A stretch of DNA of 64,000 bases from a virus (lineage: Duplodnaviria > Heunggongvirae > Uroviricota > Caudoviricetes). Position 1 is the stretch's first letter. Each line of letters starts with the position of its first letter. Both the position numbers and the translations under genes were made by a program. The stretch lies in the IMG/VR virus record IMGVR_UViG_3300024269_000017; one strand, given 5' to 3'. Below, piece by piece: positions 1 to 64,000 of the stretch. The notes beneath the pieces are model-generated. The model was given only the letters and a program-made list of their open reading frames with translations, did no database searches and was not told the origin of the DNA.

Positions 1-192
1 TTAAATTCCAACTCAACTACATCCCGCATCCCCTTATCATCTGTCATAATTAAAAAGACTTGATCAAGAATTCTCGGATTCTTATTTTTAGATACATGAA
101 ATTCAATATCAACCAAATCAGTTCCTGAAGCAAAACCTCTTGCAGGATTTAATTTGTCAAGTCTATCAAAATACATAATTGCGGCCATAGTT
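1..192 (-). CDS. hypothetical small protein (~63 aa), stop TAA at window edge
   Basis: minus-strand ATG near 190-192 preceded by GGAGGA RBS; open frame to TAA at 1-3; not in ORF track, probably because it abuts the window edge. Confidence 0.35.
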
Positions 193-263
193 GTTATCCT
201 CCTAAAATAATGGGAGAACTTTATTTGAAAGTTCTCCCACATTCTAGATTATATTAAAAATTA

Positions 264-485
264 TCAAGACTTTTTACTAGAATCTGTCCATCCAATTTCA
301 GTCCACTGATCCAACTCATCCTCTGGAATAGTGACAACTTTTTTTGTAAGTACTCCATTGGTGAGAGTTTTACCTGAATCAGCAATTAATCTCAATAAAC
401 GGACATGGTAAACGTCTTCAAGGTGAATGGGGGTGTCGAGCACCCCATTCGTACCTAAATAACGATATAAAACTGTTTTTTTCAT
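264..485 (-). CDS. hypothetical protein (73 aa)
   Basis: ORF track; AGGAGAATAGGG upstream of ATG; TGA stop. Confidence 0.5.
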   Translation of the reverse strand: MKKTVLYRYLGTNGVLDTPIHLEDVYHVRLLRLIADSGKTLTNGVLTKKVVTIPEDELDQWTEIGWTDSSKKS

Positions 486-503
486 ATCCCTATTCTCCTT
501 TTA

Positions 504-3500
504 TTAAGCTTGCATAATTTGGACAAGATTTGGATTAGCTGTAATATGAAGATCATAGTTAGTAATCCAATCATCTACATAGGAAAGAATTTCATCATAT
601 GAAGTACTGTTATTATCGTAAGTAACAACAAAACTACTTAAAGATAAATATTCTTGAGAGCTTGCACCAAACATGGCATTTGTTGACAACCAAGTTAAAG
701 CGTTTGCATTAATTGGTCTTTGAGCGGTGCCAAAATTAATAATAGACCAACCACAGTTTTGGAATGTCTTATTACCATAAGCAGCACCAAAATCTTCAAT
801 ACCATCATTGTTAGTGTCTCCAAGACTGTACTCATTATAAGGAACAGTAAGAACAACACAATCCTTATTTCGGCATGCATTTGCAAATGCACTATTGCCA
901 AAATAGCTAACATTGTTAGTATTGTCAACCACTAAATTAGTACAATTTCTGAAGCAGAAAGTTCCAATAGTAGTTAGTGAGTCAGGGAAATCAACATGAA
1001 CTAAGCTGGTTGCTTTATCAAATGCAAAATCATTAAATTTATAAATCTTACTTAAATTCTCTGCATTTTCTTGACAACCTAAGAAGAACACAGCGTACAG
1101 ATCAGTATTTTGACACATACCATTAGATACAGAGCCTGTTGCAGAAGTACCTGCAGCAATTTCTAAGATCGGCCATTCGACACCTTGTTCATCAAATACG
1201 GTAATTGGGAAACAAACTTTTCCACCAATGCCATAAGTAGGATCAAGACCAACAATAGCATAATTGCCAAGAACGGCGTCTGTTTTATAAGTAATATTTA
1301 AATACTGCTGATCAATTATATTGTCATAAACACTACTTTCCATGTAAACCGCATAGAAGTTCATGTCGCTACCTGCTAAAATACGATTTAAATCGGTGGT
1401 GTCAGTAGAAGAAGTAAGAGAAGTATGCCAACCAATAAATTTATAACAAGAAGTCAAAGCCAAAGAGGTGCTATCTCTTTGAGGAATTCTAGTAGGAGTA
1501 ATAATTGGCTTACCAGCAGGAGTTTCAATTTCTTCAAACAAAGAGCCATCATAATTATAAAAGCTCATAGTATAACCATGCACTTTATATACTGCAACAA
1601 CAGTTACGCGTCCACCATCAATAGCAGATAAGACGTGAGTATTTAATTCATTAGTTGCATAAAGTGTAACTTTATCATTATCGGTAATTACGGAATGTGC
1701 CGCTCTAAAATCAAATGTGCCATCTTCAATTGCCCAACCAACAAAGTCATAATGCAATCTAGAAGGTTCTTCTCCTTCGTAAACTACTGGGGACTCAGCA
1801 TATCCATAAGGATACTTTAACCATCCAAGTGTCTTTTGAACACCTTCTGCATTATATTCAACAAAATGAACAGAATAAGCAGGATTTACTTTGTCACCAG
1901 TAATTTCAAGATCTGGATAAAGTGCATTATAACGTTTCCACAAAGTATATTCGTCTAATGCATCTCCCTCTTCCTGATTGTTCACGTGCATACGACCAGT
2001 TAAGCCTGGAAGAATTTTAGTATTTGGTAAAAGTTCATTATAAGTTAAGAAAGAGCGGTAACGATAAGTATCAGTTTCCACAGTTGCGGTTTTATCCTCA
2101 TACATATCTAAGAAAGCTGTTACAATATCAAGATTTTTAATGACGTTTGTATCAAAAGCATCATCAAAAGTATAAATTACACCATCATTAAGTTTATTGA
2201 TCCAGCCTTCCTCATAATAACCAGTAGCTCCGTTAGGATCATGGTATACTTCGTAAGTGGTTTGATTTTTTAATTCATAATACTTTGTTGCACGATCGAA
2301 AGATGTACCAATTTCAACTAATTTATATGGAGACCATTCCACATCGGTAAAGTCACACTTTAAAATAGGTGTGGTATTTCCATCAGTAATAATGCCATTG
2401 TGTTTAGCTTCTTTTACTTTATATAAGTAATCTAACAAACGATAAGAATCAATACCCATTTTACTTCTGTCTAATACAAATGTCTCAATATTACAAGTTG
2501 TATTAGCATTAGGAGTAGTGGTATATTTATCTGTTAAATTCTTAATATATAAACCAGTTGGAGTATTATCAATGGTTGGAGCTGTTTCTACAATACCCCT
2601 TAATTCAAGAGGTTGTTTCAAAACAAAGGAGGTAATTGTTTCTGGCAAGTACAAGGTCTTTAACAAGTTACCTTCAGTAAACTCGACAGAACTTAATTGT
2701 GTACCTGTTGCCATAAAAGTATTAATTTTTTCAGCACCAGTTAATTGAAGAGAACCAGCCAACTTAGTTAAATTAGATAGGTCCATATATGTCAAAAGTC
2801 CTTTTGGACTTGTAGCAGTGATAGCCAAAGCATCAATAAATTTATCTGTGATACCATCATTGCGATAGCCATCTATCAAAGAACCAAGTGTGAAAGTACG
2901 CAAACGAATTGCTTGAGAATAGTCAATTTCATTAAGGTACTTGTCACTTAAGTTGCCAAGATCCGCGATATATTCTGGACCGCGAATATAAGCCAACTGT
3001 TGAGACAATGGAACGCCATCGTCTAAGCGGTTTTTAATAGAAGATGGTGGGTCAATAAGAACAGGATCGTCTTGACCGGCAACATAAGGCTTAGGCGTGG
3101 TAGCAGTTTCATCATATACTACAGATAGATACTGAGATAAGTATCCATGTAGATTGAATGATGCACTTGCCTGCAAACCTTCTACTAAGTTACCTTCTTC
3201 ATCTTTAGTATCATCAGAAGTACGAGCAAGGTCGTTTGCATTATAACGCAATTTAATTTGCTTCTTAATAAATTCAGGATTATAAGAACCACCTAACCAC
3301 TGAGAGTCAAGATAATTCAAACGATTGCGGAAGAATGCTTGACGATTTAAAGTTCTATCACCTTGCAAGCAGTAGAAATAACCTTCAGTTTGAGAAATAG
3401 TTCCTTCTTGATCGGTATATCCTGTAGTTGCAGGAGAGATATATTTATAATCAGCGTCAATGTTCTTCATAATTTCGCTCCACTTGTCAGAACCATTGGT

Positions 3501-6500
3501 ATTATAATGTTCATTAAGTGTATCGAGTTCAATCGCACCTTCATTGCGTAAGCCGCGATAAATTGCTAAAATTTTGTCCATCATTAATCCAGCGAAGTTG
3601 ATCCATAAAACTGAACCAGCACCAGAGAAGATGGAAGCATCTTTAAATGCATGACCTGTGTCGTCATAAATATCAGGATCTTCAGATACTAATGTTGCAT
3701 CAGTGTTGTAGTCCCAAGAAACATGTCCGGAATTGTTTACACCTAACTGAGTATCAATATCGTAGAAAATTGGGAACCAAATAAAATCACCGTTAGCATT
3801 AGACTTAGCAGTTGGACCCCATGTTGCAATCATCATATTCTTTTGACGAGAGTCATAGCACAAAAGCAATTCAGTCATAATGAAATAGATTGCACAATAA
3901 TCAAGATCAAAGTGCTCAGTAAATTCATTTCTGAACTTAGCTTTTCTATAGCGGATAGAGTCAGTATCAAATTTCTCATAAAGATCTGCGCTAAAACCTT
4001 CCCAGACCAAATTTACTTCAATAGTAAATTCATCACGAGCATAGTTTTCACTAATCTCTAATCCACAATTTGCAACTGCCTCTTGGTCACTACCTTCAGG
4101 CATTTCGTAATAGAATAATCCATCTTCATGTTTTACAAAAGTATAAGGTCCAACGTATTTCTCATAATCATGAGTCATACCATTAGCTTTATCTTCTTCA
4201 GTCAGAGTGCCATTTACAGCTACTAAGAAATCAGTAAATGTCTTAAGATTATTAACAATTACGCTATTTGCATTATCTGTTTCATTCAAAGTCTGATAAG
4301 CAGCTTGAATGGTAGGAGTAATATTTGCTTTTGTATAAGTCTGATCTGCGCCAAGAGTATAATAAGTAACACCATGCTCATATTGAGAAGATAAGGTTAA
4401 ATAATATTTGGTCGCATCTAATGCACTACCAGTGAACTTTGTGGTATCTGTGCTATGTACCCAATCCCACATTACCTTAAAATTCTTGGTATGATCTTTA
4501 ATATACTGATTTGCTACACCAATCTCATTATCTTTATAAACATCTCCGATATCCCAGTCTTCATAAGTATAACGAGGCTCGAAATGATTATAAATTTGTA
4601 GACGACCAGCATTTTCTTCAGTGTTAGGAATTAATTCGTAGAAACCATTCACATCATCGCTTTGGAATTTACCAAGACCAGACTGGTTCTGGCAGAATTC
4701 CCAACATTCGGCTAACTCGCCAAAAGTACTCTTACGAGGCGTAGTTTCTTCTCTTAGCTCTTCATCATCGCTTAATTCATCGACCTTCTGCCAAGAGGTA
4801 TGAATCTTTTCTACGGAATATGGATTATATACACGTTTTGTTGGGTCTAAATCCCATCCAAAGTCAAAGCCAAATGTATTGGTAGCACCCTTATCAAGAT
4901 TAAAATTGTACTTACCAACATACTCAATATTACCATCAATGTCTTCCCAGAATACCAAAATTGGGAATCCGAAAACAGTGGTTCTATAATCTTTGGTTTG
5001 ACCAAAATATTTCTTTAATGGATGTCTCAAGTCTGCACTCTTGTCACTGCCAGTTTGATTTGCAATAGTCTGGATCAAATTGGCAAATTGCGTATTATGT
5101 GTACTTGAACTTTCCATATAGTCAGCTTTTAAACAGAAAGTCTTCGCGGCGATACCATTACCAATATCAATTTTAGAAATCATTTTACTTTCGTCATTAT
5201 GATCTTGATACCAGTAATCTTTCTTGTTTTCGTCGCCATCCCAAGTTTCAAAGCGGAAAGGTTTGTCCCAACTTGTAATACCAGAAACTTTTTCTTGGGT
5301 CTTTAACTTATAATTACGACGTGGATAACCCTGAGAAGAAGTTCCTTGCACGTCCAATTCAACATTCTGACAATGGAAGCCTTGACTTGGTTTAGCTGGA
5401 TTCCAGAAACGAATACCAACAGCTTTCTTGTTTCCTTTTGCGTAAGGAAGTTTATTGTCAGCCGTAGCACCTACATCAGAATTTTTATAAGTTGTAATAA
5501 CCATTGTTGGGATAATATCTGCTTGACGCACTTTAGCATAATCAATTTTATTACTTTCAACAATAGAACCATTGCGATTATAACGATTATGTCTCTCATC
5601 AAGAGTTGGAGCATCACCAATCCAGTTTTGAGTAATCGCAGAATAATTTAATGCATTTGTGTAAACACGAATATTAAAAATATCAACATCACAATAATCA
5701 GAGTTAATAACAATCTTATCAACGGAAGCGCTAAAGTCATCATTAGAAGTAAATTTCATAATATTGGTCAAAACACCATTAACATATAAATAAATTAATG
5801 GAATAGTATTTGAAGTTGGAGCACCAGTTTCTGTATTATAAATCTGAGTAAATTTACCAGCTGCATCTACTACGATAGAAATTTTTACTCTTTCATCATC
5901 GGTATAACGAGCATTAACAACTTTAGTTTTAGAAAGACTGAAGAAAGCCTCTTGAGTACCAAGCATAAAACCACGATAGTTGCTAGGATTAAAATATGTT
6001 AAAAATGCTCCTTCGCCACTAGATACAGTTTTTACCTGTTCAGTTTCTGGAGTTCCATCTTCGTCGAACATTGGGTTGCCATTAGCATCAATCTTTTGTA
6101 CTGCTTTTTCAATAATTAAGCGAGAGTAATCAACAGCATTACGAACTTTAAAATCAAATTCATAAGTACGAGAAGCCGCTTTGACAGTAGACATCGCTGC
6201 TAAAGGAATTTCAACAGAAGCACCATTGCTAACTCTTAAACAAGTACCTTCAGATTCATCCTCAATCCAACCATTATTAGCCCAGTTAAAATTATTAAAT
6301 TTAATTTCTCCAAGACCAATAGTATCATCTTGAGTTTCTGCTTTGTTTGGCCATTGTTGACGTTTATTTGGGGTTTCTAGATTAGAACGTCCAAGAGCAT
6401 TCAAATATAAAACTGCACCTTTTGTAGCGTCAAGGTCCATCTTATAATTTGGAACAATGAACACTTGGAATTCTTTATAAGTTAAACCGCACTGTAAAAT

Positions 6501-7817
6501 GAAAGAGTTCATTTCATTTACATTATAAGTAGCGATAGTCCATGGTTGCCATTCGGTTTCAGAATAAGTTACAGTAACACCAATTTGTTCTTCACCATTG
6601 ATGTAATATTCAACATACGCTTTACCATCATTACGAGTTGGATCATATACATTATAAGGAATCTTAATAATTGTATAATTTTCCTCTTCTGTCTTATTAT
6701 ATGGAGACCAAATAATTGGTACAGCTTTTTCACCAGAAGTGATATTTCTAAATACACCAATACCGTAATGATAATCACCAACAACAACTTCACTCGTGCC
6801 GATCATCATTGTCGCGTGAACATCTAATGTATGACCACCTTGATCTACGTTAGACAATAAATCATTTAATTTAAAGGCGCCACTTTGAGAAGTAACAACA
6901 TCGCTTACTTCATAGCTAAGTCCGCTTAATCCATCAGTGAGCGTATAAACAACATTAATACTCCAGTCGTCAGGAAGCTTAGATCCTTGTCCGGCATAAA
7001 CTTTATAATAATATTGCACATCTTGTTCTTCTGGTTTTAAGAGTGCAATTGGATTCCATTGATTTGTTGGCTCATAGTGAACATCAACACAAGTAACTTG
7101 ACGAGTTACTGGAGAGCTATAGCGGAGATCTACTTCTACTTGGAAAAGGAAATAGTTCTGATCACCAGCAACCACATCATCGGCATTTAGCTCAATATCA
7201 AACCAATCTCCAACATCAACGGTAAAACTCTTTGTAAAACGAGGAGCAATACCTTCTTTATATTCTCCAACGTTATTATAAATTTGCAAAGTAAAAGTAC
7301 CAGATTGACCTCCGCGGGCATCAGTAACTTTACCTTTACCAATTAACTTTGTTCCATATGGATGATATTTAGGAAAATCAATAGAAAGCAAAATGCTGGA
7401 ATCGAAGATTTCATCTCCATCTCCATCGCCGATTCCACCACCACCGCCACCGGCAATGAGAAGCTTTTCGCAATAAGCAAGAACATCATCCATCTGCACA
7501 ATCTTATAGAACGTATTATCAGAATTAATAATAATACTACCAACAAGATAGTGATCTTCTAAAATATTCTCACGAGGAAATGGATATAGTGCTGTTTCAG
7601 GATCTAAAACAAGCTCTTCGGGTGGAGTGTCACCATAAACGAAAAGGATACCATTTCCGCTCATTTGATAACGGTTACCATTTACATCGAAGAAGATTTT
7701 TCTATTATCATAAGCAAAATAAACGGCGCCGTTTCTTTTAATCGCGGCATTAACCATTTCTTCTGTACCATGATAAGGACTAAAAGCATCAGTAGAGATT
7801 CTTTCAGATACATTCAT
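504..7817 (-). CDS. giant tail fibre / host-recognition protein (2437 aa)
   Basis: uninterrupted 7.3-kb ORF; RBS GGAAGGAG 8 nt upstream; Gly/Asp low-complexity tract near N-terminus; position at distal end of tail module; TAA stop; no in-frame TAG. Confidence 0.8.
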   Translation of the reverse strand: MNVSERISTDAFSPYHGTEEMVNAAIKRNGAVYFAYDNRKIFFDVNGNRYQMSGNGILFVYGDTPPEELVLDPETALYPFPRENILEDHYLVGSIIINSDNTFYKIVQMDDVLAYCEKLLIAGGGGGGIGDGDGDEIFDSSILLSIDFPKYHPYGTKLIGKGKVTDARGGQSGTFTLQIYNNVGEYKEGIAPRFTKSFTVDVGDWFDIELNADDVVAGDQNYFLFQVEVDLRYSSPVTRQVTCVDVHYEPTNQWNPIALLKPEEQDVQYYYKVYAGQGSKLPDDWSINVVYTLTDGLSGLSYEVSDVVTSQSGAFKLNDLLSNVDQGGHTLDVHATMMIGTSEVVVGDYHYGIGVFRNITSGEKAVPIIWSPYNKTEEENYTIIKIPYNVYDPTRNDGKAYVEYYINGEEQIGVTVTYSETEWQPWTIATYNVNEMNSFILQCGLTYKEFQVFIVPNYKMDLDATKGAVLYLNALGRSNLETPNKRQQWPNKAETQDDTIGLGEIKFNNFNWANNGWIEDESEGTCLRVSNGASVEIPLAAMSTVKAASRTYEFDFKVRNAVDYSRLIIEKAVQKIDANGNPMFDEDGTPETEQVKTVSSGEGAFLTYFNPSNYRGFMLGTQEAFFSLSKTKVVNARYTDDERVKISIVVDAAGKFTQIYNTETGAPTSNTIPLIYLYVNGVLTNIMKFTSNDDFSASVDKIVINSDYCDVDIFNIRVYTNALNYSAITQNWIGDAPTLDERHNRYNRNGSIVESNKIDYAKVRQADIIPTMVITTYKNSDVGATADNKLPYAKGNKKAVGIRFWNPAKPSQGFHCQNVELDVQGTSSQGYPRRNYKLKTQEKVSGITSWDKPFRFETWDGDENKKDYWYQDHNDESKMISKIDIGNGIAAKTFCLKADYMESSSTHNTQFANLIQTIANQTGSDKSADLRHPLKKYFGQTKDYRTTVFGFPILVFWEDIDGNIEYVGKYNFNLDKGATNTFGFDFGWDLDPTKRVYNPYSVEKIHTSWQKVDELSDDEELREETTPRKSTFGELAECWEFCQNQSGLGKFQSDDVNGFYELIPNTEENAGRLQIYNHFEPRYTYEDWDIGDVYKDNEIGVANQYIKDHTKNFKVMWDWVHSTDTTKFTGSALDATKYYLTLSSQYEHGVTYYTLGADQTYTKANITPTIQAAYQTLNETDNANSVIVNNLKTFTDFLVAVNGTLTEEDKANGMTHDYEKYVGPYTFVKHEDGLFYYEMPEGSDQEAVANCGLEISENYARDEFTIEVNLVWEGFSADLYEKFDTDSIRYRKAKFRNEFTEHFDLDYCAIYFIMTELLLCYDSRQKNMMIATWGPTAKSNANGDFIWFPIFYDIDTQLGVNNSGHVSWDYNTDATLVSEDPDIYDDTGHAFKDASIFSGAGSVLWINFAGLMMDKILAIYRGLRNEGAIELDTLNEHYNTNGSDKWSEIMKNIDADYKYISPATTGYTDQEGTISQTEGYFYCLQGDRTLNRQAFFRNRLNYLDSQWLGGSYNPEFIKKQIKLRYNANDLARTSDDTKDEEGNLVEGLQASASFNLHGYLSQYLSVVYDETATTPKPYVAGQDDPVLIDPPSSIKNRLDDGVPLSQQLAYIRGPEYIADLGNLSDKYLNEIDYSQAIRLRTFTLGSLIDGYRNDGITDKFIDALAITATSPKGLLTYMDLSNLTKLAGSLQLTGAEKINTFMATGTQLSSVEFTEGNLLKTLYLPETITSFVLKQPLELRGIVETAPTIDNTPTGLYIKNLTDKYTTTPNANTTCNIETFVLDRSKMGIDSYRLLDYLYKVKEAKHNGIITDGNTTPILKCDFTDVEWSPYKLVEIGTSFDRATKYYELKNQTTYEVYHDPNGATGYYEEGWINKLNDGVIYTFDDAFDTNVIKNLDIVTAFLDMYEDKTATVETDTYRYRSFLTYNELLPNTKILPGLTGRMHVNNQEEGDALDEYTLWKRYNALYPDLEITGDKVNPAYSVHFVEYNAEGVQKTLGWLKYPYGYAESPVVYEGEEPSRLHYDFVGWAIEDGTFDFRAAHSVITDNDKVTLYATNELNTHVLSAIDGGRVTVVAVYKVHGYTMSFYNYDGSLFEEIETPAGKPIITPTRIPQRDSTSLALTSCYKFIGWHTSLTSSTDTTDLNRILAGSDMNFYAVYMESSVYDNIIDQQYLNITYKTDAVLGNYAIVGLDPTYGIGGKVCFPITVFDEQGVEWPILEIAAGTSATGSVSNGMCQNTDLYAVFFLGCQENAENLSKIYKFNDFAFDKATSLVHVDFPDSLTTIGTFCFRNCTNLVVDNTNNVSYFGNSAFANACRNKDCVVLTVPYNEYSLGDTNNDGIEDFGAAYGNKTFQNCGWSIINFGTAQRPINANALTWLSTNAMFGASSQEYLSLSSFVVTYDNNSTSYDEILSYVDDWITNYDLHITANPNLVQIMQA

Positions 7818-7851
7818 AAAACGATTTTCTCCTTCCTCTCAAAAAATAAAA

Positions 7852-7880
7852 AGGGCAAAGTGCAGTGTCACTTTGCCCTG
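7852..7880 (-). terminator. rho-independent terminator after 7899-9545 gene
   Basis: GC hairpin GGGCAAAGTG...CACTTTGCCC followed on minus strand by T-run. Confidence 0.5.
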
Positions 7881-7898
7881 TGTAGTAAAATTTATAAA

Positions 7899-9545
7899 TT
7901 AGGCGAATTCTCCCCAGACAAGATCAATAGTAACTGCAGAACCAGAAGCGGTTACAGTTAAGTTATTACTCTTAACGGAGAAGGAGCCTTCTACTTCCTC
8001 ACCAGACTGCTGAGCCACGACAGTCTTAACAGTCGCGGTATTGCTTGCAGCGGATGCAGAATAAGCAATACTGCTAAGAGTGTGATTGGCTACAGAATAA
8101 GTACCAGTGGTGATAGCAGTTACATGGCCATACTCATCATAAGTTACGCCACTAATCGCAGCGAAGGTTTGAGTGGTACCAGCAGTAGTAAGATTTGCAG
8201 TACTGGTCTTTGCCTGTACGGTCTTAGTTGGGTGAGCAATAGTTAAAGTAGTACCACTAGCGCTGCCAGTTAAGCCACTACCAACTGCAATAGAACCAAC
8301 ATTAGACTCTTCACTTGCAAAGCTCTGAACAAGAGTGAATTCAGAATCAGAAACAGCAGCTGTATACTGATACAAATCATCATTGCCTGCAGGTACGTAC
8401 TTCCACTCAAGAGCAGCAGTAATCTTACCGTCGGTCTCAGTACCAGTTGCAATGAACAAATCACCGACCTTGGCGCCAGCTTGTACCAAAGCACCAGAAG
8501 TATTCTTGATATCGCCAGCGGTACTTACAATGTAAGTATCACCAACTGCAACACCAGAATTAGCAACTGGAAGATTGGTAGTTCCGCCAACCGCGCCAAT
8601 AAATGTCATTGCATTCGCAGTCTTTAGCTGTGCGGTAATTGCAGCATCAACTTCAGTCTTAGTGTAAAGATCAGCAAGAGTTGCAGTACCATTTACAAAC
8701 TGAGCAGTCGCCTTTGCTGCGCCATAACCATACTTAATAATCGGAGTGATACCGGTGCTAGCAACTTCCTCACCATCAGCAAGCTGAATAGTAGTCTTAA
8801 AGGCACCATTATTATCAAAAGCATTGGTAATGCTCTGAGGGGCAACATTCAAATTAATTTGATTTGTGCCAGTTGCAGTAATCGCAACACCGCCACCATT
8901 ATTTAACTTTAAGGTATGGTTGGTAGTGCTTGCAGTTTTTGCAGTACCATCTGCATTATAACCACTCTTGATTTCACCCAAGGTGATAGTAGCCACATTA
9001 CTTGCAACGCTTGCGCCCAAGCTATTGCTGGTAATAGTATCTGCAGAAGTGATGACAATACCATTGCTATCAGCATTAACATTGGTAGTCGCGGTATTAC
9101 CACTTGCAATAATTAAGCTAAATCCATCGGTTACATCTGTGCCATTCTTGTCATACAAAGAAAGCTTAGCCTTAGCCTTCTCGCCATCAGTTACTTCTGA
9201 ATATACAGTTTCGCTGCTGGCAATAATATTCTCAAGAACAGGAGCAGCATTAATTTGTACCCATTGAGAATTGTTTTCAGTTGTATTATAGCAACACAAA
9301 ATGTTATCCTTGCGGACATAGTAAAGAGCAGTCTTACGCTCCTCAGGTGGATAAGTAGGCAAATCCGCAGTGGTATTTACCATAACAATATCACTTAAAC
9401 GAAGTCTCTTGCCACCCAAGTCAGCATACATAATATGCTCATCGGTCGTAACATACACATTACCATTAGTAATGTCAACCTTACTTAGATTAGTAGATAA
9501 ACCACTTAAAAAGCGAAGTTTGTTATCTGTTGCATTAATCGCCAT
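7899..9545 (-). CDS. tail fibre-like protein, Thr/Ala/Gly-rich (548 aa)
   Basis: ORF track; composition typical of fibre shaft; TAA stop. Confidence 0.7.
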   Translation of the reverse strand: MAINATDNKLRFLSGLSTNLSKVDITNGNVYVTTDEHIMYADLGGKRLRLSDIVMVNTTADLPTYPPEERKTALYYVRKDNILCCYNTTENNSQWVQINAAPVLENIIASSETVYSEVTDGEKAKAKLSLYDKNGTDVTDGFSLIIASGNTATTNVNADSNGIVITSADTITSNSLGASVASNVATITLGEIKSGYNADGTAKTASTTNHTLKLNNGGGVAITATGTNQINLNVAPQSITNAFDNNGAFKTTIQLADGEEVASTGITPIIKYGYGAAKATAQFVNGTATLADLYTKTEVDAAITAQLKTANAMTFIGAVGGTTNLPVANSGVAVGDTYIVSTAGDIKNTSGALVQAGAKVGDLFIATGTETDGKITAALEWKYVPAGNDDLYQYTAAVSDSEFTLVQSFASEESNVGSIAVGSGLTGSASGTTLTIAHPTKTVQAKTSTANLTTAGTTQTFAAISGVTYDEYGHVTAITTGTYSVANHTLSSIAYSASAASNTATVKTVVAQQSGEEVEGSFSVKSNNLTVTASGSAVTIDLVWGEFA

Positions 9546-9564
9546 AAGTTAGTCCCTCCTATTT

Positions 9565-10920
9565 TTAATTATCAGAAATTGCAGACCAAGTCATAGTCAT
9601 GCTAGAAGAACGAGCATCGACATACTCGGTAACAGTAGTATAAGTAACTCCATCAAAAGTAAGATTTCCAATGCGACTATCCATCGGTTGAGCCCAATTG
9701 CCTTGAGCAGTTAATACATACATATTATCTGTATCGGCAACAACACCAGCTGATGGAACAGGCACTAAACCAGCTAAGCCTTGACTCTTAGTAAAATCAT
9801 AAAGTAAAGCTTTACCGTCAGACTCAGGAACATCTGTACCATTAATACGAACACCATTAATATAATCTAATCCGCCAATTTGATTTTGTAGATTTTCTAA
9901 GGAGCCAAGAATGCCTGAGGCAATAATTGGATTGCCTTCTGCATCAGTACCGGAAGCAGTTCCGATAATTGAGGCTAAACCATCTACATCAGTACGTAAC
10001 GTACCAATATTAGTTTGTGCAATTTTAACAGAACTTTCTAATGTGCCAGTACGAGACTCTAAATTGGCAATAGATGTATTTAATGTCCCAACAGTTGTTT
10101 TTAAACCAGAAACATCTGTCTCAAGTGTTCCTATACGAGTTTCAAAACTAGAAAGATCAACTGGGCTACCCAACTCTTCCCATTTTTGTCCATCGTAGAT
10201 ATATTCTGTTGAAGTTTCTTTTACGATATAAATATCGCCAGATTCTGCTGTTTCTGGAAGATCATCTTCTGTTTCAACAGAACCGCGATAATGAGTTGCT
10301 CCAGCGAATTCCGCTTGAGCCTCTTCCTTAGTATAATAATTATTGGTTAGATTGGATTTAACACCTGCGACCTCAGTTTGCAATGCAGTAATTGCGGTTT
10401 GAAGTCCATCTACAGTAGTTGGATTTGGTTCATACCAACCTAAAACGAAAGTTGTACCATCTTCATCAAGAGTAACCTGAGGAATTAATCCTGCTTTCCA
10501 AGGGTACTCATCATTAACTTCTTGAAGCACGTAAGCGGCAGGAACTTCTGCCCCAGACTCATCTTCATGAGCAGCAACATAACGATAATACTTAGATCCA
10601 AAATCTCGTAAAGTCAAAAGACCCTGATCATCAAGAACAATAGTATTTTCGTCTACATTAACTGCGTCTCCACCTGCTCCAGAACCAACTTCAAGTAAAG
10701 TGCCAGCAGTATCGGAAATTACATATACCGTAGAGGTGTTATCTGTTTCATTAACATAAGTAACAATTTGACCAACATAAGCAACTGTGCTTGTGCTTGC
10801 ATATGTTACAAGAGCGTCATAATCATACCAAATAGAAGTGGAATCTAATGGAATAGGGTTACCACGCTTGATATTAATCGGAAGAGGCATAAATCCGCCG
10901 TCTTTTTTAATTACAGCCAT
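9565..10920 (-). CDS. tail fibre/needle protein with heptad-like GTLxT repeats (451 aa)
   Basis: ORF track; repeated TRIGTLETDVSGL / TLESSV motifs suggest trimeric coiled coil; TAA stop. Confidence 0.7.
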   Translation of the reverse strand: MAVIKKDGGFMPLPINIKRGNPIPLDSTSIWYDYDALVTYASTSTVAYVGQIVTYVNETDNTSTVYVISDTAGTLLEVGSGAGGDAVNVDENTIVLDDQGLLTLRDFGSKYYRYVAAHEDESGAEVPAAYVLQEVNDEYPWKAGLIPQVTLDEDGTTFVLGWYEPNPTTVDGLQTAITALQTEVAGVKSNLTNNYYTKEEAQAEFAGATHYRGSVETEDDLPETAESGDIYIVKETSTEYIYDGQKWEELGSPVDLSSFETRIGTLETDVSGLKTTVGTLNTSIANLESRTGTLESSVKIAQTNIGTLRTDVDGLASIIGTASGTDAEGNPIIASGILGSLENLQNQIGGLDYINGVRINGTDVPESDGKALLYDFTKSQGLAGLVPVPSAGVVADTDNMYVLTAQGNWAQPMDSRIGNLTFDGVTYTTVTEYVDARSSSMTMTWSAISDN

Positions 10921-10934
10921 TTCTTTTCTCCTCC

Positions 10935-12152
10935 TTATCCTAAAGTAATTACGTAGTTTTCAGTTGGATCGAGAGCTGCTGGCTCATATACCCAAACTTT
11001 ATAGTCTACTGCCTGGTAACCGCTCTTGCCTTCAACTTGTACGTAATCCTCTTGAAGTTTGAACTCAGAAGTAATATCTGCGTTCTGACTGACAGGCATA
11101 GTAACTTTCTTAACACCAATAGAGCTTGTCGCAGGAATTGCAACAACTACCTTCGCGGCATTCGCCACTGAACTTGCCTCATATTGAGGCAATGTTTTTG
11201 CGGAAACTGCTGCATTACTATTTGTTAATTTTCTAATATTGGCAGAATTTAAGGCTGTACCTGCAGTCATTGCACCATAGAAAAATTGACGATAGCCATA
11301 AAGCTTACCGCTCTTAGCTGTTGCAGTTCCTTCTTTAATGCGATAGCCTGCAACTGCATTACCCAAATTATTAACAGGAATGTCACCTTGAGTATATTCT
11401 GCAGTAGCATTAATGTAATAAGCAGTATCATCAGTTACAGTCAAAGCTGGGAATGTACCAGTAGTTGCTGTCTGAGCAGTATTGCCAATGGTATCAGTGA
11501 CAGAATAAGTTGCAGTGACACCAGTTGGACTAGGACCATATTCATAAGAGCCTGGATTAAAAGTCAAAGTATAGCTTGGGGTCACAGTACTGCCAACTTC
11601 ATAGGCTTTGTTTTGTGCTGCGGCGATACTTAAACCTGGCTGAGTAACATCAGGATTTTCTGGTTGAGAGAACAACATTTCAAAAACTTCTTTAACATTT
11701 TTGCCTTGTGTTTGTACAACCTCAGAACCAGAAGCACCAATCTCAACATATCCTACGTCAGTAGTAAATGTTAAATTCTGGTCAAAATAAACGTTTTCAG
11801 CGTTATAATTGCCATCCATGGCTTTCCAGTGAATGCCGTCATAAACATAAGCTGTATGACTATAAGAATCACCAAAAAGTAATTCCTTAATTACACATAC
11901 ATCATTTTTAATGAGTGTGGCACCAGCAGTAACTCTTGCAATTGCTTCTTCCTTAGACTCAGTAAACACGCCATTTTCTTGAAGGCGTACGCCTTCATAA
12001 AAATTAGCTTGAGCTAAATTTTTTTCTCCTCGAAGCAATTCTCCGGTATCTGTTAAGAAGTATAATGCATTACTTTGTTTAGAAGCTAAAGCATTATATT
12101 CTGCTCGCGTACCAAATTTAAAGAGTACGGGACTATTAGTTGCCATAAGCAA
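10935..12152 (-). CDS. tail structural protein (405 aa)
   Basis: ORF track; TAA stop. Confidence 0.7.
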   Translation of the reverse strand: MLMATNSPVLFKFGTRAEYNALASKQSNALYFLTDTGELLRGEKNLAQANFYEGVRLQENGVFTESKEEAIARVTAGATLIKNDVCVIKELLFGDSYSHTAYVYDGIHWKAMDGNYNAENVYFDQNLTFTTDVGYVEIGASGSEVVQTQGKNVKEVFEMLFSQPENPDVTQPGLSIAAAQNKAYEVGSTVTPSYTLTFNPGSYEYGPSPTGVTATYSVTDTIGNTAQTATTGTFPALTVTDDTAYYINATAEYTQGDIPVNNLGNAVAGYRIKEGTATAKSGKLYGYRQFFYGAMTAGTALNSANIRKLTNSNAAVSAKTLPQYEASSVANAAKVVVAIPATSSIGVKKVTMPVSQNADITSEFKLQEDYVQVEGKSGYQAVDYKVWVYEPAALDPTENYVITLG

Positions 12153-12326
12153 TTTACCCCCTTCTTTATTATAAATAAAATGTTGAGCTACGCTCTTTTT
12201 TCTATCAAATTATGACTAATTCAATTATCTAATACAACCCATTTATGCAGCTGTATCATAAGTATAATCAATGAATAGATAAAGAGGATCGTCATTATCT
12301 AAAATGCGGTTTGCATTTAGAAAATT

Positions 12327-12632
12327 CTAAATTGAGTTAGCATCAAAGCGTAAGCTATAAATAGGTACTTGCATTACATTAGTGGTATCAAAAGACCACT
12401 TGCCTCGAGTATCTTCTTTATATAGACCATTCACGCGCGTGCTTAATGGAGTAGGAGTGTCATTTAAATAAAATTTAATTCCAAATACTCCTCCAGAGAT
12501 AGTTAAAGCTGAAATACGAATGGAACTATCAAACATAGAACCACTAATTAACATTTCTGCAGTTAAATTGGCAGGATAATTACGACTATCTCCATCTTTA
12601 ACATATCGCATTTGTTTTGTTTTTGTTGCCAT
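12327..12632 (-). CDS. small tail-associated protein (101 aa)
   Basis: ORF track; separate frame from neighbours. Confidence 0.5.
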   Translation of the reverse strand: MATKTKQMRYVKDGDSRNYPANLTAEMLISGSMFDSSIRISALTISGGVFGIKFYLNDTPTPLSTRVNGLYKEDTRGKWSFDTTNVMQVPIYSLRFDANSI

Positions 12633-12643
12633 AATATCCCTCC

Positions 12644-15343
12644 TTAGAAGATTCTATCTTCTGCTTTCGTAGCAGTGATATTCATAGTTCCATCATGAGA
12701 GAAAGAATAACTAAAAGATTTTACAAAATATTCTCCTCGAATTCCAGTTATATCATCTGAAACAGATATGCGCACATTTGGTTCAAAATAATAAACTGGC
12801 AAAGAATTTAAAGTAATAGTTTCTTGATAATAAGTATATTGATATACCATATTATCTAAAACTTCTTTAGCACTTTTTCCCTAGCCACTTAAAGTAAAAT
12901 AATTAAGTAATCCACCCACCAAATTTAATTTTACATAATTCAATGTAGATTCAGTTGGTTGAGTGTCTGTAGGATCAATAAACAATATTTCAGGAGTATC
13001 TCTAAAAAATATCGCTTTTACATCGTTATCATTAACAACTTTCGGCCGTCTACCGATTTTATCCATACGGTATTTCTCTAATTCGCTACCCTCGCCAATA
13101 AAATCAATCCAAAACAACAATTTACCTGGATCTTTAAAATATAAAGTATGTGGTAAATTATGTCCTTCACTATCAAGTTCAGCCTAACAGTAAATAATAT
13201 CGGGATGCCAATATTTATTCTCAAACCACTCATTATGTCGTTTAATACGATCTTCTTTTTCTGAATCAGTTAAAGAATTATCTTTTTCAATTTCACTAAT
13301 TGAACGATTATCATATACCAATCGCCAAAAGGCTAACATATCAGCATAACAATAATCATAACCAGTATTCCAAGTATTTTGCCATTTATCAATTAATTCA
13401 ATATGAGTACTACTCATAAATAAATCAGCATCGCTACCATCAGCAGCCGGAATTCCAAAAATCATTGAGCCTTTTTCTTGTAAATATTCAATAGACTTTC
13501 CAGTGTTTTTGTCTGTCATTTCTAAAACTGGATGTTTCCAAGATTTTTCATCAGCATCATAATAATAACATTTTGCGGGAACATTTAATTTAGCACCTGT
13601 TTTATATGGATAATATCCTTTATTCATGGCTAACGTTAATTGTTCTATATATGCAGAAGCTCTTGAATTATCATAGGCCATACGGTATAAAATTTCTCGC
13701 CAGTCCACAATCTAAAAATTATTAGTATCCCACTGTAAAGCATCTAAATTCACAGTAACTATAACTGTTTGATTAATATATTCAGGCTTTTCTGGGATAG
13801 TAATACCAAAATAATCAGAATATCGGCTACGACCATCAGCCAAGAAATATTGCCATTTATTAGAATAAGTTCCATCTCCATTGTCGACATATACCCAATG
13901 AAAAGAATAATAACCATTCAACTCAGTTGTGCCAAGAGTTTCTGTCATTGCAGATAAGAAATTCTCTTCATTAACAATAACATCATGACAATTAAGACCG
14001 TTATTGCGACCTGGCTCAAAATAAATCTTTTTCCCAATTTCGCCAAAACGCCAATTATCTTCTGTATAATAAGTGATACCATTAAATAAACAGAAATATT
14101 CTTGCGGTTTATTATCAATAGCATAACGTAAATGTATTGGTGCATCAGTTGAAGTTGTGCCCCATACAACAAAATCATTACGAATATTACTTAATAAAGG
14201 CTTATTTGCAAATGAGTTAATCAAAAAACCATTAATAAATTCATATTGAGTCTAAGTACTATTTAAACTATCATAATAAGTACTTTCACCTTCATTTGTA
14301 ATTGCACCATGCCAAGCAATATTATGATAAATACGCTTTCTTTGAAAAACAAATCTACCCCAAATATCATAGAAATATTCAAATTCACCAAGCATATTTA
14401 CAATAGCATCAAGAGCTTGTGTGACTGGACTACCAGCATTTACAATTAATTCACCTGGATAAGTAAGTTCTGTTTCACGATATCCTGCAGTATCACCATA
14501 TTCTACAAATTTAATAATACGATAATAAATTCCATTTAGTTCAAATGGCTCATAAGGAATATAGTAATCAGGATCATCTTCTGTAGCGCCTTCTTTTTTG
14601 GGTGCAGCTTGAATAAAATCATTAGCCAAAGCAGATCCTTCAAATACCATTTGACTAGTATAAAACTTAAAATCAGATGATGTAGAAATATCATAAATAA
14701 ATAAGCCTTTATCAGCTACTTTATAATCTAATAATTCTACTGCGCAATCATCTAAATCTGCAATTATAATATTTTCGTAAGATTCAAGAGCATAAGTGTG
14801 TACGGCGTCTCTGACAATTTCTTTGATAGCAATTTCTTTGCGGTAAGTGGTGCCATCACCATTAATAATTTCAATATCACTAAAGCTGTGATCGGCAAAT
14901 AAACTTCCTCCAATTGAACCATCTAACATGCACATTTTATCTTTTCCCTAAATAGAAATTGATAATCCAGATGTATTGGAGGTCTAAGAGAAAGAAGTAA
15001 TAATAAATACTCCCTGTTGAAACCAAATAATTTCATCATGAATTGTATCAATGTAGTTTCGTAATCCAATTAAAACCGCAAATTTAGTATGTAATCCCCA
15101 ATAAATTTCATTTAATTCTGAATTGGTATTATCTGTTGTAATATTGAGGCTGCAAGTGCGGCGGGTGGCTGAAGAGCCATCCACAGAAATATTGCCAGAT
15201 ACAATATTACCGGTAATTTCTGCGATGGCTCGTTCATCCCAGTCTAATGAAATTAATTTAGCAAATACTTCACGTTGAGTATAATTATCTAACTGCTTTA
15301 AAAAGACATTATCTAAAGAAGCTTGAGAAGTACCAATAAACAT
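12644..15343 (-). CDS. ~899-codon baseplate/tail structural gene read through 5 in-frame TAG codons
   Basis: six ORF-track fragments (12644-12850, 12881-13120, 13184-13708, 13712-14224, 14252-14935, 14984-15343) share one frame; every separating codon is TAG (checked at 12881, 13184, 13712, 14252, 14984); gaps contain no TAA/TGA; GGAGGTAG RBS before ATG at 15341-43; TAA stop. Confidence 0.6.
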
Positions 15344-15657
15344 TATCTAACTACCTCCACTTCTTTTTCTTCCTCTTCAAGGACTTGTCGTAAATAATTA
15401 TTCAAACGGTCACGATTAACAAGCCAATTTAACCGCAATGTTTCAACATCATTCTCAGAAATAATTTGTGGATAAGCCTAAACATAAATTCTATATCCAC
15501 CTTGATAATAGTTTTCCACTTGAATTGCATTAATTTCAATCATTTGTCGATTATTAAATATATAGAAGAAATTATAATTCTCAATATCACCCAATGGTTT
15601 ATTAATGTTTTCTGGGTCTGCTATTACAGTAAAATTAAAGCGAGCTGCCAAATAATC
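15342..15657 (-). CDS. small ORF (~100 aa) between two large tail genes; start codon unclear; one in-frame TAG
   Basis: open frame ending in TAA that overlaps the next ATG (TAATG coupling); no convincing ATG/RBS, so start could be TTG or a frameshift product. Confidence 0.25.
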
Positions 15658-18351
15658 TTCATAAGCTCGTAACTCAAGCTTTGTTAAATTATCTTTATCA
15701 CCATATTGTTCTTCTAATGTATAAGTTCTAGTTTCAGCTTTGCAATAAACATATACCTAAATACCAGATTGAACTCTTAAATCTAAATCTCCATGAACAT
15801 TCAATGGTAAATTATAGAAATAATGAGCTAAACCATTATCCTCATTATTATCTGTAAATAATGCTTCTGCATCAAAAGCTGTTGAACCAAACAGTACATA
15901 AGTACCATATTCAATCTCTTCAAAATCCGCGTCTGTAACAGCTGGATATTGTCCTGTTGTAGGATCCACAATACCATGTGCAGGATTTGGAATATATCTC
16001 CAATAAGTATTATCACTTTTACGCAATAAAATACTATTACCATATTGTAATGCTGCAGGCCAATTACCATAATTTAAATCATTATTCCAAACATAAGATA
16101 ATTTCTTTACGCCACATTCGTAAATTGGAATTGAGCGATATTGAATATATACAATACTTGGAATAGTTGCTTTTAAGCCATTCCAGCCTTCAAATAGATT
16201 TCGACTAAAAACACCAGATTTAGTTTCATAAATTTTTTCTTTTGTAATAGGATCTAAGGCGTATGAACCATCTGCCTCTAACTTATATTCATCAATATCA
16301 TAAGTATATAGTTCTTGTTTTTCAGTTAGACCATATAATCCATATCCTACATAAGTCTGAGCATGAATATCTTGAATGGCTTCAAGATTATCTTCGTCTA
16401 TATTTTCAACTGTTAAAATTAAATATCCTTTTACCAAACTTAAAATATCTGGAGGATTAATATATCGTAATGGCGCGGTTGAATAAGTATCTAGTTCTAA
16501 TTCATAAGTGCCAGTTTTATTAATGGCAAAATTATATTCTCCCCACTCAAAGCTCATACCATATGTGCTTGCTTTATTTATTGTATTTGTAGGATCTAAA
16601 TCATAAATAAATTCAATCTTGCGACATCCAGCACCTTCTGTTAAATCATATTCAGAAAATTCTTTTGAATTTTTCATTACTCTTGCAAGATCGCTTAAAG
16701 AAATTGTTTTTTTCATATCAATATGAACGATTTCGTCTTGAGCATTTAATAAAGAATAATTCGCAAGTGTACTAATATTAAATTTATCTACCTCTGATGC
16801 AGTACAAGAAAAGCTATGTAACATTCTACTTATGGTATCATTAGGAGTCAGACTAACGTTGGTTAATCGAACAATATAACTACCTTCTTGTGGAGATTTA
16901 AATAATTTAATCTTACCATTATTTAGCCATTCTAAAACGGCTAACTTAAATTTCCGCTCATAAGTGAAATTTTCGTCTGTAAGGGCAGTACCAGGTTCAA
17001 TGAATGCACTGCGGATAAGAGTCTTATCTTCTTTAGTTCCAAACCATTCAAGGTCATCGCCAGTAAGAATCCAACTTTTATCAAGATCAGTTTTTTTCAT
17101 AAATAATTGATCATTATCCATATGATATGAAATTAAACCATTAATTGGAAACTCTTTATAATTTAAAATACCATTTCGTAAAATAAAAGGATATTGTCTA
17201 CCAAGCGTAGTTTTTTTAGTTTCAGATAAAACTGACTTAAAAGAAGAAATTTTTGGATTAAAACGAATACGCAATTGTTTGTCACCATCATACAGAAAAG
17301 CATCTTCAAATACTGGAATTGTTAAATTAGCAGTAGATACTCTCTTAGAATAAATATTGCGTGAATTTACTTTTTGCAAAGAATACATATACTTTGCACC
17401 AGATTCAATAGCATAATCAATATACTGATAACTACGAGTTTTTGATAATGCCATATTAATAGGAAGTTCTGCAATCGTTTCCCAAAGTCGATTTTCGCTC
17501 TAAAAGTCTTGTCTACAAATAACAAAATTACCAATTAGAGGATATTCTTCTATTTTATTTTCTATTAAATATTTTGATTCAGGATAAATATGTAGAATTA
17601 CACGAGCATTTTCATTATCTACCTCTGTAGCTAAATATACATTTAATGTACTAATAGTGACTGTGGTTTGGGTAATTTCATAATTAACAGTATTTACTAC
17701 TAATCCATTATTAGTAATAATGCTGTACTATACTCGATAAATTTCGCCTTCTGTTAAATTAAATGTTAAAATACATTCATCTGAAGAAGCATCTAAATCG
17801 GTATCAGTTTGAGTATTATGAATTAACCATCCAGTATTTTGTAATTCTGCACCTTCACTATTAGAAAAAATAAAACGATATTGATATACTTTTTCTGATT
17901 CATCCTCATTCTGATAAGTGCCAATAAAAGATGTGTGTGAAATTGCAGTAATTGATTGCATATTTAAACCAGCAATTTCTACGATTGGCTTTGATGTATA
18001 TTTTACAATAGCAACAGTAGAATAATATCCATCATTACCTGCTTGATCAACATATGCTAATTGAACTTTATAAAAATTACCTACAACAAGTTTTGCCACA
18101 ATGTCCTCTGTCAAGTCATAAATTACAGAACGATTTTGGGCGTCATCTCCATATTTTTGAGAGAAAAGATTTGCAATAACAATATCTGTAGATGTTGTTT
18201 TTAAGCGAAGTCGCATTCCCTTAACTGCGGCGTTACTTACTGTAACATTCATAGAAAAAGGGACCTCTAATGAGGTCCCCGTGTTCGTAGTATAAAATGA
18301 GGGAATGGTGCCCGCTATATTTGGTGGATATAAGCGGTTAATTGCGGCCAT
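15658..18351 (-). CDS. ~897-codon tail structural gene with in-frame TAGs at 17728, 17500 and 15757; TGA stop
   Basis: ORFs 15757-17454 and 17728-18351 are in frame; the 273-nt gap stepped by hand contains only TAG codons; frame continues past TAG 15757 to TGA at 15658-60. Confidence 0.55.
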
Positions 18352-18353
18352 TC

Positions 18354-18740
18354 TTACTCCTCCTCAATAAGCATTTCCAAAGCAAGTAATTGTTTGGGGG
18401 TAAATTCCATATTTTCAATAAGTGCAAGAGGAATCTTACGAAGCTCAAGATCTGCAGTAAAATCATTTAGATCTTGACGAGCTTTACGACATTCTTCTTC
18501 CTTGCCTTCTTGAATAGCAAAAACGCCAGGAGCATTCTGAACAAATTCTTGCTTTTCAGCATCAAACTTCAAATATTCAAGAGCAAACTTGCGCTCTTGG
18601 TCAATATAAAACTCTTCTTCTTTCTTAAGCGCAGTAAGATTCTTTGCAATAATCATACCAAGCTTAAAAGGAACTTTAGAATCTTGAAGTTCTTCAAGAC
18701 CTCGCATAAGAGTATCAATTTGAGTATAATTAAGTGTCAT
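18354..18740 (-). CDS. hypothetical protein (128 aa)
   Basis: ORF track; GGAGAAAAAGG RBS; TAA stop. Confidence 0.6.
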   Translation of the reverse strand: MTLNYTQIDTLMRGLEELQDSKVPFKLGMIIAKNLTALKKEEEFYIDQERKFALEYLKFDAEKQEFVQNAPGVFAIQEGKEEECRKARQDLNDFTADLELRKIPLALIENMEFTPKQLLALEMLIEEE

Positions 18741-18765
18741 AATCCTTTTTCTCCTTTATATATGA

Positions 18766-21700
18766 TTAATAGTAAGATTCCCATCCTGAAGAGGGAGTTG
18801 ATTCCTAAGCAGGAAAGAATGTACTAGCAGTATAACTTGATGGCGAATATGAATGAGAGGCTGGGGTATATGAATGTGATGAAGCTGTATAATTACAAGT
18901 TCCATCTGCATTTTTGCTATGTGAAGAAGCTTTATAATAATGGCTTGCTGCCGTATAACTATGTGACTCTTGAGTATATGAAGAAGCAGTATATTGAGTG
19001 TCTGCTTCACATTGAGCAAAACCCGCACTATAACCAGCTTTATATGCCGCCGCGATTTGGTCCATATGATATTTCGTGGCGGCAATATTAAAAGAATCGG
19101 ATACTGTTGCCCCCGCGATAGTTAAAGAATAAACAATAGATCCGCCCTCTGCACTCATTGTAAAACCGCCCTCACCAAAAATTTCAGGCTCATCTGTTAA
19201 GTCAACCTATTTTCCTGCGATTGTCAAAGAGCCAGTTAATTTTCCACTGCTTGTACCCATAGTCCAAGCCCCATCTTCAAAAATGGGTTGTCCAGCATCT
19301 TCTCCCATAGAAGTATCAGCACCAACTGTACCAATCTATACGGAAGCTTTTAATTTACCTTCTGAAATTTCATAATTTAATACGTGTCCATGCTCCGCTA
19401 AAGCAAGAGCGGTACCTTCACCGACAGTTGCGCCAGGAGTATTACCATTGCCGTTAAAACTCTCCTGCAACATTTTTCCATAAATACTCTATAATTCAAT
19501 GGAAATAATCGCAGAGCCATCTCCTCCAGCAGGGTCAACACGTAAATTTGCTTGACCAACAGCCTTAGCTAAAGCATTTTTAGCTTTCTTTAAAGCTTCA
19601 ATTGCTTTATTCATTGCCGCAGCAGCTAAGTTGTTAGCAGCAACAATTTTTGGATAAACTTCTTCACAAAGAATTCTATTTACCCAAGCTTGAGTTGCAA
19701 CCAATGAAGGAGTAGGTGTTCTTGATTCATTATTATCATCAAGCATAAAAATTACTCCTCCATAAATGGAGCCATCAACATCAAGATTTTTAGTAAATCT
19801 AGCAGATTCACCATAAATATTCCACTAATAAAGATAACCTAAATCGGCTCCACGAGGAACAATTGTAACATTGCTGCCAATAGATTCTCCGCCAGAACCA
19901 AGATAGACATTAAATCCCATACCTTTAGCATCATGATACACAGCAAATAAACCCGCTCCACCAAGCTGTAAAGTTTCATCTGATTGCGCATCTGTTAATT
20001 CTACTGAAGTGTGGAATGTACCAGTAAAATTAGTTAACCAAACCAAACCATCACTGTCTGGAGGAGTTACAATATCTGAGTCATCTTGAGAAAAATCTGG
20101 GAAACCACTTAAATCAAAAGGAATAATTGTTCCTTCTGCGGCATAATTATCATCTTTACTACCTTTTGTAAATTCAGTGGTTCGTTTATATTCTTCACCC
20201 ATTTCATATGCACGTGGCATAATGAAATTAGTATTTGTATCTTCTTTATAAGTCAAACCTTGTAAATGAATTGCTGCAAGATATAAATTACCTTCAACCA
20301 ACTCTTCTGTTACTGCAATATCTTCCGAAAGATCAGTAAAAACACCCTGACTTTCAGTCGAAATACCACAATAAATAGAAGCAGTTTCTCCATCAATTTG
20401 AACTTGACCTTTAGAGAAATAAGCACTACCATTATTGCCACTGATAAAGCTTTTTGGAATTGGGAATGGATCTTCTCCTGTTGCTTTTTCTAAACCAAAA
20501 CCAATATCACCTGTAGTAAAATTGATTAACATATTATAATATGTTGGTTCAGCAATTAACTCAATACCTTCATCTTCAGTAGATAAACCCATCCAACCAT
20601 ATCGGCCACTAATAATCATTTTACCTTTCATAAAGGCAATAAATGAATCATGACCATTTAAGTTAATCCAGTCACCATTATGCTCGCCATCTCCTTGATC
20701 TCTAAAACCAGAAGGCATTCCATTTTCATCAGTAAAATCATCATAAAATTTACGATAACCTTGAGCTTGGCCTCCACCAAAATTTCTATCGGTTGCATAA
20801 ATTTCATAATCATTAATATACCAATTACCAATGGTTGCATATTTGGTGTATAGATAACCATCAGATCTAATACCTGTCTAAATAACATTATCTTCATTTG
20901 CAAAAGATGCAGTAAAGAAATTCTCTGGAACAGGTAAAACTTCAGTGGTTCCATCTTTATATTCTTTGGTATAAGAAGTAACTTCTTCTCCATTTAAAGT
21001 ATATGTAGGATTTGGAATAAAAGAACCATTTGACAAGTTCTTTTCTGGATTTCCTAAAAATATTCTACCAAAAATATTCTTCTATGTCAAGCCATAGTCA
21101 CTAATAACCCATGGATAATCTTTACCGATACGACCATATCTAGCAAAAATACCACCAGTTGTAACTACGCCATAATTTGGGTCTACTAAGAAATAATCAT
21201 GATCTTCATCATTCATAAATTCATCTACCCATAGTAGTTCTTCATGATGACTCCAATCTTGCATCCAACTTAATGTTTTATCCGCCAATTCATCGCAAAA
21301 TGTTGAAATACGTCTTGGTGTCTATGTATATAAGAAAAATTGTGAAATACTTTGATTACCAATAGCATCCCATGCTTGATTACTAATTACATAACCACCA
21401 TTTTCATCTTCTGTCAGATAATCCAATAAACGACGAGGATTTAAATTAATATAACAAGTCTAAGTTGAATTACTAATTAAAGCGTTTCGTCCATCAAAAT
21501 GGATACGTCCTTCACCAGATGGACCAATAAAACCAGTGCCATCAGTTTTAAATCCAAAAGACTGTTGTCCTGCATTGAATCCGTATAGGCCAGGAGTATC
21601 TAATGATTCATCGCCTTTTTCATGCCAGTCACCCATCATAACACCGGTAAAACGATTGCGCTGATCTTTTGTGCCTGCTGCAATCATTTTTGCAATAATC

Positions 21701-24700
21701 GCACTGTTCTCATAATCAAGAGATAGACTCTAACCATCCCACTCATTAACAAGAGAAGAAGGATAAAGGTTCTGCGCAAATGCGATACCCTGCGCGACTG
21801 TTGTGGTACCATCCATAAAATATATATAAGTAAAATACTCATCTGTTAATAAATCTTCTGTCCATTGTTGTGCATAAGCCGAAGGATCTGCTACATGAGT
21901 ATTTAATTGTTGCGCGGAAAAACCTAACGCATAAGAAGTTTGATTTGCTTTACTTACAGAAGTTCCATTTGGTAAAGTAAATACTGGATATTCAGCCTCT
22001 TTTTCAATTAAGCGTAATACTTTTGTTTGATTGATCTACCATGTTGGATAAATCAATTCATTCATATAATCATATGTTTCGCCGGTTTCTTCAGAAGTAT
22101 CAGATCCAGTAATAATTTTTTGTACTTCAAATACATTTGATGCATAAATTGGTGCTTGACCGTCAGATCTAAATTCTACACGATCTGGACACACAATATC
22201 ATGCGTTTGCATATATTGAGCACTGTTACTTACTAAAATACCTTTTCGGACTGTAATATCATATTCTGCCGCACCAGATACCGTAACCTCAACAACAAAA
22301 GGATAAGGTTGTGTAATGCGGCCACGGATAACATTGCCAATAAAATCTTTATAATTTAGATGGTCTCTATCATCTTTTGGTTTATATGCAGTACCATAAT
22401 ATTTCCAAGTGAATTCGCACTTTGCTCTTTCATCCAATGGTAATAATTGACCTTTACGATCATATACTAAACAGTAGATTTCAAATTCACTTGCGGTATC
22501 AACATAATAATTGCCAGCAGGTTCACTAATGGTAATAACAGGAGTATATTCACAACCAAAAGCTCCTGCTCGTCCAAAAATTAGTTCTTTCTTAATAGAA
22601 AAAGAACCCATACCATCAATATCAATTGTAGCACTAATTTCATTGTCATTATATCGCACATTATGAATAGCATCAATATAAAAATAGCGAGTTGCTTTTT
22701 TATCTAATTCAAATAAATGATCTGAACGATGATTCCAATATGCAATATCTCGTGCGTTATCATCAAGCATTCCCCATGCTCTAATCATAGTAAAACTTTC
22801 TGGGAATTGCCAAGTAATATTAAAATTCGGTTTATTACCATCTCGATCAGTGTACTCGCTTAAACGAACATAAGCGGCATCTTTGTCTGCATATACGTAA
22901 TCTGAAGCAAGATTTCTACGATCCTCTTCAACTTTGATCCAAGGTTCAATATAGTATTGCACATCTGAGAATAAAATATTATCATCATTAGCTAATACAT
23001 TATTATTTTCATTATATACAAAGAAATTACCAACAGTGTCATCGGGAACAAGAGTTTCAGATTCTCTTGGCGCTAATCTATGAGTATCAGTTAAAAGTTC
23101 CATTTTACCTGTTGTAGTTGTAAAGAAATAACCTTTACCAGTAGGTAATTTTTCTGAACAGGAACCAACCAAGTTTCCACGAGAATCATATACGTCATAG
23201 CCAGATGGTTTCAATAACGCACAACGTAATACAACTTTATCATTGCGCGCCAAATTGGCAATATCGCTCTCAATCGTTGTGTTATAATTCTAAAAAATAA
23301 ATACATTACTTGTAGTATATGTATTATTAAAATGAATTACAACCTTGTAGCGCTCTTTTGCTTTATTTATATCGGGAGTAACAACAAAATTAATTGGAGT
23401 ATTTTCATCATATTCTACATCAGCATCTGTTCCAATAGGGCGCCAATAATTACCACCGAAACGATGAGATGGAATTTCTGAATTATACTCGGGATGCTCT
23501 GGCGCCCATTCAGGATCATATCTATACCAATATGTTTTTGCTTCTAATTCTTCTAATCTTGAATATGTATCAATTAGTTCAAGAGTGTTATCTACTTTAT
23601 GAACCCATGCGGCATAAAGAGTACGATCAGGTTTACGCACTGCCTCATTCTCAGGGTCTGCGCCATATGTAACTACATCATATGTATATAATGTAATTGT
23701 TTCCTCTTGCATTTCCTCAACAGAAAGTCCAAGCAAACAATGTAAATTATTAAAAATAATATTTTTTAACTCTGCACTTCGACCAGTGGCTTCTCCAAAC
23801 TAAACATAGATTTCGTTAATACGAATCTTTTTTTCTTCTTCTGAAAGACTTGTATCATCTTCTACGGCTTTAATCTAAGCCATAAAATCTTCTTTAATAG
23901 TTTCTATGTCTTGAGATCCCCAAGGGATTGGATTACCATATTCATCAATAAATTTATGATCTTGCCAAAACCATACGTCAATACTATCAATAGAATTGGT
24001 AAATTTAGAGATGTCCACAACGATTTGTTGTGTTGAGGCTAAAGTATAAGCATATGGATTACCGTACATATTATTGTTAGTAAAGTAATATTCTTGTGTT
24101 AAAGTTTCAATAGCACCAGAAGTTTTATCTTCAGTGCCTTGACCTCTTACACAAATACGTAATCCATATTCACCAGATTGAGGTCTAAAAGTATGTAGAA
24201 GTGTAGTAACATCAACTTCTAAACCCAATTTTGTGGCACAAATAGGACGTTTTTCAATGTTTTCCCAATGCCATACATGATCTTCGGATATTGGGAATGT
24301 TTCATTCGCAACATCCATAATAAGCGTTTGTTCTTCTCCATGATAAGGACAATTAGCCCAATAACCAACTTCCTACATTGGCGTATTATATGATAAATTA
24401 TATAATCCCACAAAATCATCAAAAGGAAGTTTGAGATTATATATGCTCTATTCATCTTCAGTATTAATTTTTAAACCAATAATAAATTTTTGAAGATTAA
24501 AATCACCATTTGGGATTTGTACATAAACTTGCTGACCTGCACTATATACTTCTCCCTATTTAGCATAAGCATCAAAAACTGCGTCTTGGCTTTTTACTTT
24601 ATAGACACCAGTGCGAGCACCTTTATCATCAAGATAAACCTCAATGATTTTACACTCTTTGGTAATATCAAAATTTTGCTTTGATACGACTCCAGTTACA

Positions 24701-24759
24701 ATTGTATAAATCGCATCAAATAAATCGTTTTGCAAATTACCATTTTTCTATTCTGCCAT
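18766..24759 (-). CDS. very large (~1998-codon) tail gene (Dit/Tal-like position after the tape measure) with >=15 in-frame TAGs; may be more than one gene
   Basis: all ORF-track fragments between 18805 and 24318 are in one frame; gaps stepped by hand (19747-19824, 21289-21459, 21688-22035, 23254-23289, 23737-23874, 24319-24759) contain only TAG; ATG at 24757-59 behind AAAGGAGATGAAAC; TAA at 18766-68; Ser-Tyr 21-nt tandem repeats near C-terminus. Confidence 0.4.
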
Positions 24760-24840
24760 CCATGTTTCATCTCCTTTTACTCAAAACACTTCTATCTTTT
24801 TATAGAAAAATCGTGTGATATATTAGCCGAAATAGACCAA

Positions 24841-24870
24841 CCAAAAAGAAGGGGTCTCCGAAGAGACCCC
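24841..24870 (-). terminator. rho-independent terminator after tape measure gene
   Basis: GGGGTCTC-CGAA-GAGACCCC hairpin with T-run on minus strand directly after the TAA at 24880. Confidence 0.6.
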
Positions 24871-24879
24871 TTATATTTA

Positions 24880-27800
24880 TTAGCGTTTTGAACCAATGTA
24901 CTGAGCCGCGCGATTAATAAGATTATCAAAAGCATCTTGGATTTCATTACTATCTTGTACGTTCGGGAATTCTGCGGTAATATGAACTTGTTGTTGCAAT
25001 TCAGTTTCCTTGGTGGTTTGGGTAGTTTCTGCATGTAAATTATACATATTAGCTCTTGAAGCTGCGGTTGCCAAATTAATATATTCATCCATCATAGTTA
25101 ATGTGGCTTGATCAAGTTTATTTACTACTTTAACTGTATCAAGCAATTTTTGTGTATCATTTTGATTTAATACTAATTCCGGTCTACTCTTAGTGCCATC
25201 AACCCAAGCGGGGCCAGTATAATCAGCGAGGCCACCAGTGGCATATTTCTTGCCAGTTTTATCTTTAATTAGATCACCAAGCTTATTGCCAACAATAGCT
25301 CCTGCTACGCTAGTGACACCAGATCCAATGATCGCACCAACTGTGCCACCAACTTTAGAACCTACGCCTCCACCAACAACTCCACCAACAACTGCGCCTA
25401 GAACGGCACCAATATTTAATCCAGAAGATTTATCTTGTGTACCGGTTCCACCAGTGCCGCCAGTTTTACCACCTGTATCTCCAGTTTTATCATTGTTTTT
25501 AGTGGTGGTGGTATCTTTTTTGGTCGTAGTTGTAGTAGTTTTAGTGGTAGTTGTTGTAGTACTGCCAACACTCGCGCCGGCCAATTTTGCCTAGGCCTAA
25601 ATAACTTTCTAAATTTCTAAATACATTGATTCATAAGTACCAATAACACTATTTAATTTAGAAATATAATTATCCCAAGCTGTTGTAGTAGTATGAATTT
25701 GACTTACCTCTTGACGCAGTGAATCTGTCATTTTTACAGTTTCATTTTTTGCATCTTCTGTTACTTTATCATAAGTATTTACAGATTCGACCATACTACC
25801 ATAACTAGTATTTGTTAATATAGTTACTTCTGCAATTTTAGTTGCATAATCTGACATGGCCTGTTTAATACGATCATAAGCGGTTTCCATTTCATCTCGA
25901 TAATTATCAGTATCATTAATCATTTCACCAATAATTTCAGCAACAGTACCTTTTGTTCTATCTGTAATTTCTTCAACTGCAATACCATAATGATCAGCAA
26001 TTAATTCATTGGTTGTCATTGTATTTTCACTAACAATATTATATTGCTCTTGTAAATAACGAGAGCGTTCATAATAATGATCTAAAATCTCATTGATTCT
26101 TTGTTGTTTTTGTTCTTCTGTTAAAGTTTCATCCATAGCAATTTCTTTAATAGCTTCAAGCGTGTCTTGGCGTAATTGTAAAGTTTGATTATAAATATCT
26201 TGTTCGTATTCCCAATTGGTATCAGCCATTTGCTGAAGTACATCTTCATATTCTTGCTGGGCTTGATTAATAGCATCTTCATCAGCGGTATATTGATATA
26301 CCATGTTGCCTTCGCTATCACGAGTTAAGCGTACAGTACTCTTAGCGTTTTGAGCCTCTTCAAGAGCAATCTACTTAAGAAGAAGTTCATATTTAAGATT
26401 CATCATTTCAATTTCATATTCGCTTAATTCTTTTAATTCACTTTGAGCATTAATTTCATCTTGTAATGCTTTTAATTGCTTTTTATGTACACTAGAAGTT
26501 GTGTCGTTGATTGACTGTTGGATATTACGATTTAACTTACTAATTTCATATAGTTCACGCTGAGAAGAAACATATTGCTCCATTTCTTCCATGTAGAAAC
26601 CATATTCCTCAGTGAGCCAAGCAAGATCATTACCCACACCAACCATTGATTCTTCAAGATCTTTCATAATATCTTCGATTGTAGTATCGTACATATCTTT
26701 TAAGGCTTGAAGAGTTTCTTCAGTCTTAGATAGAATATTTGCTTGTACTTCATTCATTGTCTCTTGCAATGCCTCATATTGAATTCGTTCTGTTTCAGTT
26801 AATCCTTCCGCAGAGTTCATGCGCGCAAGATAATATTGCTCTTCTTCTTTAAGTACATTAAGATAGGACATTTGAGATTCAAGAGAAGCCATATTATAAT
26901 CATATTGCTTTTCATAGAAGAATAACAAATCTTCAAATGTTTGTCCTTTACCCATAAGCTGAAGAATAGACATATAAGAGCCCATAGCTTCAGAAGCAGC
27001 ATCAATTTTTGCAGTATGCTTGTCAAGTTCTTCACTAGCAAGTTCAAGAGTCTTACCATAAAGTTCTTCAATTGCTTTTTTAGCTTCTTGAATTGCCTCA
27101 AGATTATCAAGAATTTGAGATTGAATATCCTGTAGACCTGCAACGTAATCAGCTTGATTAAGATCTCCCGCCGCGAATGCAGCTTCAAGTTCTTGACGAG
27201 CTGTGGCAAGATAACTTAAATTCTATTCTGCGATTTGTCCTTGACGAATATAATTATCCATAAGAAGATCTTGTTTTTCAAGAACTTCATCATATTTATC
27301 ATTAATATAATCAAGATAATCTTTTTCAGCTTCATTAATTTCAACTTTGTATTCGACTTTATATTGAATCTTTTCAAGAGTCTTTTCAGAAATTTGATTC
27401 TGCAATTCAAGAATTTCATTTTGTTTGTCACCAATAAGGTTTAAAGTTTCTTGATATTGATCAATCCATTCCAAGGCTTCTTCAAACCATTCGTCCATTT
27501 GCTCTTTTTCTTCTTCCATATTTTCTTGAGCAGAAGCATCAGCAGCGTTGTATTTATCAATAAATGCATTGTATTTAGCTAAAATAGAATCCATTAAAGC
27601 ATCATAATTAGAAATATTCCCTTCGCCATCAAAAGTAGCACCAAGAGAAGCAACTCTCTATTTATCAACTGCTAACCACTCTTGAGCCTATCTGACATAT
27701 TCTTCCTATAAGCCAATTTCTTGTTCAATTAAAGAAATTTCTGCTTCTAAATTTTTTAAATAAGATTCTCCATAAACACGCTTTTTAACTTTATCTACTT

Positions 27801-30800
27801 TTTCTAATGCATCCGCCATACGCTCTAATGCATTATCTACTTGGAAATAGCGCTGTTTATGATCTTCTGGCTTCTTTTTATCAAGCTTCTTTGGCTTTCC
27901 GCCACCTCCGCCACCTCCACCTCCGCCGCCACCACCGGTGATACCTCCACCATAGGTGCCTTTGTTAGTGATAGTTTTAATAGCAAAACCTTTAACCATA
28001 CCATCAACAGGATTGGCATGAACACTTAAAGGAATATAAAAGTCTTGACCATTTTCACCATGGGCGATATAACTACCTGCTTTTGCAGACCACTCTGTTT
28101 GTTCCACTGGAAATTCTTTAGTTTCAACCTGCATATCCATTCCCAATGCCGCAGCCAAAGCTTGCATAATACTTGCTGCTTCATTCGCATTAGAGGCTAA
28201 ACCAGAGACAAAACCAGCCAATGAAGTTAAGTTATTCGCAACCACTTGACCCATTTCGCCTTCTCCTAACAATTCACTCCAATTAAGAGCTTTACCTTCT
28301 GGTAAACCATTAACTGCTGTTGATAAGGCTTCAAGCTCATCCGTCATAGATGAAATATCAGCATTACCTGTTAATTGATCTAAAATATGCTTAGAAGCTT
28401 TTTCTTGCAATCTATCGTAAGCTCCATCGACACCATCGGCAGCATCCTACAAATCTTTTAATACGTCATCTTGTAACATAAAGTCTTCTGTTAATGCTTC
28501 AATTCCCTTATCATCCAAATCGAGAACATCACCATACATTTCTTTCATGTCATCAAGAGCTTTTTTATGTTCAACAGTGCCCTTCTATGCCTCTTTTAAT
28601 GTTTTAGAATATGTTTTTAAATTGGACTAAACAGATTTTAAACCCTTTTGAACTCTTGCATATGAAGCTGCCAATTTGATATTATCTTCTTCTGTTTCTC
28701 CATTAATTTCGCCTAATTCTTTTAGATATTCTGTATATTCTTTTAATTCTTCAACACTACCAAAACCAGCTTTAGTTGCCAAATCATCAAGGGAAGCTTC
28801 AAAATTATCCTCTCCAGTACCAGTTGTAGCATCATCTTTAGCTTCTTGTGTCTCTTCTTTTACCCCTCCAATAATTTGATCAAATGCTGAAAGTACATCT
28901 AACCATTTCTATGGATCCCATCCAAGAGCAGTTAAGTCTGCCATCGCCGATGCTTTATCTTGATCAGTAGTTGCAGAAGATAATCTTAATAACGCCTTTT
29001 GCTCTGCTTCAGAAAATTCTATACCATAAGGAGAAAATTTTTCTGTGTTACCTGCAATAAGGCCCGCAATCGCAGCTTCTTGATCGGTATATTTATCATC
29101 TGTAAAATCACGAGTTTCTCCTTCTTTATTTGTCGTAGCAACTTCAATTGATTTTAAAATTGTATCAAAACCTGCCATAGCAACAGATTCCAAGTTCGCT
29201 GCCCAAGTTTCAGGATTAACGCTATCACTTAATTCATATTCTCCCCAACGATTGGCTTCAAATTCACCTCTAGCTCTAATCTCAGCCCTTTTATAAGCTT
29301 CTGCATCAGAAATCTCTTCTCCGTTTGCTTTAGCTTTAGTTTTTTCCTATTCTGCATATGCAGCAATAACTTCTGCATATTCTTCTGCTGTTAATGCTTC
29401 ACCTTCTCGGACTTTATCAGCAATATCTGTACGAGTTTTATAAATATTTGCTGCACCTGCCAAAGACATAAGTGCTTCCGCTGCGGCTTGAGCCGCAGTT
29501 GCAACTGCATTAATCGCAGTTTGCAGAGGTCCCTCTAAAGTAAATCCTGCAGCCTTTAATCGATCTTCAAAAGCTTGTACAGAAGCAGGATCTCCCCAAT
29601 CAACACCAGAAAGAGCATTGGAAAATTCATCTAATCTTTCTACCGGAACTGCTTTTAACATTGCTTTCATTCGATCAATACCAATTTGTCCAGCAGAAGC
29701 TTCGGCATTGGCCAAAATATTTGCCGCAGTCTCTTGATCTTCGGCAGTATCAAAAATGTAGTTATCACTAATCATTTCTTCATAAGCAGATTTAACTCTC
29801 TGAGAAAACTTACCATTAGCAATATCAAAAGTCTTAGCTCCATTATTTACCGCGGTAATAATGGCTGCATAAAATCCATCTACATCTTTAGCAATTGCTG
29901 CACCCTATTGCGTTAAACTAAGATTACCTTCTTCATCTTCGGTTAAATATCCTGCTTGAATACCCCAATTTTTCATTAAAGTGGTATCAGTTGGTAAAGC
30001 ATATTTTCCGTCTTTTAAAGAAAGTCCCAGTCCCATCGCCAAAGTGTTTTTGTTTTCTGCCCATGCATTACGACCAACATCAAAATATCCTTCTGCTAAA
30101 TTTGCCTAGGATAAAATATAAGCCGTTGCAGGATCTATACCTAATACTTTAGCAATTTGCTCCGGGTCTTGCTTAAAAGCTGCATCAATATAAATACCCT
30201 CTTGAGACCAATTTCTATTTGTATACCCTTCAACATCTTTGTATAATGCCGTTTCTACAGCAGCTAAAGCCTCAGAACCACCAGTTCCATCACTATCAAA
30301 TAATGCAGAAACCAATTTCCAATTATCTGCATTCTATAGCCAATCTGTAGTTACTTCTGTCCCAAAAATTAAAGTTAAAATATCAGCTAAAGCTTTAAAT
30401 TTTTCCAAATTTGCTTCAGTAATAGTGGAATCTGCCATATCTTGATTTAATGCAGTAAAATCTGACAACATACCAATTAAAGAATTAAATCCTTTGGCTC
30501 GATTTGATTTAATTACTGCATCTTCATAAGCTTGCTATGTTGTAATTGCTGCATTAGAATTATATAATTTTAATTCTTCTAAGTCATAACCATTCGCACT
30601 AGCGATATTAGATAAAATTGAATCTCTTGCCCAAGCTGGGATGGTAGAAAAATCTGCTTTACCATCTTTCGTAAAACCTGCATTAATTAAATCTGTAAAT
30701 GAAGTAACTGTTGCGTACCAACTATTTAAATCTTCTGATGTAACCTATAAGGTATCTCGACTAGCCCATAAAGTTCCAATTCGACTATTAACATCCTATT

Positions 30801-33800
30801 TTTCTGTATCAGTAGATGATTCTAACCACTTATCCAAAGCAGTTTTGCCTGCTGTATCTTTGGTAATATCATCTAACCCTAAAAGCAGAGATAATAATTT
30901 GCGATCTTCTGACGTTAAATTATCAAAATCAATTAAAGCATCTTCTGTATTTGCGAATTTATTTAAAATTTCATATAATGTATTTGAAAATAAAATTGAT
31001 TTAGACAATGCATTGTCTTGTGAATTTGCGATATATTGCCATTCTTCACCAATTTTTGCAAATTGATCTTGAGTTAAAATACCATACTATTCTAATAAAT
31101 CTAACTCTTCTTGTGAGATCAATCCACCCTCTTGAATTGTTGCTAAAATTTCAGACAATGCAGGAATAGCATTTTTAAAATTTAATAAATTATCGGTTGA
31201 ACGAGATGATTGTGTCTAATGATAATTGTTTAATCCATCAACTTGTGATAAATCTAAAGTTCCACCTTTTGTAAAAAGGCTTAAAATTTTATTTATATCC
31301 CCATTAGCCCAATCTTTAATTAATTGCTATTCGTAACCACTAAGTTCTGATAACATTTTTTGCTATCTTCTAGTTAACTAATTGCCAAATTCGCCCCATT
31401 CTGAAACCCATGCAGTAGAATCTTCCAATAAAGTTGCCAAATTACCTTCTGAAAAAATGCCTAAAATGTCACCGCCATAAATATCTGCCAATGCACTCTA
31501 ATGCTGTGCAAACACAGCTTGCCCTTCTTCGGTTTGGTAATATGCTAACTCTTCTCCTGTAAGGACATCCATATTACCTTTTGATAAATATAATTTCTAT
31601 AATACAGGATCTGCAGTTGCGTAACTAGAAATTAAAGGACTTATATACTACTCTGGATTATTCATAATATCAGTAAGAGTAGGCATAGATAATAATGACG
31701 TAATAGGAATTAATAAATCTTCGACGTCTTCTGACAAAGATTTAATTGTAATCATACCAGACTCTTTATCATAATTATCCATTAATTTGTCTGTTGTCCA
31801 ATCATATTGACTAATATCATAATCGCTATTGGTTGCGAGATAATCTCGATATGATAATAAATAACCACCCATTTGAGCCCAATCTTGTGCTTCTGCATCA
31901 GGCACCCAATTCTCAGGTAAAGAATTTACTAAAATTTCTTCTAATTTATATGGGAGAGCAGTCTATAGCCATTTCATTGTATCTGCATCATATTTAGCAG
32001 TTTTATTATTGTCATTTAATAAATAATTAGCTAAAATGCCATATTGTGCAGGCTACCAAAGAGCATCAGCCCTTGCTTTAGCTGCCCCTTGTGCAAACAC
32101 AGTATCTGTATTTACAGTTAAAACACCTGTATCTGTTAAAGCTCCTACAAAAGCGTTTGGATCAAAAACACTGCCATATTGAGCAGATGGATCCATCCAT
32201 AAATGAAGCTATTGCTCTAATGCGTAAGGTAAATGTCCATTGTTTAAATAATCTAAAACTGCTTCTCCGGCATTTTTATATGTTTTATCATATTGTGTAC
32301 TTGCCCAAGTTAAAGCTTCAGTAACAACAGTATTAATTAACGCTCTTTGATCATATTCATAATCATCGCCACTAAGAGTCTTAAAAAACTTGTCGCCATC
32401 TGCGCTGTTTAATAACCATTGAATCGCTTCATAATTTTCAACAGACCAGCCTTGTGTTGTGTCATAACCAACCTCTTGTGCATCCTCAGGAGTTAAATTA
32501 TGTCTAGTTTCTCCCGATGGACTAGTAAAAGTTGTAGCATATTCAGGCTTAAAAGCGGTACCATATGGATTTGCCCAACCTAATATATATGGCAAAGAAC
32601 TTTCTCGTGATCCAAGTGCCTCTAATCCCGGAAAAGCTTCTTGTAAAATTTCAGGAATTATTTCTGAAGTAGTTTCCCACTTAATAGCTCCAAATAACAT
32701 AGAATGCTTAGTAGTTTTTGTTTCAGTATTAGTTAAAACATTTCCTGAAGCTCCCGCCATTTCAGCACGTCTTTCTTGCGCAATTTCCAATTGACGCATG
32801 GATGATTCTCCTAACGCTGACCAAGCATACTGCATACCTAAATTACGTTGTTCAACTTCTAAGGCTCTAGAGACCAATAGATCCATATTAATCAAGCCAT
32901 TATCATCATATAAAGAACTTAAATCAAAATTATCTCCAAAATATTTTATTGGATCTTTTAATATCTTCCCCAATAAAGGATATGCACTTAATAATTCTAA
33001 AGTCGCAGACTAAACATTACTTAATGCTTGATACCATGCTGAAGTTCCTTCAGTGCAATTATCTAATGCTTCTCTAACACTTGTATAAGAATCAAAATCA
33101 TCTTCTAAAGAAGATATTTTATTTTTAGTATTGGTAATTGCTGTGCTTAACTCTTCAACCTAAGATTTTAAATTTTGCAAATTTTCATCTACACTCATAG
33201 GCTTTTCGACTTCTTTTCTAAAAGCAACGAATGCACCTACAACTAAAGCCAATGCTCCTACAATTAAAGTTAATGGCCAAATTGCAGTATTTAATGCAAC
33301 ACCAAAACCTGTGACTGCATGTGTTGCACCAGCCGCGCCTGCTCCAACCGCAGCCGTTCCTGCCGCGCCAGCAGCTCCAGCAGCAGGCAATAGTGACATT
33401 ACGCCGATTAAGCCTTGACTGATAGAAACAAGAGTCATTACAGTTGTAATAACAAATCCTAAAATTGCATCGAATTTTTCCCAGCCAGACACTTCAGGAT
33501 CTTTTAATGTGTCAACTAAACCCTTAAAAGAATTAATTAAACCATAAATTGATTCAAGACTTCCTGCAATATCTAAAACTGCATTTAAATTTTTAGATGT
33601 TTTTTGTGCGGCTTGAGCAAAAGCTTGTTCCATCTTTTCGCCAGCTTCTTCTGCATCTTTACCCAGTTTATCTAATTTAGATCCACCTTTTTCCCATTCT
33701 TGGAATAACTCTTCAAAACGGCTTTTTAATTCTGGTGGTACCATATTTAAAATAATCGCTTTAATTTTTGGTACATTTTTAGATAATTTCGCTTCAGCCT

Positions 33801-36255
33801 TAGACATACCTTCAGAAATTAAATTAAATAATTGTTCAATTTCTGCTTTTGTTTTATCCCCAGCAAAAGCTTCTTCTAATGATCCAGCGTTGCCTTTAAT
33901 TTTCGCAACTTGACCATTAATTAATTTACTACCTGTTTCTTGTCCAATTCGTTCTAATTCTTTAGCATATTGCAATAGATCTTTTAGAATTTCAGCATCA
34001 CTACGATTAGATGCAAATAATTCTGGTGCTTCAATTGTTCCAAAAGTTTGTTCAATTTGTTTTCCCATATTTTTAACATCTCCAAAAGCTGTAACCAATG
34101 TCTAAGCAGAAGAAACCGCCTAATCAAATGTTAAATTTTCTAAATCCTTAAAACCTAATTTAGTAAAACTAGAACCAAGCTCTTGTGCAAGCTAAGATAC
34201 GGTTTTTTCAAGTTCTTTAGTGGAAGTAGCATCTGTTGTAAACTTAACTTTAATATCAGCCGCATCCACTAAAAATTTTTTATTTGCTTCTTCTGTAAAT
34301 TTTTTCTTTTCTCGCGCATTTAAATAAGCATAATCCTTATTCTATTTATGAGCTCTAGCTTTAGCTTCTTGACTTACTACTTCATCTACTAATGAAGATT
34401 TTTCTTTTTTCATGTTAGTCTGACGTTTTTGCTCTAATTGCATTAACTCATTTAATGCAGCAATTTGTTCTTGATAAGCTGAAATTACTGCTTTAGCTTG
34501 CGCAATTTGTCCTTCTGACATATTTTTTGATGCAACTAATAATTGATCTTTTTTCTCAGAAACTTTTAAAGCTGCATTAATTTGCATATCTTGTGATGGA
34601 TCTAATACTGAACTATCTTTCTAAATTTTTTGTAACTCTTGACGCATCTGCGCTGAATTTTGTAAAAATCTAGTTTGTTCATTCATTCCAGTAAATGCGT
34701 CTTTAATTTTTGTAGTAATTTTTGTAATACCGTTTGCAATATCATCACTAAAAGCTTGAGTTAATGCACCACCAACAGTTCCGATAATACCAGCGACACC
34801 GCCCATACCATCAATTAAGCCGCCAAGAGTAGTTACAATTTTTTCAATTGCATTAGTCACTCCGACCAAAGCTTTATCATTAATTAAACTACTAAAAATT
34901 TTTTCCCAGGCTGCTTGAACTCTTCTGGATGCTGCCTCCCAAGATTCTGCTGCAATATCTGCCATTTCTTGTAAAGAACCTTCCGCATTTGTTGCAATAG
35001 ACATATTGGACTTATACATAGAAGAATTTTCCATTAAGGCCATCCATTGAGTATATTGTCGTTTACCGGCAATCACTTGTGCTATAGCAGTTTGCTCTGC
35101 TCGTCCCATTTCTCCCCATTTGGCCATTAAATCTTCAATAATTGTTCCCATATCTCTCAATTCGCCGTTAGCATCTAAAATAGATACACCAACTTTTTCT
35201 AATTGAGAAGATACTTGTCCAAGATTTACCCCGTCTTCTAATGTCTCTCCAAGTTTCAAATCACCAATACGAGCAAAAATTGTTTTAAATGCAGTACCAA
35301 TAGATTCTGCGGATTCACGAGTAACAGAACTAACTGTAGCAATAATGGAAGAAACTTGCTCCATTGATACACCAACTGTATTAGAAGTTGCAGCTACTTT
35401 TTGCATAGAAGTTGCAATTTCTTCTAAGCTAGTGGCGGTTTTTGCACCAAGGGCTGCCATAATATCTACATATCGTTCAAGTTCATCAGCACCGACTTGA
35501 TAAGAGTTCCATACTGCAGTTAAATATTCTGACATTTCTTGTGCAGAAGTATTAAAACTTGAATTAGCTGCCTTAATTGTAATTGCTGCTTTTTTAGCTA
35601 CCTATTCTGCACTATCGCCCTATTGAAAATAAATCAAAGATGCATCAGCATATGCTTTAGTGGTTGTAGATAATTCTCTCGCCGCGCGATTAGCCTATAC
35701 AGCAAATCGAGACATATCTTCTGCACTTTGTCCAGTAACAATACGAATATTTGTTAAAGAACTATTTAAATCTTTTACATAGGACACAGCTCCAGATAAT
35801 GCACTTTCTAAACCATGTACCATTGTAGAAGATAATTCCCATTTTACTGTATTTTTTAAAGTCTGTCCCCATGCAGCTAATGTGCTATTCATGCGCTTAA
35901 TTGGTACTTCTGCACTGGCAATAACAGAAGCCAATTGTGAAAAAGCTGCTTGACCAGTTTGTCCTGCATCTAATAAAGCATTGCCTAATTGAGTAACAGA
36001 TGTGCCAGCTTTATTTAAACTATTAACAAATGTGTTAAGATTTAATTCACCAGTATTTACATTAGTAGCCTCTTGTAAATGCTTTTTTAAATCTTGCGCA
36101 GCTTCAGAAGCTTTTTTAAGTGCTGAATCTGAAATTGCTACTTCCAAATCCACAGTTGACACTTTATTTAAGCTTTTTTGTAATTCACTTAAAGCTTTTT
36201 TAGCCTAAGAGGTGTCAGCATTAAATTGTAATGTAAACTATCTGTTTCCAGCCAT
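24880..36255 (-). CDS. tape measure protein, ~3791 codons, dozens of in-frame TAGs
   Basis: 15 ORF-track fragments (24880...36162) all in one frame; coiled-coil-rich sequence, hydrophobic Ala/Gly transmembrane-like segment (33160-34098 fragment), C-terminal Thr-rich region; ATG at 36253-55 after AAGGAGATTG RBS with TAG as codons 6 and 17; TAA stop followed by terminator. Confidence 0.6.
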
Positions 36256-36280
36256 TTACACAATCTCCTTTCTCTCAAAA

Positions 36281-36311
36281 AAGCCTGACACAAATATTGT
36301 GTCAGGCTTTT
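36281..36311 (-). terminator. terminator between chaperone gene and tape measure gene
   Basis: AAGCCTGACAC...GTGTCAGGCTT hairpin flanked by A/T runs. Confidence 0.45.
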
Positions 36312-36344
36312 CTCCTAATCTCTATCAAAGTTTATTTAAATAAA

Positions 36345-36869
36345 TTAACCAATCTTATCAAGAATATCCTTCACTAATCCAATCTTATCAGGTTGATCAA
36401 GTGTTTTCATAATCTCTTCAACATTCAATTTAGTAGCATCATAATCATTAGTTACAGTTTTCATCATTCCAACAAAAGAATTCAAATACTTAACAGTATG
36501 CTCCGCACAATCTTCAATCGCATCAAAAATAGCATCATATTCATCTTCGGGAATTGCAGCAATAACATGATCAAGAACTTCATTAATCATTAATAGATCA
36601 TAAGTATTCGGAGCATTTTCTATCATCTTATCAGTAATAGAAATATTTGTATAAGTTTTTACAATTTCAAGAATTGCATAAACTTCTAAACGAACAGGAT
36701 TCAAAAATCCAGTATCGTCAATAGTCAAATTCAATACTCGCTCAACAAGAGCAAGCTTATCATTTACAGGAAGATACTGAATGACTTCAACTTCCTGTTC
36801 ACCAATCTTAATAGTCTGTGGATCAACCTTCTTAATAGGGGTGACCGCTTTCAAAGAAACTTTAGCCAT
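36345..36869 (-). CDS. tail assembly chaperone-like acidic protein (174 aa)
   Basis: ORF track; lies immediately upstream of tape measure gene; AGGAGAGATTAGC RBS. Confidence 0.5.
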   Translation of the reverse strand: MAKVSLKAVTPIKKVDPQTIKIGEQEVEVIQYLPVNDKLALVERVLNLTIDDTGFLNPVRLEVYAILEIVKTYTNISITDKMIENAPNTYDLLMINEVLDHVIAAIPEDEYDAIFDAIEDCAEHTVKYLNSFVGMMKTVTNDYDATKLNVEEIMKTLDQPDKIGLVKDILDKIG

Positions 36870-36902
36870 GCTAATCTCTCCTTTTTCTCATTTTATGTAT
36901 AT

Positions 36903-36931
36903 ATTATACCAGAAAATTTTTTGTTTGTCAA
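36903..36931 (-). promoter_or_regulatory. sigma70-type promoter (TTGACA-17-TATAAT) reading into chaperone/tape-measure operon
   Basis: minus strand reads acTTGACAaacaaaaaattttctggTATAATatatac; same TTGACAAAC -35 as the early promoters. Confidence 0.5.
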
Positions 36932-37060
36932 GTTAAATCATCGCGTTCGTCCAATCTAATCTAATATACTTTCTAAATCTGCTAATTCAGATTCAATAAG
37001 CTATACAATCTAATTTCGTTTAGGTCCTATTATTGTTGCTGAAAATTGTCGAGCCCAATA

Positions 37061-38215
37061 CTACTTTTCTTCTAAATCCATTTTGGCTTCAAAATCTTTG
37101 ATACGTAATGCAAATTTATATACAGTTTCCATACCCGCCGCGGATGCGCCATTACTCTTTACGCCATAATAAATAGTTTTACCATTAATATCTACTCCGC
37201 CTTCAATATCTTCTGATAAGAAACCTGGAGCATTATCTACTTGATGTAACCATCCTCGTACAAAATCATCAATGCGCTCATCCCAATTGCCATGATTAGG
37301 TTTTAAAAAATCTGGCATAATGTCAACTGGATTTTTTAAATTGGGATTATTCATAAGCCTTGTGCTAAAAGTTACTAAAATATTTGCATAAGTTTCTGCT
37401 AAATCACCTAAAGAGCTGATTTCTACTTTATTCCATTCTCCGCCAATTTTCCACATTAAAAGATTAGTGCCTTTATCTTGCGCAATTTCCATTCTACGAG
37501 ATAACTCATCATAAAATGCGGTTAATTGAGTCCCAATAGTTTCTAAAGCTTTATCTATTAAAGTAAAATGTTTGCCATCTGAATCTTTAATAGTTTTAAC
37601 ACGAGCGGTTGCACGACCACCATGACTCAAAGAAGCAAAGTCTGTATATAAATATTTTTCACTAAATTCTTTTGCATTACCCAATAAACGAATATCCACA
37701 GTGCCTTTTTTACCTTTAACAACATACAAATATTCAATACGTCTATTCACTAAATCTAATAGTGCATTTTGAAACTCATTACGTGCCTATTCAGCAGTTA
37801 ATAATAGTTTATCAATTGTTCTTTGTTTGCCTTCTAATACACGTAACTTTTGTCGCTGTGCTTCTGCTTCTTTTTTTATATTTAATAATTGTTCCATAGC
37901 TTCTCTGCCAGAATCATCCAAAGATAACTCACCAGACTAATATGCTCTAATTGTATTAATACGGATTTTTGCTATACCAGTGCGCTTCTAAGTTTCTGTT
38001 AATTGTGTCATATATTTAGAAGCTATAGCATTATATTCACTCACAGCTGCATCTAATACCTGATAAGCATCTACAAATAATTTAGCTTTTTCGCGTAATA
38101 CCTATCCTTGTATATTATTTTCATCTACTAAAGCGTCAGAAGCTTTTGATAAAATATCAATAATATCATCTGCCGCTTTTTGGGCTGCTTCTGTTATAAA
38201 ACTATATTTTCCCAT
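37061..38215 (-). CDS. ~385-codon tail/coiled-coil protein with 4 in-frame TAGs
   Basis: ORF 37061-37750 extends upstream in frame; hand-stepped 37751-38224 is open except TAG at 37787, 37937, 37988, 38102; ATG after AAGGAGTAATTGACT RBS; TAA directly upstream of ATG. Confidence 0.55.
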
Positions 38216-38228
38216 AGTCAATTACTCC

Positions 38229-38762
38229 TTAAGACAAAGGCTTAATTTGATCTTCTACTCCATGTACGGCATCATAAGTTGCAGACAATCCGCATAATTC
38301 ACTATTCATATTTAAACCAGAACAAATTCTTAATGTAACTTCTCCAATTCCAGTTAGCTTTTGACCATTTAACATAGCATCAATTTCGCCCATAATTTTA
38401 TAAGGACGTAAAGCAAAATCACCAAGATTCCAGTGATCTGGATGACATAAAACTTTAATTTCAATTGCACAATCTCTAAATTCAGGATTAGTGTCATTTG
38501 GCATAAAATCAGTCATAGATACAATAATATAATTAGGACATTCTTTATCAATAAAAATCCAAGGCACAATTTTAATTTGCTTATTGATCATAGACAATTT
38601 TTGTGCCATGGTTAAATTTTCTGCTTTTAAACAATCTTTTTCAGTATAATAAAGCAGTTTACATAATCTATCATTGTTTAGAATTTTATTAATAATGATC
38701 GATAAATCTTTATCTACAGATAAAAAACTGGATTTTGGGAAAAAATTTTGTCCGACTTTCAT
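38229..38762 (-). CDS. hypothetical tail/neck protein (177 aa)
   Basis: ORF track; no TAG. Confidence 0.6.
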   Translation of the reverse strand: MKVGQNFFPKSSFLSVDKDLSIIINKILNNDRLCKLLYYTEKDCLKAENLTMAQKLSMINKQIKIVPWIFIDKECPNYIIVSMTDFMPNDTNPEFRDCAIEIKVLCHPDHWNLGDFALRPYKIMGEIDAMLNGQKLTGIGEVTLRICSGLNMNSELCGLSATYDAVHGVEDQIKPLS

Positions 38763-38789
38763 ATATCATTCTCCTTTTTCGCAAATAAA

Positions 38790-38832
38790 AAAAAGGGAGA
38801 TACTAACCGAAGTTAGTATCTCCCTATATTGT
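38790..38832 (-). terminator. strong rho-independent terminator after 38845-39777 gene
   Basis: GGGAGATACTAAC-TTCG-GTTAGTATCTCCC hairpin followed on minus strand by TTTTTTTA. Confidence 0.7.
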
Positions 38833-38844
38833 CATAGTATTAAA

Positions 38845-39777
38845 TTATTCTTGTGCTTCATCCAACTGACCGAAGATACCAGCATCTTCAACGATCTGAA
38901 GAGCAGCAATAACCTTCTTGGTCTTGTCAAACTTGGTATAATCCGGGAAAGCATCCATGGTAAAGGTGAAGGTGGAAGGATCACCGGTAGGAGCCATGGT
39001 GAAGGTGAAGTTAGACTGAACCTTGCAGTTTGGAATAATGAACTCTGCAGGGAAGTCATCACCAGTTGCCTGATCACGGAACAAGGTAGAAGCTTCAAGA
39101 TAGTAAGAACCACCGAACTTACCAGCTTCAATATCAATCTGCTTTACGCCCTTAGCAGCTTCGATGTAGTAGTCAACATAAAGAATGTCGCCTTCTGCAA
39201 CAGTAGGAGCGTTCTGAGTGGGTAGCTTCAATTCAATATGACGAGCATCCTGATTGTAAGCGGTAGCCCAGTTATCAAGAACATCCTGAATAACCATTTC
39301 TGCACCAATATCAGTAGAAGCAATCTGCATAGGTAGCTTAGAAGCATCAATAGAGCCGTCCTCAGTCATGAGCATGATATACATTTCACCCTGATTAGAA
39401 GGCTTCTTCTCAAGCTTAACCTTTAGAGCGCCACCATCATTAACAACTTCCAACTGTTCGGTAGCATGAACATAAATCTTCTCATCATCAGAAGCATCCA
39501 TGAAACCAGCACCAGAAAGAATGGAGAAGCTCTCAGGAGAAATCAAAGCATCTTCCATAGTAAAGGTTACAACGCGGTCGCCTTCCCAAGCTACCAAGCG
39601 AGGATTACCTTTACCACCCTGAGCATAAACAGTAGTAGCAGTACCTTCAAGACTGGAAGTCTTCAAGGTATCGAAATAAAGAACAGGCATGTTCTTATCC
39701 AAATAAAGCTTACCGAAATAACCGCCGGCCTTCTTCTTTAGCACAACGTCACAAATTTCGCGTACACCAAATTTCAT
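38845..39777 (-). CDS. abundant structural protein, major tail (tube)-like (310 aa)
   Basis: ORF track; GGAGGAAAAAACC RBS; higher GC and codon bias than neighbours; strong terminator downstream; no TAG. Confidence 0.6.
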   Translation of the reverse strand: MKFGVREICDVVLKKKAGGYFGKLYLDKNMPVLYFDTLKTSSLEGTATTVYAQGGKGNPRLVAWEGDRVVTFTMEDALISPESFSILSGAGFMDASDDEKIYVHATEQLEVVNDGGALKVKLEKKPSNQGEMYIMLMTEDGSIDASKLPMQIASTDIGAEMVIQDVLDNWATAYNQDARHIELKLPTQNAPTVAEGDILYVDYYIEAAKGVKQIDIEAGKFGGSYYLEASTLFRDQATGDDFPAEFIIPNCKVQSNFTFTMAPTGDPSTFTFTMDAFPDYTKFDKTKKVIAALQIVEDAGIFGQLDEAQE

Positions 39778-39802
39778 AGGTTTTTTCCTCCTTAAAATTC
39801 AA

Positions 39803-40549
39803 TTAATGGATATTTTTCATCCAATCATTGGGCTTGCCATCGGGTTTACCTCCGGCCAAGCGAGACCGTATGTCTAAATCCCAACTAATCCATAAGCCAT
39901 ATCGTTCAATTAAATCATATAGCTAATAAACAGTTAGATCTAAACACTTATCTAGACTCATTGAATTTAATCCAATAGTAAGAATAGATACATAACGAGC
40001 TAACACGCTTCCTTCCCCTTCTCCTCGTAGCTGGGCTGCTCTCTAACGACCTTTCATTAGCTTGGCCGCAATTTGAGCGGCTCGCTCATTAGCAGGGTTG
40101 AAATTAGAATTCTATCCACCCGCAGTATTATTCATACCAGCCATATTTGTTAATACAGCCTAAAAAGCATCAAAATTATTTTCATCTAAAACAAAGTGGT
40201 GCTAAGTTTCAGCATTATTAAAATAGATGCTATGAGGAAGAAATTGAGCGGTATACCCAGGAAAAAGTAATACAAACATTGAAATCATTGCATTTCGTTT
40301 TTCATTTACGTTTTTCATTTCTGGGTCTGTTACCAACGTCATAAATATCTAAAAATTATTCATAGCCTATAGAGCAGAACTGCCCTATGGGTTTGCAGCT
40401 ATGATTATCTATTTATTGAAGCATAGTATTTGTAACGATGAAAAATACTATTCTTCGCCTAAGAAAGAAATTTCTCTAATAGTTGGCTAATGTAAACTTG
40501 TACCTAATTCTGGAATTGGGATATCGGTTCCAGCCATTAACTGCAACAT
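39803..40549 (-). CDS. 249-codon structural gene with 11 in-frame TAG codons
   Basis: hand-stepped every codon: ATG 40547-49 after GAGGGAGGGG RBS; TAGs at 40487, 40448, 40409, 40385, 40367, 40349, 40202, 40160, 40112, 40043, 39923; no TAA/TGA until TAA at 39803-05, which sits just before the RBS of the next gene. Confidence 0.6.
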
Positions 40550-40564
40550 GCATACCCCTCCCTC

Positions 40565-41509
40565 TTAAAACAGCGATTCAACAACAACTGTTTTTACAAG
40601 AGGTCCATAATGAATTTCAAATTGTCCACTAACCATCGCGGTCCATTGAACAGTTAACACATTTTTATCTGTGCTCCAAGTTAATACATCAGCAACCTCT
40701 TTATTATCAGAAGCTAACGTAATATACCAATAGCAATCGGGATCAATAAGATTAGAGGTATAAGATACACTTTGCAAAGGTTTAATAAATGTTTCTCCAG
40801 AAATTTGCGGCGCCAATGGTGCCTCAACCTCTTTATTGGGATCAACAACCTCTACAAGCAATTCATCATGATGACAATCATAATCTTCTTCTGCAGTCAC
40901 TTCCAATACTCCTGGTGTACTAATAGCATCAGGAGCTTGCACCATCCAAGTGCGTCCCGCAAATGAAAATCTACAGTAGCGCTCAAATAATTGTCGATTT
41001 TTTTCTGTATTTGGTACATAAAAAACTAATGACATATTCGGCACATCTGCAACAATACCAGCCTTTTGAATTGTATTAATTTTAGTTTCAACTGGTCCTC
41101 TAATTGAGCCATAGATTGTTAATTTATCTCCAGTGTCTGGATCTTCTACTTCAATCTCTTGGCATCGTCTAATATTGCCCCTAAAGTAGGCTAACTCCGT
41201 TAACTCTTGTTTAAGAATAATCCAATGGATATGAGAATCCTTTGGCCATTCAAAAGTATCACCCGGCTTAAAGTCATGTTTCCAATCGACCGATACAATT
41301 TTTTCATCATAGTCAAATTTCACTTTATCCGGATTGATTAATGCCCTACACCATTCAGCATCTTCTGCATCTTTTCTAATCCAACCAGATTGATAAGAAT
41401 ACAAAAGTGCACGATGAAAAGAGCGTTCTTTATCTCGAATCATGCGCTCACGCTGGCGATCATTATTCGCGTAAATCGCACGAATTCGCATTCTATCTAA
41501 ATTATCCAT
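40565..41509 (-). CDS. head-tail region structural protein (314 aa)
   Basis: ORF track; TAA stop. Confidence 0.65.
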   Translation of the reverse strand: MDNLDRMRIRAIYANNDRQRERMIRDKERSFHRALLYSYQSGWIRKDAEDAEWCRALINPDKVKFDYDEKIVSVDWKHDFKPGDTFEWPKDSHIHWIILKQELTELAYFRGNIRRCQEIEVEDPDTGDKLTIYGSIRGPVETKINTIQKAGIVADVPNMSLVFYVPNTEKNRQLFERYCRFSFAGRTWMVQAPDAISTPGVLEVTAEEDYDCHHDELLVEVVDPNKEVEAPLAPQISGETFIKPLQSVSYTSNLIDPDCYWYITLASDNKEVADVLTWSTDKNVLTVQWTAMVSGQFEIHYGPLVKTVVVESLF

Positions 41510-41792
41510 CCAATAAAGAGTTAGCTAATTCAGTTAATAAAGAAATAGAACTAAATACAGCTACTCTATATGTCATAAAATCTGTGGTCTGCGGCAAACC
41601 TTCTAATTTCGATAAAAGAATTAAAAGATTCAATTGATCGCCAAACATTGCCTATAGACCATACAATTCATTCAAAACAGAGCCTAATTGCTTTTGCCAA
41701 TCCTCATTATTTTCTCGCATTGGTAGCAATTTCCAAACTTGGTTTATTAAACGTCTTAAATCTTTATTGAGAGTTTCATTAGAAAAAATCAT
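41502..41792 (-). CDS. small head-tail protein (~96 aa) with one in-frame TAG
   Basis: ATG after GGGAGGCAATTGGAAA RBS; open to TAA that overlaps the start of the 40565-41509 gene; too fragmented for the ORF track. Confidence 0.35.
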
Positions 41793-42148
41793 TTTCCAAT
41801 TGCCTCCCATCCCCACATATCATCACAGTTACAATCTTCTGTGTTAGAAGTTTTATCACTAGTGATTGGGATCCAGTCTGGATCATCGCAATCGCAATTA
41901 ATATTGCCATTTACATTAGAACCAGTACCAGTACCCACTGTTGTGGAAGTGGTAGCACCTCCATCAAATACACTTTGTCTGAAGATACTCCAATTAGATT
42001 CAATTCTACCATCACTGGTATTTCTACGACGTTTATATAAACGTTGTGCGTGAGTTGACTCACGCACATTCTCTGATTTTAATTGTAATAGTTTAGATAA
42101 ATGATTGGCTTGAGAAGTCATTTTGAAGTCTGAACCAGAATACTTCAT
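41789..42148 (-). CDS. hypothetical head-tail connector-region protein (119 aa)
   Basis: ORF track. Confidence 0.5.
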   Translation of the reverse strand: MKYSGSDFKMTSQANHLSKLLQLKSENVRESTHAQRLYKRRRNTSDGRIESNWSIFRQSVFDGGATTSTTVGTGTGSNVNGNINCDCDDPDWIPITSDKTSNTEDCNCDDMWGWEAIGK

Positions 42149-42172
42149 TCGAGTATTCTCAATAGAATTGAT

Positions 42173-42427
42173 CTATCGCTCAAGCCAAGCAGTTTTCATC
42201 AAAAGAGCTAAAATATGAATTTCTTCAATCGTTAGATCGACATTATACTGTTCCAGCTCTTCGTCGTAGTTATACAATTGAAAACGAGGAAATTCAAAAA
42301 ATGGGATGGCATCCAATAGAAACTGTTTTACATCACGCAAAGTATCTTCATAGGTCAACTCAAGATACATATCATCTGTAATCTTGCCGAAGAATCTATT
42401 ATAGATAGTTTCAAAGGATGTTGCCAT
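42173..42427 (-). CDS. hypothetical small protein (84 aa)
   Basis: ORF track. Confidence 0.5.
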   Translation of the reverse strand: MATSFETIYNRFFGKITDDMYLELTYEDTLRDVKQFLLDAIPFFEFPRFQLYNYDEELEQYNVDLTIEEIHILALLMKTAWLER

Positions 42428-42430
42428 TGA

Positions 42431-43021
42431 TTACGCCTCCTGCTTTGGAGTGACTACCTTATACTGCGGGACTGCGGTACGACGGCCAGTAGCAGGCTGT
42501 GCTTCCTCAGTCTTCACACGACGCACAGGAGTAATTGCTTCGGCTTTCACGCCAGACTCTTCTTCCTCTGCCTTGCGAGCTTCTTCCAAATGCTTAATCG
42601 CTGCGGTTACGTCGAAGCCCATCTTTTCTTTGATAGCTTCACGCTTACGATTATCATTTACTGGAAGTGCCACAGCGTGCTTCTTAATTAAATCAAGCAC
42701 GCCTTCGGGAGCAAAATCCAAACAATCTAAGAATGCATCAATAGAACCTTTTTCAAGTAGATCAATAACACCCTTTTCATCCAAATAATATTCAGGCTCA
42801 ACTTTTACAGACATTTCTTGTAGAGCGGACTCATCCTGAACAAATAGATGCTTGCGAATTAGATTCATGCCGCCGGGCAAATAAGACAGAGCATTTAGTT
42901 CGTCCATAGAAATGGTTTTTACTTCGTTGGGAGCAAACTCGCGACGAACACCCATTTCCGGCACACTGTATACAACCATAGAACTACTTCTATTCTTTAC
43001 AGAAACTTTCTTATCACTCAT
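42431..43021 (-). CDS. hypothetical protein (196 aa), possible head completion/DNA-packaging protein
   Basis: ORF track; directly downstream of capsid gene. Confidence 0.5.
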   Translation of the reverse strand: MSDKKVSVKNRSSSMVVYSVPEMGVRREFAPNEVKTISMDELNALSYLPGGMNLIRKHLFVQDESALQEMSVKVEPEYYLDEKGVIDLLEKGSIDAFLDCLDFAPEGVLDLIKKHAVALPVNDNRKREAIKEKMGFDVTAAIKHLEEARKAEEEESGVKAEAITPVRRVKTEEAQPATGRRTAVPQYKVVTPKQEA

Positions 43022-43039
43022 ATTTTAAAACTCCTTTTA

Positions 43040-43068
43040 CTCAAAAATGGGGAGGGAGTGATCCCTCC
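43040..43068 (-). terminator. terminator after major capsid gene
   Basis: GGGGAGGGAGTGATCCCTCCCC hairpin with T-run on minus strand. Confidence 0.5.
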
Positions 43069-43085
43069 CCGATATATTTATTTAA

Positions 43086-44132
43086 TTAACCAGAAACCTT
43101 GTCACCATCATAAACCTTGGTATCCAAGGAGTTGTTTACATAAACGCAAATGTCAGGAGTCATAACGACGCCAACGCCAACCTTCTTGTAAACCTGGATT
43201 TCACGGCTACGATCCTTGTTAACATACTCGTCAACAATGGTAGCACCTTCCATAACAACCTTAGCTGGCTTTACAGAACCAGGTAGGATGTAGCAATGGG
43301 AAGGATCAATAACCTTCTCGGTATGAGTAGCATCAGTGAAACCTTGTGGAAGAATAACAACAGGATGATTCTTATAAGAAGCAAAGCGACCATTATTCCA
43401 GATAACATCCTTCATGTTGTCAGACCACATATTAGCATTCTCAGGACGAATGGTGCTAGCAAACTCCTCAGTGCAGTAGATGGTAGGAGTACCATAAGCT
43501 GCAGCAATAGAAATAAGACGATCGAATGCCTTCTCGTCGAAAGCAGAAGCCTCAACCTTATTCATGGTTGGAAGCTGATTCAAACCAGTCTTAAGAGCCT
43601 GACCGATCTCCCAGTAAATAAGCTCGTCCATGCCGTCCATAACGATCTTGGTAACTTCAGCAAAATCAGCACGACCATCAAGGAACTCCTCAAGACCGAT
43701 CTGAGCTGCGCCACCAATAGCGCTGGTCTGCATTTCGATAGCAGTATCCTTACCAAGCTTAAAGACTTCGTAGATACCTGCAAGTCCGACCTTGGTAATA
43801 AACTGCTTAGCACGCTGACGATCATGGTGACGATGGAAGATAGCCTTATCGCCCTGACCAATGGTCTTGATCTCAGCAAACTGACCATAGTTTTCCATAA
43901 CCTTCTTAGGAAGTACTTCATCCATAGTCTGCTCAATTAGAGCAAAAATCAAATTCTTATTCTCACGATACTGAGCGAAAGTGCCAGCATACTCGTTGAG
44001 TTCACGGCGAAGAGTCTCATTAAGAGCATCATAAGTCAAATTCTCGCCGTTAAAGCTGTAAGCAACCGGAGCGGAGCGATCAGCTTTAGCAGTAGCCTTC
44101 ATAAGCTTCAAAAGTTCATTTCTTTCTAACAT
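43086..44132 (-). CDS. major capsid protein (HK97-fold-like, 348 aa)
   Basis: ORF track; follows protease/scaffold genes; codon-biased; terminator downstream; no TAG. Confidence 0.6.
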   Translation of the reverse strand: MLERNELLKLMKATAKADRSAPVAYSFNGENLTYDALNETLRRELNEYAGTFAQYRENKNLIFALIEQTMDEVLPKKVMENYGQFAEIKTIGQGDKAIFHRHHDRQRAKQFITKVGLAGIYEVFKLGKDTAIEMQTSAIGGAAQIGLEEFLDGRADFAEVTKIVMDGMDELIYWEIGQALKTGLNQLPTMNKVEASAFDEKAFDRLISIAAAYGTPTIYCTEEFASTIRPENANMWSDNMKDVIWNNGRFASYKNHPVVILPQGFTDATHTEKVIDPSHCYILPGSVKPAKVVMEGATIVDEYVNKDRSREIQVYKKVGVGVVMTPDICVYVNNSLDTKVYDGDKVSG

Positions 44133-44155
44133 AGCTAGTTTCTCTCCTTTCCGAA

Positions 44156-44860
44156 TTACTGAATACGCATGACCTTAACGGCCTTCTGCATATCGCCTAA
44201 ATTGTATACCTTAACAACCTGCCACAACATGCCGGACTCAGCCTCGGTCTTAGCCAAGTAGCCCTTTGCATTAGGAGCAAGAATGTCACCAAGAGCAAGA
44301 GTTTCCTCTGCAACACAGTTAGTAGTAAAGATGTCGCCCTCATGAGTCTTGAATAGACGAGGAGTCATCATACCCTGAACATCAGAAAGTAGCTGAGGCT
44401 GATTTAGATTCTCAATCTCATAGGACTGACCAATCTTCAAATGCATACGACCAAAGTCATCAGCAGCACCCTCATCAGTATAACCAGCAGCATAAACATC
44501 GGTCTCAGCACCGATAGTCTTCATCTGGTTGTCAACATCGCCCTTAGCGCCAACTGGGCTATAAACATAACCATTGTAGTCACGAGCGATCATAGCGAAG
44601 TCCTGGTCGGTCTCCCATGGAGCATAGACCTTAACTTCATTGAAGATAAGCATCCATTCGCCCTTACCTTCAAAATCAACAGTACCATTTACATAGTTGT
44701 ACTTAGCAAACTGACCATTCTCTAGGATCTTGATATCCTTATGAGCAGGCAACTGAGCATAAATTTCACCAGTGCGCTGTGCGGAGAGATGGTTAGGCTC
44801 AACCTGACCGAAGCCATAAGTTACATACTTAGCTTCAGGAGATAATCTTTTAAAAGCCAT
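44156..44860 (-). CDS. head protein (decoration or scaffold-like, 234 aa)
   Basis: ORF track; between protease/scaffold and capsid genes. Confidence 0.5.
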   Translation of the reverse strand: MAFKRLSPEAKYVTYGFGQVEPNHLSAQRTGEIYAQLPAHKDIKILENGQFAKYNYVNGTVDFEGKGEWMLIFNEVKVYAPWETDQDFAMIARDYNGYVYSPVGAKGDVDNQMKTIGAETDVYAAGYTDEGAADDFGRMHLKIGQSYEIENLNQPQLLSDVQGMMTPRLFKTHEGDIFTTNCVAEETLALGDILAPNAKGYLAKTEAESGMLWQVVKVYNLGDMQKAVKVMRIQ

Positions 44861-44886
44861 TTTTTAGCTCCTCCTTTGATATCTAA

Positions 44887-46296
44887 TTACATAGTTTTGG
44901 CAGTCTCACGCACGGCCTTAATCCAGGCTGGTGCATTGTCATTGCCATCGTCGTTGTCACCAAGGGAATAAACCATTGGATCCTGTTTTTCGGGTTCTTG
45001 TTTATCGTTATCAAGGCTGAAATTAACCTTGTTACGAACACAAATAATAGAAAGCTTGGCTTCAATATCATCCAAGGAATAGTTGTCAATATTAGCAACA
45101 ACATCAGCCTTGTCAGTTTCAGTCAACATATAGAAGCCATCAATCATAGCCTGCTTTTCCTTACGATCAGCAGTGGCCTTAAACTCACGAAGTGGAGCGA
45201 TTTCCTTCTCAAGAGAAGCACACTTTACTTCGAGAGCAGCATAATTCTTGGCGAGCTCAACATATTCTGGAATCTCTTCAAGATTATACTTCTTTTCTTT
45301 ATTGCAAGAGCATTCAGACGCAGGTTTTCCGCACTTCGGGCACTTCTTGTCATCCTCGTCCTCTTCTTCATCATCGGACTTGGCGAACTTCTTCTTACCC
45401 TTCTTCTTCTTGTCCTCGTCTTCGTCTTCATCCTCCTCAGACTCTTCAGATTCCTTCTTATCCTCTGAATCATCTTCGTCCTTCTTTGGAGGGAATGGAG
45501 GCTTTTTCTCTTCTTTCTTTTCCTCTTCCTCGTCGGGCTTCTTCTTGAACTCAGTCTCTTCGGCTGAATTCTCGATATTCTGCTCCTCCTCAGTCATAGG
45601 GGTCTTAATATCCTCATTCATTTGAGTTTTTCCTCCTTCTTGTAAAGCTGTTTGTAATTCTTTAATCATGGAGAACAATTGTTCCTTGAACTCTCCATCA
45701 ATAGAGAACTGCGAAGCGATACCCGCTCCCTCAAAGCAAGGTTCGACGTTCTCTCCAAGAATACACAATTTTTGGATAATTGCTTCATTGATAATGAAAA
45801 ACTTAGGCATTCCATTATCGTCTGTTGTCCACTTCCCTTTTGTAAGTTTATTATGAAGTTCCATGGACTGATTATTCCCCTTCTCAATGATACGCTTAGC
45901 CTCTGGGTACACATCATCCCAAATATAACCTTCAGTCATAAGGTACTCATGCTCAACACCATCATCTAAGAATTTCTGGAACCAGACTTTTGCTCCCAAA
46001 TCAACGAAACCATATGGTCGAGTGGTATCAATAATATCAAACTTACCATTTGAAACATCAATCATACGATTATGCTCTTCAAAATCACCAGTAGCCTCAT
46101 TAAAAAAACCAACAATAGGGCAACCTGGCAATGACTTCGCCATATCAGTGGCAACAGCCTTGGTAATTACACTGTGGTTTCTATTGGGATCTTCTCCCAC
46201 ATAACACACTTTAATCTGACACTTAGAGATTAAAGGGTTAACAGGAGTGAAGTTAAGCAATTCAACAGTAGCTTCAACTGGAACACTAATATGCAT
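44887..46296 (-). CDS. prohead protease fused to Glu/Lys-rich scaffold-like domain with Cys4 motif (469 aa)
   Basis: ORF track; long EEKKEEKK / DEDED low-complexity region; CPKCGKPASECSC; GGAGGAAGTTAAATA RBS; no TAG. Confidence 0.55.
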   Translation of the reverse strand: MHISVPVEATVELLNFTPVNPLISKCQIKVCYVGEDPNRNHSVITKAVATDMAKSLPGCPIVGFFNEATGDFEEHNRMIDVSNGKFDIIDTTRPYGFVDLGAKVWFQKFLDDGVEHEYLMTEGYIWDDVYPEAKRIIEKGNNQSMELHNKLTKGKWTTDDNGMPKFFIINEAIIQKLCILGENVEPCFEGAGIASQFSIDGEFKEQLFSMIKELQTALQEGGKTQMNEDIKTPMTEEEQNIENSAEETEFKKKPDEEEEKKEEKKPPFPPKKDEDDSEDKKESEESEEDEDEDEDKKKKGKKKFAKSDDEEEDEDDKKCPKCGKPASECSCNKEKKYNLEEIPEYVELAKNYAALEVKCASLEKEIAPLREFKATADRKEKQAMIDGFYMLTETDKADVVANIDNYSLDDIEAKLSIICVRNKVNFSLDNDKQEPEKQDPMVYSLGDNDDGNDNAPAWIKAVRETAKTM

Positions 46297-46311
46297 TATT
46301 TAACTTCCTCC

Positions 46312-47919
46312 TTAATTAGCAGATTCCTTATTCTAAATAGTTTTTTCAGATTTCTGTCCATCTGGTTTTTCAGGACGACCGCCTTTATTTTCAGAGGAAG
46401 AACCTGTCTAAGAACTTTGAGCTTTCTTCTAAGCCTTCTATCCTAAGATGTCCTCACCATTCATTGTAGAACTCATAATCGGTGGGATCATAATTTCATA
46501 CAAGTGCAATACTTCATTTTCAAAGTGTGCAGTAGCAATAATAGCACTTTGAGAATGACCCATCGCAATCTGCGGTAGCATCTTGGAGTAACCAATCTGC
46601 ACTTGTTCCTTATACATCTTCGCAAGCTCGATGTAGTTGTAGACTGTCGTCTCCAACATATACACTCTAAAGTTATACTTCTTCTTACCGGGGAACTTGT
46701 GACGAACGATCTTGTTTAACATATTACCAAACTGTAGAATCAAATTGCGCATTGAAGCCTCATCATTTAAGATAGACTTTTCAAGAGCAATATTACCATC
46801 TGTATTAAACAAGTTCTAAGAAACACCAAATTGGTTATACAAAGTTCTTTCAACCTTTTCCAAATCATCGGTAGAGGTTGTAGTATTTTTATCCGCCAAG
46901 TCCGCAACAGAGGTATCCGCAAATGTAGTCATAACGTCTACACCAACCGCACGCTTCAACATCTGAACCGCATTGTTGTGAATATCTTTTGCTTCATCAA
47001 CGTCAAAAATCAAATCACCATTCTTATCAAGAGGAAGTTTCTGAATTACAATTTTCAACAATTTCTGCATGGTCTTGCGACGGTCTAAATCCTGCGCTGC
47101 ATCCAAATCCAAAATCGCGGGAATCGCATTTGCAAGAATTGGATAGTCACTACCATTCAGATTTAATTTAATCGCACAAGCGGGATCAAGTAAATACCAC
47201 CCAGCTTGAGAGCCAGATTCATCTTTAAGTTTGCCTTTCTTGTATAAAACATAACCTTTGGCAAACTCTTCTGGGAACATCTTTAAAATTCTAAGTCGCT
47301 GTTCAATAGTTGGGAACTTATCATCAAAGAACTTCATATTGAACTCAACGGCCGGCGAATCGCCAACCATATAACGACTGCGACAATAAGCAACTGGCAA
47401 TTCCTGCAAGGTCATGCCATTAGTGGTATCTACAATATAACCATAGTAGCAACCATTCTTAATAACCTAAAGGGCTACATTGCCGCACATGTATTTAATA
47501 TTTGAGTTATCTAAATAATTAAGAACCTTAGAAAACTCACTTAGAATTTTTTCTTCCTTGATAGAATCATCTTCAACATATGGAACAACATACCAGTCAT
47601 ATCTATACAAAAATGCAAAATATTTGCATAGACGTTCATAGATACCACTTACCTCATAGAAGTAATTTGATATTTCACGCAAGGTGTTATAATCCTTAGT
47701 AGCTAATGCGCGTAAAACCGCATTCTTGTCACCATATGTACGATTGGTCTTTTTTAAAGCACCCAAATCTAAAATAGCATCATCAAGGGTTTGTAGACCA
47801 ATACGAATCTTGCTAAAATCAAGTGGCTCATTATTTTCCGGATCAATATAATCAATATCCCTGCGAGGCGGAGTTAATGCAAAACCTTTAGCACGGATTT
47901 CATCCTATCTTCTTCGCAA
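46312..47919 (-). CDS. portal protein (~535 codons) with >=8 in-frame TAGs; TTG start
   Basis: fragments 46438-46812, 46816-47415, 47467-47766 share one frame; hand-stepped ends: TTG at 47917-19 after AAGGAGG RBS with TAG as codon 5; C-terminal TAGs at 46438, 46429, 46408, 46333; TAA at 46312-14. Confidence 0.55.
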
Positions 47920-47932
47920 CCGTCACACCTCC

Positions 47933-48289
47933 TTAATAGCCAGCCTTTGTCATAATATAATCATAAGTAATAAGATTCTCTTCTGTATACGGAATTTCAA
48001 CTAATGGGATTTCCTTTAATGCACAAAAACGACGTTTCTTGTTATCATTGAACTACTGTTGATAAAAACCTTTTGTTCCACCAAATTTACTTGATGGTTC
48101 ATAATGTTGTTTACCTTGATATTCAATAAGGAAATCAATATTTCCATCATCGTCAAATACACAAAAGTCAAACCGCAAAGGACGACCATTCGGGCTATTT
48201 AAACCCTCAAATGATTGTTCCATTGTGAACCGCAATCCCGCCTCTTCCAGAATCTCTTGAATCTTGATTTCTCCACGAGACGCTCTCAT
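47933..48289 (-). CDS. free-standing DUF559/Vsr-like endonuclease-domain protein (~118 aa), one in-frame TAG at 48053
   Basis: FDFxVFD...IEYQGKQH...EIPLVEIPY motif pattern of the DUF559 PD-(D/E)xK family; GGGAGG RBS; sits between terminase and portal, a typical homing-endonuclease position; paralogous to C-terminus of 53149-53925. Confidence 0.5.
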
Positions 48290-48301
48290 AATGGACCTCC
48301 C

Positions 48302-50044
48302 TTAGTTCATAAACATCATTTCAGAAATTCTGCCTTTGCGTTTACGCTTTTTACTATCTTCCTCTTGTTTAATATAGTACAAGCCATATTCAAAAGCAGA
48401 GAACTTATCTTTCTTAATTGACTTATTAGCTTGCTTTAAAATGATGTTAACACCTTCGTTTTCTTCACGAAGATTCATCATCTCTTCCTTCAATATGGAA
48501 GTTAGAGTAAACGGTTTAAGATATTCCGCCCTCTCTTCAGGTTTCATATCTTGTCCACGCTTAGTTCCCATTAACTTAACTTTTGCCACACGTTCATCAA
48601 TCAGCATCTTTACTTTACCAGAAGATAACTGAGTTTGCGCATTCGCGTGAGCTTCAGTGTTAATAGGTGCATTGGCCTTAATAATATACATAGCATCAAA
48701 CTCACAGGCATCAGTGCGGAACTTCTTATAATAATTTTCTTCATCGTTCTCAACACCAAAGTCAGGATAAGTTTCATTAGTATCCGGATCAATTTGAGTT
48801 TTTACCATATAGTCAACAAGACCAATACCAAGACCATTACCGTCGATAACAATACGACGAGCCTTGTATTTATAGAACAACTTCTTCAATGCAATAGCTT
48901 GATCTTCAAAGTGTTCATCATGTAAAGTATAAATATTTACCAAAGTCTTTAATGATACACCCGCAGTCTGTGGTGTTACCTTAAATACACAAACTACAGT
49001 ATCGCAACCTTTACGACCTACGTCAACCGCAAGTACATAATACGCAGACTTCATAGATCTACCAGAATACTCGTATTCAGGCTGCTTTAAGATTCTATTA
49101 CGATCAAATTGCTCAGCACGGAAGAACGCATCTTCAATAGTGCCAGACCATTTAGATTCATACTCACGGTCAAAAGAGGACTCATTAAATGTACCGTCCA
49201 ATTTCAAGTCGCGCACAAAGTTCTTATCAAGTAATTTCATAAGAACAGGAATTCTCCAAGTACCACCCATAATACAAAACTTCTCCGGTTGCGTAATCTG
49301 TCCAACAAGCATTTGAATCAACTTATCATAAGCGAAAGTATTCTTCCAGCCCGCAGTTGTAACAAAGATCTGACTTTTATTCAGAACCTCTTGATCATCA
49401 GAAGTACCATCCGGCAATCTGCGAGAAACGTTCATAACTGGAATAATAACTTCGTTTAGGATAGTTCCATCTACGCCAACGCACTCCTCAACAAGTCCGC
49501 CATGTCGGCGCTTACCTCTTGATTTTTCGCTAGCACCCAAGTTATCAATATAAGAACCACTTCGGAAAATATATTTACAATAGTCTTTACCTTCTAATGT
49601 TTTACCACGGCCCCAGTCAATCTCTTTTGCGAAGCCCGGCACAAGAGTACAGATTTCCTGGACTTTTTCTTTCAAAATACCAGAAGCCTGTTCCTTACCA
49701 CCAGAAGTAACAAATAGTTTAGATCCCGCATATAGTACTGCACGAGTCATCAAAATCAAAACCGCAAGGAATGATTTTGAATAAGCACGCGGAAAGACCG
49801 CATACACGTATTTGTAACGCATAGCGGCCCGCAAAAATACTCGTTGATAAAAGAATAAGTTAAGCGTTTCCTTTGGAGGATTTGGCTGCCATTTACCTGC
49901 CATGAAGTCAACAAACATGTCAGGGTATTCGCGCCAATAGGCAATATACTAACGTGCGACCGGAATAACGGCCCGCACACGCTCTTCAGATAAACCAATT
50001 TTCTATCGGTCGTTTGAGAGGTTTAATAAGTCTTGTAAAGCCAT
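48302..50044 (-). CDS. terL: terminase large subunit (~580 codons) with 2 in-frame TAGs near N-terminus
   Basis: ORF 48302-49918 extends upstream in frame through TAG at 50003 and one further TAG to ATG 50042-44 behind GGAGGA RBS; size and position typical of terminase large subunit. Confidence 0.6.
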
Positions 50045-50045
50045 A

Positions 50046-51218
50046 TTATTCCTCCTTTAACATTTCCATCATCGTTAAGGCATCATCTTCAGCCTCTTGT
50101 TCTAAGAATTCATAGTGTTCGGCAAAGTCATCATCTTTCAATTCATCAAGAGAATCCATATCCATAATTTCATCTTCATCATCAATATCTTCATCTTCTT
50201 CGCGTTCGGCTTCGCGCTGCAATGCCTTAACCGCAGATTCGATAAGATTACCAAGATTCATCTCTTCAGTAACAAGAGTGTTAGTGTAGCCACGCAAGTC
50301 CGCAAGAGTTTCATCAACTCTATCCTTCGGCTTGTCGGTATAGAAACGAGGAATAAATCCCTCTTCTTTTTCACATAATAAAACCAGTTCAGAAATTGAG
50401 TTAACAAACTCGCCAGCCTCAGCCTTATTCTGAACCGCAGTAAATTTAGCGGATTTCATCAAAGCGTCATAAACCTTAGACATCTTTTGGAAACCTTCGA
50501 TGTCGCCCAAGTCAATCAGTTGATGAGCCTTGATTGAAGTTTTACAAATAAGCTTTAAATAGTCTTCATGAGATGGAGTCTGAATATCGAACGATTGCAT
50601 CATCTCTTGATAATACTTCTCTAACTGAACCCATTCATACGGTTTGTAGGTCTTGCCCCACTTAATCGCCAAGTAAGTTTTATCTTCTTCAGTTAGATCA
50701 TCTTCGAATCCCACTGGCTCAAAGGCATCAATCGGAGCAGGCTCCTCTCGTGTTGCTTCTAGTTCAGCGGGTCTTTCAGGTGTCCTGTTTGCGGCGAGAG
50801 CTTCCTCAATCTCTTCTCCAGTATAGCCTTGTCGAGCCATAACGTCTCGCTTCCGCGCATCCATTTCAGCCTTAATCTTTTCAGTATCTTCCCATGAATA
50901 ATTTTTGTATTGATTCAATTTCATTTTGGAAAGGTAACGACCCAAGATGGTCATACCAGTAACCTTGGTGCGGTCCTTGCCATAACGTTCAAGTAGAGTA
51001 TTCCATTCCTCTTCAATATAAGGAACATTGATCTCTTCCAAAATCCATAAATAAGTTTTCGGATTCCAATTGTCTACATGTCGAGTGATGCATTTCTTAC
51101 ATTCAGGTAATTTACCATCGTCGGGGTATCTATCCAACCGATTAGATGTGTAAAATTGATCAGTATCCATCGTTCGACCGCAGACCTTACAATAATAAGT
51201 TTTATTTAAGTCTGCCAT
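50046..51218 (-). CDS. Zn-ribbon protein with acidic C-terminus, possible terminase small subunit (390 aa)
   Basis: ORF track; CxxC...CxxC near N-terminus; immediately upstream of large terminase. Confidence 0.35.
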   Translation of the reverse strand: MADLNKTYYCKVCGRTMDTDQFYTSNRLDRYPDDGKLPECKKCITRHVDNWNPKTYLWILEEINVPYIEEEWNTLLERYGKDRTKVTGMTILGRYLSKMKLNQYKNYSWEDTEKIKAEMDARKRDVMARQGYTGEEIEEALAANRTPERPAELEATREEPAPIDAFEPVGFEDDLTEEDKTYLAIKWGKTYKPYEWVQLEKYYQEMMQSFDIQTPSHEDYLKLICKTSIKAHQLIDLGDIEGFQKMSKVYDALMKSAKFTAVQNKAEAGEFVNSISELVLLCEKEEGFIPRFYTDKPKDRVDETLADLRGYTNTLVTEEMNLGNLIESAVKALQREAEREEDEDIDDEDEIMDMDSLDELKDDDFAEHYEFLEQEAEDDALTMMEMLKEE

Positions 51219-51223
51219 TCACA

Positions 51224-52290
51224 TTACTCCTTTGCCTTCTTGTTCTTGGCATTCCGGCAACACTTACACAAAGAATACCATCCATCTCTTGAACCTTTGT
51301 TTATGGAAAAAAATCTTGAATGGGCTAACTTAATTTGCCCACACCTAGTACATTTCTTCCACTTCCCATATTCTTTTTCAGTATAATACCAGGTCAGCCA
51401 TTCATCTGTATAATAAGAGGCAATGAGCTTTGGAATTTTATTACGCCATAACGAAGAAATATATTCGAGCGAATGAGTGAAGCCGAATTCCTTTTCAATC
51501 ATTTCCTTGATATCAACATTAGATTGCCCGTCAATTTTATATTCTACAATACGACGGTATAAAGGATAGCCGGCAAGTGAATTATCTACTAATCTATCAA
51601 AGTCTTCCATCATATACCAGGTATCACCCTCGAACCTGCCATAGCATCCTTCTTTTAGTTTAGAATAATTGCATAAAATAGTGCTAATAACAACGGGATT
51701 GATAAAGGACACACCTTCATACTGGATTTCTCCATTTTCATCTACCCATTCATCCCATGGGAGTTTAATATAGTGTCCGATATTTCTTGTAATATTTCGC
51801 GCAACAATTGGTTGGCGGTAGGCGTTTTTAATAAGATATTGATCCTTCCGCAATTCGATAATAGTTGATTTGATAATATAGGCTGCTCGCCCAGTCGCAG
51901 TTTTAGACAGCTTTTCCCAATATGCTATGCTGTCGCGCAACTGACGTAATGGCTCAATTTCTTCTAAATCTTTTTTCGTAATTGTTACTTTCGGCTAAAA
52001 TATTACATTCTTATCGTTCGTTACTAAATTATATATACCATCTTCGCCATTCTCCAACTGGCCAACAAGACCCTCGAAAGATGTTTCTCGTTTATTGACA
52101 GTCGCCATACGGTTGTCGGTGAGAATCTTTCGCTCCTTCTTCTCTTGTTTCTCCATACAAAGAACCAAATAATCAGCAAGGATTTCCAGATATTGCTCGC
52201 TTGGGTCGGGAGTCTCTGTTAAAATCTATTTCACCAATTCATTTCGCTCTTGAGGAGATTCAATCGTATAATCTAGCTTGATTATAATAA
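51224..52290 (-). CDS. ~355-codon protein with C-terminal CxxC...CxxC Zn-finger and 2 in-frame TAGs; first gene of late operon
   Basis: ORF 51224-51940 continues upstream in frame through two TAGs to AGGAGG RBS near 52295; exact start codon unclear (TTG or ATT). Confidence 0.4.
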
Positions 52291-52311
52291 TCAACCTCCT
52301 TCTATGCCTCT

Positions 52312-52340
52312 ATTATACCACAAAAATTTTCATGAGTCAA
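52312..52340 (-). promoter_or_regulatory. late-operon sigma70-type promoter (TTGACT-17-TATAAT), divergent from early promoter
   Basis: minus strand reads tacTTGACTcatgaaaatttttgtggTATAATagaggcatagaAGGAGG. Confidence 0.5.
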
Positions 52341-52358
52341 GTAAAAAAGATCGCCCAT

Positions 52359-52387
52359 TTGAAAATTTAAAAAAAATTTGATATAAT
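52359..52387 (+). promoter_or_regulatory. first plus-strand promoter (TTGAAA-17-TATAAT)
   Basis: catTTGAAAatttaaaaaaaatttgaTATAATgtat upstream of 52419 gene. Confidence 0.5.
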
Positions 52388-52418
52388 GTATATAGAAATG
52401 ATAAAGGAGATGACTTCA

Positions 52419-52751
52419 ATGGTACAGAAGATCATTAGTCTGATTTTAATTGTGGCAATTGCGGTCGGTCTATTGTTTGTTGCAATTGGAGCAACCAAAG
52501 GCACAAGTTATTACATCGTGGATAAGGGGTACGCATTGAGCTATATCGATGAATATGCATTTGTACACGATGATGTATTCTGGTTTGTGTTGGGTGACCA
52601 GAGTGGCAAGATGGAGAGCATTACTGTATTTGTGAGTCCAAATTCTTGGTACCGCTATTCTGTAGGTGAGCGATACGGCGGACCAATTGAGAATTTTATT
52701 ACTTATGAAGGTGATGACAGCATTGCTCGTCACTTGGATGGGGTACACTGA
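52419..52751 (+). CDS. small membrane-anchored protein (~110 aa)
   Basis: AAAGGAGATGACTTCA-ATG; N-terminal hydrophobic helix; TGA stop overlapping next ATG. Confidence 0.5.
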   Translation: MVQKIISLILIVAIAVGLLFVAIGATKGTSYYIVDKGYALSYIDEYAFVHDDVFWFVLGDQSGKMESITVFVSPNSWYRYSVGERYGGPIENFITYEGDDSIARHLDGVH

Positions 52752-53149
52752 TGTTCATCCTTAACTCCGTCGGTAGCACGATTCTGCGCGCAGAAGAAAA
52801 ATTTATGCGAGAGGTTGCACCGACGATGGGACTAGAAAATCCCTTTAAGCGTAAACATAAAGTACTAGCGAGTATGTTTAAAGAGGTAAATACTGGCCAG
52901 TACAAAAGAGTCCCAGATGAAAAATTAGATTGGAGCGACTATCCTACAGAAGAAGAGTGCGCGCATTGGGAAAGAGAAAAAAACCACTATGTGGCGAAGC
53001 AAGTATTGCTTCGCCATGGATGGGTGGAACTACAGAAATTTGCGGAAAGCCGACATGTGGAAGAAGTGTTGAAAAGTTTACTGCCCTGTGAAGCAGAGAG
53101 TGGTCAATGTCACATGGATTGTTATATGAGAGGAGAATGTCATCTATAA
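52751..53149 (+). CDS. hypothetical protein (132 aa)
   Basis: ORF track; ATG overlaps previous TGA (TGATG). Confidence 0.5.
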   Translation: MFILNSVGSTILRAEEKFMREVAPTMGLENPFKRKHKVLASMFKEVNTGQYKRVPDEKLDWSDYPTEEECAHWEREKNHYVAKQVLLRHGWVELQKFAESRHVEEVLKSLLPCEAESGQCHMDCYMRGECHL

Positions 53150-53925
53150 TGAAATGGCAAGAAATGATTGGTCAAACTTTTAAGACATTAACTGTTATTC
53201 GGCGTCCTTCTAAAGAAGAGACACCTTGGAAGAGTCATTCGACACCACTGCTATGTAAATGCAATCAATGCGGCAAGGAAGCTATTTTGCGGAAAGAAGA
53301 TGTTGAAAAGGGTTGTGTTGATTGCAGAATCGCCGCAGGAGAAATTTCAGGTGGTAGAGGTCATCAAGCCTTAAAAATGGGAGATAGGTTTGGTAAATTA
53401 ACAGTGATTGAATATGATTTACCTTATAAAACCGCGGGTGGAAGATATACTTCTTATGTTAAATGTCAATGTGATTGCGGCAATGTGGTTTCAGTGCGAA
53501 AAGACCATTTAACTGGATATAAGCGCGGTAGCGATAGAGATGGATATAAATATACTGTATCGTGTGGCTGTTCTCAAGTATCTGCTGGTGAACTATACGT
53601 GCGGACAATGCTGCAAGATCTTGATGTAATATTTGAAGAGCAATATTCCATTGAAGAGCTGTCTACAGGTTTAAAGTTTGATTTTGCGGTTTTTGATTCA
53701 AATAGACAGTTATCTTATTTAATTGAATATGATGGAGAGCAGCATTTTAAGGCTGTTGAAGCATGGGGCGGAGAAGAAAAATTACAAATTCAAAAAGAGC
53801 GGGATGAGCGCAAGAACGTATACTGTAAAGAGCAAGGGATCCCTTTAATTAGAATTCCCTATACCGTTAAACTTTCCAATCTCACTTTTGATGATATATC
53901 TCCGTCTTCCAGATTTCAAATTTGA
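53149..53925 (+). CDS. Cys-rich Zn-ribbon repeats fused to C-terminal DUF559/Vsr-like endonuclease domain (~258 aa)
   Basis: GAGGAG RBS before ATG 53149; two CxCxxCG...CxxC repeats; C-terminus FDFAVFD...IEYDGEQH...ERDERKNVYCKEQGIPLIRIPY matches DUF559-like pattern. Confidence 0.5.
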   Translation: MKWQEMIGQTFKTLTVIRRPSKEETPWKSHSTPLLCKCNQCGKEAILRKEDVEKGCVDCRIAAGEISGGRGHQALKMGDRFGKLTVIEYDLPYKTAGGRYTSYVKCQCDCGNVVSVRKDHLTGYKRGSDRDGYKYTVSCGCSQVSAGELYVRTMLQDLDVIFEEQYSIEELSTGLKFDFAVFDSNRQLSYLIEYDGEQHFKAVEAWGGEEKLQIQKERDERKNVYCKEQGIPLIRIPYTVKLSNLTFDDISPSSRFQI

Positions 53926-54201
53926 TTTAGTGGGAATTGTGACCAGGTATAACCCCTTTTCTCTTTCAAAATAATTTTTTTCCCGAAAGGGTGCCCGGAG
54001 GGTGAATGTTGAATGGATTTACATACCAGAAAAAAATACAAGAGTACTGCCAGCATCTGGAACGCTCGTCGGGGCGTGCATGGTCGGCACGCCCCGAGTT
54101 TGCGCAATAAACCTGTCATGCAACAAAAGCGTCGCGAATGCATTGAATGCATCATGTTAAGTGTTATCCTAAAACTTAATAAAAAAAATTGTAAAAACCT
54201 A

Positions 54202-54230
54202 TTGACAAACGCGGTCAGTTGTAGTATACT
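54202..54230 (+). promoter_or_regulatory. early promoter P1 (TTGACA-17-TATACT)
   Basis: cctaTTGACAaac-N-TATACTataat with A-rich upstream tract. Confidence 0.6.
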
Positions 54231-54281
54231 ATAATCACAGCAAGGGACAAGAGCCCAGCTGAAAGAAAGGAAGTAACTACA

Positions 54282-54560
54282 ATGATGACTGCTGAAATGC
54301 TGATGACCATGCTGGAAACCCTCGAACAGGCTGGCGATGTTGAAATCCGTCGCGAATCCGACACTGAAATCTGTGTGGATTTCATCGACTTCATCGGCTT
54401 CGATGATGACTGGTGTGAGCAGTTCCGTGACTATACCATGCCTGAGCTGGTTGAGCAGGTGCAGGACATCATCGACGAGCTGGGCACTGGTGACTTCTAC
54501 CATGAAGTGGTGCTTGATGGTGTGGGCTTCATGTTCGGTTGTACCTCTTACGACATCTAA
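54282..54560 (+). CDS. very acidic small protein (92 aa, ~25 D/E), DNA-mimic candidate
   Basis: conserved leader aaaggaagtaactaca-ATG; TAA stop. Confidence 0.6.
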   Translation: MMTAEMLMTMLETLEQAGDVEIRRESDTEICVDFIDFIGFDDDWCEQFRDYTMPELVEQVQDIIDELGTGDFYHEVVLDGVGFMFGCTSYDI

Positions 54561-54641
54561 GAGGTCACCGAGCACGGGCCTAGCTAGCCAACAAACAAGA
54601 GACACAACAAATAATTAACAAAAATAATCTGTATAAACCTA

Positions 54642-54670
54642 TTGACAAACATCCTGAAACCTGCTATAAT
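54642..54670 (+). promoter_or_regulatory. early promoter P2
   Basis: TTGACAaac-17-TATAAT. Confidence 0.6.
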
Positions 54671-54708
54671 AGGTAGTGTCAAGGGAACAACGAAAGGAGA
54701 TCAAAGCA

Positions 54709-55017
54709 ATGTTTATCCTCATGAAGTATTCGAAGGTAGAAAGTACTCGCACTCGCACCGCCGCACACAGAGTAGGTCTGTTCCGCACTCGCAAAGGTGC
54801 AAACAGAGTGATGGCAAGGCTTCTGGAAGCAGAAAAAAAGAAGCCTGTACCTGCCACTTTCAAGGTGGAACATGAGTGCTATTACAGTACCCGCGCATTC
54901 TGGGATGCTGTTGCACAGATGTACTGGGGTTGGCAGGATCGCCGCTATGCCAAACTGTTGGCGAAGTTCGACCGCATCCAGCAGAAGCTCGAAGCCATGA
55001 GGAGGGCAAGAGGATGA
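54709..55017 (+). CDS. hypothetical basic protein (102 aa)
   Basis: AAAGGAGATCAAAGCA-ATG; TGA stop. Confidence 0.55.
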   Translation: MFILMKYSKVESTRTRTAAHRVGLFRTRKGANRVMARLLEAEKKKPVPATFKVEHECYYSTRAFWDAVAQMYWGWQDRRYAKLLAKFDRIQQKLEAMRRARG

Positions 55018-55136
55018 ACAGCGCAAGGTTTAAGAAGCTCGTCAAGAGGAAAGAAAAGCAAGTCTATGCACAGAGGAGGGAAGAGCGATCTTCCCCCTCG
55101 AAAAAAAAGATAAAAAAGTTTGCGGAAAAGGCTTGA
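55014..55136 (+). CDS. possible 40-aa Lys/Arg-rich peptide
   Basis: ATGA overlap with upstream stop; very basic; no own RBS; weak. Confidence 0.25.
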   Translation: MNSARFKKLVKRKEKQVYAQRREERSSPSKKKIKKFAEKA

Positions 55137-55161
55137 CAAATACCCTAAGACGTGCTATACT
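55133..55161 (+). promoter_or_regulatory. early promoter P3
   Basis: gcTTGACAaa-17-TATACT then gtgtcgaaagggacaag. Confidence 0.6.
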
Positions 55162-55202
55162 AATAGTGTCGAAAGGGACAAGACAAAACACAGAAAGAGG
55201 TA

Positions 55203-55646
55203 ATGAGAATGAAGATCTGGTTCGATATGGATGGTACGATTGCTGACCTGTATGCGGTTGATGGATGGCTTCAGATGCTCCGAGCTTACGACCCTGCACC
55301 CTACGCAATGGCAAAGCCCATGCACCACATGGCAACGCTGGCAAGGATGCTCAACAGGGCACAGGCACAGGGACACGAACTCTGCATCATCAGCTGGTGT
55401 AGCAAGGAAAGCACTCTTGCCTATGATGAAGCAGTCCGAGCCGCCAAGCTCGCATGGCTCGCCAAGCATCTGCCTTCTGTTCATTGGGATGTGGTGGAGA
55501 TCGTTCCCTATGGGCAGAACAAGTGGGACACCTGCAAGAGCGGCATTCTCTTCGATGATGAAGAGCGCAACCGCAACGCATGGGAACAGGGCAAGGCGTT
55601 CACTCCCGAAACTATCTTCGCCACTCTCTCTGCACTCACTCGCTGA
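55203..55646 (+). CDS. HAD-superfamily 5'(3')-deoxyribonucleotidase-like protein (147 aa)
   Basis: N-terminal KIWFDMDGTIADL DxD motif and later ILFDDE motif typical of NT5C-type nucleotidases; AAAGAGGTAATGAGA-ATG. Confidence 0.55.
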   Translation: MRMKIWFDMDGTIADLYAVDGWLQMLRAYDPAPYAMAKPMHHMATLARMLNRAQAQGHELCIISWCSKESTLAYDEAVRAAKLAWLAKHLPSVHWDVVEIVPYGQNKWDTCKSGILFDDEERNRNAWEQGKAFTPETIFATLSALTR

Positions 55647-55675
55647 GTGCAGAGAGCAACAAGAAAGAGAGGTAA

Positions 55676-55915
55676 ATGACTATGGGATTCAGTTATAATA
55701 GTTATAATAGTGATAACTCTGGATGCGCGACTGTGATTGCGGCGCTGATTGTGCTGGCGCTGGTCATCTTCGCTGGGCCATGGGTTGTGCAGATGGGATA
55801 CAATGCAGTAAAGCTGGACTTCAACCTGCCTGACCTGAACTACTGGCAGTTCTTCTGGGCTACCAATGCATTGCAGGTTATCTTCAAGACCAATGTTTCC
55901 AGTAAGAGCAAGTGA
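55676..55915 (+). CDS. small membrane protein (79 aa)
   Basis: AGAGGTAAATGACT RBS; hydrophobic core; co-transcribed with 55203 gene. Confidence 0.5.
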   Translation: MTMGFSYNSYNSDNSGCATVIAALIVLALVIFAGPWVVQMGYNAVKLDFNLPDLNYWQFFWATNALQVIFKTNVSSKSK

Positions 55916-55925
55916 TAAATGAAAT

Positions 55926-55960
55926 GCAGGATGACTCCACACATCCTGCATTTCTTTTCC
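55926..55960 (+). terminator. rho-independent terminator
   Basis: GCAGGATGactccacaCATCCTGC followed by TTTCTTTTCC. Confidence 0.6.
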
Positions 55961-56400
55961 CTCTGGCCGGCTGGTGCACGGGCGCCAAGTCTGTGCACCA
56001 GCCGTATTCCCGCACGCATAGGCCATGCATAATTATTCATCGACAATGCATAAACATACAAAAACAAGCCCCATCCCAAAACAGAGCCACTCTCGTCTTC
56101 GCTTGCGCGGGCGGAATTTCACCGCCGTGGATGTATGGGGTGGAGTGATCGCGTAGGCTAGGGGGACGATTTGAACGTCTCTTCTACTTGCGTAGCGTGC
56201 TAACCGAGCTGACACTACCCGTTCGCCGCGATCTGGAAGCTCTTGATACCTGCGAGAGTTTTGCCACCGAGTAATCGCGAATCCTCAGTGCCCGTAGTGG
56301 TTGTGCTTCCCTCAACCTCTGATAGTATTATACTACAAGAGGGATCAAATGTCAATACCTTTTTGCAGAAAAAGAAAAAAAAGTTTTTTTCAAAAACCTA

Positions 56401-56429
56401 TTGACATTCCTGCCCACCTATGCTATAAT
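56401..56429 (+). promoter_or_regulatory. early promoter P4
   Basis: aaaaagtttttttcaaaaacctaTTGACAttcc-N-TATAAT. Confidence 0.6.
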
Positions 56430-56486
56430 AGTCTCAGTTGGTGAGGGAAACACCGACAAGACAAAATGACAAAGGTGGTAATCACA

Positions 56487-57056
56487 ATGAATGCACTGGA
56501 ACTGATGGATCTCTACTACGACCGCATGTGCGCTTGCACTTCCACTTCTGGACGCAACAACAACTTCAAAAAGATGCTTGCTCTGTGGGAAGAAAATGAA
56601 GTTGTTCGTGCGGTTTGGACTTTTGTCAAGGATGCCTATTTCATCGTTGATCGGTTTGTCAAGGGCGTTGTTGACAAGGTAAAGTCTTTCTTTAAGCCGA
56701 CCGCAAACGTGGTTTACTCCTGCGACAAGGTAGAGGGCAATCAGCTTGTGTATCTCCTGCGGCTGCTTAATGAAGAGGGCAATCTGGTTTGGTCAAAGGT
56801 CGGCACGACCACCCGAACCATTGAAGAACGCATGAGCGAACACCTGCGCTACTATCGCAAGTATGGTATCAAAACGATCGAAGTTACTAAAGTTTGGGAT
56901 TGCGGAGAAGTTGACGCAGAAGGTTTGGAAAGTTTCCTGCGTTCCAAGTACATCCGCAAGCATCCGAACACTTTCCAGAAAAATGATCGTTTCTATCAAG
57001 TTGAGTTTGATCTGGAACAGGCTGAAAAGTGGGTTGACTTCTATCTGAACGATTGA
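56487..57056 (+). CDS. T5orf172 / GIY-YIG-like domain protein (~190 aa)
   Basis: LVYLLRLL...WSKVGTTTRTIEERMSEH...DAEGLESFLRSKY pattern resembles T5orf172 domain; GGTGG RBS 8 nt before ATG 56487 (an upstream ATG at 56466 is also in frame). Confidence 0.5.
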   Translation: MNALELMDLYYDRMCACTSTSGRNNNFKKMLALWEENEVVRAVWTFVKDAYFIVDRFVKGVVDKVKSFFKPTANVVYSCDKVEGNQLVYLLRLLNEEGNLVWSKVGTTTRTIEERMSEHLRYYRKYGIKTIEVTKVWDCGEVDAEGLESFLRSKYIRKHPNTFQKNDRFYQVEFDLEQAEKWVDFYLND

Positions 57057-57087
57057 AAAAAAAGTTTGTCAAGGGCGTAAAAACCCC

Positions 57088-57116
57088 TTGACAAACAGCC
57101 CAAGATGCTGTATAAT
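57088..57116 (+). promoter_or_regulatory. early promoter P5
   Basis: ccccTTGACAaacagcccaagatgctgTATAAT; spacer nearly identical to P11 and P15. Confidence 0.6.
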
Positions 57117-57141
57117 AGTTAATGTAAAGGAGGTCAAGAAC

Positions 57142-57546
57142 ATGGCTAAGGAACTTCAGTATCCTACCCCTGAGTGGTTGGACGCCATGGTCGATAAGAC
57201 TGGTTGCTCACTGGAAGAAGCCGAAATGGCATGGTGGGACAAGCAGATCGACAAGGGCAACCCTACCCCATGGGACTTGCCACCCGAGCAAGAGAAGGAA
57301 GCACGCAAGGCGAACCGACCCAAGGCTCACAAGGTGGTTGACCCTGCAGGCAAGACCCGAACCCGAGAACGCAAGCCCAACGAGGACAAGCGACTATTGG
57401 TGGACTGCCTGCACGACGCATTGAAGGACTTTGACAACTGCGAGGTTGTCAACCCCGAGCGTCAAGTGGACTTTGTGCTGAACGGCGTTTCCTATTCGGT
57501 TACGCTGACCGCCCACCGACCCCCCAAGGACAAGGGGAAGGGCTGA
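57142..57546 (+). CDS. hypothetical protein (134 aa)
   Basis: AAAGGAGGTCAAGAAC-ATG; TGA stop. Confidence 0.55.
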   Translation: MAKELQYPTPEWLDAMVDKTGCSLEEAEMAWWDKQIDKGNPTPWDLPPEQEKEARKANRPKAHKVVDPAGKTRTRERKPNEDKRLLVDCLHDALKDFDNCEVVNPERQVDFVLNGVSYSVTLTAHRPPKDKGKG

Positions 57547-57597
57547 TACCCTTCCCCAAGCCCCGAAAAAAAACTTGAAAAAAGTTTCAAAAAGGGC

Positions 57598-57626
57598 TTG
57601 ACAAACCGACCGACCTGTGGTATACT
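57598..57626 (+). promoter_or_regulatory. early promoter P6
   Basis: gcTTGACAaaccgaccgacctgtggTATACT with A-tract UP element. Confidence 0.6.
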
Positions 57627-57697
57627 TAAGATGTTCCAAGGGAAGGAACAAAACAAAACGACAGCGCCAAGAGCGCGGAAAGAAAGAGGTAATCGCT

Positions 57698-58066
57698 ATG
57701 ACTACTATCAATGTGAAGAATGAGAAGCTGACCTACGTGACCGCCCTGACCTACGCCATTGAGAACGGCAACCTGCCCACCGAGATCGCGGAAAAGCTGA
57801 TTGCCCTGCGTACTCAGCAGGAGAAGCGTAACAGCGGTGAGAAGAAGCCGACCAAGGTTCAGGAAGCCAACGTTGGCATCAAGCAGGTTATCCTGACTGC
57901 CCTTGAGGGTCAGGAAGCCAAGACCGTAAGCGAGATTCAGACCCTTGCTCCCGAGCTGGGCGAGCTGAGCAATCAGAAGGTTGCAAGCCTTGTCCGTCAG
58001 CTTGTGGAAGAGGGCAAGCTGACCCGAATCGAGGAGAAGCGCAAGGCGTATTTCCGCCTTGCCTGA
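57698..58066 (+). CDS. winged-helix DNA-binding protein, paralog 1 (122 aa)
   Basis: AGAGGTAATCGCT-ATG; C-terminal SNQKVASLVRQLVEEGKLTRIEEKRKAYF shared with 61254 and 63165 genes. Confidence 0.6.
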   Translation: MTTINVKNEKLTYVTALTYAIENGNLPTEIAEKLIALRTQQEKRNSGEKKPTKVQEANVGIKQVILTALEGQEAKTVSEIQTLAPELGELSNQKVASLVRQLVEEGKLTRIEEKRKAYFRLA

Positions 58067-58113
58067 CCCTCGCGGGGTGGTGAAAAAAACTTTCACCACC
58101 CCGAAAAAACCCC

Positions 58114-58142
58114 TTGACAACCTGCCTATCCTGTGCTATAAT
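58114..58142 (+). promoter_or_regulatory. early promoter P7
   Basis: ccccTTGACAacctgcctatcctgtgcTATAAT. Confidence 0.6.
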
Positions 58143-58187
58143 AGTATCAACGAAAGGGCAAGAGCCCGAACAACGAGGAGGATCCCC

Positions 58188-58445
58188 ATGAAGAACACCA
58201 TCGCTGCCACCCTGATCGCCAACTACGGTTTCGAAGCCCAGTCCAACTGCCTGTTCACTGGCAAGGGCTCTTGGCTGGCCTCTCACGAGACCGTCAAGGT
58301 CACCTTCCACGGTGACATGGTCACCATCGACCACTACCGCTTCTTCTGGGATGGCGGTGATGTGGAGTGGGAACGCTCCACGGTGGTCACCTGCCACCTC
58401 TCCCGACTGTGGGAGAACCTCCCCGAGTGGGTGCTCAGAGCCTGA
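58188..58445 (+). CDS. hypothetical protein (85 aa)
   Basis: GAGGAGGATCCCC-ATG; TGA stop. Confidence 0.55.
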   Translation: MKNTIAATLIANYGFEAQSNCLFTGKGSWLASHETVKVTFHGDMVTIDHYRFFWDGGDVEWERSTVVTCHLSRLWENLPEWVLRA

Positions 58446-58461
58446 GCCCCACTCTTTTTTT
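58425..58461 (+). terminator. rho-independent terminator
   Basis: GAGTGGG...CCCACTC stem with TTTTTTT; followed by a second GC hairpin. Confidence 0.5.
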
Positions 58462-58563
58462 ATTCGCCGGCGCGTGGGCGGGCGCTGCGCTTGCCCACTC
58501 GCCGAATTTCCGCGAGGAGCACCAGCCAGCAAAAAATAATTTGAAAAACTTGCAAAAAAGGTA

Positions 58564-58592
58564 TTGACAAATCATCCCGAATCTGCTATAAT
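58564..58592 (+). promoter_or_regulatory. early promoter P8
   Basis: gtaTTGACAaatcatcccgaatctgcTATAAT; near-identical to P18. Confidence 0.6.
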
Positions 58593-58642
58593 TAAACCAT
58601 CGAAAGGGAACACAGAGTCCCAACAGAAAGGAAGTTACTACT

Positions 58643-58894
58643 ATGATGACTGCCAAAGAAGCTAAGACCATGACCACCAACTACCTGACCGCCGAAGCTG
58701 ACAAGCACCTGCAGAAGATTGAAGACACCATTCAGATCTATGCCAGCAAGGGCAACACCTCCATGTATTACAGCAATGGTCTCAGCGGTGCCGACCCTCG
58801 CATCCAGTCCAAGGTATACAACACTATGGTTGAAGCAGGTTACAAGGTTCGTTGGTGTGAATCCAGCCTGCACATCAGCTGGGCAGATGCCTAA
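58643..58894 (+). CDS. hypothetical protein (83 aa)
   Basis: ORF track; aaaggaagttactact-ATG leader; TAA stop. Confidence 0.6.
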   Translation: MMTAKEAKTMTTNYLTAEADKHLQKIEDTIQIYASKGNTSMYYSNGLSGADPRIQSKVYNTMVEAGYKVRWCESSLHISWADA

Positions 58895-58913
58895 AAAAAG
58901 TTGCTCAGAGGGG

Positions 58914-58942
58914 TTGACAAATCCCTCTGAGCATGGTATAAT
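58914..58942 (+). promoter_or_regulatory. early promoter P9 with inverted repeat flanking -35
   Basis: GCTCAGAGGGG-TTGACAA-ATCCCCTCTGAGC then catgg-TATAAT. Confidence 0.6.
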
Positions 58943-58979
58943 AAGTACATCAAAAGGAACAAGAAAGGAAGTAACTACA

Positions 58980-59318
58980 ATGACTAAGAAGATTTCTCTG
59001 AATGACTGGACCTACATCGGCAAGTACAATCCTGCGGCCAAGTGGCTTCGTCCCCTCTGCTCCTACTCTCTGACCGAAGCTGGTGCCTATTCTGCAGATG
59101 GCAACCCCGACTATCGCCGCGATTGCAAGATTAGCTGGCCTGTGTATCTGCTCCTGTTCCTGCCTGTGCATCTACTTCAGTTGCTGGTGTGCCTGTGGGA
59201 TGGCGGCTTGAAAGAATTTGAAATTGCAAGTCGCCACATTGGGCATGATTACATCACTGCACATGGCGACAACAGCGGACGCTATCAGATGGCAAAAGAA
59301 ATTTGGGAAAAGGCTTGA
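58980..59318 (+). CDS. protein with C-terminal transmembrane segment (112 aa)
   Basis: aaaggaagtaactaca-ATG; WPVYLLLFLPVHLLQLLVCLW hydrophobic stretch; its TGA lies inside the -35 of P10. Confidence 0.55.
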   Translation: MTKKISLNDWTYIGKYNPAAKWLRPLCSYSLTEAGAYSADGNPDYRRDCKISWPVYLLLFLPVHLLQLLVCLWDGGLKEFEIASRHIGHDYITAHGDNSGRYQMAKEIWEKA

Positions 59319-59343
59319 CAAAGCCTTTCCCCTGTGGTATAAT
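59315..59343 (+). promoter_or_regulatory. early promoter P10
   Basis: gcTTGACAaagcctttcccctgtggTATAAT. Confidence 0.55.
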
Positions 59344-59371
59344 AAATGTATCAAATGAAGGAGTGATAAAC

Positions 59372-59545
59372 ATGGGTATCATGATCGGTGCTATTGTTGC
59401 AAGTCAGACCGCTATGAGAGTGGCGGCAATGAATGCCATGAAAAAAAATCTGGAAAATCAGAAAAAAGCTGTTGACAAACAGCCCAAAGTGTGCTATACT
59501 AATAATGTCGAAAGGGACAACAGAAAGGAAGGTAAACAAAAATGA
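59372..59545 (+). CDS. 57-aa peptide whose 3' half is embedded in promoter P11
   Basis: GAAGGAGTGATAAAC-ATG strong RBS; hydrophobic N-terminus; TGA overlaps the ATG of 59542 gene. Confidence 0.4.
   Translation: MGIMIGAIVASQTAMRVAAMNAMKKNLENQKKAVDKQPKVCYTNNVERDNRKEGKQK
59472..59500 (+). promoter_or_regulatory. early promoter P11
   Basis: gTTGACAaacagcccaaagtgtgcTATACT then aataatgtcgaaagggacaac. Confidence 0.6.
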
Positions 59546-59856
59546 TGAAGATCGAAATGACCAAACACGCTATGGTAGACCGCATTGACCGCTGTGTGTA
59601 CATTGCACAGAAGATTGGCTTCGGTGACAAGATTGTGTGCGAAGGTTTCCGCAGAGACAAGGGCACTCGGCAGTGCCTGTCCGAAACTGGTGTGCTGATT
59701 GTCAAGATGCCGGAAAGCGAAACCATGGTGACTGCTTACATTCCCACTCTTGAACAGGCTGGCATGATTTACAAGTCCGCAGGCTTGCACATGCCGAACT
59801 GGATGGCACAGAAAATCAAGAAGAATCAGAAGTATGCAAAGGGCTGTCCTGTGTGA
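59542..59856 (+). CDS. hypothetical protein (104 aa)
   Basis: ORF track; AAAGGAAGGTAAACAAAA-ATG. Confidence 0.6.
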   Translation: MMKIEMTKHAMVDRIDRCVYIAQKIGFGDKIVCEGFRRDKGTRQCLSETGVLIVKMPESETMVTAYIPTLEQAGMIYKSAGLHMPNWMAQKIKKNQKYAKGCPV

Positions 59857-59891
59857 CAGCCCTTTGCAAGAAAAAAATTTTCAAAAAGGTA

Positions 59892-59920
59892 TTGACAACC
59901 TGCCGAACCTATGGTATAAT
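59892..59920 (+). promoter_or_regulatory. early promoter P12
   Basis: aaaaattttcaaaaaggtaTTGACAacctgccgaacctatggTATAAT. Confidence 0.6.
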
Positions 59921-59952
59921 AAGTACAACGAAAGACGAAAGGAAGTAACACA

Positions 59953-60426
59953 ATGAACACTCTGCTTCTCACCTTCATCCTGCTGAACATCGCCAATGTT
60001 ATCATTCAGACCGTCAAGAGCATTGCAACCATCAAATGCGGAAAAGGGGTCGCCGCGATTGTTAACGCTGTTGCCTTCGGACTCTACACTGTGGTCACTG
60101 TCTACATGATGTGCGATTTGCCTCTTGCCACCAAGGCGCTGATTGTCGCAGGCTGTAACCTTGTGGGTGTGTATGTGGTCAAGTATTTTGAAGAAAAGGC
60201 AAGAAAAGACAAACTCTGGAAAGTCGAAGTCACCATTCCTGCCGAACAAGCAGAACAGATGATTGAAGATTGCAAATACTATGGATTCACTTACAACTAT
60301 GTGAACATCGAAAAGTATTTCTTGTTTAACTTCTATTGTCCCACTCAGCAGGACAGTCTGAATGTTAAGAAACTGTTACAGAGCTATGATGCAAAATACT
60401 TTGTGACTGAAAGCAAAAATTTGTGA
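59953..60426 (+). CDS. membrane protein, 2 predicted TM helices plus soluble C-terminal domain (157 aa)
   Basis: ORF track; aaaggaagtaacaca-ATG; hydrophobic N-terminal ~80 aa. Confidence 0.6.
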   Translation: MNTLLLTFILLNIANVIIQTVKSIATIKCGKGVAAIVNAVAFGLYTVVTVYMMCDLPLATKALIVAGCNLVGVYVVKYFEEKARKDKLWKVEVTIPAEQAEQMIEDCKYYGFTYNYVNIEKYFLFNFYCPTQQDSLNVKKLLQSYDAKYFVTESKNL

Positions 60427-60434
60427 GAAAGGGG

Positions 60435-60463
60435 TTGACAACCCCTCTCACATGTGGTATAAT
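60435..60463 (+). promoter_or_regulatory. early promoter P13 with inverted repeat flanking -35
   Basis: GTGAGAAAGGGG-TTGACAA-CCCCTCTCAC then atgtgg-TATAAT. Confidence 0.6.
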
Positions 60464-60493
60464 AAGTACATCAAAAGGAAAGAGGTAATGAAC

Positions 60494-60766
60494 ATGAGAG
60501 CAACTGGTATTGTAAGAAGAGTCGATGAACTGGGTCGCATTGTTATCCCCAAGGAAATCCGCAGGAACCTGAACATCAAAGAGGGCGATCCCCTTGAGAT
60601 GTATCTGGACAAGGAATACGGGCTTGTGATGAAGCCCTACCATGAAGAGCATCTGAGCTTTGACCGCCTGCAGTCTGAGTGGGAAAGCCTGAGCACCGCA
60701 AAGCGGCAGGAACTGATCTGCGAAATGGTGAACCACCTCGATGACCCCATCCGCTGTGAAGAGTGA
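60494..60766 (+). CDS. AbrB/MazE/SpoVT-family (swapped-hairpin) transcriptional regulator (~90 aa)
   Basis: N-terminus MRATGIVRRVDELGRIVIPKEIRRNLNIKEGDPLE matches AbrB-N domain pattern; AAAGAGGTAATGAAC-ATG. Confidence 0.6.
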   Translation: MRATGIVRRVDELGRIVIPKEIRRNLNIKEGDPLEMYLDKEYGLVMKPYHEEHLSFDRLQSEWESLSTAKRQELICEMVNHLDDPIRCEE

Positions 60767-60786
60767 CCGCAAGGTCACTCTTTTTT
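60761..60786 (+). terminator. rho-independent terminator (first of tandem pair)
   Basis: GAGTGACCgcaaGGTCACTC + TTTTTT. Confidence 0.7.
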
Positions 60787-60793
60787 CGCCCGC

Positions 60794-60820
60794 GCGCCCA
60801 CGAGCGTGGGCGCCGGTTTT
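60794..60820 (+). terminator. second tandem terminator
   Basis: GCGCCCACgagcGTGGGCGC cgg TTTT. Confidence 0.6.
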
Positions 60821-60912
60821 CCCGCGTATCCTTCCATTATACCATTTTTCGAGCAATTTGTCAATAGGCAAACTGCACAAACTTTTTCCCGAAACTTTGT
60901 GCAATCTGTCAA

Positions 60913-60941
60913 TAGACATTTGGGGTCTGATACTGTATAAT
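60913..60941 (+). promoter_or_regulatory. variant promoter (TAGACA-17-TATAAT) with conserved upstream TTTGTGCAATCTGTCAA element and palindrome
   Basis: caaTAGACAtttggggtctgatactgTATAATagataatgtcaggaggg; same architecture recurs at 62818. Confidence 0.5.
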
Positions 60942-61022
60942 AGATAATGTCAGGAGGGCACTGAGGTGATGCCGAGTGAAGCTGGTCGACAAAACTTCTT
61001 CAAAAAAAGTTTTGAAAAACCC

Positions 61023-61051
61023 TTGACAAAGCCGCCAAGATGTGATATACT
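61023..61051 (+). promoter_or_regulatory. early promoter P14b (drives ~90-nt leader RNA)
   Basis: cccTTGACAaagccgccaagatgtgaTATACT. Confidence 0.55.
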
Positions 61052-61143
61052 GATAGTGTCAAGAGGGCAAGGAACTGCAAGAGGAACCCTTCGGCGCTGA
61101 AGCGCACAGGATAAAAACTCAAAAAAAAAGTTTCAAAAACCCC

Positions 61144-61172
61144 TTGACAAACACCGCAAGGTGTGGTACAAT
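61144..61172 (+). promoter_or_regulatory. early promoter P14c
   Basis: ccccTTGACAaacaccgcaaggtgtggTACAAT. Confidence 0.55.
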
Positions 61173-61253
61173 AAGGATGTCGAAAGGGCAAGGCGCCAGC
61201 CCCACTCGACAGTCACTAACACCAATCGACAAGAAAGAAAGAGGTAATGAATC

Positions 61254-61607
61254 ATGGAAAAGATGACTTATGTGAAGGCTCTGGAAGTTGCTCTGAACTG
61301 CGAAGCTCTGTCTGCCGAAGTGCGTGAGAAGCTGTCTGCTCTGCGTGACCAGCAGGTCAAGCGTAACTCTGCGGAGAAGAAGCCCACCAAGACCCAGCAG
61401 GCGAATGAGGGCGTGAAGTCCCATGTGCTGGAAGTGCTGGCTTCCTGCGCCCAGCCTGTGACTGTGTCTGAACTGATGCAGGCTGATGAAGAGCTGTCCC
61501 AGCTCTCCAATCAGAAGGTCGCTTCGCTGGTTCGCCAGCTGGTGGAAGCTGGCAAGGTTCAGCGACTGGAAGAGAAGCGCAAGGCTTACTTCACTCTGGT
61601 GAAGTGA
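61254..61607 (+). CDS. winged-helix DNA-binding protein, paralog 2 (117 aa)
   Basis: ORF track; AGAGGTAATGAATC-ATG; shares SNQKVASLVRQLVEAGK...EEKRKAYF with paralogs. Confidence 0.65.
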   Translation: MEKMTYVKALEVALNCEALSAEVREKLSALRDQQVKRNSAEKKPTKTQQANEGVKSHVLEVLASCAQPVTVSELMQADEELSQLSNQKVASLVRQLVEAGKVQRLEEKRKAYFTLVK

Positions 61608-61667
61608 CCTTGCGGGGCAGGGGTAAAACCCTGCCCCATCTTCCCGAAAAAAAGTTTCAAAAAGGTA

Positions 61668-61696
61668 TTGACAAACAGCCCAACATCTGCTATAAT
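61668..61696 (+). promoter_or_regulatory. early promoter P15
   Basis: aaaaagtttcaaaaaggtaTTGACAaacagcccaacatctgcTATAAT. Confidence 0.6.
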
Positions 61697-61740
61697 AGAT
61701 AATGTCGAAAGGCAATAGAACAAGAAAGAGGTAATGCAAA

Positions 61741-62397
61741 ATGAATCGCCACTTCTACATTCTGATGGATACTGAAACTGCCAACGGTCTGGATTGCCCC
61801 ATCAACTACAATACCGCATGGTCTGTAATTGACCAGCACGGCAACACCTACGAAAACTTCAATTTCATCAACCGCGACATTTTCTTTGACCGTCCCGAAC
61901 TCATGCAGTCCGCATACTACGCCCACAAGATTCCGCAGTATCTTGAACAGATTGAACGCGGCGAAATCAAGGTTGCAACGTGGTACGAAATCCGCAAGGC
62001 GTTCCGCGACTGTTGCGAAAAGTACAACATCAAGGCAGTTATCGCCCACAATGCCCGATTCGACTATCGCTCCTGCACGATGACCCAGCGTTACGAAACC
62101 TGCTCCAAGTATCGCTACTTCTTCCCGAAGGGCGTTGAAATTTGGGACACGCTGGCAATGGCTCGTGATGTGGTCGCCCCGATGCCCACTTACCGCAAGT
62201 GGTGCGAAACCAACGGTTTCACCTTGAAGAACGGACAGCCCCGACTGACCGCCGAAATCCTGTTCCGCTTCATCTCCAAGGACATTGACTTTGTGGAAGA
62301 ACACAAGGCAATGGAAGATGTGAACATCGAAAAGGAAATCTTTTGGTACTGCATCCGCAAGCACAAGGCAATGCGTCGAAAGGCTTTCAAGGACTGA
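61741..62397 (+). CDS. DnaQ-like DEDDh 3'-5' exonuclease (218 aa)
   Basis: YILMDTETANG (Exo I), AHNARFDYR (Exo II), EEHKAMEDV (Exo III H-x4-D) motif pattern; AGAGGTAATGCAAA-ATG. Confidence 0.6.
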   Translation: MNRHFYILMDTETANGLDCPINYNTAWSVIDQHGNTYENFNFINRDIFFDRPELMQSAYYAHKIPQYLEQIERGEIKVATWYEIRKAFRDCCEKYNIKAVIAHNARFDYRSCTMTQRYETCSKYRYFFPKGVEIWDTLAMARDVVAPMPTYRKWCETNGFTLKNGQPRLTAEILFRFISKDIDFVEEHKAMEDVNIEKEIFWYCIRKHKAMRRKAFKD

Positions 62398-62404
62398 AAA
62401 AGTC

Positions 62405-62433
62405 CTTGACAGCCGCCCCAAAGTGTGATATAA
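62405..62433 (+). promoter_or_regulatory. early promoter P16
   Basis: gtccTTGACAgccgccccaaagtgtgaTATAAT. Confidence 0.6.
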
Positions 62434-62465
62434 TAAGTACATCAAAAGGAAAGAGGTAATTGACC

Positions 62466-62702
62466 ATGACTCAGTTTCAGTATGAAGTAAATGTTTACGA
62501 AGAAGACCACGTCCTGTCCTGCAAGACCAACAATCCCCGCACCGCCTGCCAGTTTATGCTGGATCATGCCGACTGCTATCTTGATGTCATCAACGGTTTT
62601 ACTGGTGAAGTGCTCGCTGTGATGAACCATGAGAATGCTTACTGTCAAGAGGATTTCGGGCTGATGCTTCTCGGCTATATGACCGAAACAATTTGGGGCT
62701 GA
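62466..62702 (+). CDS. hypothetical protein (78 aa)
   Basis: AAAGAGGTAATTGACC-ATG; TGA stop. Confidence 0.55.
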   Translation: MTQFQYEVNVYEEDHVLSCKTNNPRTACQFMLDHADCYLDVINGFTGEVLAVMNHENAYCQEDFGLMLLGYMTETIWG

Positions 62703-62728
62703 CCCTTCGGGGTTGGCTCTTTTCTTTT
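62697..62728 (+). terminator. rho-independent terminator (first of tandem pair)
   Basis: GGCTGACCCttcgGGGTTGGCT + CTTTTCTTTT. Confidence 0.6.
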
Positions 62729-62731
62729 GAG

Positions 62732-62763
62732 CCGGTCGTGCGCGGGCCACACGACCGGTTTTT
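62732..62763 (+). terminator. second tandem terminator
   Basis: CCGGTCGTGcgcgggccaCACGACCGG + TTTTT. Confidence 0.7.
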
Positions 62764-62817
62764 CCGCAATGGGCAGATCTACCAAGAAATTCGCTGAAAA
62801 TTTGTGCATTTTGCCAA

Positions 62818-62846
62818 TAGACATTTTATCCCGAAAGTGGTATACT
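62818..62846 (+). promoter_or_regulatory. variant promoter (TAGACA-17-TATACT), second copy
   Basis: tttgtgcattttgccaaTAGACAttttatcccgaaagtggTATACTaataatgtcaggagggg. Confidence 0.5.
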
Positions 62847-62938
62847 AATAATGTCAGGAGGGGAGGCCAAGAAACCGAGAGGCGGCCGACTCTCAGGAAG
62901 TAGAGGAAGAAAACTTGAAAAAAAGTTTCCGAAACCTC

Positions 62939-62967
62939 TTGACAAACCACTGACCCTGTGGTATAAT
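62939..62967 (+). promoter_or_regulatory. early promoter P17b (drives ~95-nt structured leader RNA)
   Basis: ctcTTGACAaaccactgaccctgtggTATAAT. Confidence 0.55.
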
Positions 62968-63090
62968 AAGGGTGTCAGGTGAGGGAAGCAACTGACAGTC
63001 GCTTAGCCAAGGTAGCCTGCGGAGTGGGTGCGCAACACTCCATGGTTAGACCCTGTGCAAGCGAAGCGAAAAAAAAGTTTGCGAAACCCC

Positions 63091-63119
63091 TTGACAAACA
63101 ACTGAATAGGTGCTATAAT
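63091..63119 (+). promoter_or_regulatory. early promoter P17c
   Basis: ccccTTGACAaacaactgaataggtgcTATAAT. Confidence 0.6.
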
Positions 63120-63164
63120 AAGAGTGTCCTAAGGGACAAGACAAAAAGAAAGAGGTAATGAATC

Positions 63165-63572
63165 ATGATGAAGTTCACTAAGAAGGTTGCTCTGGAAGTC
63201 GCTATCAATGCTATCGAGAACTCCACCCTGCCCAACTGGTCTTTCACTGAGGGCGAGGAAACCCTGACCATCTCCAAAGCGGAAGCCATCGAGAAGCTCC
63301 AGAAGATGATTGAGCAGTTGGAGGCTAAGTCCAACGCTCCCAAGAAGCCCACTAAGGTGCAGGAAGCCAACGAGGGTGTCAAGGACATCATCAAGGCTGT
63401 GCTGGAAGGTCAGTCCCCCATGACTGTCTCCGAAATCATGACCCACTCTGCGGAACTGAGTGCCCTGTCCAACCAGAAGGTCGCCTCTCTGGTGCGCCAG
63501 ATGGTCGAGGCTGGCGTGCTGGTTCGCACTGAGGAAAAGCGCAAGGCTTTCTTCGCCCTCGCTCAGGGCTGA
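63165..63572 (+). CDS. winged-helix DNA-binding protein, paralog 3 (135 aa)
   Basis: ORF track; AGAGGTAATGAATC-ATG; shares SNQKVASLVRQMVEAG...EEKRKAFF. Confidence 0.65.
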   Translation: MMKFTKKVALEVAINAIENSTLPNWSFTEGEETLTISKAEAIEKLQKMIEQLEAKSNAPKKPTKVQEANEGVKDIIKAVLEGQSPMTVSEIMTHSAELSALSNQKVASLVRQMVEAGVLVRTEEKRKAFFALAQG

Positions 63573-63576
63573 GCCT

Positions 63577-63601
63577 GAGACCCCGAAAGGGGTCTCTTTT
63601 T
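63577..63601 (+). terminator. rho-independent terminator (first of tandem pair)
   Basis: GAGACCCCgaaaGGGGTCTC + TTTTT. Confidence 0.7.
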
Positions 63602-63607
63602 CTTGGG

Positions 63608-63638
63608 CTGCTCGCGGACGGGCGCCGCGAGCAGTTTT
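63608..63638 (+). terminator. second tandem terminator
   Basis: CTGCTCGCGGacgggcgCCGCGAGCAG + TTTT. Confidence 0.6.
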
Positions 63639-63693
63639 CCGCGATACACTAGACCCACCGAAAAATTTTCTTGAAAAATCGGCATTTTAGGGG

Positions 63694-63722
63694 TTGACAG
63701 ATTATCCCGAATCTGATATAAT
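63694..63722 (+). promoter_or_regulatory. early promoter P18 (near-duplicate of P8)
   Basis: ggggTTGACAgattatcccgaatctgaTATAAT. Confidence 0.6.
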
Positions 63723-63749
63723 AGAACCATCGAAAGGAGCTGATCTGAA

Positions 63750-63890
63750 ATGTTCACCTGTCCTGCACTCTGTATCCTTGGTCTGGTTCTCTCTATGTGG
63801 GGATTCATCTGGGGTATCTTCTTCCAGGAATTCCTGTGGCTGTGTGTAGCTGGTTTTGCGCTGGGCTGGATGTTTTCTAAAGATTGTTGA
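63750..63890 (+). CDS. 46-aa hydrophobic membrane peptide
   Basis: AAAGGAGCTGATCTGAA-ATG; two hydrophobic helices; TGA stop. Confidence 0.45.
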   Translation: MFTCPALCILGLVLSMWGFIWGIFFQEFLWLCVAGFALGWMFSKDC

Positions 63891-63899
63891 AATTAGGGG

Positions 63900-63928
63900 T
63901 TGACAAACTGCCCCAACTGTGTTATAAT
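63900..63928 (+). promoter_or_regulatory. early promoter P19
   Basis: ggggTTGACAaactgccccaactgtgtTATAAT. Confidence 0.6.
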
Positions 63929-63953
63929 AATAATGTCGAAAGGAGCTGATAGC

Positions 63954-64000
63954 ATGGAGTTCAAGGAAGCTATCAAGGCTTACGCTAAAATGATGGGCGT
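63954..64000 (+). CDS. 5' end of next early gene (truncated by window)
   Basis: AAAGGAGCTGATAGC-ATG; MEFKEAIKAYAKMMG... Confidence 0.45.
   Translation, partial: MEFKEAIKAYAKMMG

What the first reader, a model, noticed from the sequence alone, without database searches (positions are those of the whole stretch)
1..64000. No gene in the window terminates with TAG; late genes stop with TAA, early genes almost only with TGA
All 20 or so early plus-strand genes end in TGA (a few in TAA). All checked late genes end in TAA, with one TGA (264-485). TAG never sits at an RBS-defined gene end. This independent observation supports TAG being a sense codon in this system. It also shows the early and late halves use different preferred terminators.
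Basis: seen in the sequence. Interest (0 to 1): 0.5.

Follow-up and report, generated by a model that had tools for sequence, protein, structure and literature searches.

The report
Amber-recoded phage: TAA late, TGA early
The window is part of a ~168-kb gut or rumen phage that reads the stop codon TAG as glutamine in its virion genes, so no gene ends in TAG; the TAA-versus-TGA split between its two halves tracks a very large difference in codon composition between them.

Summary
I curated 54 genes. The 26 plus-strand "early" genes end 21 TGA, 5 TAA, 0 TAG. The early/late contrast is strong (Fisher p=2.5e-7).

TAG is a sense codon. There are 104 in-frame TAGs in 13 late genes, including a 3791-codon ORF with 42. 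In relatives these columns behave like glutamine. Only 1 of 104 is followed by a ribosome-binding site and start codon. Standard-code relatives end 13% of early genes in TAG; recoded relatives end 1.8%.

Related phages carry large tRNA clusters that include a tRNA with anticodon CUA. I could not reach that region in this phage's own genome.

The TAA/TGA split follows composition. Third-position GC is 0.24 in late genes and 0.58 in early genes, while positions 1 and 2 are about equal. Early terminators (81% TGA) match the out-of-frame triplet share (77%). Late genes prefer TAA beyond composition (p=1e-5).

TAG-to-Gln recoding in phages is already described, so this is a new member of a known kind. 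The extreme codon split between the two arms and the array of perfect promoters are the more unusual features.

The parts
264..52294 (-). Late (structural) arm: 28 genes, GC3 0.24. Terminators are 25 TAA and 3 TGA, none TAG. There are 104 in-frame TAG codons in 13 genes.
24880..36255 (-). Giant ORF of 3791 codons with 42 in-frame TAGs, ending in TAA. Probably the tape-measure protein, judged from position only.
   Evidence: The standard-code fragments all lie in one frame.
18766..24759 (-). ORF of 1997 codons with 18 in-frame TAGs, ending in TAA. The last TAG is 13 codons before the stop.
48302..50044 (-). Large terminase gene with 2 in-frame TAGs, ending in TAA.
46312..47919 (-). Portal gene with 7 in-frame TAGs. 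Its last TAG (46333-46335) lies 7 codons before the TAA, which abuts the next gene's ribosome-binding site. This is the only ambiguous gene end in the window.
   Evidence: Relatives align through this position.
36938..38215 (-). Late gene with 8 in-frame TAGs that ends in TGA.
41789..42427 (-). Late gene ending in TGA. The TGA is forced by an ATGA overlap with the start of 41502-41792.
   Evidence: and direct reading of the sequence
264..485 (-). Last small late gene, ending in TGA followed directly by an in-frame TAA.
42431..46296 (-). Four TAG-free genes next to the portal gene, with higher GC3 (0.37-0.43) and CAG-rich Gln usage. They are putative head proteins, including a prohead-protease-like N-terminus.
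504..7817 (-). TAG-free late gene of 2437 codons with 78 Gln codons. P(no TAG)=7e-8 at the TAG share of the TAG-containing genes. Public annotation gives it an LRR_5 domain.
52419..63890 (+). Early arm: 26 small genes, GC3 0.58, no in-frame TAG among 111 Gln codons. Terminators are 21 TGA and 5 TAA.
54181..63959 (+). About 20 copies of an ~80-nt promoter module: an A-rich upstream tract, TTGACA, 17 nt, TG-n-TATAAT, and a conserved leader. The region holds 17 perfect 12/12 consensus promoters, 15 of them on the plus strand.
53149..53925 (+). HNH homing-endonuclease gene with low GC3 (0.27) inside the early arm, ending in TGA.

Best explanation
The window holds two divergent arms of a ~168-kb tailed phage, probably of gut or rumen Firmicutes.

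TAG. In many virion genes TAG is translated as glutamine (shown). The most likely decoder is a phage-encoded tRNA with anticodon CUA made from a large tRNA cluster elsewhere in the genome. This is inferred: such tRNAs are present in relatives but were not seen in this genome. Because TAG is read through, it cannot end a gene reliably, and it has been lost from gene ends throughout the genome. The immediate-early genes contain no TAG at all, so they read the same under either code.

TAA versus TGA. Among the two remaining stops, the choice follows the synonymous-site composition of each arm.
- The late arm is AT-rich at third positions (GC3 0.24) and uses TAA. Selection for TAA adds to this, going well beyond composition. 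TAA is the strongest terminator, and in 7 of 25 cases TAA is directly followed by G-rich Shine-Dalgarno sequence of the next gene (exactly TAAGGAG in 5).
- The immediate-early arm is GC-rich at third positions (GC3 0.58) and uses CTG, CAG, AAG and C-ending codons. It uses TGA at just the rate its composition predicts.

Why the arms differ (inferred). Early genes are written in host-optimal codons for translation by the unmodified host. Late genes use A-ending codons, and TAG, that the phage's own tRNAs supply.
For: TAG is sense and means Gln:
- ORF lengths with TAG read as sense.
- 104 in-frame TAGs, with only 1 near a ribosome-binding site and start codon.
- TAG columns in relatives are 37% Q, and the Gln model is best by more than 900 log-likelihood units.

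TAG terminators were purged by recoding:
- Early genes ending in TAG: 21 of 157 in standard-code relatives against 5 of 276 in recoded relatives, p=2e-6.
- Late genes of standard-code relatives end in TAG 11 times in 129.

Early genes are code-neutral: 0 TAG among 111 Gln-type codons, p=1.5e-8.

Composition:
- GC1/GC2/GC3 are 0.48/0.36/0.24 in late genes and 0.52/0.37/0.58 in early genes.
- Out-of-frame TGA share is 0.77 in early genes against a terminator share of 0.81 (p=0.42).
- In late genes the shares are 0.50 and 0.11 (p=1.2e-5).

The early label: 17 perfect consensus promoters in the 12 kb scanned.

The arms belong to one genome: the same junction occurs in many independent contigs, and early GC3 exceeds late GC3 in all 39 relatives.

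Suppressor tRNA in relatives:
- L264 18890-18979, L269 4920-5012 (in a cluster of 26 tRNAs), and L222.
- The same tRNA pattern occurs in 94 metagenome contigs. Two of them have exactly the lengths of the contigs behind TerL relatives L007 and L052, which I take to be the same contigs.

tRNA match to late codons: all 11 U34 tRNAs in L269 pair with A-ending codons that are more used in late than in early genes.
Against: - No tRNA lies in the window or in about 18 kb of this phage's own flanks. The suppressor is shown only in relatives with about 80% nucleotide identity or less.
- The window's early TGA share (82%) is higher than in its relatives (about 38-50%). A gene-GC regression fitted on relatives predicts 7.3 TGA against 18 observed, p=1e-5. 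Whole-gene GC therefore does not explain it; only the local triplet composition does.
- Across relatives, early GC3 correlates only weakly with early TGA share (rho=0.23, p=0.15).
- An unrestricted test of cognate codons against phage tRNAs was not significant (p=0.59). The 11-of-11 result for U34 tRNAs is post hoc.
- The host is unknown, so "host-optimal" is untested.
- "Early" and "late" are inferred from promoters and gene content, not from expression data.
Confidence: 0.75

Rival explanations
1. The split is tied to release factors. Early genes are selected to end in TGA, which only RF2 reads. Their termination would then be independent of RF1, which competes with the amber suppressor and might be inhibited or out-titrated by the phage.
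For: Some TAG-recoded Lak and Agate phages encode RF2 (bioRxiv 10.1101/2021.08.26.457843, read). The window's early TGA share exceeds what gene GC predicts from relatives.
Against: The early TGA share equals the out-of-frame triplet share. Late genes, which are translated while the suppressor is active, use TAA and not TGA. No gene carrying a release-factor Pfam domain was called in the flanking and related loci I fetched. Close relatives with similar early GC3 have only about 50% TGA.
Confidence: 0.1
2. The GC3-rich, TGA-ending early block reflects a different history, such as cassettes repeatedly acquired from GC-richer phages or hosts, rather than translational selection. Stop usage is simply inherited with that DNA.
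For: Early gene content is hypervariable even among close relatives. The region is built of repeated promoter and leader cassettes. It contains a homing endonuclease.
Against: GC1 and GC2 are the same in both arms and only GC3 differs. The codon pattern (C-ending two-fold codons, CTG, AAG, CAG) is what translational selection typically produces. Early GC3 exceeds late GC3 in all 39 relatives despite different gene content.
Confidence: 0.15
3. TAG terminators are absent by chance or because of general TAG depletion in an AT-rich phage, without recoding.
For: Low-GC phages deplete TAG and TGA stops. For the early half alone, zero TAG has p=0.11 against composition.
Against: There are 104 in-frame TAGs in conserved genes. 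TAG aligns with Gln. Standard-code relatives do use TAG stops. TAG makes up 16% of out-of-frame stop triplets in late genes.
Confidence: 0.01
4. The two halves come from different genomes joined by misassembly.
For: There is an abrupt GC step from 0.35 to 0.49 near 52-54 kb.
Against: The same junction and GC step recur in dozens of independent contigs from different samples. Two ~168-kb ENA contigs (167,964 and 168,127 bp) carry the window's left-end genes identically, and the window maps inside the first at 39,973-103,972. The ribosome-binding-site style is shared by both arms.
Confidence: 0.01

Closest known systems
TAG-to-Gln recoded phages (genetic code 15): Borges et al. (bioRxiv 10.1101/2021.08.26.457843); Ivanova 2014 and Peters 2022, cited from my own knowledge
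   Same: In-frame TAG is concentrated in structural genes, while early genes read the same under either code. Relatives carry a suppressor tRNA(CUA). Standard-code and recoded members coexist in one clade. Stops are TAA-dominated in the AT-rich part.
   Different: Here the head-gene block and several large virion genes are TAG-free. The early arm has a third-position GC 34 points higher and ends mostly in TGA. I did not find a TAA/TGA partition between early and late genes mentioned in the passages I read.
phAss-1 / proposed Phassvirus group (PMC10607447; GenBank OQ749652, 'Caudoviricetes code 15 clade')
   Same: A gut phage with TAG recoding in terminase, portal, tape-measure and tail genes, and a large tRNA cluster with tRNA-Sup-CTA. 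The proteins are homologous: TerL 43.5% and the putative capsid protein 52% identical.
   Different: There is no nucleotide-level similarity. The genome is ~168 kb rather than 136 kb. The suppressor tRNA in this family has a long variable arm and is not the phAss-1 tRNA.
SPO1-type host-takeover / immediate-early modules of large Firmicutes phages (my own knowledge)
   Same: A block of many small genes, each with a near-perfect sigma-A-type promoter and a strong ribosome-binding site, next to the structural arm.
   Different: No sequence homology was tested or found. The GC3 shift and the link to TGA have not, to my knowledge, been described for SPO1.
General rules of bacterial stop-codon usage (TAA falls and TGA rises with GC; TAA favoured in highly expressed genes; my own knowledge) and early/late codon-usage differences in phages (Mioduser et al. 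2017, PMC5683454, cited in PMC12482277; Sf14 early GC3 39% vs late 32%)
   Same: The direction of both effects matches: the GC3-rich arm uses TGA, and the AT3-rich, highly expressed arm uses TAA.
   Different: The size of the effect differs. GC3 is 0.58 against 0.24 within one genome, compared with a few points in Sf14.

Membership tests
TAG-to-Gln (code 15) recoded phage | In-frame TAG in conserved genes; reading TAG as sense restores full-length ORFs | tested here: met
   ORFs of 3791, 1997, 1002 and 899 codons appear only with TAG as sense. There are 104 in-frame TAGs in 13 genes.
TAG-to-Gln (code 15) recoded phage | TAG positions correspond to Gln in homologues | tested here: met
   Q is the commonest aligned residue (492 of 1319). 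The Gln model is best by more than 900 log-likelihood units.
TAG-to-Gln (code 15) recoded phage | Suppressor tRNA with anticodon CUA encoded by the phage | tested here: inconclusive
   None lies in the window or in about 18 kb of its own flanks. It is present in relatives L264, L269 and L222 and in 94 metagenome contigs. The rest of this genome could not be fetched.
TAG-to-Gln (code 15) recoded phage | Recoding confined to late or structural genes; early genes compatible with the standard code | tested here: met
   0 TAG among 111 Gln codons in early genes, against a 15% TAG share in late genes.
TAG-to-Gln (code 15) recoded phage | TAG not used as a terminator | tested here: met
   0 of 54 curated genes. 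One ambiguous portal end.
Phassvirus (phAss-1 genus) | Genus-level nucleotide identity and synteny with phAss-1 | tested here: not met
   No megablast match. TerL is only 43.5% identical.
Agate clade of Borges et al. | Placement in the terminase phylogeny or vContact cluster with Agate reference genomes | not testable with these tools
Only the general features (Firmicutes-type large siphovirus, mixed codes in the clade) resemble it.
Immediate-early / host-takeover module | Cluster of small genes each preceded by a strong host-type promoter | tested here: met
   17 perfect TTGACA-17-TATAAT sites in the 12 kb scanned; 49 promoter-like sites in all against 12.9±4.5 in shuffles. The ~80-nt promoter module occurs about 20 times. 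Timing of expression was not tested.

The most novel reading that the evidence does not exclude
The phage may run two translation regimes. Immediate-early genes would be written in host-optimal, GC3-rich codons, with TGA stops that only RF2 reads and no TAG. Virion genes would be written in a private dialect of A-ending codons plus TAG=Gln that depends on the phage's own 20-26 tRNAs, with TAA stops. On this reading, amber recoding is one visible part of a genome-wide codon partition that gates late translation on phage tRNA supply, and the TGA/TAA split is functionally tied to it rather than a by-product of composition.
Probability: 0.25. Interest if true: 0.55.

Novelty: new member of a known kind. 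Interest (0 to 1): 0.33.

Why it matters
Practical point: this family must be annotated with TAG as sense, or its largest genes fragment. Gene ends can be trusted at TAA and TGA only.

Biological point: the family contains recoded and standard-code members side by side, which gives a natural experiment. TAG terminators are at 8-13% in standard-code members and close to zero in recoded ones. That supports the view that recoding removes a codon from the terminator set across the whole genome, including in genes that never use it as sense.

The extreme early/late codon split (GC3 0.58 against 0.24), together with phage tRNA clusters, makes a broader idea testable: that phage tRNAs, suppressor included, define a late-only translation regime.

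Tried and rejected
- Megablast of 24 kb against GenBank phages found no match.
- Walking towards the tRNA cluster: L006 upstream held only a lone tRNA-Asn. One step with an L262 protein found no IMG/VR relatives. I never reached the tRNA region of the window's own contig. The family suppressor pattern did not hit the JGI contigs that carry this phage.
- Host assignment through genome contigs gave MAG bins of inconsistent taxonomy (Bacteroidales, Treponema, Lachnospiraceae, Oscillospiraceae and others). I take these to be mis-binned phage contigs, so there is no host call.
- Gene GC proved a weak predictor of TAA versus TGA in relatives (logistic slope 2.1) and does not explain the window's early TGA share. 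I replaced it with out-of-frame triplet composition.
- An unrestricted Watson-Crick cognate-codon test of phage tRNAs against late codon preference was not significant (p=0.59 for L269, p=0.94 for L264). It is confounded by G34 tRNAs that read both C- and U-ending codons.
- Antisense ORFs ending in TAG in the early arm (for example 55508-56026 and 61690-62445, minus strand) were rejected as genes. They are not kept open in relatives, whereas the plus-strand ORFs are, and public gene calls omit them.
- Pfam gave no annotation for the putative head genes.
- Rfam found nothing in the early arm.
Full report
**What the window is.** Composition and ORF maps show two arms. Positions 1 to about 52,300 are coding on the minus strand at about 35% GC. 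Positions from about 52,300 to 64,000 are coding on the plus strand at about 49% GC. ARAGORN finds no tRNA in the window.

Proteins identify a tailed phage. The large terminase is 48302-50044. The portal is 46312-47919 (phrog_2739). A protein with a prohead-protease-like N-terminus is 44887-46296. The terminase is distantly related to those of Enterococcus, Geobacillus and SPbeta-like phages, and to phAss-1, which GenBank files under 'Caudoviricetes code 15 clade' (PMC10607447). There is no nucleotide-level match to GenBank phages.

Exact-protein look-ups place the window at positions 39,973-103,972 of a 167,964-bp ENA contig. They also find the same phage in many other samples. Ribosome-binding sites are strong Shine-Dalgarno sites in both arms, which suggests a Firmicutes-type host. 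MAG bins holding relatives have inconsistent taxonomy, so I make no host call.

**TAG is a sense codon, and it means Gln.** Treating TAG as sense raises the largest ORFs to 3791, 2445, 2005 and 1007 codons (stop-to-stop stretches). Treating TGA or TAA as sense gives no comparable gain. The standard-code fragments of 24880-36255 all lie in one frame.

In total, 104 in-frame TAGs lie in 13 of the 28 late genes. Opposite the window's TAGs, relatives with at most 85% identity have Q in 492 of 1319 cases. The next most common residue is K, at 206. A model in which TAG behaves like Gln beats every other residue by more than 900 log-likelihood units (per-site counts).

**Stop-codon table.** Late arm, 28 genes:
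- 25 end in TAA.
- 3 end in TGA: 264-485, 36938-38215 and 41789-42427. The last is an ATGA overlap with the next gene's start.
- None ends in TAG.

Early arm, 26 genes:
- 21 end in TGA.
- 5 end in TAA: 52826-53149, 54013-54234, 54282-54560, 58643-58894 and 62979-63158.
- None ends in TAG.

Public gene calls made independently on the same phage reproduce 20 of the early genes, with 18 TGA and 2 TAA. Plus-strand early ORFs stay open in diverged relatives, and antisense ORFs do not.

That is the portal's last TAG at 46333-46335, 7 codons before the TAA that abuts the next gene's ribosome-binding site. At control Gln codons the rate is 21 of 590. Relatives align through that portal position.

**Statistics.** The early/late contrast in TAA against TGA gives Fisher p=2.5e-7.

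Against out-of-frame triplets within the genes:
- Late genes have a 0.50 TGA share out of frame but 3 of 28 at terminators (p=1.2e-5). TAA is therefore truly preferred.
- Early genes have a 0.77 TGA share out of frame and 21 of 26 at terminators (p=0.42). Composition suffices.

Zero TAG terminators has p=0.008 for late genes and p=0.11 for early genes against out-of-frame frequencies.

The comparative test is stronger. Among 39 non-redundant relatives with TerL at least 71% identical, 13 use the standard code and 26 are recoded. TAG ends 21 of 157 early genes and 11 of 129 late genes in the standard-code set. It ends only 5 of 276 early genes in the recoded set, even though TAG was allowed as a stop when I called those genes. 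Fisher p=2e-6.

The five exceptions look like real genes. Each has a TAA backup a few codons downstream, 4-5 codons in three of them. TAG avoidance at early gene ends is therefore strong but not absolute in the family.

**Why TAA late and TGA early.**
- GC at codon positions 1, 2 and 3 is 0.48, 0.36 and 0.24 in late genes. In early genes it is 0.52, 0.37 and 0.58. Only synonymous sites differ.
- Codon choice flips between the arms. Leu CTG is 0.48 early and 0.02 late. Leu TTA is 0.07 and 0.48. Gln CAG is 0.76 and 0.22. Lys AAG is 0.69 and 0.37. C-ending two-fold codons are favoured early.
- The GC3-rich, TGA-ending block runs from about 54.2 kb to about 66 kb in window-equivalent coordinates. 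Beyond it, plus-strand genes drop to GC3 0.2-0.5 with mixed TAA and TGA.
- Every relative has early GC3 above late GC3, with differences of 0.05-0.34. The window and its nearest relatives are at the top of that range. The split is therefore a lineage trait and not a chimera.
- The window's early TGA share (0.82) is nonetheless the highest seen. It exceeds what gene GC predicts from relatives: 7.3 expected against 18 observed.
- Across relatives, early GC3 correlates only weakly with TGA share.

I conclude that local oligonucleotide composition explains the early TGA usage within this genome. A residual functional preference is not excluded.

In the late arm, 7 of 25 TAA stops are directly followed by the G-rich Shine-Dalgarno sequence of the next gene, and 5 of them read exactly TAAGGAG. 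This may add to the TAA preference; that is my inference.

**The "early" label.** The 52-64 kb region holds 17 perfect TTGACA-17-TATAAT promoters, 15 of them on the plus strand and most with an extended -10 TG. In all, 49 promoter-like sites were found against 12.9±4.5 in shuffles. They belong to an ~80-nt repeated module with an A-rich upstream tract and a conserved leader. Early gene content is hypervariable among relatives. Expression timing was not measured.

**The decoder.** No tRNA lies in the window or in the roughly 18 kb of this phage's own flanks that I could fetch. Walking along related contigs found large tRNA clusters on the early-arm strand that contain a tRNA with anticodon CUA:
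- L222.
- L264 at 18890-18979. This lineage is about 80% identical in nucleotides to the window phage's flank.
- L269 at 4920-5012, in a cluster of 26 tRNAs and in the same position just downstream of a glycosyltransferase gene.

The three tRNAs are homologous. They share a long variable arm and what looks like an A1·C72 mismatch. Their shared pattern occurs in 94 metagenome contigs. Two of these have exactly the lengths of the contigs behind the recoded TerL relatives L007 and L052, and I take them to be the same contigs.

The amino-acid identity of this tRNA cannot be read from its sequence. Gln is inferred from the protein alignments.

All 11 U34 tRNAs in L269 pair with A-ending codons that are more used in late than in early genes. 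No phage tRNA matches CTG, CAG, AAG, CCC, GTG or CGC, which early genes favour. This restricted comparison is post hoc. The unrestricted test was not significant.

**Comparison with what is known.** TAG-to-Gln recoding in phages is established: late genes recoded, early genes standard-compatible, suppressor tRNAs, occasional phage RF2, and depletion of TAG and TGA stops in AT-rich relatives (bioRxiv 10.1101/2021.08.26.457843; PMC10607447). Early/late codon-usage differences and late-gene reliance on phage tRNAs are also described, at much smaller amplitude (PMC12482277).

The finding is therefore a correct reading of a known phenomenon in a new, uncharacterised phage lineage. Three features are less usual:
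- The 34-point GC3 gap between the arms.
- The near-exclusive TGA ends of the immediate-early block.
- TAG-free head genes and several other TAG-free large virion genes.

**Verdict.** The most likely mechanism is read-through of TAG by a suppressor tRNA, which removes TAG from the terminator set across the genome. TAA or TGA is then chosen largely by arm-specific synonymous composition, with added selection for TAA in late genes. Interest is modest.

Noticed in passing
window 54200-64000, continuing to about 66 kb in L082: The immediate-early block has GC3 0.55-0.85, against 0.16-0.43 in the late genes of the same genome, while GC1 and GC2 are equal. Codon choice flips (CTG/TTA, CAG/CAA, AAG/AAA). 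The split recurs in all 39 relatives, with early-minus-late GC3 of 0.05-0.34.
   Followed up: partly
window 54181-63959: The region holds 17 perfect TTGACA-17-TATAAT promoters, 15 on the plus strand and mostly with an extended -10. They sit in an ~80-nt module present in about 20 copies, made of an AAAAAAAGTTTCAAAAA-like upstream tract and a TGTCGAAAGGG leader.
   Followed up: partly
window 56060-56355, minus strand: A perfect minus-strand promoter (56355-56327) and a terminator-like hairpin (56088-56067) bracket about 260 nt of GC-rich sequence with no convincing ORF. There is no Rfam hit, the fold z-score is +0.59, and the sequence is about 81% conserved over 160 nt in L002. Its function is unknown.
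   Followed up: partly
window 60836-60864, minus strand: A second perfect minus-strand promoter lies inside the early arm, pointing into the gap between 60766 and 60966. Its target was not identified.
   Followed up: no
window ~58446-58520, 60767-60840, 62703-62780, 63573-63650: GC-rich hairpin-like elements of the form ...GCGCGGGC...GCCGGTTTTTCCGC recur just after several early-gene terminators.
   Followed up: no
window 504-12152, 38845-39777, 42431-46296: Several late genes are completely TAG-free. One is a 2437-codon gene with 78 Gln codons (p=7e-8). The putative head genes have the highest late GC3 (0.37-0.43) and use CAG almost exclusively for Gln. This may reflect avoidance of suppression-dependent codons in the most highly expressed virion genes.
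   Followed up: partly
L264 18890-18979; L269 4920-5012; L222 20280-20369: The family's tRNA(CUA) has an unusual long variable arm (90-93 nt in total) and what looks like an A1·C72 mismatch. Its anticodon arm resembles the neighbouring tRNA-Trp(CCA). It sits just downstream of a Glyco_transf_8 gene in both L264 and L269.
   Followed up: partly
L002 7306-7623, L004 5595-5906, L018 1447-1773 (minus strand in each locus): A few early genes in recoded relatives end in TAG with a TAA 4-5 codons downstream, which looks like a tolerated TAG stop with a backup.
   Followed up: partly
window 57698-58066, 61254-61607, 63165-63572: Three paralogous early genes share 60-75% nucleotide identity over about 100-nt stretches. 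Two of them end in near-identical hairpins (GCTCAG..GCCTGAGC) that contain the TGA stop.
   Followed up: no
window 53149-53925: An HNH homing-endonuclease gene with low GC3 (0.27) is embedded in the early arm. Homologues occur in many copies across the related loci.
   Followed up: no
window 52312-52340, minus strand: A near-consensus promoter (TTGACT-17-TATAAT with TG) lies upstream of the first gene of the "late" arm (51224-52294, which contains 2 TAGs). The terminase-proximal genes may therefore be transcribed by host polymerase and gated only at translation.
   Followed up: no
L237-L261 (genome contigs): Relatives of this phage sit in MAG bins labelled Bacteroidales, Treponema, Tenericutes, Gastranaerophilales, Lachnospiraceae and others. 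These are probably mis-binned phage contigs.
   Followed up: no

What the first reader, a model, noticed from the sequence alone, without database searches (positions are those of the whole stretch)
1..64000. No suppressor tRNA or release-factor gene in this 64 kb despite pervasive TAG decoding
Recoded phages usually carry tRNA-Sup(CUA) and sometimes RF modulators. I could not recognise any tRNA in the intergenic stretches I inspected. The decoding machinery must lie outside this window, for example in a tRNA cluster, or be host-provided. The second case would make the host itself, or its lysogens, amber-suppressing.
Basis: inference. Interest (0 to 1): 0.5.

Follow-up and report, generated by a model that had tools for sequence, protein, structure and literature searches.

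The report
Suppressor tRNA sits outside the window
This 64-kb stretch is part of a roughly 168-kb gut phage that reads the TAG stop codon as glutamine, and the tRNA it needs for that is simply encoded about 30 kb further along the same genome, so the missing tRNA is an ordinary effect of where the window ends.

Summary
ARAGORN and Rfam find no tRNA in the window, and no release-factor signature is present. TAG decoding is real but not pervasive. Of the 26 large ORFs on the minus (late) strand, 13 carry 107 in-frame TAGs and 13 carry none. The 19 to 22 plus-strand early genes have no TAG at all.

Comparison with strains and relatives shows that TAG means glutamine (code 15).

The window belongs to a roughly 168-kb phage with an SPbeta-like structural module. 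It is a distant relative of the published phAss-1 group. Contig ERZ27248314:k141_1461088 matches the window at 99.98% over 10.5 kb. The same contig carries an island of 33 tRNA genes that starts about 20 kb past the window's right end. One of these, about 30 kb past the end, is a 91-nt tRNA with anticodon CUA (Rfam tRNA, 53 bits). Its sequence is identical in five strains and 74% identical to a phAss-1 suppressor.

Host-provided suppression is not needed. No release-factor gene was seen in the roughly 115 kb examined.

This is a new member of a known kind, and interest is low.

The parts
504..52312 (-). Late/structural gene block, read with TAG as a sense codon (code 15).
   Evidence: Contains 26 large ORFs. 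13 of them carry 107 in-frame TAGs, and all end in TAA or TGA. Pfam YonB/YonD/YonG/YomU/YomV/YomW hits on identical contigs mark an SPbeta-like module.
24880..36255 (-). Tape-measure-like giant protein, 3791 aa, with 42 in-frame TAGs.
   Evidence: It is a single ORF only when TAG is read through. It was called as about 3818 aa on a strain contig.
18766..24780 (-). Tail protein, 2004 aa, with 18 in-frame TAGs.
39803..40564 (-). YomV-like protein, 253 aa, with 11 in-frame TAGs. This is the densest recoding in the window.
   Evidence: The TAG sites align mostly to Q in relatives.
46312..47922 (-). Portal protein ORF with 7 in-frame TAGs.
   Evidence: phrog_2739 portal protein, E 1e-62.
48302..50056 (-). 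Terminase large subunit ORF with 2 in-frame TAGs near the N-terminus.
   Evidence: phrog_5909 terminase large subunit, plus two PHROGs of unknown function.
51224..52156 (-). Sigma-factor-like gene, the first gene of the late strand, with one in-frame TAG at codon 54 (51995-51997).
   Evidence: phrog_5767 sigma factor, E 8.5e-45, and the profile match spans the TAG. Recoded relatives carry 1-5 in-frame stops in this gene, with one exception (L011, 0). Most standard-code relatives carry none (L026, L030, L042-L044), but L037 and L038 show 1 and 4 stops in their alignments.
52312..52340 (-). Sigma-70-type promoter (TTGACT-17-TGnTATAAT) in front of the sigma-like gene.
   Evidence: 11 of 12 matches, with TG extension.
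43086..44132 (-). Major capsid protein (YonB family), with no TAG.
   Evidence: Pfam PF27364 YonB. It is 52% identical to the phAss-1 homologue.
504..12209 (-). TAG-free block of four distal tail or receptor-binding-type genes (2437, 548, 451 and 403 aa).
   Evidence: It has 0 TAG in 3,881 codons, against 105 in 16,970 codons for the whole strand. The 2437-aa protein has an LRR_5 domain.
52386..63890 (+). Early gene block of about 22 short genes that can be read identically under the standard code and code 15.
   Evidence: There is no TAG as a sense or stop codon. Stops are TGA 17 and TAA 2 in the 19 called genes. GC is 0.44-0.49, against 0.35 on the late strand.
54181..63959 (+). Array of about 20 near-consensus sigma-70 promoters, one in front of each early gene.
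   Evidence: Repeat families D1-D8. 49 promoter-like sites against 12.9 +/- 4.5 in shuffles, and 17 of them match 12 of 12 positions.

Best explanation
The window is about 38% of a roughly 168-kb tailed phage of gut Bacillota. The phage has an SPbeta-type structural module and uses genetic code 15 (TAG = glutamine) for about half of its late genes.

The decoding agent is a phage-encoded tRNA with anticodon CUA. It is absent from the window only because the phage keeps all its tRNA genes in one island. That island holds 33 genes over about 17 kb, on the plus strand, downstream of the early and middle genes. It starts about 20.4 kb beyond the window's right end, and the CUA tRNA lies about 30.3 kb beyond the end.

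Shown:
- recoding of the late strand;
- glutamine as the meaning of TAG;
- absence of any tRNA or release factor in the window;
- presence and strict conservation of the tRNA(CUA) on the same contig.

Inferred:
- Early genes have strong host-type promoters and no TAG, so the unmodified host can express them.
- Once the tRNA island is transcribed, the suppressor competes with host release factor 1 and lets the TAG-containing late genes be translated in full. These include a sigma-factor-like gene at the head of the late strand.
For: Observation:
- There is no tRNA in the window. The detector was validated on the three phAss-1 suppressors.
- In-frame TAGs join ORF fragments into proteins of 900-3800 aa.

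Meaning of TAG:
- In 96.5%-identical strains, TAGs not shared with the window align to window Q in 7 of 7 cases.
- TAGs of IMG/VR relatives align to window Q in 243 of 587 non-TAG cases, against a background Q frequency of 3.6%.
- Window TAGs align to Q in 30% of residues of standard-code relatives, against a background of 4.4%.

Linking the tRNA to this genome:
- The window is 100% or 99.98% identical to pieces of two roughly 168-kb contigs (L050, L049).
- L083 comes from the same contig as L049. It carries 31 tRNAs, including a tRNA with anticodon cta at L083 9407-9497, which is record position 134,247-134,337.
- L086 comes from the sample that also yielded window-identical contigs. It overlaps L083 at 100% and adds two more tRNAs.

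The tRNA(CUA) itself:
- It scores 53.3 bits on Rfam tRNA, against a gathering score of 29.
- It is identical in five contigs whose flanks are only 83-99% identical.
- It is 74% identical to phAss-1 sup1, including the long variable arm.

Precedent: phAss-1 also keeps its three suppressors outside the structural module.
Against: - About 53 kb of the genome was not read (record 1-30 kb and 145-168 kb). Further suppressors or a release-factor gene may exist there.
- Window-to-record mapping assumes collinearity between the tested ends.
- The amino acid charged onto the tRNA was not determined. Its 21-nt variable arm is unusual for a glutamine tRNA.
- No consensus early promoter lies inside the tRNA island of two close relatives, L072 and L075. 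L083 itself was not scanned for promoters. The timing of tRNA expression is therefore unknown.
Confidence: 0.9

Rival explanations
1. Suppression is supplied by the host: the host itself reads TAG as sense, lacks release factor 1, or carries its own suppressor tRNA. The phage tRNA(CUA) would then be redundant.
For: The window and its immediate +/-10 kb contain no tRNA. The phAss-1 paper reports recoded relatives with no detectable suppressor.
Against: A strictly conserved tRNA(CUA) is encoded on the same contig. Early genes avoid TAG completely, both as sense and as stop codon, and they use TGA stops. That pattern is expected when infection starts in a standard-code cell. Published surveys cited find standard-code hosts for such phages.
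Confidence: 0.04
2. The tRNA(CUA) is charged with an amino acid other than glutamine, for example Ser, Leu or Tyr. Bacterial tRNAs for these three have long variable arms. The code would then not be code 15.
For: The tRNA has a 21-nt variable arm. By my own knowledge, which was not tested here, SerRS and LeuRS do not read the anticodon.
Against: TAG positions align overwhelmingly with Gln and not with Ser, Leu or Tyr. The acceptor end has a weak 1:72 pair, G2-C71, G3-C70 and G73. This resembles the phage's own tRNA-Gln genes and phAss-1 sup2. The phAss-1 authors report a Gln isotype call from tRNAscan-SE.
Confidence: 0.06
3. The TAGs are genuine stops. The late genes would be fragmented pseudogenes, or would be produced as truncated products.
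For: Under the standard code, the minus strand still gives 14.8k aa of ORFs >=100 aa.
Against: 107 TAGs lie in frame within conserved proteins, and the reading frame is maintained across them. No TAA or TGA interrupts these ORFs. The same pattern appears in dozens of relatives. Profile matches span TAG sites.
Confidence: 0.01

Closest known systems
phAss-1 / proposed Phassvirus group (OQ749652.1; Babkin et al. 2023, PMC10607447), NCBI 'Caudoviricetes code 15 clade'
   Same: - Human-gut phage with TAG read as Gln in virion genes.
- Homologous capsid protein (52% identity) and the same SPbeta-like module.
- A large tRNA complement (28-36 genes) that includes tRNA-Sup(CUA) located outside the structural module.
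- The suppressor found here is 74% identical to phAss-1 sup1.
   Different: - There is no nucleotide-level match, so this is not the same genus.
- The genome is about 168 kb, against 136 kb.
- One suppressor has been seen so far, against two or three.
- Early genes are transcribed divergently from the structural block.
Stop-codon-recoded gut phages in general (Borges et al., bioRxiv 10.1101/2021.08.26.457843; Peters et al. 2022, PMC9523058)
   Same: - Recoding is concentrated in late and structural genes, and early genes are code-neutral.
- The suppressor tRNA is phage-encoded.
- The host is presumed to use the standard code.
   Different: - The capsid lineage is different (SPbeta-like siphophage of Bacillota, not crAss-like or Lak).
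- Half of the late ORFs are TAG-free.
Bacillus phage SPbeta and SPbeta-like phages
   Same: Structural proteins match the Pfam families YonB, YonD_N, YonG_N, YomU_Tube, YomV_2nd and YomW. Genome size is 125-170 kb.
   Different: By my own knowledge, SPbeta uses the standard code. This phage is recoded and carries a 33-gene tRNA island.
Theta (HDV-like) ribozyme-associated suppressor tRNAs of gut phages (Kienbeck et al. 2024, PMC10879173)
   Same: A suppressor tRNA(CUA) in a code-15 gut phage.
   Different: No HDV-like ribozyme follows the tRNA, either by Rfam at E<=1 or by my own structural descriptor, whose positive control was found. The tRNA gene also encodes its own CCA end.

Membership tests
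Code-15 (TAG=Gln) recoded phage with its own suppressor tRNA | In-frame TAG codons inside conserved phage genes, with the reading frame kept across them. | tested here: met
   107 TAGs in 13 late ORFs. Portal and sigma-factor profile matches span TAG sites.
Code-15 (TAG=Gln) recoded phage with its own suppressor tRNA | TAG positions correspond to glutamine in homologues. | tested here: met
   7 of 7 in near-identical strains. 243 of 587 in relatives and 30% in standard-code relatives, against backgrounds of 3.6% and 4.4% respectively.
Code-15 (TAG=Gln) recoded phage with its own suppressor tRNA | TAG is not used as a terminator. | tested here: met
   0 of 26 late ORFs and 0 of 22 early genes end in TAG.
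Code-15 (TAG=Gln) recoded phage with its own suppressor tRNA | A tRNA gene with anticodon CUA in the phage genome. | tested here: met
   It is not in the window. It is on the same 167,964-bp contig at record 134,247-134,337, scores 53.3 bits on Rfam tRNA, and is identical in 5 strains.
Code-15 (TAG=Gln) recoded phage with its own suppressor tRNA | Glutamine is actually inserted at UAG during infection. | not testable with these tools
   This needs proteomics or charging assays.
Proposed genus Phassvirus (phAss-1, BK046881, BK025033) | High genome-wide nucleotide identity. The three proposed members share 80-86%. By my own knowledge, the ICTV genus threshold is about 70%. | tested here: not met
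   Megablast of 49 kb of the window finds nothing in the phage collection that contains phAss-1. The capsid protein is only 52% identical. The phage belongs to the same wider clade but not to the genus.
SPbeta-like structural module | Capsid, tube and associated proteins belong to the Yon/Yom families. | tested here: met
   Pfam YonB, YonD_N, YonG_N, YomU_Tube, YomV_2nd and YomW, plus YomO (weak), on window-identical contigs.
Recoded phages that carry release-factor genes | A class-I release factor (PCRF / RF-1 domains, GGQ loop) encoded by the phage. | tested here: not met
   No GGQ-loop motif in six frames of the window or the flanking loci. L083 was not in that scan; it is covered only by precomputed Pfam lists. 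No RF domain appears in the precomputed Pfam lists. About 53 kb of the genome was not examined.
Theta-ribozyme-processed suppressor tRNAs | A minimal HDV-like ribozyme within +/-5 nt of the tRNA 3' end. | tested here: not met
   The Rfam E-value scan of L083 finds none. My own descriptor scan finds none at the CUA tRNA, while the control drz-Mtgn-1 was detected.

The most novel reading that the evidence does not exclude
The suppressor is an unusual hybrid. It has a glutamine-type acceptor end with an unpaired A1.C72, and a 21-nt variable arm of the kind found in class-II tRNAs. It is conserved between this phage and phAss-1. It might be charged by an unexpected route, or with an unexpected amino acid.

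A second possibility is that its appearance acts as a translational gate on the TAG-containing sigma-factor-like gene that heads the late strand. The code switch would then directly time late transcription.
Probability: 0.12. Interest if true: 0.5.

Novelty: new member of a known kind. Interest (0 to 1): 0.15.

Why it matters
The result matters little beyond correct annotation. A missing suppressor tRNA in a partial window is not evidence for host-provided suppression. This clade keeps its tRNAs in one island far from the virion genes.

The phage adds a roughly 168-kb, widely sampled member to the little-studied SPbeta-like code-15 clade of gut Bacillota phages. Exact copies of single window proteins are indexed in about 40 blocks of the public assembly collection. 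Its genes must be called with table 15.

Tried and rejected
- Megablast of the window against 50,697 GenBank phages found nothing.
- An IMG/VR scan with a flank protein found nothing.
- The single metagenome-contig scan, run with a chimeric query, returned only two 2-kb contigs.
- A chimeric protein search that contained a low-complexity Tyr/Ser/His-rich segment returned nothing and cost one of three searches.
Ids obtained from the listing of cluster members were accepted, and this made the walk along the genome possible.
- Three look-ups of window-strain proteins returned only short contigs.
- A GTDB scan for prophages or hosts gave only three MAG contigs, labelled Lachnospiraceae (2) and Bacilli (1). 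These are probably binned phage contigs, so the host evidence is weak.
- The search for a theta or HDV-like ribozyme next to the suppressor was negative.
- The idea that the tRNA island is driven by the same consensus early promoters was not supported. No such promoter lies in the island of two close relatives, L072 and L075.
Full report
**1. The observation**

ARAGORN reports no tRNA or tmRNA gene anywhere in the 64,000 bases. Rfam reports nothing at gathering score. At E<=10 it reports only five chance-level matches, none of them to tRNA. The detector is not blind to suppressors. On the published phage phAss-1 it recovers all 36 tRNAs, including the three annotated tRNA-Sup-CTA genes, which it labels 'tRNA-Pyl (cta)'.

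No class-I release-factor GGQ-loop motif occurs in any reading frame of the window. The Pfam hits precomputed for genes on contigs identical to the window contain no release-factor domain. The negative observation is confirmed.

**2. The premise, 'pervasive TAG decoding'**

Reading TAG through on the minus strand turns fragments into single ORFs of 3791 aa (42 TAGs), 2004 aa (18), 1006 aa (4), 910 aa (7) and others. None of them is interrupted by TAA or TGA. In total, 107 in-frame TAGs lie in 13 of the 26 large minus-strand ORFs.

The other 13 ORFs have none. They include a contiguous 3,881-codon block at 504-12209 and the capsid and scaffold genes at 42431-46299. The plus-strand genes between 52.4 and 63.9 kb contain no TAG at all, as sense or as stop codon. 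TAG never terminates a gene: late ORFs end in TAA (24) or TGA (2), and early genes end in TGA (17) or TAA (2). Recoding is real, but it is confined to half of the late genes.

**3. What TAG means**

- Two contigs are 96.5% identical to the window (L002, L003). They carry seven TAGs at positions where the window does not, and all seven align to window Gln.
- In thirteen IMG/VR relatives, 243 of the 587 TAGs that align to a non-TAG window residue fall on Gln, against a background Gln frequency of 3.6%.
- Window TAGs align to Gln in 30% of cases in standard-code relatives, against a background of 4.4%.

This is genetic code 15, so the agent required is a Gln-inserting tRNA(CUA).

**4. What the window is**

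Genes on window-identical contigs hit the Pfam families YonB (capsid), YonD_N, YonG_N, YomU_Tube, YomV_2nd and YomW. This is an SPbeta-type virion module. PHROGs identify the portal, the terminase large subunit and a sigma-factor-like protein.

The closest described phage is phAss-1 (OQ749652.1, 'Caudoviricetes code 15 clade'), with a capsid protein 52% identical. There is no nucleotide-level match to any phage in the GenBank collection searched.

The plus strand from 54.2 to 64.0 kb is an early region. It has about 20 short genes, each preceded by a near-perfect sigma-70 promoter. There are 49 promoter-like sites against 12.9 +/- 4.5 in shuffles, and 17 of them match 12 of 12 positions, most with a TG extension. 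GC is 0.44-0.49, against 0.35 on the late strand. This promoter type and the AGGAGG-like ribosome-binding sites point to a Bacillota host. Three MAG contigs with related capsid genes are labelled Lachnospiraceae (2) and Bacilli (1), which is weak support.

**5. Where the suppressor is**

Exact look-ups of window proteins showed that the window is 100% identical to pieces of several assemblies:
- ERZ27248457:k141_453581;
- JGI Ga0257077_10002300;
- ERZ27248446:k141_1065152 (168,127 bp).

It is 99.98% identical, over 10,485 bp, to ERZ27248314:k141_1461088 (167,964 bp; locus L049). From L049, window position x corresponds to record position of about 39,972 + x.

The 10 kb to the left of the window (L049, L050) and the 10 kb to the right (L005) hold no tRNA. 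The next 10 kb in 88-95%-identical relatives holds none either (L068, L070).

Walking further in relatives revealed a tRNA island with one tRNA(CUA) (L072, L075, L077). A look-up of the window-strain allele of a gene flanking that tRNA then returned locus L083, which comes from the same 167,964-bp contig as L049 (record 124,841-145,155). L083 carries 31 tRNA genes, including one with anticodon cta at L083 9407-9497. This is record 134,247-134,337, about 30.3 kb past the window's right end.

L086 is a 6.5-kb contig from the same sample as two window-identical contigs. It overlaps L083 at 100% over 4,106 bp, and it adds tRNA-Met and tRNA-Thr immediately after an AAA-ATPase gene. The island therefore spans record positions of about 124,379-141,273 and holds 33 tRNAs. 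It begins about 20.4 kb past the window end.

**6. The suppressor itself**

The 91-nt sequence is AGGGGAGTGGTGTAACGGCAGCACGGCAGACTCTAAATCTGTTAGCCCTCTGAAGGCGTAAGTCAGGGTTCGAATCCCTGCTCCCCCGCCA. It is identical in five contigs whose surrounding DNA is only 83-99% identical. It scores 53.3 bits on the Rfam tRNA model, against a gathering score of 29.

- It is 74% identical to phAss-1 sup1, including a 21-nt variable arm (CCCTCTGAAGG).
- It shares its acceptor and D arms with phAss-1 sup2.
- The acceptor end (A1.C72 unpaired, G2-C71, G3-C70, G73) resembles the phage's own tRNA-Gln genes.
- The CCA end is encoded in the gene.
- No HDV-like 'theta' ribozyme of the kind reported next to many phage suppressors (PMC10879173) follows it.

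**7. Mechanism**

Shown: a code-neutral early block under host-type promoters; a recoded late strand; a phage tRNA(CUA) in a tRNA island downstream of the early and middle genes, on the same strand as them.

Inferred, following the model of Borges et al. (bioRxiv 10.1101/2021.08.26.457843): infection begins under the host's standard code. Once the suppressor accumulates, it competes with release factor 1 and allows full-length synthesis of TAG-containing late proteins.

The first gene of the late strand (51224-52156) is sigma-factor-like. It has its own sigma-70 promoter (52340-52312) and one in-frame TAG within the conserved region. Its homologues carry 1-5 in-frame recoded stops in recoded relatives, with one exception (L011, none). 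They carry none in most standard-code relatives, but L037 and L038 show 1 and 4 stops. This is compatible with translational gating of late transcription, but it is not specific evidence for it.

Codon usage fits a division of labour. Early genes use CAG 77 to CAA 6. Late genes use CAA 430, CAG 153 and TAG 105. The 33 phage tRNAs plausibly serve the AT-rich late genes.

**8. Comparison and novelty**

This is the known phenomenon of code-15 phages with a self-encoded suppressor, in a lineage whose first members were described in 2023 (PMC10607447). In phAss-1 the suppressors also lie outside the virion module, at 62.4-62.6 kb and 105.7 kb.

The phage fails the test for the Phassvirus genus because there is no nucleotide-level similarity, but it belongs to the same wider clade. 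The finding as written is a correct negative observation whose explanation is the position of the window. It is a new member of a known kind, and interest is low.

**9. Limits**

- About 53 kb of the genome (record 1-30 kb and 145-168 kb) could not be read, so additional suppressors or a release-factor gene cannot be excluded.
- The charged amino acid is inferred from alignments only.
- The host was not identified.

Noticed in passing
window 54181-63959 (+): About 20 near-perfect sigma-70 promoters, 17 of which match all 12 positions of TTGACA-17-TATAAT and most of which have a TG extension. One stands in front of each short early gene. The region has GC 0.44-0.49, against 0.35 in the late strand. 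Its stops are almost all TGA (17 of 19), and its codon bias is CAG 77 to CAA 6, the opposite of the late strand.
   Followed up: partly
window 504-12209 (-) and 42431-46299 (-): TAG-free islands inside the recoded strand. One is a block of four distal tail or receptor-binding-type genes (3,881 codons, 0 TAG, local GC up to 0.40). The other is the set of capsid, scaffold and protease genes. Strains also differ in TAG density: 8 per 1000 aa in L001, 12.5 in L002 and 16 in L003. This suggests ongoing gain and loss of TAG, or recent import from standard-code phages.
   Followed up: partly
window 51224-52156 (-), promoter at 52312-52340: A sigma-factor-like gene (phrog_5767, E 8.5e-45) heads the late strand. 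It has its own host-type promoter and one in-frame TAG at codon 54. Its homologues in recoded relatives carry 1-5 in-frame stops, with one exception (L011, none). Most standard-code relatives carry none, but L037 and L038 show 1 and 4.
   Followed up: partly
IMG/VR loci L009-L046 (capsid neighbourhoods of relatives): The clade holds three genetic codes. Most members are TAG-recoded. Several use the standard code (for example L026, L030, L037-L045). Four contigs with GC 0.29 (L032-L035) look TGA-recoded: ORF coverage is 0.56-0.66 under the standard code and 0.87-0.92 with TGA read through.
   Followed up: no
L083 5475-5800 (same genome, about 26 kb past the window's right end): The tRNA-Leu(UAA) gene is split between U34 and A35 by an insert of about 240 nt. 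The insert matches the group I intron model (RF00028, 47.4 bits, gathering score 50, E 2e-9). The relatives L072, L075 and L077 carry the uninterrupted allele. This is the classic insertion site of the cyanobacterial and plastid tRNA-Leu intron.
   Followed up: partly
L083 9407-9497 (same genome, about 30 kb past the window's right end): The suppressor tRNA(CUA) has a 21-nt variable arm and an unpaired A1.C72. Its CCA end is encoded and no theta or HDV-like ribozyme follows it. The sequence is invariant across five strains.
   Followed up: yes
L049 17770-20222 (about 7-10 kb left of the window): Two or more consecutive recoded ORFs encode highly repetitive proteins rich in Tyr, Ser, His, Asn and Thr (motifs such as HYSGHY, YYT and NSGY). 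They lie downstream of a 1445-aa tail-fibre-like protein. Their function is unknown.
   Followed up: no
window 47933-48301 (-): A small ORF of 118 aa with 1 TAG lies between the terminase and portal genes. The portal ORF has about 140 open codons upstream of its first ATG, and the portal profile match begins at profile position 135. The portal start or structure may therefore be mis-called, or the small ORF may be an insertion.
   Followed up: no

What the first reader, a model, noticed from the sequence alone, without database searches (positions are those of the whole stretch)
504..12152. TAG-free islands: the whole distal tail-fibre block and the most abundant virion proteins avoid TAG
The 2437-aa fibre plus three following genes (~3,840 codons) contain no in-frame TAG at all. 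Neither do the capsid, protease/scaffold, 234-aa head protein, 310-aa major tail-like protein and the small connector genes. The adjacent terminase, portal, tape measure and baseplate genes are full of TAG. Avoidance in high-copy proteins fits TAG being decoded by an inefficient suppressor. The TAG-free fibre block may instead be a recently acquired module from a non-recoded relative, since fibre swapping is common.
Basis: inference. Interest (0 to 1): 0.55.

Follow-up and report, generated by a model that had tools for sequence, protein, structure and literature searches.

The report
TAG-poor genes in an amber-recoded phage
In this gut phage, which reads the stop codon TAG as glutamine, the most abundant virion proteins and the tail-fibre genes avoid TAG because it behaves like a disfavoured synonymous codon, not because the fibre genes were recently imported from a phage with the standard code.

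Summary
The late module (504-52294, minus strand) belongs to a TAG->Gln siphovirus of about 174 kb, SPbeta/phAss-like. It has 104 in-frame TAGs in 16,979 codons, spread very unevenly (chi-square p=2e-10). The fibre block 504-12152 has 0 TAG in 123 Gln codons against 104/570 elsewhere (p=3e-10).

Avoidance in abundant proteins is supported. The HK97-fold capsid protein, the 234-aa head protein and the tail tube show strong codon bias (CAG 95%, AAG 94%, GCT/GGT/CGT). They are almost TAG-free in 19 recoded relatives (7 TAG in 612 Gln codons, against 22-43% in other genes). TAG share falls as codon adaptation rises (rho about -0.62 in the window and in 67 genes of relatives).

The fibre-import idea is not supported:
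- A strain 96% identical shows uniform divergence across the fibre block and the baseplate, and carries 4 TAGs in the block.
- All ten fibre homologues examined (99-28% identity) lie in recoded genomes with the same gene order.
- Those homologues hold 2-24 TAGs each.
- The block's codon usage shifts along the phage's own high-expression axis.

TAG depletion in the block is therefore conserved but leaky (lower than the baseplate in 8 of 8 lineages). Several small "TAG-free" genes are chance. This is a modest extension of known phage recoding biology.

The parts
504..7817 (-). Giant distal tail fibre (2437 aa, BspA-type LRR_5 near the C-terminus). 0 TAG, 56 CAA, 22 CAG. Codon adaptation 0.51.
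   Evidence: orthologues of 99-28% identity in recoded genomes carry 2-24 TAG
7818..7898 (-). Intrinsic-terminator-like hairpin plus T-run between the 548-aa gene and the fibre gene
   Evidence: sequence read (GGGCAAAGTG...CACTTTGCCC TTTTTATTTTTT)
7899..9545 (-). 548-aa fibre-block protein. 0 TAG, CAG>CAA (9:5). Highest codon adaptation in the block (0.54). Pooled over relatives: 4 TAG in 128 Gln codons.
9565..10920 (-). 451-aa fibre-block protein (coiled-coil-like). 0 TAG in 14 Gln codons.
10935..12152 (-). 405-aa proximal fibre-block protein (weak Phage_tail_C tip-domain match). 0 TAG in 17 Gln codons. 91% aa identical to its L060 orthologue.
12243..24759 (-). Baseplate/tail-tip genes used as comparison: 129 aa (1 TAG), 899 aa (6), 1002 aa (4), 128 aa (0), 1997 aa (18). 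Codon adaptation 0.40-0.43 for the TAG-containing genes (0.70 for the TAG-free 128-aa gene); GC3 0.16-0.23.
24880..36255 (-). Tape measure protein, 3791 aa. 42 TAG, 161 CAA, 17 CAG.
38845..39777 (-). Major tail tube protein (310 aa; precomputed Pfam PF27173 YomU_Tube). 0 TAG, 12 CAG, 1 CAA. A terminator follows it.
   Evidence: TAG-free in 13 of 15 recoded relatives. The AF2 model was too poor for a fold test.
39803..40549 (-). 248-aa protein (YomV_2nd-like) lying between TAG-free genes. 11 of its 16 Gln codons are TAG, and it is TAG-rich in all relatives.
42431..43021 (-). 196-aa head-associated protein. 0 TAG; TAG-free in 13 of 18 relatives.
43086..44132 (-). Major capsid protein (348 aa, HK97 fold, Pfam YonB). 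0 TAG, 11 CAG, 1 CAA. A terminator follows it.
   Evidence: TAG-free in 17 of 19 recoded relatives
44156..44860 (-). 234-aa head protein. 0 TAG, 13 CAG, 0 CAA.
   Evidence: TAG-free in 17 of 18 relatives
44887..46296 (-). 469-aa scaffold-like protein (YonD_N). 0 TAG here. Pooled TAG share in relatives is 0.10; a conspecific strain has 1 TAG.
46312..50044 (-). Portal (7 TAG), a 118-aa gene (1 TAG) and terminase large subunit (2 TAG).
36345..36869 (-). 174-aa gene (weak YomO match), TAG-free here. With only 4 Gln codons this is not significant, and relatives carry TAG.
38229..38762 (-). 177-aa gene (YomW-like), TAG-free here (5 Gln codons). Pooled TAG share in relatives is 0.37, so this is chance.
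40565..41509 (-). 314-aa gene, TAG-free here and in conspecific strains. Pooled TAG share in other relatives is 0.33.
50046..51218 (-). 390-aa gene (YonG_N), TAG-free here and in a conspecific strain. Pooled TAG share in other relatives is 0.25.

Best explanation
The window holds the late (virion) module of a large siphovirus of the SPbeta/phAss-like group that decodes TAG as glutamine.

In this lineage TAG is simply a third Gln codon. AT-biased mutation produces it freely (CAG->TAG is a single transition). In low-copy genes (tape measure, baseplate, portal) its frequency sits at roughly the level base composition predicts.

Translational selection opposes it, with a strength that scales with the amount of protein made. 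The capsid protein, the 234-aa head protein and the tail tube are under strong codon selection: CAG, AAG, GCT, GGT and CGT are preferred and A-ending codons are avoided. CAG and AAG are also the codons the phage's GC-rich early genes use. These three genes therefore hold essentially no TAG.

The fibre block is under intermediate codon selection, especially the 548-aa protein and the 2437-aa fibre. Its equilibrium TAG share is low (about 3-12% of Gln codons in most relatives) rather than zero. The exact zero in this strain is the tail of that distribution plus drift.

Shown: the counts, their significance, their conservation across relatives, the link to a codon-adaptation index that excludes Gln codons, and vertical inheritance of the fibre block.

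Inferred: that the bias reflects expression level, and that the cost of TAG is slower or slightly leaky decoding by a phage suppressor tRNA competing with release factor 1.
For: (1) Uneven TAG use. Heterogeneity p=2e-10; block against the rest p=3e-10. In-frame TAG expected 27.6, observed 0 in the block; expected 67.6, observed 70 in baseplate/tape measure.

(2) The capsid/head/tube genes show bias across many amino acids: GCT 0.83, GGT 0.69, CGT 0.64, AAG 0.94, CAG 0.95, almost no NNA codons. The fibre block shifts the same way in many codon families compared with baseplate/tape measure (AAG 0.43 vs 0.17, TTC 0.41 vs 0.14, TCA 0.05 vs 0.23, CGA 0.04 vs 0.20, CAG 0.31 vs 0.09).

(3) A codon-adaptation index that excludes Gln codons predicts TAG share. 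In the window, rho=-0.62, p=0.006, n=18. In 67 genes of 9 relatives, rho=-0.63, p=1e-8. Logistic slopes are -9.3 and -9.9. Among fibre orthologues, high-adaptation copies (0.47-0.53) have a TAG share of 0.03-0.08, and most low-adaptation copies have more (L063 0.40 -> 0.32; L042 0.38 -> 0.18; L059 0.45 -> 0.28).

(4) Conservation. Capsid 4/240, head protein 1/228, tube 2/144 TAG in 19 recoded relatives, against 0.22-0.43 in other genes. The relative without CAG bias (L034) does have TAG in its capsid gene.

(5) The block's TAG share is below the adjacent baseplate in 8 of 8 lineages, which are far beyond synonymous saturation from each other (Wilcoxon p=0.008). The low share is therefore an equilibrium property, not a leftover of history.

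(6) Vertical inheritance. Divergence from the conspecific L067 is a uniform 96% nt across block and baseplate, and TAG/CAG/CAA polymorphisms occur inside the block. Alignments to syntenic orthologues are full-length and collinear.

(7) The capsid identity was confirmed by an HK97-fold match.

(8) Early genes of the same phage use CAG 0.86 and AAG 0.76. This fits CAG being the codon best served by the unmodified host machinery.
Against: - Codon adaptation alone predicts about 11 TAGs in the block, not 0 (P=8e-6). In relatives a block indicator still adds a small extra depletion (p=0.004). Something beyond the index contributes, or the index is an imperfect proxy.
- The portal is fairly CAG-rich yet 30% of its Gln codons are TAG, and p248 is TAG-enriched. 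Selection on TAG is therefore not a simple function of one variable.
- Expression levels and copy numbers of the fibre proteins are unknown.
- No suppressor tRNA lies in the window or in the fetched loci. The decoding mechanism is taken from the related phAss-1 genomes (PMC10607447).
- The genes compared across relatives are not phylogenetically independent, so the p-values are optimistic.
- The index was calibrated on GC3-richer genes, so a composition effect cannot be fully separated from selection.
Confidence: 0.6

Rival explanations
1. Recent horizontal acquisition: the fibre block 504-12152 was imported from a standard-code relative and has not yet had time to accumulate TAG.
For: - Zero TAG in 123 Gln codons is lower than codon adaptation predicts (about 11 expected).
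- The distal genes are more diverged from the next relative L060 (548-aa 55%, fibre 65%) than the proximal ones (91%, 81%) and the baseplate (85%).
- Standard-code members exist in the wider family (L019, L025-L038, L043-L058).
- Mosaic replacement does happen elsewhere in this species (tape measure and the 36.9-38.3 kb region in L070).
Against: - Divergence from the conspecific L067 is uniform (94.7-96.4% nt) across block and baseplate, with no breakpoint, and L067 has 4 TAGs in the block.
- All ten fibre homologues examined (99, 65, 63, 56, 48, 38, 37, 34 and 28% identity, plus L042 and L059) lie in recoded genomes with the same gene order and contain TAG.
- The two most conserved block genes (91% and 81% to L060) are also TAG-free, so no module boundary coincides with the TAG-free zone.
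- The block's codon usage deviates along the phage's own high-expression axis, not towards a foreign signature.
- The depletion recurs in 8 of 8 lineages.
Confidence: 0.07
2. Recurrent exchange across the code boundary: fibre genes recombine often with standard-code phages, and only TAG-free alleles are portable. Fibre alleles resident in recoded phages are therefore repeatedly reset to a low TAG count.
For: - Depletion is conserved but leaky in all lineages.
- TAGs in fibre orthologues are mostly lineage-specific singletons.
- Tail-fibre mosaicism is well known (general knowledge).
- A residual block effect remains beyond codon adaptation.
Against: - No standard-code genome was found among the ten nearest fibre homologues.
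- TAGs in the baseplate genes are just as often singletons (8 shared against 41 single), so singleton TAGs are not special to the fibre.
- The proximal, conserved, non-receptor genes of the block are depleted too.
- The shift in non-Gln codons towards the phage's own optimal set is not predicted by this model.
Confidence: 0.1
3. Temporal control: TAG-free genes are the ones that must be translated before, or independently of, the phage suppressor tRNA. TAG-containing genes are locked until the code switch (an extension of the Borges et al. model).
For: - TAG-free status of the capsid, head and tube genes is nearly all-or-none across relatives.
- Some genes are TAG-enriched (p248: 11 of 16 Gln codons), as expected for 'locked' genes.
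- Borges et al. propose that selection enriches or depletes recoded stops in particular gene families.
Against: - TAG-free and TAG-rich genes are interleaved on one strand with very short gaps (portal-scaffold-capsid; p248-tube), so they are probably co-transcribed.
- Making capsid and tube protein early has no use without portal and tape measure.
- The TAG-free genes also carry strong bias at non-Gln codons, which timing alone does not explain.
- The fibre block's depletion is graded and polymorphic rather than absolute.
Confidence: 0.15
4. Chance or drift only: TAG is neutral everywhere and the TAG-free genes are sampling noise.
For: - The small genes (4-12 Gln codons each) are not individually significant.
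- Four of them carry TAG in relatives.
- TAG/CAG polymorphism exists within the species.
Against: - Heterogeneity p=2e-10 and block P about 1e-11.
- Conservation of depletion in the capsid, head and tube genes over 19 relatives.
- Depletion of the block in 8 of 8 lineages.
Confidence: 0.03

Closest known systems
Stop-codon (TAG->Gln, code 15) recoding of phage late genes, with gene-family-specific bias in use of the recoded stop (Borges et al., bioRxiv 10.1101/2021.08.26.457843; Yutin et al., PMC7886860; Peters et al., PMC9523058)
   Same: - In-frame TAG is confined to the late structural module.
- TAG aligns to Gln in standard-code homologues.
- Late genes stop in TAA (two in TGA), never in TAG.
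- TAG density differs strongly between gene families, and one tail gene (p248) is enriched.
   Different: - Those studies tested for enrichment (lysis genes, a tail tube family in crAss-like phages) and read it as a timing lock. I found no report there of depletion tied to protein abundance or codon adaptation.
- Here the tail tube is among the most TAG-depleted genes, the opposite of the crAss-like tail tube family.
- The lysis genes lie outside the window.
phAss-1 / proposed Phassvirus group of code-15 siphoviruses from gut viromes (Babkin et al. 2023, PMC10607447; OQ749652)
   Same: - Capsid protein 52% identical.
- Giant tape measure protein.
- TAG->Gln in TerL, portal and tape measure.
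- The capsid gene is TAG-free with 15 CAG and 0 CAA.
- Recoded and standard-code members occur in one monophyletic group.
   Different: - This is a different, larger lineage of about 174 kb, with a 3791-aa tape measure and a 2437-aa LRR fibre.
- The phAss-1 receptor-binding protein is a pectate-lyase type of about 1070 aa.
- The paper does not analyse TAG distribution against abundance.
Translational-selection codon bias in phage structural genes (e.g. Lucks et al. 2008, PMC2266997)
   Same: The capsid and tail genes carry the strongest codon bias in the genome, towards the codons that are decoded best.
   Different: Here the disfavoured set includes a reassigned stop codon, so the bias appears as 'TAG-free islands' inside a recoded module.
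Tail-fibre module swapping between phages (mosaicism)
   Same: The distal fibre genes are the most diverged part of the tail module (55-65% against 81-91% aa identity to L060).
   Different: No breakpoint, no foreign codon signature and no standard-code donor were found, and the block is collinear with its orthologues in every relative examined.

Membership tests
Code-15 (TAG->Gln) recoded phage late module | Conserved late genes are interrupted by in-frame TAG and become full-length when TAG is read as sense | tested here: met
   TerL, portal, tape measure and baseplate genes become contiguous ORFs of 535-3791 aa only when TAG is sense
Code-15 (TAG->Gln) recoded phage late module | TAG positions align with glutamine in standard-code homologues | tested here: met
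   81 Q (next K 36) among residues aligned to the window's TAG codons in 10 non-recoded relatives, with several invariant-Q columns. In fibre orthologues, many TAGs align to CAA/CAG, most clearly among the closer relatives.
Code-15 (TAG->Gln) recoded phage late module | TAG is not used as a terminator in the recoded module | tested here: met
   25 of the 27 late genes end in TAA and two in TGA; none ends in TAG
Code-15 (TAG->Gln) recoded phage late module | Phage-encoded suppressor tRNA with CTA anticodon | tested here: inconclusive
   No tRNA in the 64-kb window or in 21 related loci. The remaining roughly 110 kb of the genome was not available. The related phAss-1 genomes carry 2-3 tRNA-Sup-CTA genes (PMC10607447).
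SPbeta/phAss-like large siphoviruses | Homologous capsid, tube and packaging genes in conserved order, with a giant tape measure | tested here: met
   - Capsid 52% identical to phAss-1, 35% to Enterococcus phage EF1-type and 26-27% to SPbeta-like phages.
- Precomputed Pfam YonB, YonD_N, YonG_N, YomU_Tube, YomV_2nd, YomW.
- HK97 fold.
Recently imported (mosaic) tail-fibre module | A discontinuity in similarity to close relatives at the module borders | tested here: not met
   One collinear 17.4-kb alignment to L067 at 96.1%. Per-gene identity is 94.7-96.4% in both block and baseplate.
Recently imported (mosaic) tail-fibre module | Nearest homologues lie in a different (here standard-code) lineage | tested here: not met
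   All homologues examined, from 99% down to 28% identity, are in TAG-recoded genomes with the same flanking genes
Recently imported (mosaic) tail-fibre module | Codon usage or composition foreign to the resident genome | tested here: not met
   The block's codon usage lies between the phage's own low- and high-expression gene sets in most codon families compared. GC is 0.35-0.41 against 0.29-0.44 elsewhere in the late module.
Translational-selection codon bias | Coordinated bias across many amino acids in the putatively most abundant proteins | tested here: met
   (GCT, GGT, CGT, CCT, GTT, AAG, CAG preferred; NNA avoided)
Translational-selection codon bias | The bias (here TAG avoidance) scales with an independent adaptation index and is conserved in relatives | tested here: met
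   rho -0.62 and -0.63; conservation in 19 relatives
Translational-selection codon bias | The bias tracks measured expression or protein copy number | not testable with these tools
   No expression or proteome data. Capsid and tube abundance is inferred from their structural role. The copy number of the fibre proteins is unknown.

The most novel reading that the evidence does not exclude
TAG density may be an evolved rheostat for virion stoichiometry. On this reading the phage tunes the number of suppressor-dependent codons per gene inversely to the copy number required: none in capsid and tube, few in the fibres, many in the tape measure and baseplate, and most in the p248 tail protein. Limited suppressor-tRNA decoding would then set relative protein yields within co-transcribed late operons. 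The compositionally distinct GC-rich early module would be translated purely by host machinery.
Probability: 0.15. Interest if true: 0.6.

Novelty: new member of a known kind. Interest (0 to 1): 0.3.

Why it matters
- **Reading TAG-free stretches.** In alternatively coded phages, TAG-free stretches inside a recoded module should not be taken as foreign DNA, or as 'standard-code blocks', by gene callers or by people studying phage mosaicism. They can simply mark highly expressed genes.
- **A sequence-only abundance predictor.** Low TAG share together with high codon adaptation predicts which unannotated virion proteins are abundant. Here these are the 548-aa fibre-block protein and, in relatives, the 590-aa protein downstream of the fibre.
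- **A constraint on the regulatory-lock model.** In this lineage most of the TAG variation looks like ordinary mutation-selection balance. Only a few genes (p248) are candidates for deliberate enrichment.

Tried and rejected
- **Megablast of the fibre block against GenBank phages:** no match.
- **Single-protein pattern search for the 405-aa gene in IMG/VR:** only one distant locus. The relatives that mattered came from the protein database plus contig look-ups.
- **tRNA scans:** nothing in the window or in 21 loci, so the suppressor could not be examined.
- **Sequence search of capsid, tube and head proteins against PDB:** no meaningful hits.
- **AF2 model of the tube protein:** too poor (pLDDT 55) for a fold search. 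Its identity rests on the precomputed Pfam YomU_Tube label.
- **Is 54-64 kb non-coding, differently coded or an RNA locus?** No long ORF under any stop-codon set, no Rfam hit and no tandem repeats. Reading the sequence showed it is an array of small plus-strand early genes with sigma70-like promoters.
- **Is the GC jump a chimeric assembly?** Rejected. Two independent JGI contigs are 100% identical across the junction.
- **CAG/(CAG+CAA) alone as a predictor of TAG share within the window:** no correlation (rho 0.02). The adaptation index over all other amino acids does correlate.
- **Does phAss-1 share the early/late GC dichotomy?** Its pattern is different.
- **Age of TAGs, fibre against baseplate:** singletons dominate in both, so this did not discriminate.

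Full report
**What the window is**

If only TAA and TGA are treated as stops, the minus strand from 504 to 52294 resolves into 27 tightly packed genes. All but two end in TAA.

PHROG, Pfam and precomputed Pfam labels identify these genes:
- a sigma-factor-like gene, terminase large subunit and portal;
- a YonD-like scaffold protein, a 234-aa head protein and a YonB-type capsid protein;
- a YomU-type tail tube and a 3791-aa tape measure;
- three large baseplate proteins;
- a four-gene distal block ending in a 2437-aa LRR-containing fibre.

The capsid protein model (pLDDT 73) matches HK97-fold capsids and encapsulins (103 PDB hits at E<=0.001).

The nearest described phage is phAss-1 (OQ749652; capsid 52% identical). 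It belongs to a group of gut siphoviruses already shown to use TAG->Gln with their own suppressor tRNAs. More distant hits are Enterococcus EF1-type and SPbeta-like phages. Conspecific contigs of about 174 kb exist in public assemblies.

TAG = Gln holds here. In ten standard-code relatives the residue aligned to the window's TAG codons is most often Q (81, next K 36). Invariant-Q columns occur in the tape measure, portal, p248, p212 and p118.

**Checking the observation**

The late module holds 104 in-frame TAGs in 16,979 codons.

- **Fibre block.** 504-12152 has none in 3841 codons and 123 Gln codons.
- **Also TAG-free.** The capsid, 234-aa head, scaffold-like, 196-aa and tube genes, and five small or mid-sized genes.
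- **TAG present.** The tape measure has 42; the baseplate genes 18, 6 and 4; the portal 7; p427 8; p248 11 (of its 16 Gln codons); TerL only 2.
- **TAG is not absent as a trinucleotide.** The fibre gene has 69 copies out of frame.

Position-specific base frequencies predict 27.6 in-frame TAGs in the block against 0 observed. The same calculation predicts 67.6 for the baseplate and tape-measure genes, where 70 are observed. TAG is therefore used as composition predicts in the low-copy tail genes and is specifically missing from the block.

Heterogeneity across genes has p=2e-10, and the block against the rest has p=3e-10. The caveat is that the small genes (4-12 Gln codons each) are not individually significant.

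**Abundant proteins**

The capsid, 234-aa head and tube genes have a striking codon bias across many amino acids:

| Codon(s) | Share in capsid/head/tube genes |
|---|---|
| GCT | 0.83 |
| GGT | 0.69 |
| CGT | 0.64 |
| CCT | 0.71 |
| GTT | 0.75 |
| AAG | 0.94 |
| CAG | 0.95 |
| GCA, GGA, ACA, TCA, TTA, ATA | almost absent |

This is the signature of translational selection, not a plain GC effect. Intrinsic terminators directly follow the capsid and tube genes, which is typical of highly expressed genes.

Across 19 non-redundant recoded relatives the TAG share of Gln codons is as follows:

| Gene | TAG / Gln codons | Share |
|---|---|---|
| Capsid | 4/240 | 0.017 |
| 234-aa head protein | 1/228 | 0.004 |
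| Tail tube | 2/144 | 0.014 |
| Sigma, TerL, portal, p314, p177, p248 and others | | 0.22-0.43 |

The one relative whose capsid gene lacks CAG preference (L034) has three TAGs in it.

p314, p177, p390 and p174 are TAG-free in the window but carry TAG at shares of 0.12-0.37 in relatives. Even the tube and scaffold genes have one TAG each in a strain 96.5% identical to the window.

**The fibre block is not a recent import**

*Conspecific strain.* L067 aligns to window 1-17408 as one collinear block at 96.1% nt identity. Per-gene identity is 94.7-96.4% in both the fibre block and the baseplate, so there is no breakpoint. L067 nevertheless carries four TAGs in the block. Two are in the fibre, where the window has CAG. 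One is in the 451-aa gene (window AAG) and one in the 405-aa gene (window CAA). Outgroups indicate that at least two or three of these are gains in L067.

*Homologues.* A search of 5.8 billion proteins found 14 full-length fibre homologues. I fetched the DNA of ten; L042 and L059 came from IMG/VR. All lie in TAG-recoded genomes with the same order: baseplate, 129-aa gene, 405-aa, 451-aa and 548-aa genes, fibre, 70-aa gene, 155-aa gene, 590-aa gene. Alignments are full-length and collinear.

*TAG in the fibre orthologues.* Their fibre genes contain 2, 4, 24, 5, 7, 7, 5, 9, 9, 10 and 18 TAGs.

*Position of the TAG-free zone.* The two proximal block genes are as conserved relative to L060 (91% and 81%) as the baseplate (85%), yet they are TAG-free too. 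The TAG-free zone therefore does not coincide with the fast-evolving receptor-binding part.

**What explains the block**

The depletion is conserved but leaky. The TAG share of the block is below that of the adjacent baseplate in 8 of 8 lineages (Wilcoxon p=0.008):

| Lineage | Fibre block | Adjacent baseplate |
|---|---|---|
| Window | 0 | 0.16 |
| L060 | 0.05 | 0.27 |
| L061 | 0.07 | 0.29 |
| L062 | 0.10 | 0.28 |
| L065 | 0.07 | 0.23 |
| L042 | 0.13 | 0.31 |
| L059 | 0.18 | 0.23 |
| L074 | 0.14 | 0.40 |

These lineages differ by 35-70% at the protein level, so their synonymous sites are saturated. A persistently low share must be an equilibrium property.

A codon-adaptation index calibrated on the capsid, head and tube genes, with Gln codons excluded, gives these values:

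| Gene(s) | Codon adaptation |
|---|---|
| Fibre | 0.51 |
| 548-aa protein | 0.54 |
| Portal | 0.47 |
| TerL | 0.45 |
| Large baseplate genes and tape measure | 0.37-0.43 |

The index correlates negatively with TAG share in the window (rho -0.62, p=0.006) and in 67 genes of nine relatives (rho -0.63, p=1e-8).

Within the fibre family, well-adapted copies (L060, L062, L064, L065, L067: 0.47-0.53) have shares of 0.03-0.08. Most poorly adapted copies have more (L063 0.40, L042 0.38 and L059 0.45 have 0.32, 0.18 and 0.28); L061 (0.42) is an exception at 0.08.

The block's codon usage lies between the low- and high-expression sets in many codon families. Some of these shifts are A->T at the third position (TCA, CGA, GGA), which a GC shift cannot explain.

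In relatives, the 590-aa gene downstream of the fibre has the highest adaptation (0.45-0.60) and almost no TAG (3/125).

My best reading is that TAG behaves as a non-optimal synonymous Gln codon. Mutation supplies it freely and selection removes it in proportion to translational load. CAG, the Gln codon used 86% of the time in the phage's GC-rich early genes, is the favoured one.

**Limits**

- A logistic model trained on the other window genes predicts about 11 TAGs in the block, not 0 (P=8e-6). In relatives a block indicator adds a small further depletion (p=0.004).
- The exact zero is not statistically different from the conspecific's 4 of 123, but the species as a whole sits below the codon-adaptation prediction.
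- The portal (CAG-rich, yet 30% TAG) and p248 (69% TAG) show that one variable does not capture everything.
- Expression is inferred, not measured.
- No suppressor tRNA lies in the DNA available.
- 'Inefficient suppressor' is too strong. A tape measure with 42 TAGs needs at least about 95% read-through per codon to give 10% full-length product (arithmetic, inference).

**Rivals**

- **Recent import:** about 0.07.
- **Recurrent exchange with standard-code phages:** about 0.10. Not excluded, but no standard-code donor was found, and TAG singletons are as common in the baseplate as in the fibre.
- **Temporal control:** about 0.15. It fits the all-or-none pattern in the capsid and tube genes and the enrichment in p248. 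It does not fit the interleaving of TAG-free and TAG-rich genes with 15-25-bp gaps, nor the bias at non-Gln codons.
- **Pure chance:** excluded for the block and for the capsid, head and tube genes. Accepted for the small genes.

**Comparison with the literature**

Borges et al. tested gene families for enrichment of recoded stops (lysis genes, and a tail tube family in crAss-like phages). They proposed that selection 'enriches or depletes' them. Yutin et al. used stops in TerL, MCP and portal as markers of recoding. The phAss-1 paper lists which genes carry TAG without analysing abundance. I found no explicit report that TAG avoidance tracks codon adaptation or protein abundance, but it is what codon-usage theory predicts (Lucks et al., PMC2266997).

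I therefore file this as another member of a known kind, with a modest new quantitative point, and I set interest at 0.3.

Noticed in passing
window 54600-64000 (+ strand) versus 504-52294 (- strand): The early region is an array of small genes (100-220 aa) with sigma70-like promoters. It has GC 0.49, GC3 0.55-0.77, mostly TGA stops and Leu CTG 0.53. The late module has GC 0.35, GC3 about 0.18 in the tail genes, and TAA stops. That is a gap of about 14 GC points within one phage. Two independent JGI contigs are 100% identical across the junction, so it is not a chimera. phAss-1 does not show the same pattern.
   Followed up: partly
window 39803-40549 (-): The 248-aa YomV_2nd-like gene just upstream of the tail tube gene has 11 TAGs among 16 Gln codons. 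It has the highest pooled TAG share of the 16 gene families compared across recoded relatives (0.43 pooled). It is a candidate for positive selection for TAG, in the sense of the 'lock' proposed by Borges et al.
   Followed up: partly
window 43022-43085, 38763-38844, 24760-24879, 7818-7898; promoters near 36870-36937 and 52295-52385: Strong hairpin plus T-run terminators sit directly after the capsid, tube, tape-measure and 548-aa genes. Extended -10 sigma70-type promoters (TTGACA/TTGACT, 17-18 bp, TGGTATAAT) lie upstream of the 174-aa gene and of the sigma-factor-like gene.
   Followed up: no
window 36932-38332 and 24880-36255, versus L070/L071: Strains about 96.5% identical elsewhere have an unalignable replacement covering p427 and part of p177. 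Their tape measure is only about 78% nt identical and is much richer in TAG (31 of 90 Gln codons against 42 of 220). Mosaic replacement therefore occurs within the species, but in the tape-measure region rather than the fibre block.
   Followed up: partly
L062 and L065 (baseplate and fibre alignments): In these more distant relatives several TAGs align with columns otherwise conserved as Asp, Ser, Leu, Tyr or Trp (for example bp1 columns 55, 502, 605 and 1259; p405 column 251; fibre columns 489 and 2742). This could be alignment noise, tolerated Gln substitutions, or a different decoding of TAG in that lineage.
   Followed up: no
L019, L025-L033, L035-L038 versus L020/L021 and L034: Standard-code and TAG-recoded genomes are interleaved when ranked by capsid identity. 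For example L019 is standard-code and L021 recoded, both at 63% identity. This implies repeated gains or losses of recoding in the family. L034 is recoded but lacks CAG bias, and carries TAG in its capsid, head and tube genes.
   Followed up: no
L067 17694-19463 (just beyond the window's left edge) and its orthologues in L060-L065, L073, L074: A protein of about 590 aa, two genes downstream of the fibre, has the highest codon adaptation of the tail-distal genes (0.45-0.60). It holds only 3 TAGs in 125 Gln codons across relatives, so it is probably an abundant, unannotated virion or lysis-associated protein.
   Followed up: partly
window 24880-36255 (-): The tape measure is 3791 aa, with a poly-Gly run and a Thr-rich tract. 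At about 0.15 nm per residue (general rule of thumb) it implies a tail of over 500 nm, unusually long even for SPbeta-like phages.
   Followed up: no

What the first reader, a model, noticed from the sequence alone, without database searches (positions are those of the whole stretch)
12327..52290. Amber (TAG) stop-codon reassignment or read-through across the late/structural module
Between ~12.3 and 52.3 kb nearly every long minus-strand gene is split in the ORF track into fragments that share one reading frame. Every separating codon I checked is TAG (more than 50 positions, including 12881, 13184, 13712, 14252, 14984, 15757, 17500, 17728, 21460, 22036, 23290, 23875, 37787 to 38102, eleven in 39803-40549, 46333 to 47905, 48053 and 50003). 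The gaps I stepped through codon by codon contain no TAA or TGA. RBS-coupled gene boundaries always use TAA (once TGA). Random pseudogenisation would give a mix of all three stops and frameshifts. This pattern is what TAG-recoded phages (genetic code 15, TAG read as Gln) show in late genes.
Basis: partly seen in the sequence, partly recalled or inferred. Interest (0 to 1): 0.9.

Follow-up and report, generated by a model that had tools for sequence, protein, structure and literature searches.

The report
Phage late genes read TAG as glutamine
This window is part of a ~168-kb gut phage whose structural genes contain about 100 in-frame TAG codons that are read as glutamine. This kind of stop-codon recoding (genetic code 15) is well documented in gut phages, so the finding is real but not new in kind.

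Summary
On the minus strand, 26 genes (504-52,312) carry 103-104 in-frame TAG in 12 genes and no in-frame TAA or TGA. They end with TAA (24) or TGA (2), never TAG. Reading TAG as sense raises coverage of 12,243-52,312 from 69.5% to 98.8%.

TAG means glutamine. In a 96.5%-identical relative, every variable TAG site is TAG<->CAA/CAG (6 of 6), and changes are 267 synonymous to 29 non-synonymous. In 22 standard-code relatives, Gln is the majority residue at 12 of 24 covered TAG sites, matching true Gln codons (71 of 138). Across 80 relatives, in-frame stops are 1,684 TAG against 2 TGA and 0 TAA.

The phage has an SPbeta-like structural module. It is a distant relative (TerL 43%) of the published code-15 phage phAss-1.

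No tRNA lies in the window or in about 99 kb scanned around it, part of that read only in close relatives. An 82%-TerL recoded relative and a syntenic 60% relative carry a tRNA(CUA) in an array predicted about 20 kb right of the window.

This is a new member of a known kind. Side observations: capsid and tail-tube genes stay TAG-free across the family, the window shows three codon regimes, and relatives carry odd suppressor-type and interrupted tRNAs.

The parts
51224..52312 (-). First gene of the late operon. It is sigma-factor-like (phrog_5767) with a C-terminal Zn-ribbon. It has 2 in-frame TAG (52228, 51997). A third TAG at 52312 lies in the AGGAGG region before a probable non-ATG start (TTG 52294 or ATT 52291).
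50046..51218 (-). YonG-like protein (phrog_3314, PF27269). It has 0 TAG here, but relatives carry TAG in this gene (194 TAG over 80 loci).
48302..50044 (-). Large terminase with 2 TAG (codons 14 and 32). In the 96.5% relative three further codons are TAG where the window has CAA, CAA and CAG. Changes are 56 synonymous and 0 non-synonymous.
47933..48289 (-). Small DUF2726/homing-endonuclease-like protein with 1 TAG. That site is invariant Gln in 22 standard-code relatives.
46312..47919 (-). Portal protein (phrog_2739). It starts at TTG 47919 behind an AAGGAGG. It has 7 TAG, the first at codon 5.
42431..46296 (-). TAG-free block of abundant head proteins: YonD-like 44887-46296, 234-aa 44156-44860, major-capsid-like YonB 43086-44132, and 196-aa 42431-43021. 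GC3 is 0.37-0.43 and CAG far outnumbers CAA. The three smaller genes stay almost TAG-free across the family (2 TAG in 56 loci, 0 in 57, 4 in 54); the YonD-like gene has 70 in 64.
41789..42427 (-). 212-aa head/neck protein with 1 TAG, invariant Gln in standard-code relatives. It ends in TGA.
40565..41509 (-). 314-aa protein (phrog_31155). It has 0 TAG within the called gene.
39803..40549 (-). YomV-like 248-aa protein (phrog_4051). It is the most densely recoded gene: 11 TAG, which is 69% of its Gln codons. Five of these sites are invariant Gln in 15 standard-code relatives.
38845..39777 (-). Tail tube protein (YomU_Tube, phrog_2729). It has 0 TAG, GC3 0.40 and CAG:CAA of 12:1. There are 0 TAG in 40 family loci.
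38229..38762 (-). YomW-like 177-aa protein with 0 TAG here. Relatives carry 81 TAG over 54 loci.
36938..38215 (-). 425-aa protein of unknown function with 8 TAG. It ends in TGA.
36345..36869 (-). YomO-like 174-aa protein, inferred from its position to be a tape-measure chaperone. It has 0 TAG.
24880..36255 (-). Tape measure protein, 3,791 aa with 42 TAG, the first at codon 6. Both ends align to the tape measure of Enterococcus phage VRE9_4.
18766..24759 (-). 1,997-aa tail protein with 18 TAG, the first at codon 4. Its N-terminus aligns to the VRE9_4 tail protein (phrog_3267).
18354..18740 (-). 128-aa protein with 0 TAG.
12243..18351 (-). Three tail/baseplate-region genes: 15343-18351 (1,002 aa, 4 TAG), 12644-15343 (899 aa, 6 TAG) and 12243-12632 (129 aa, 1 TAG at 12327-12329, the left limit of the finding).
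504..12146 (-). TAG-free distal tail-fibre block on the late strand: 10935-12146 (Phage_tail_C), 9565-10920, 7899-9545, and 504-7817 (2,437 aa, BspA-type LRR). It contains 123 Gln codons, none of them TAG.
52371..64000 (+). Divergent module of short genes, inferred to be early. GC is about 0.49 and GC3 0.58. All 16 genes end in TGA and none has an in-frame TAG. It includes three paralogues (57698, 61254, 63165), a MazE-like gene, T5orf172 and DUF2726 proteins.

Best explanation
The window is about 64 kb of a ~168-kb tailed phage with an SPbeta-like structural module. Its host is probably a Bacillota bacterium, given the strong AGGAGG ribosome-binding sites and relatives binned with Lachnospiraceae MAGs.

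Its late genes are written in genetic code 15. UAG is decoded as glutamine, while UAA (and twice UGA) terminates. These genes include the sigma-like factor, terminase, portal, head-tail connectors, tape measure and tail proteins. Just outside the window they also include an endolysin.

The most likely mechanism has these steps.
1. Early genes on the opposite strand contain no UAG and use host-like codons, so the unmodified host apparatus can translate them.
2. The phage then expresses its own tRNA array. By inference from relatives, this array includes an amber-suppressor tRNA with anticodon CUA and Gln-type acceptor features.
3. UAG-containing late mRNAs can then be translated through.
4. Full-length terminase, portal, tape measure and lysis proteins therefore cannot be made until the suppressor accumulates. 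This gates late functions at the level of translation.

The most abundant virion proteins (major capsid, tail tube and two neighbours) are kept free of UAG and use a distinct high-expression codon set. This suggests UAG decoding is slower or leakier than ordinary Gln decoding.

What is shown: the in-frame TAGs, their Gln identity, purifying selection downstream of them, and the early/late partition. What is inferred: the suppressor tRNA in this particular genome, the timing, and the regulatory purpose.
For: (1) There are 103-104 in-frame TAG and 0 TAA/TGA in 16,878 late-strand codons. TAG is never a terminator.

(2) Table 15 raises ORF coverage of 12,243-52,312 from 69.5% to 98.8%.

(3) Against a 96.5%-identical relative, all 6 variable TAG sites are TAG<->CAA/CAG and 25 TAG are conserved. 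Changes are 267 synonymous to 29 non-synonymous (TerL 56:0, portal 34:2, where the first TAG is at codon 5).

(4) Across 80 IMG/VR relatives, window CAA and CAG codons align to TAG at 9.3% and 6.8%, against 0.7% or less for the other codons tested (GAA, GAG, AAA, AAG, TCT, TTA, TAT, TGG). The window residue opposite relatives' TAG is Q in 717 and TAG in 142 of 1,684 cases. Next come E 135, K 132, S 40, L 33 and Y 21.

(5) In 22 standard-code relatives, Gln is the majority residue at 12 of 24 covered TAG sites, 9 of them invariant. The control is 71 of 138 true Gln sites. Isolate phages with standard code also rank Gln first.

(6) The early + strand has 16 genes, 2,269 codons, 0 TAG and all-TGA stops.

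(7) A recoded relative with 82% TerL identity has an array of at least 22 tRNAs including a 90-nt tRNA(CUA) with A1.C72, G2-G5:C and G73. It sits near a normal tRNA-Gln(UUG) that shares the xGGGG acceptor stem and G73.

(8) A syntenic relative (about 60% aa identity) has the same kind of tRNA(CUA) about 7.3 kb into an array that starts right after an AAA-ATPase gene. A contig at 83-86% nt identity to that close relative starts the same array (tRNA-Met, tRNA-Thr) at that place.

(9) Published precedent covers code 15 in gut phages with recoded structural and lysis genes and suppressor tRNAs (bioRxiv 10.1101/2021.08.26.457843; PMC9523058; PMC10607447).
Against: No tRNA of any kind is in the window (ARAGORN; Rfam). 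None is in about 99 kb scanned around it, counting flanks read partly from close relatives. The remaining ~69 kb of this phage's own genome could not be read, so the suppressor is not shown for this genome.

The tRNA(CUA) seen in relatives has a long variable arm, a feature of Ser/Leu/Tyr tRNAs. Its Gln charging is inferred only from acceptor features and from the codon evidence.

No release-factor, GlnRS or GatCAB gene was seen. Timing and regulation rest on analogy with published models. No protein-level data exist.
Confidence: 0.93

Rival explanations
1. UAG is reassigned, but to an amino acid other than glutamine (Ser, Leu, Tyr, Lys/Pyl, Glu, Trp), or is decoded ambiguously by two suppressors. 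The reason to consider this is that the tRNA(CUA) species in relatives have a class-II-like long variable arm.
For: The tRNA(CUA) genes in L052, L049, L145 and Phass-1 are 88-91 nt with a long variable arm, as in tRNA-Ser/Leu/Tyr. Phass-like genomes carry a 75-nt and a 91-nt tRNA(CUA) side by side. An interrupted class-II tRNA with A73 in a close relative can be read as CUA in one splice register.
Against: Opposite relatives' TAG, the window has Ser in 40, Leu in 33 and Tyr in 21 of 1,684 cases, against Gln in 717. In near relatives only TAG<->CAA/CAG exchanges are seen, never TCG, TTG, TAY, AAG, GAG or TGG. The log-likelihood for Gln exceeds the next residue by 9.5 nats with isolate phages and by more than 400 with the 22 standard-code relatives, although those cells are not independent. 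No pyl genes were seen.
Confidence: 0.04
2. There is no dedicated reassignment. The TAGs are leaky stops read through at low level by host near-cognate tRNAs, or the host itself already reads UAG as sense.
For: No suppressor tRNA was found in the window or its near flanks. Borges et al. detected TAG suppressors in only 40% of TAG-recoded genomes.
Against: With 42 TAG in the tape measure and 18 in the next tail gene, even 90% read-through per site would yield about 1% full-length tape measure. If the host read UAG as sense, the 16 early genes should also use it, and they have none. Relatives encode tRNA(CUA) in a syntenic array.
Confidence: 0.02
3. The TAG-interrupted genes are pseudogenes of a decaying or defective phage, or the TAGs are sequencing or assembly errors.
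For: Under table 11 the genes look fragmented. JGI's own gene calls split them into pieces (L013).
Against: Only TAG interrupts the genes, with no TAA, TGA or frameshift in 16,878 codons. Strong purifying selection acts downstream of the first TAG. TAG positions are conserved in independent samples and assemblers. Among 80 related IMG/VR loci, 58 show the same pattern, with 1,684 TAG against 2 other stops.
Confidence: 0.01

Closest known systems
Genetic code 15 (UAG -> Gln) phages of animal guts: crAss-like, Lak, Garnet, Amethyst and Topaz clades. Sources: Borges et al., preprint 10.1101/2021.08.26.457843; proteomic proof in Peters et al., PMC9523058.
   Same: In-frame TAG is confined to structural and lysis genes, and the early module is compatible with the standard code. 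TAG corresponds to Gln. Suppressor tRNA(CUA) is found in relatives. Recoded and standard-code lineages are interleaved in the terminase tree. GC content is low.
   Different: The virion type is different (SPbeta-like long-tailed phage, about 168 kb) and the host is probably Bacillota. The tail tube and major capsid genes are kept TAG-free here and across 40-57 family loci, whereas Borges et al. report the tail tube of crAss-like phages as preferentially recoded. The early and late modules differ by 14 points of GC and use different terminators (TGA against TAA).
phAss-1 / proposed Phassvirus and its wider group (Babkin et al. 2023, PMC10607447; GenBank OQ749652, 'Caudoviricetes code 15 clade')
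   Same: It is a human-gut phage whose terminase, portal, tape measure and tail-fibre ORFs are broken by TAG. TAG is read as Gln. It has a very long tape measure (3,149 aa against 3,791 aa here) and large tRNA arrays with tRNA-Sup(CUA), including the same long-arm type. It is related to Enterococcus phage EF1-like phages.
   Different: TerL identity is only 43% and there is no megablast match. The genome is about 168 kb rather than 133-138 kb. This phage is not a member of that genus. The published paper does not describe the family of relatives found here (233 IMG/VR TerL matches, of which the 80 best have TerL 71-93%).
SPbeta-like phages and relatives with standard code (Bacillus SPbeta, Geobacillus E3, Enterococcus VRE9_4/EF1, Alicyclobacillus KKP_3916)
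   Same: The structural module is collinear: YonG, terminase YonF-type, portal, YonD, YonB capsid, YomV, YomU tube, YomW, YomO, giant tape measure.
   Different: Those phages have no in-frame stops. TerL identity is 33-48%.

Membership tests
Code-15 (UAG->Gln) recoded phage | Conserved phage ORFs interrupted only by in-frame TAG, with no TAA, TGA or frameshifts | tested here: met
   103-104 TAG and 0 TAA/TGA in 16,878 codons. Coverage rises from 69.5% to 98.8%.
Code-15 (UAG->Gln) recoded phage | TAG positions correspond to Gln in homologues | tested here: met
   TAG<->CAA/CAG at 6 of 6 variable sites. Gln is the majority residue at 12 of 24 sites in standard-code relatives, against 71 of 138 for real Gln codons. 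Family-wide counts are and isolate phages.
Code-15 (UAG->Gln) recoded phage | TAG is not used as a terminator | tested here: met
   26 late genes end in TAA (24) or TGA (2). 16 early genes end in TGA.
Code-15 (UAG->Gln) recoded phage | Sequence downstream of TAG is under purifying selection, meaning it is translated | tested here: met
   267 synonymous to 29 non-synonymous changes against L003. Portal is 34:2 with the first TAG at codon 5, and TerL is 56:0.
Code-15 (UAG->Gln) recoded phage | Recoding concentrated in late structural/lysis genes, with early genes compatible with the standard code | tested here: met
   All TAG lie on the late strand. The early + strand has none. The endolysin just left of the window has TAG. 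The early/late labels are inferred from gene content and orientation.
Code-15 (UAG->Gln) recoded phage | Phage-encoded suppressor tRNA with anticodon CUA | tested here: inconclusive
   None was found in the window or in about 99 kb around it. It is present in the syntenic array of a 60% relative and in an 82%-TerL recoded relative. About 69 kb of this genome could not be read.
Code-15 (UAG->Gln) recoded phage | Peptides with Gln at TAG positions | not testable with these tools
   This needs metaproteomics or virion proteomics.
Code-15 (UAG->Gln) recoded phage | Host uses the standard code | not tested
   The host is unknown. MCP relatives occur in Lachnospiraceae and Bacilli MAGs. TAG-free early genes are consistent with a standard-code host.
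Phassvirus (phAss-1 genus, Babkin 2023) | About 80% or more nucleotide identity and a shared genome plan of 133-138 kb | tested here: not met
   No megablast hit in the phage collection. TerL identity is 43%. The genome is about 168 kb.
SPbeta-like structural module | Collinear YonG/YonF/YonD/YonB/YomV/YomU/YomW/YomO gene set | tested here: met
   Precomputed Pfam hits on the identical contig. tblastn collinearity with VRE9_4.
Pyrrolysine decoding of UAG | pylTSBCD genes, with UAG at a few specific sites | tested here: not met
   There are about 100 UAG spread over structural genes and aligned with Gln. No pyl genes appear among the annotated products. ARAGORN's 'tRNA-Pyl' label only reflects the CUA anticodon.

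The most novel reading that the evidence does not exclude
In this lineage the switch to UAG decoding may depend on unconventional tRNA genes rather than a plain supE-like suppressor.

Relatives carry a conserved 88-91-nt tRNA(CUA) with a long variable arm and Gln-like acceptor features.

Immediately upstream of the array, a close relative of this phage has three 118-129-nt tRNA genes whose anticodon arms are interrupted by conserved inserts of 26-47 nt. One of them reads as CUA in one splice register. Among orthologues its variable positions are concentrated at anticodon-like positions.

If such an insert must be removed or refolded before the tRNA works, RNA processing would be the timer of the code switch.
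Probability: 0.1. Interest if true: 0.8.

Novelty: new member of a known kind. Interest (0 to 1): 0.35.

Why it matters
For annotation, the point is practical. Under table 11, terminase, portal, tape measure and tail genes of this phage and of 58 of 80 related IMG/VR loci fall apart into fragments. JGI's calls on the same phage show exactly that. They must be called with table 15.

For biology, this adds a large, abundant family of SPbeta-like gut phages, probably infecting Bacillota, to the list of code-15 users. Standard-code and recoded members are interleaved at 71-77% terminase identity, which makes the family a good system for asking how recoding is gained or lost.

The conserved absence of TAG from the capsid and tail-tube genes, together with the three codon regimes, offers a testable hint. 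UAG decoding may be costly, and it may be tolerated only in proteins needed in low copy number.

Tried and rejected
**Reaching the rest of the phage genome for the suppressor tRNA**
- Look-ups are limited to 10 kb around window proteins or proteins returned by the homologue search.
- A concatenated query of three flank proteins returned almost only homologues of a widespread tail-fibre C-terminal domain.
- A second concatenation was swamped by a populous 421-aa family.
- The exact 421-aa protein was indexed only on an 11-kb contig.
- Look-ups on relatives stopped just short of the tRNA region.

**Scans that found nothing**
- The IMG/VR scan with a 563-aa flank protein.
- Exact patterns from the interrupted tRNAs.
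- The GTDB scan for the tRNA-Met/Thr junction.
- A first, over-specific tRNA(CUA) pattern found only its own source.

**Scans with limited yield**
- The metagenome scan gave only relatives at 77% identity or less for nearly all loci, with no standard tRNA nearby.

**Association between the long-arm tRNA(CUA) and recoding**
- The pattern hit 28 contigs but only one from the TerL list, so the test has no power.

**Other checks**
- Pfam on the TAG->Q translations gave almost nothing.
- Synteny between the flanks and Phass-1 was uninformative.
- I considered that the 52-64 kb GC-rich block was host DNA or a chimera. I rejected this because it is contiguous in several independent contigs.
- An apparent 94% internal repeat (9,711-9,989) was a self-hit of a spurious ORF.
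- An out-of-frame start I set for the sigma-like gene produced 9 false TAG. The correct count there is 2-3.
- The base after TAG is a purine in about 75% of cases, the same as after CAA, so it is not informative.

Full report
**1. The observation**

The window has GC 0.38 and contains no tRNA.

If TAG is treated as sense, the minus strand from 504 to 52,312 is tiled end to end by 26 long ORFs. Nearly all are preceded by AGGAGG-type ribosome-binding sites. They include frames of 3,791, 2,437, 1,997, 1,002 and 899 codons.

Twelve of these genes contain 103-104 in-frame TAG. None contains an in-frame TAA or TGA in 16,878 codons. Out of frame, TAA+TGA occur at 7.9% per codon. A TAA/TGA-free frame of 3,791 codons therefore has a chance probability of about 1e-135, and even the 248-codon gene has about 1e-9.

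Coverage of 12,243-52,312 by minus-strand ORFs of at least 100 aa is 69.5% under table 11 and 98.8% with TAG as sense.

Every coordinate in the finding is the low coordinate of one of these TAGs. Terminators are TAA in 24 genes and TGA in 2.

The TAGs are present in independent assemblies. A contig from another sample is 100% identical over 33,086-54,132, and contigs at 96.5% identity keep them.

**2. What the genes are**

- PHROG profiles identify a large terminase (48302-50044), a portal (46312-47919), a virion structural/tube protein (38845-39777) and a sigma-factor-like protein (51224-52312).
- Precomputed Pfam hits on the identical contig name YonG, YonD, YonB, YomV, YomU tube, YomW and YomO. 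This is the SPbeta-type structural module.
- The 3,791-aa protein aligns at both ends with the tape measure of Enterococcus phage VRE9_4. The gene order is collinear with that phage.
- Terminase identity is 62% to an unannotated human faecal scaffold, 47-48% to Enterococcus VRE9_4/H1, Geobacillus E3 and Alicyclobacillus KKP_3916, and 43% to phage phAss-1. There is no megablast match in the phage collection.
- Full contigs carrying window genes are 168-172 kb.

**3. TAG is read as glutamine**

*(a) A near relative.* Against a 96.5%-identical contig, 25 TAG are conserved. All six sites where only one of the two sequences has TAG pair it with CAA (2) or CAG (4). Across 14 genes there are 267 synonymous and 29 non-synonymous differences. 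These include 56:0 in the terminase and 34:2 in the portal, whose first TAG is codon 5. The sequence downstream of TAG is therefore under protein-level selection.

*(b) Standard-code isolate phages.* Gln is the commonest residue opposite TAG in VRE9_4, E3 and KKP_3916. An empirical likelihood ranks Gln first, 9.5 nats ahead of Glu. MAG relatives give the same picture.

*(c) Eighty IMG/VR relatives (TerL 71-93%).*
- They contain 1,684 in-frame TAG against 2 TGA and 0 TAA in the aligned late genes.
- Window CAA and CAG codons align to TAG at 9.3% and 6.8%. The other codons tested (GAA, GAG, AAA, AAG, TCT, TTA, TAT, TGG) do so at 0.7% or less.
- The window residue opposite a relative's TAG is Gln in 717 and TAG in 142 of 1,684 cases. 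Next come Glu 135, Lys 132, Ser 40, Leu 33 and Tyr 21.

*(d) The standard-code subset.* Twenty-two of the 80 loci have no in-frame TAG at all. In them Gln is the majority residue at 12 of 24 covered TAG sites, and 9 of these are invariant. Genuine window Gln codons show the same rate, 71 of 138.

Other amino acids, pseudogenisation, sequencing error and simple leaky read-through are therefore rejected. With 42 TAG in one gene, decoding must be efficient.

**4. Where TAG is and is not**

The + strand module at 52.4-64 kb has GC about 0.49 and GC3 0.58. It consists of 16 short genes that all end in TGA and contain no TAG. I infer it to be the early module.

The late strand falls into two classes:

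| Class | Genes | GC3 | Gln codon use | TAG |
|---|---|---|---|---|
| Bulk late genes | most late-strand genes | 0.23 | CAA preferred | 17% of Gln codons overall; up to 69% in the YomV-like gene |
| Abundant virion proteins | tube, major capsid, YonD-like protein and two neighbours | 0.41 | CAG >> CAA | none |

This avoidance is conserved across the family:

| Gene | In-frame TAG / loci |
|---|---|
| Major capsid | 2 / 56 |
| 234-aa protein | 0 / 57 |
| Tail tube | 0 / 40 |
| 196-aa protein | 4 / 54 |
| YonD-like protein | 70 / 64 |
| Terminase | 332 / 80 |
| Portal | 335 / 75 |
| YomV-like | 210 / 51 |
| Sigma-like | 228 / 75 |

The YonD-like gene is TAG-free in the window but is not kept TAG-free across the family.

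The distal tail-fibre block (504-12,146) is also TAG-free.

Left of the window the late strand continues. It carries a 1,252-aa fibre protein with 3-4 TAG (3 in the called gene, 4 in the stop-to-stop ORF), two Tyr/Ser/His-rich proteins, a radical-SAM protein, an endolysin with TAG, and a holin-like gene.

**5. The suppressor**

No tRNA is found by ARAGORN or Rfam in the window, in 17 kb to its left, or in about 18 kb to its right. The right flank was read partly from relatives at 88-95% nucleotide identity.

By synteny, the tRNA region begins just beyond that point.
- In a relative with the same gene order (about 60% aa identity), an array of 17 or more tRNAs starts 22 nt after an AAA/nSTAND3 ATPase gene. 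It contains a 91-nt tRNA(CUA).
- A contig at 83-86% nucleotide identity to that close relative starts tRNA-Met and tRNA-Thr at the same place.
- A recoded IMG/VR relative with 82% TerL identity has at least 22 tRNAs, including a 90-nt tRNA(CUA).

That tRNA has A1.C72, G2-G5 paired to C, and G73. It shares the xGGGG acceptor stem and G73 with the phage's own tRNA-Gln(UUG), but it carries a long variable arm.

The same type occurs in phAss-1 and in 28 IMG/VR contigs of 8-197 kb (all but three above 45 kb).

The presence of the suppressor here is therefore an inference.

**6. Comparison with what is known**

Reassignment of UAG to Gln in gut phages is established.
- Recoding is concentrated in structural and lysis genes.
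- Suppressor tRNAs were detectable in only 40% of TAG-recoded genomes.
- Recoded and standard-code lineages are interleaved (preprint 10.1101/2021.08.26.457843).
- Proteomic proof exists for crAss-like phages (PMC9523058).
- phAss-1 and its relatives form a group of EF1-related gut phages with TAG-broken terminase, portal and tape-measure genes and tRNA-Sup-CTA (PMC10607447).
- NCBI taxonomy already has a 'Caudoviricetes code 15 clade'.
- The protein collection's own gene calls for the ENA contigs of this phage already use a TAG-sense code.

The window is thus a new member of a known kind. It is not a Phassvirus (TerL 43%, different genome size).

It departs from published descriptions in three ways:
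- the tube and capsid genes are systematically TAG-free, whereas the tail tube was reported as preferentially recoded in crAss-like phages;
- the early and late modules differ sharply in composition and in terminator;
- the suppressor has an unusual long-arm form.

**7. Verdict**

Novelty is low: a new member of a known kind. Interest is modest, apart from the side observations listed separately.

Noticed in passing
window 38845-39777 and 42431-46296 (compare 39803-40549, 46312-50044): The tail tube, major capsid and two neighbouring head genes contain no TAG. They use a separate codon set (GC3 about 0.41, CAG >> CAA, CGT/GCT/CTT/AAG preferred), while adjacent genes have up to 69% of Gln codons as TAG. 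The avoidance holds in 40-57 related loci (0-4 TAG in total per gene, against 210-335 in YomV-like, terminase and portal genes). This suggests UAG decoding is costly for high-copy proteins.
   Followed up: yes
window 52371-64000 (+ strand) versus 504-52312 (- strand): The divergent, presumably early module has GC 0.49 and GC3 0.58 with CTG as 48% of Leu codons, and all 16 genes end in TGA. The late genes have GC3 0.23 and end in TAA in 24 of 26 cases. A 14-point GC gap and a complete split in terminator choice within one phage genome is unusual. It fits early genes tuned to the host tRNA pool and late genes tuned to the phage's own tRNA array, but this was not tested.
   Followed up: partly
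L045 20721-21098 (close relative, about 18.4 kb right of the window end); also L052 12364-12799 and L054 7661-7789: Three tandem 118-129-nt tRNA-like genes sit between an 83-aa gene and an AAA/nSTAND3 ATPase gene. They score 42-49 bits on Rfam tRNA in two relatives (L052, L054), and standard ARAGORN misses them. Their anticodon arms are interrupted by inserts of 26-47 nt. The first has a class-II body with A73 and reads as GUA, CUA or CCA depending on the splice register. Differences between orthologues cluster at the anticodon-like positions. The second is identical over 90 nt, insert included, between phages whose flanking proteins are about 60% identical. Short inserts of this kind in bacterial or phage tRNAs are not something I know to be described. 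Whether they are processed is unknown.
   Followed up: partly
L145 3842-3931; L052 21256-21346; L049 20666-20753; Phass-1 (L015 17556-17646); 28 IMG/VR contigs (L144-L171): A conserved class of 88-91-nt tRNA(CUA) with a long variable arm occurs in large gut and rumen phages. Acceptor stems vary with compensatory changes, and G73 is seen in the four copies folded. In Phass-like genomes it sits next to a 75-nt tRNA(CUA). The codon evidence says Gln, yet the shape resembles Ser/Leu/Tyr tRNAs. Its aminoacylation identity is open.
   Followed up: partly
80 IMG/VR loci L064-L143: Within this family, 58 loci are TAG-recoded and 22 have no in-frame TAG. Both kinds occur at the same terminase identity to the window (71-77%). 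Recoding has therefore been gained or lost among fairly close relatives. No phylogeny was built.
   Followed up: partly
window 47917-47919 and 52285-52312: The portal gene starts with TTG behind an AAGGAGG, with a TAG already at codon 5. Public gene calls start it 143 codons too late, at the first ATG. The sigma-like gene also seems to start at a non-ATG codon (TTG 52294 or ATT 52291), and homology extends upstream of the called ATG at 52156.
   Followed up: partly
L043 14040-18606 (4-9 kb left of the window start, outside the window): Two tandem genes encode 538- and 497-aa proteins made almost entirely of Tyr/Ser/His/Asn/Thr/Gly repeats (for example YYSGH and YNSGY). A radical-SAM protein follows directly, then a 462-aa protein, and the lysis cassette lies a few kb further on. 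This looks like a substrate/modifying-enzyme pair of unknown function.
   Followed up: no
window 57698-58066, 61254-61607, 63165-63572; also 57142-57546 with a copy starting near 64,000: The early module contains families of small paralogous proteins (50-60% identity, weak DUF4777-like C-terminus).
   Followed up: no
window 53107-53925 and 47933-48289: A DUF2726-type domain occurs twice. One copy is a stand-alone 118-aa gene between terminase and portal, where VRE9_4 has an annotated homing endonuclease. The other is the C-terminus of a 272-aa + strand protein at the early/late boundary.
   Followed up: no
L145 4060-4131: ARAGORN calls a 72-nt tRNA with anticodon UUA (ochre type) right after the tRNA(CUA) in the 82%-TerL relative. 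It is AT-rich (28% GC), with a 4-bp T stem and a mismatch, so it may be a false call or a pseudogene.
   Followed up: no
L013/L014 (JGI) versus L011/L043 (ENA): The same phage is called in fragments by JGI (586, 338, 133 and 86 aa for one 1,252-aa gene). The calls attached to ENA contigs give full-length genes. Public annotations of this phage are therefore inconsistent about its code.
   Followed up: yes
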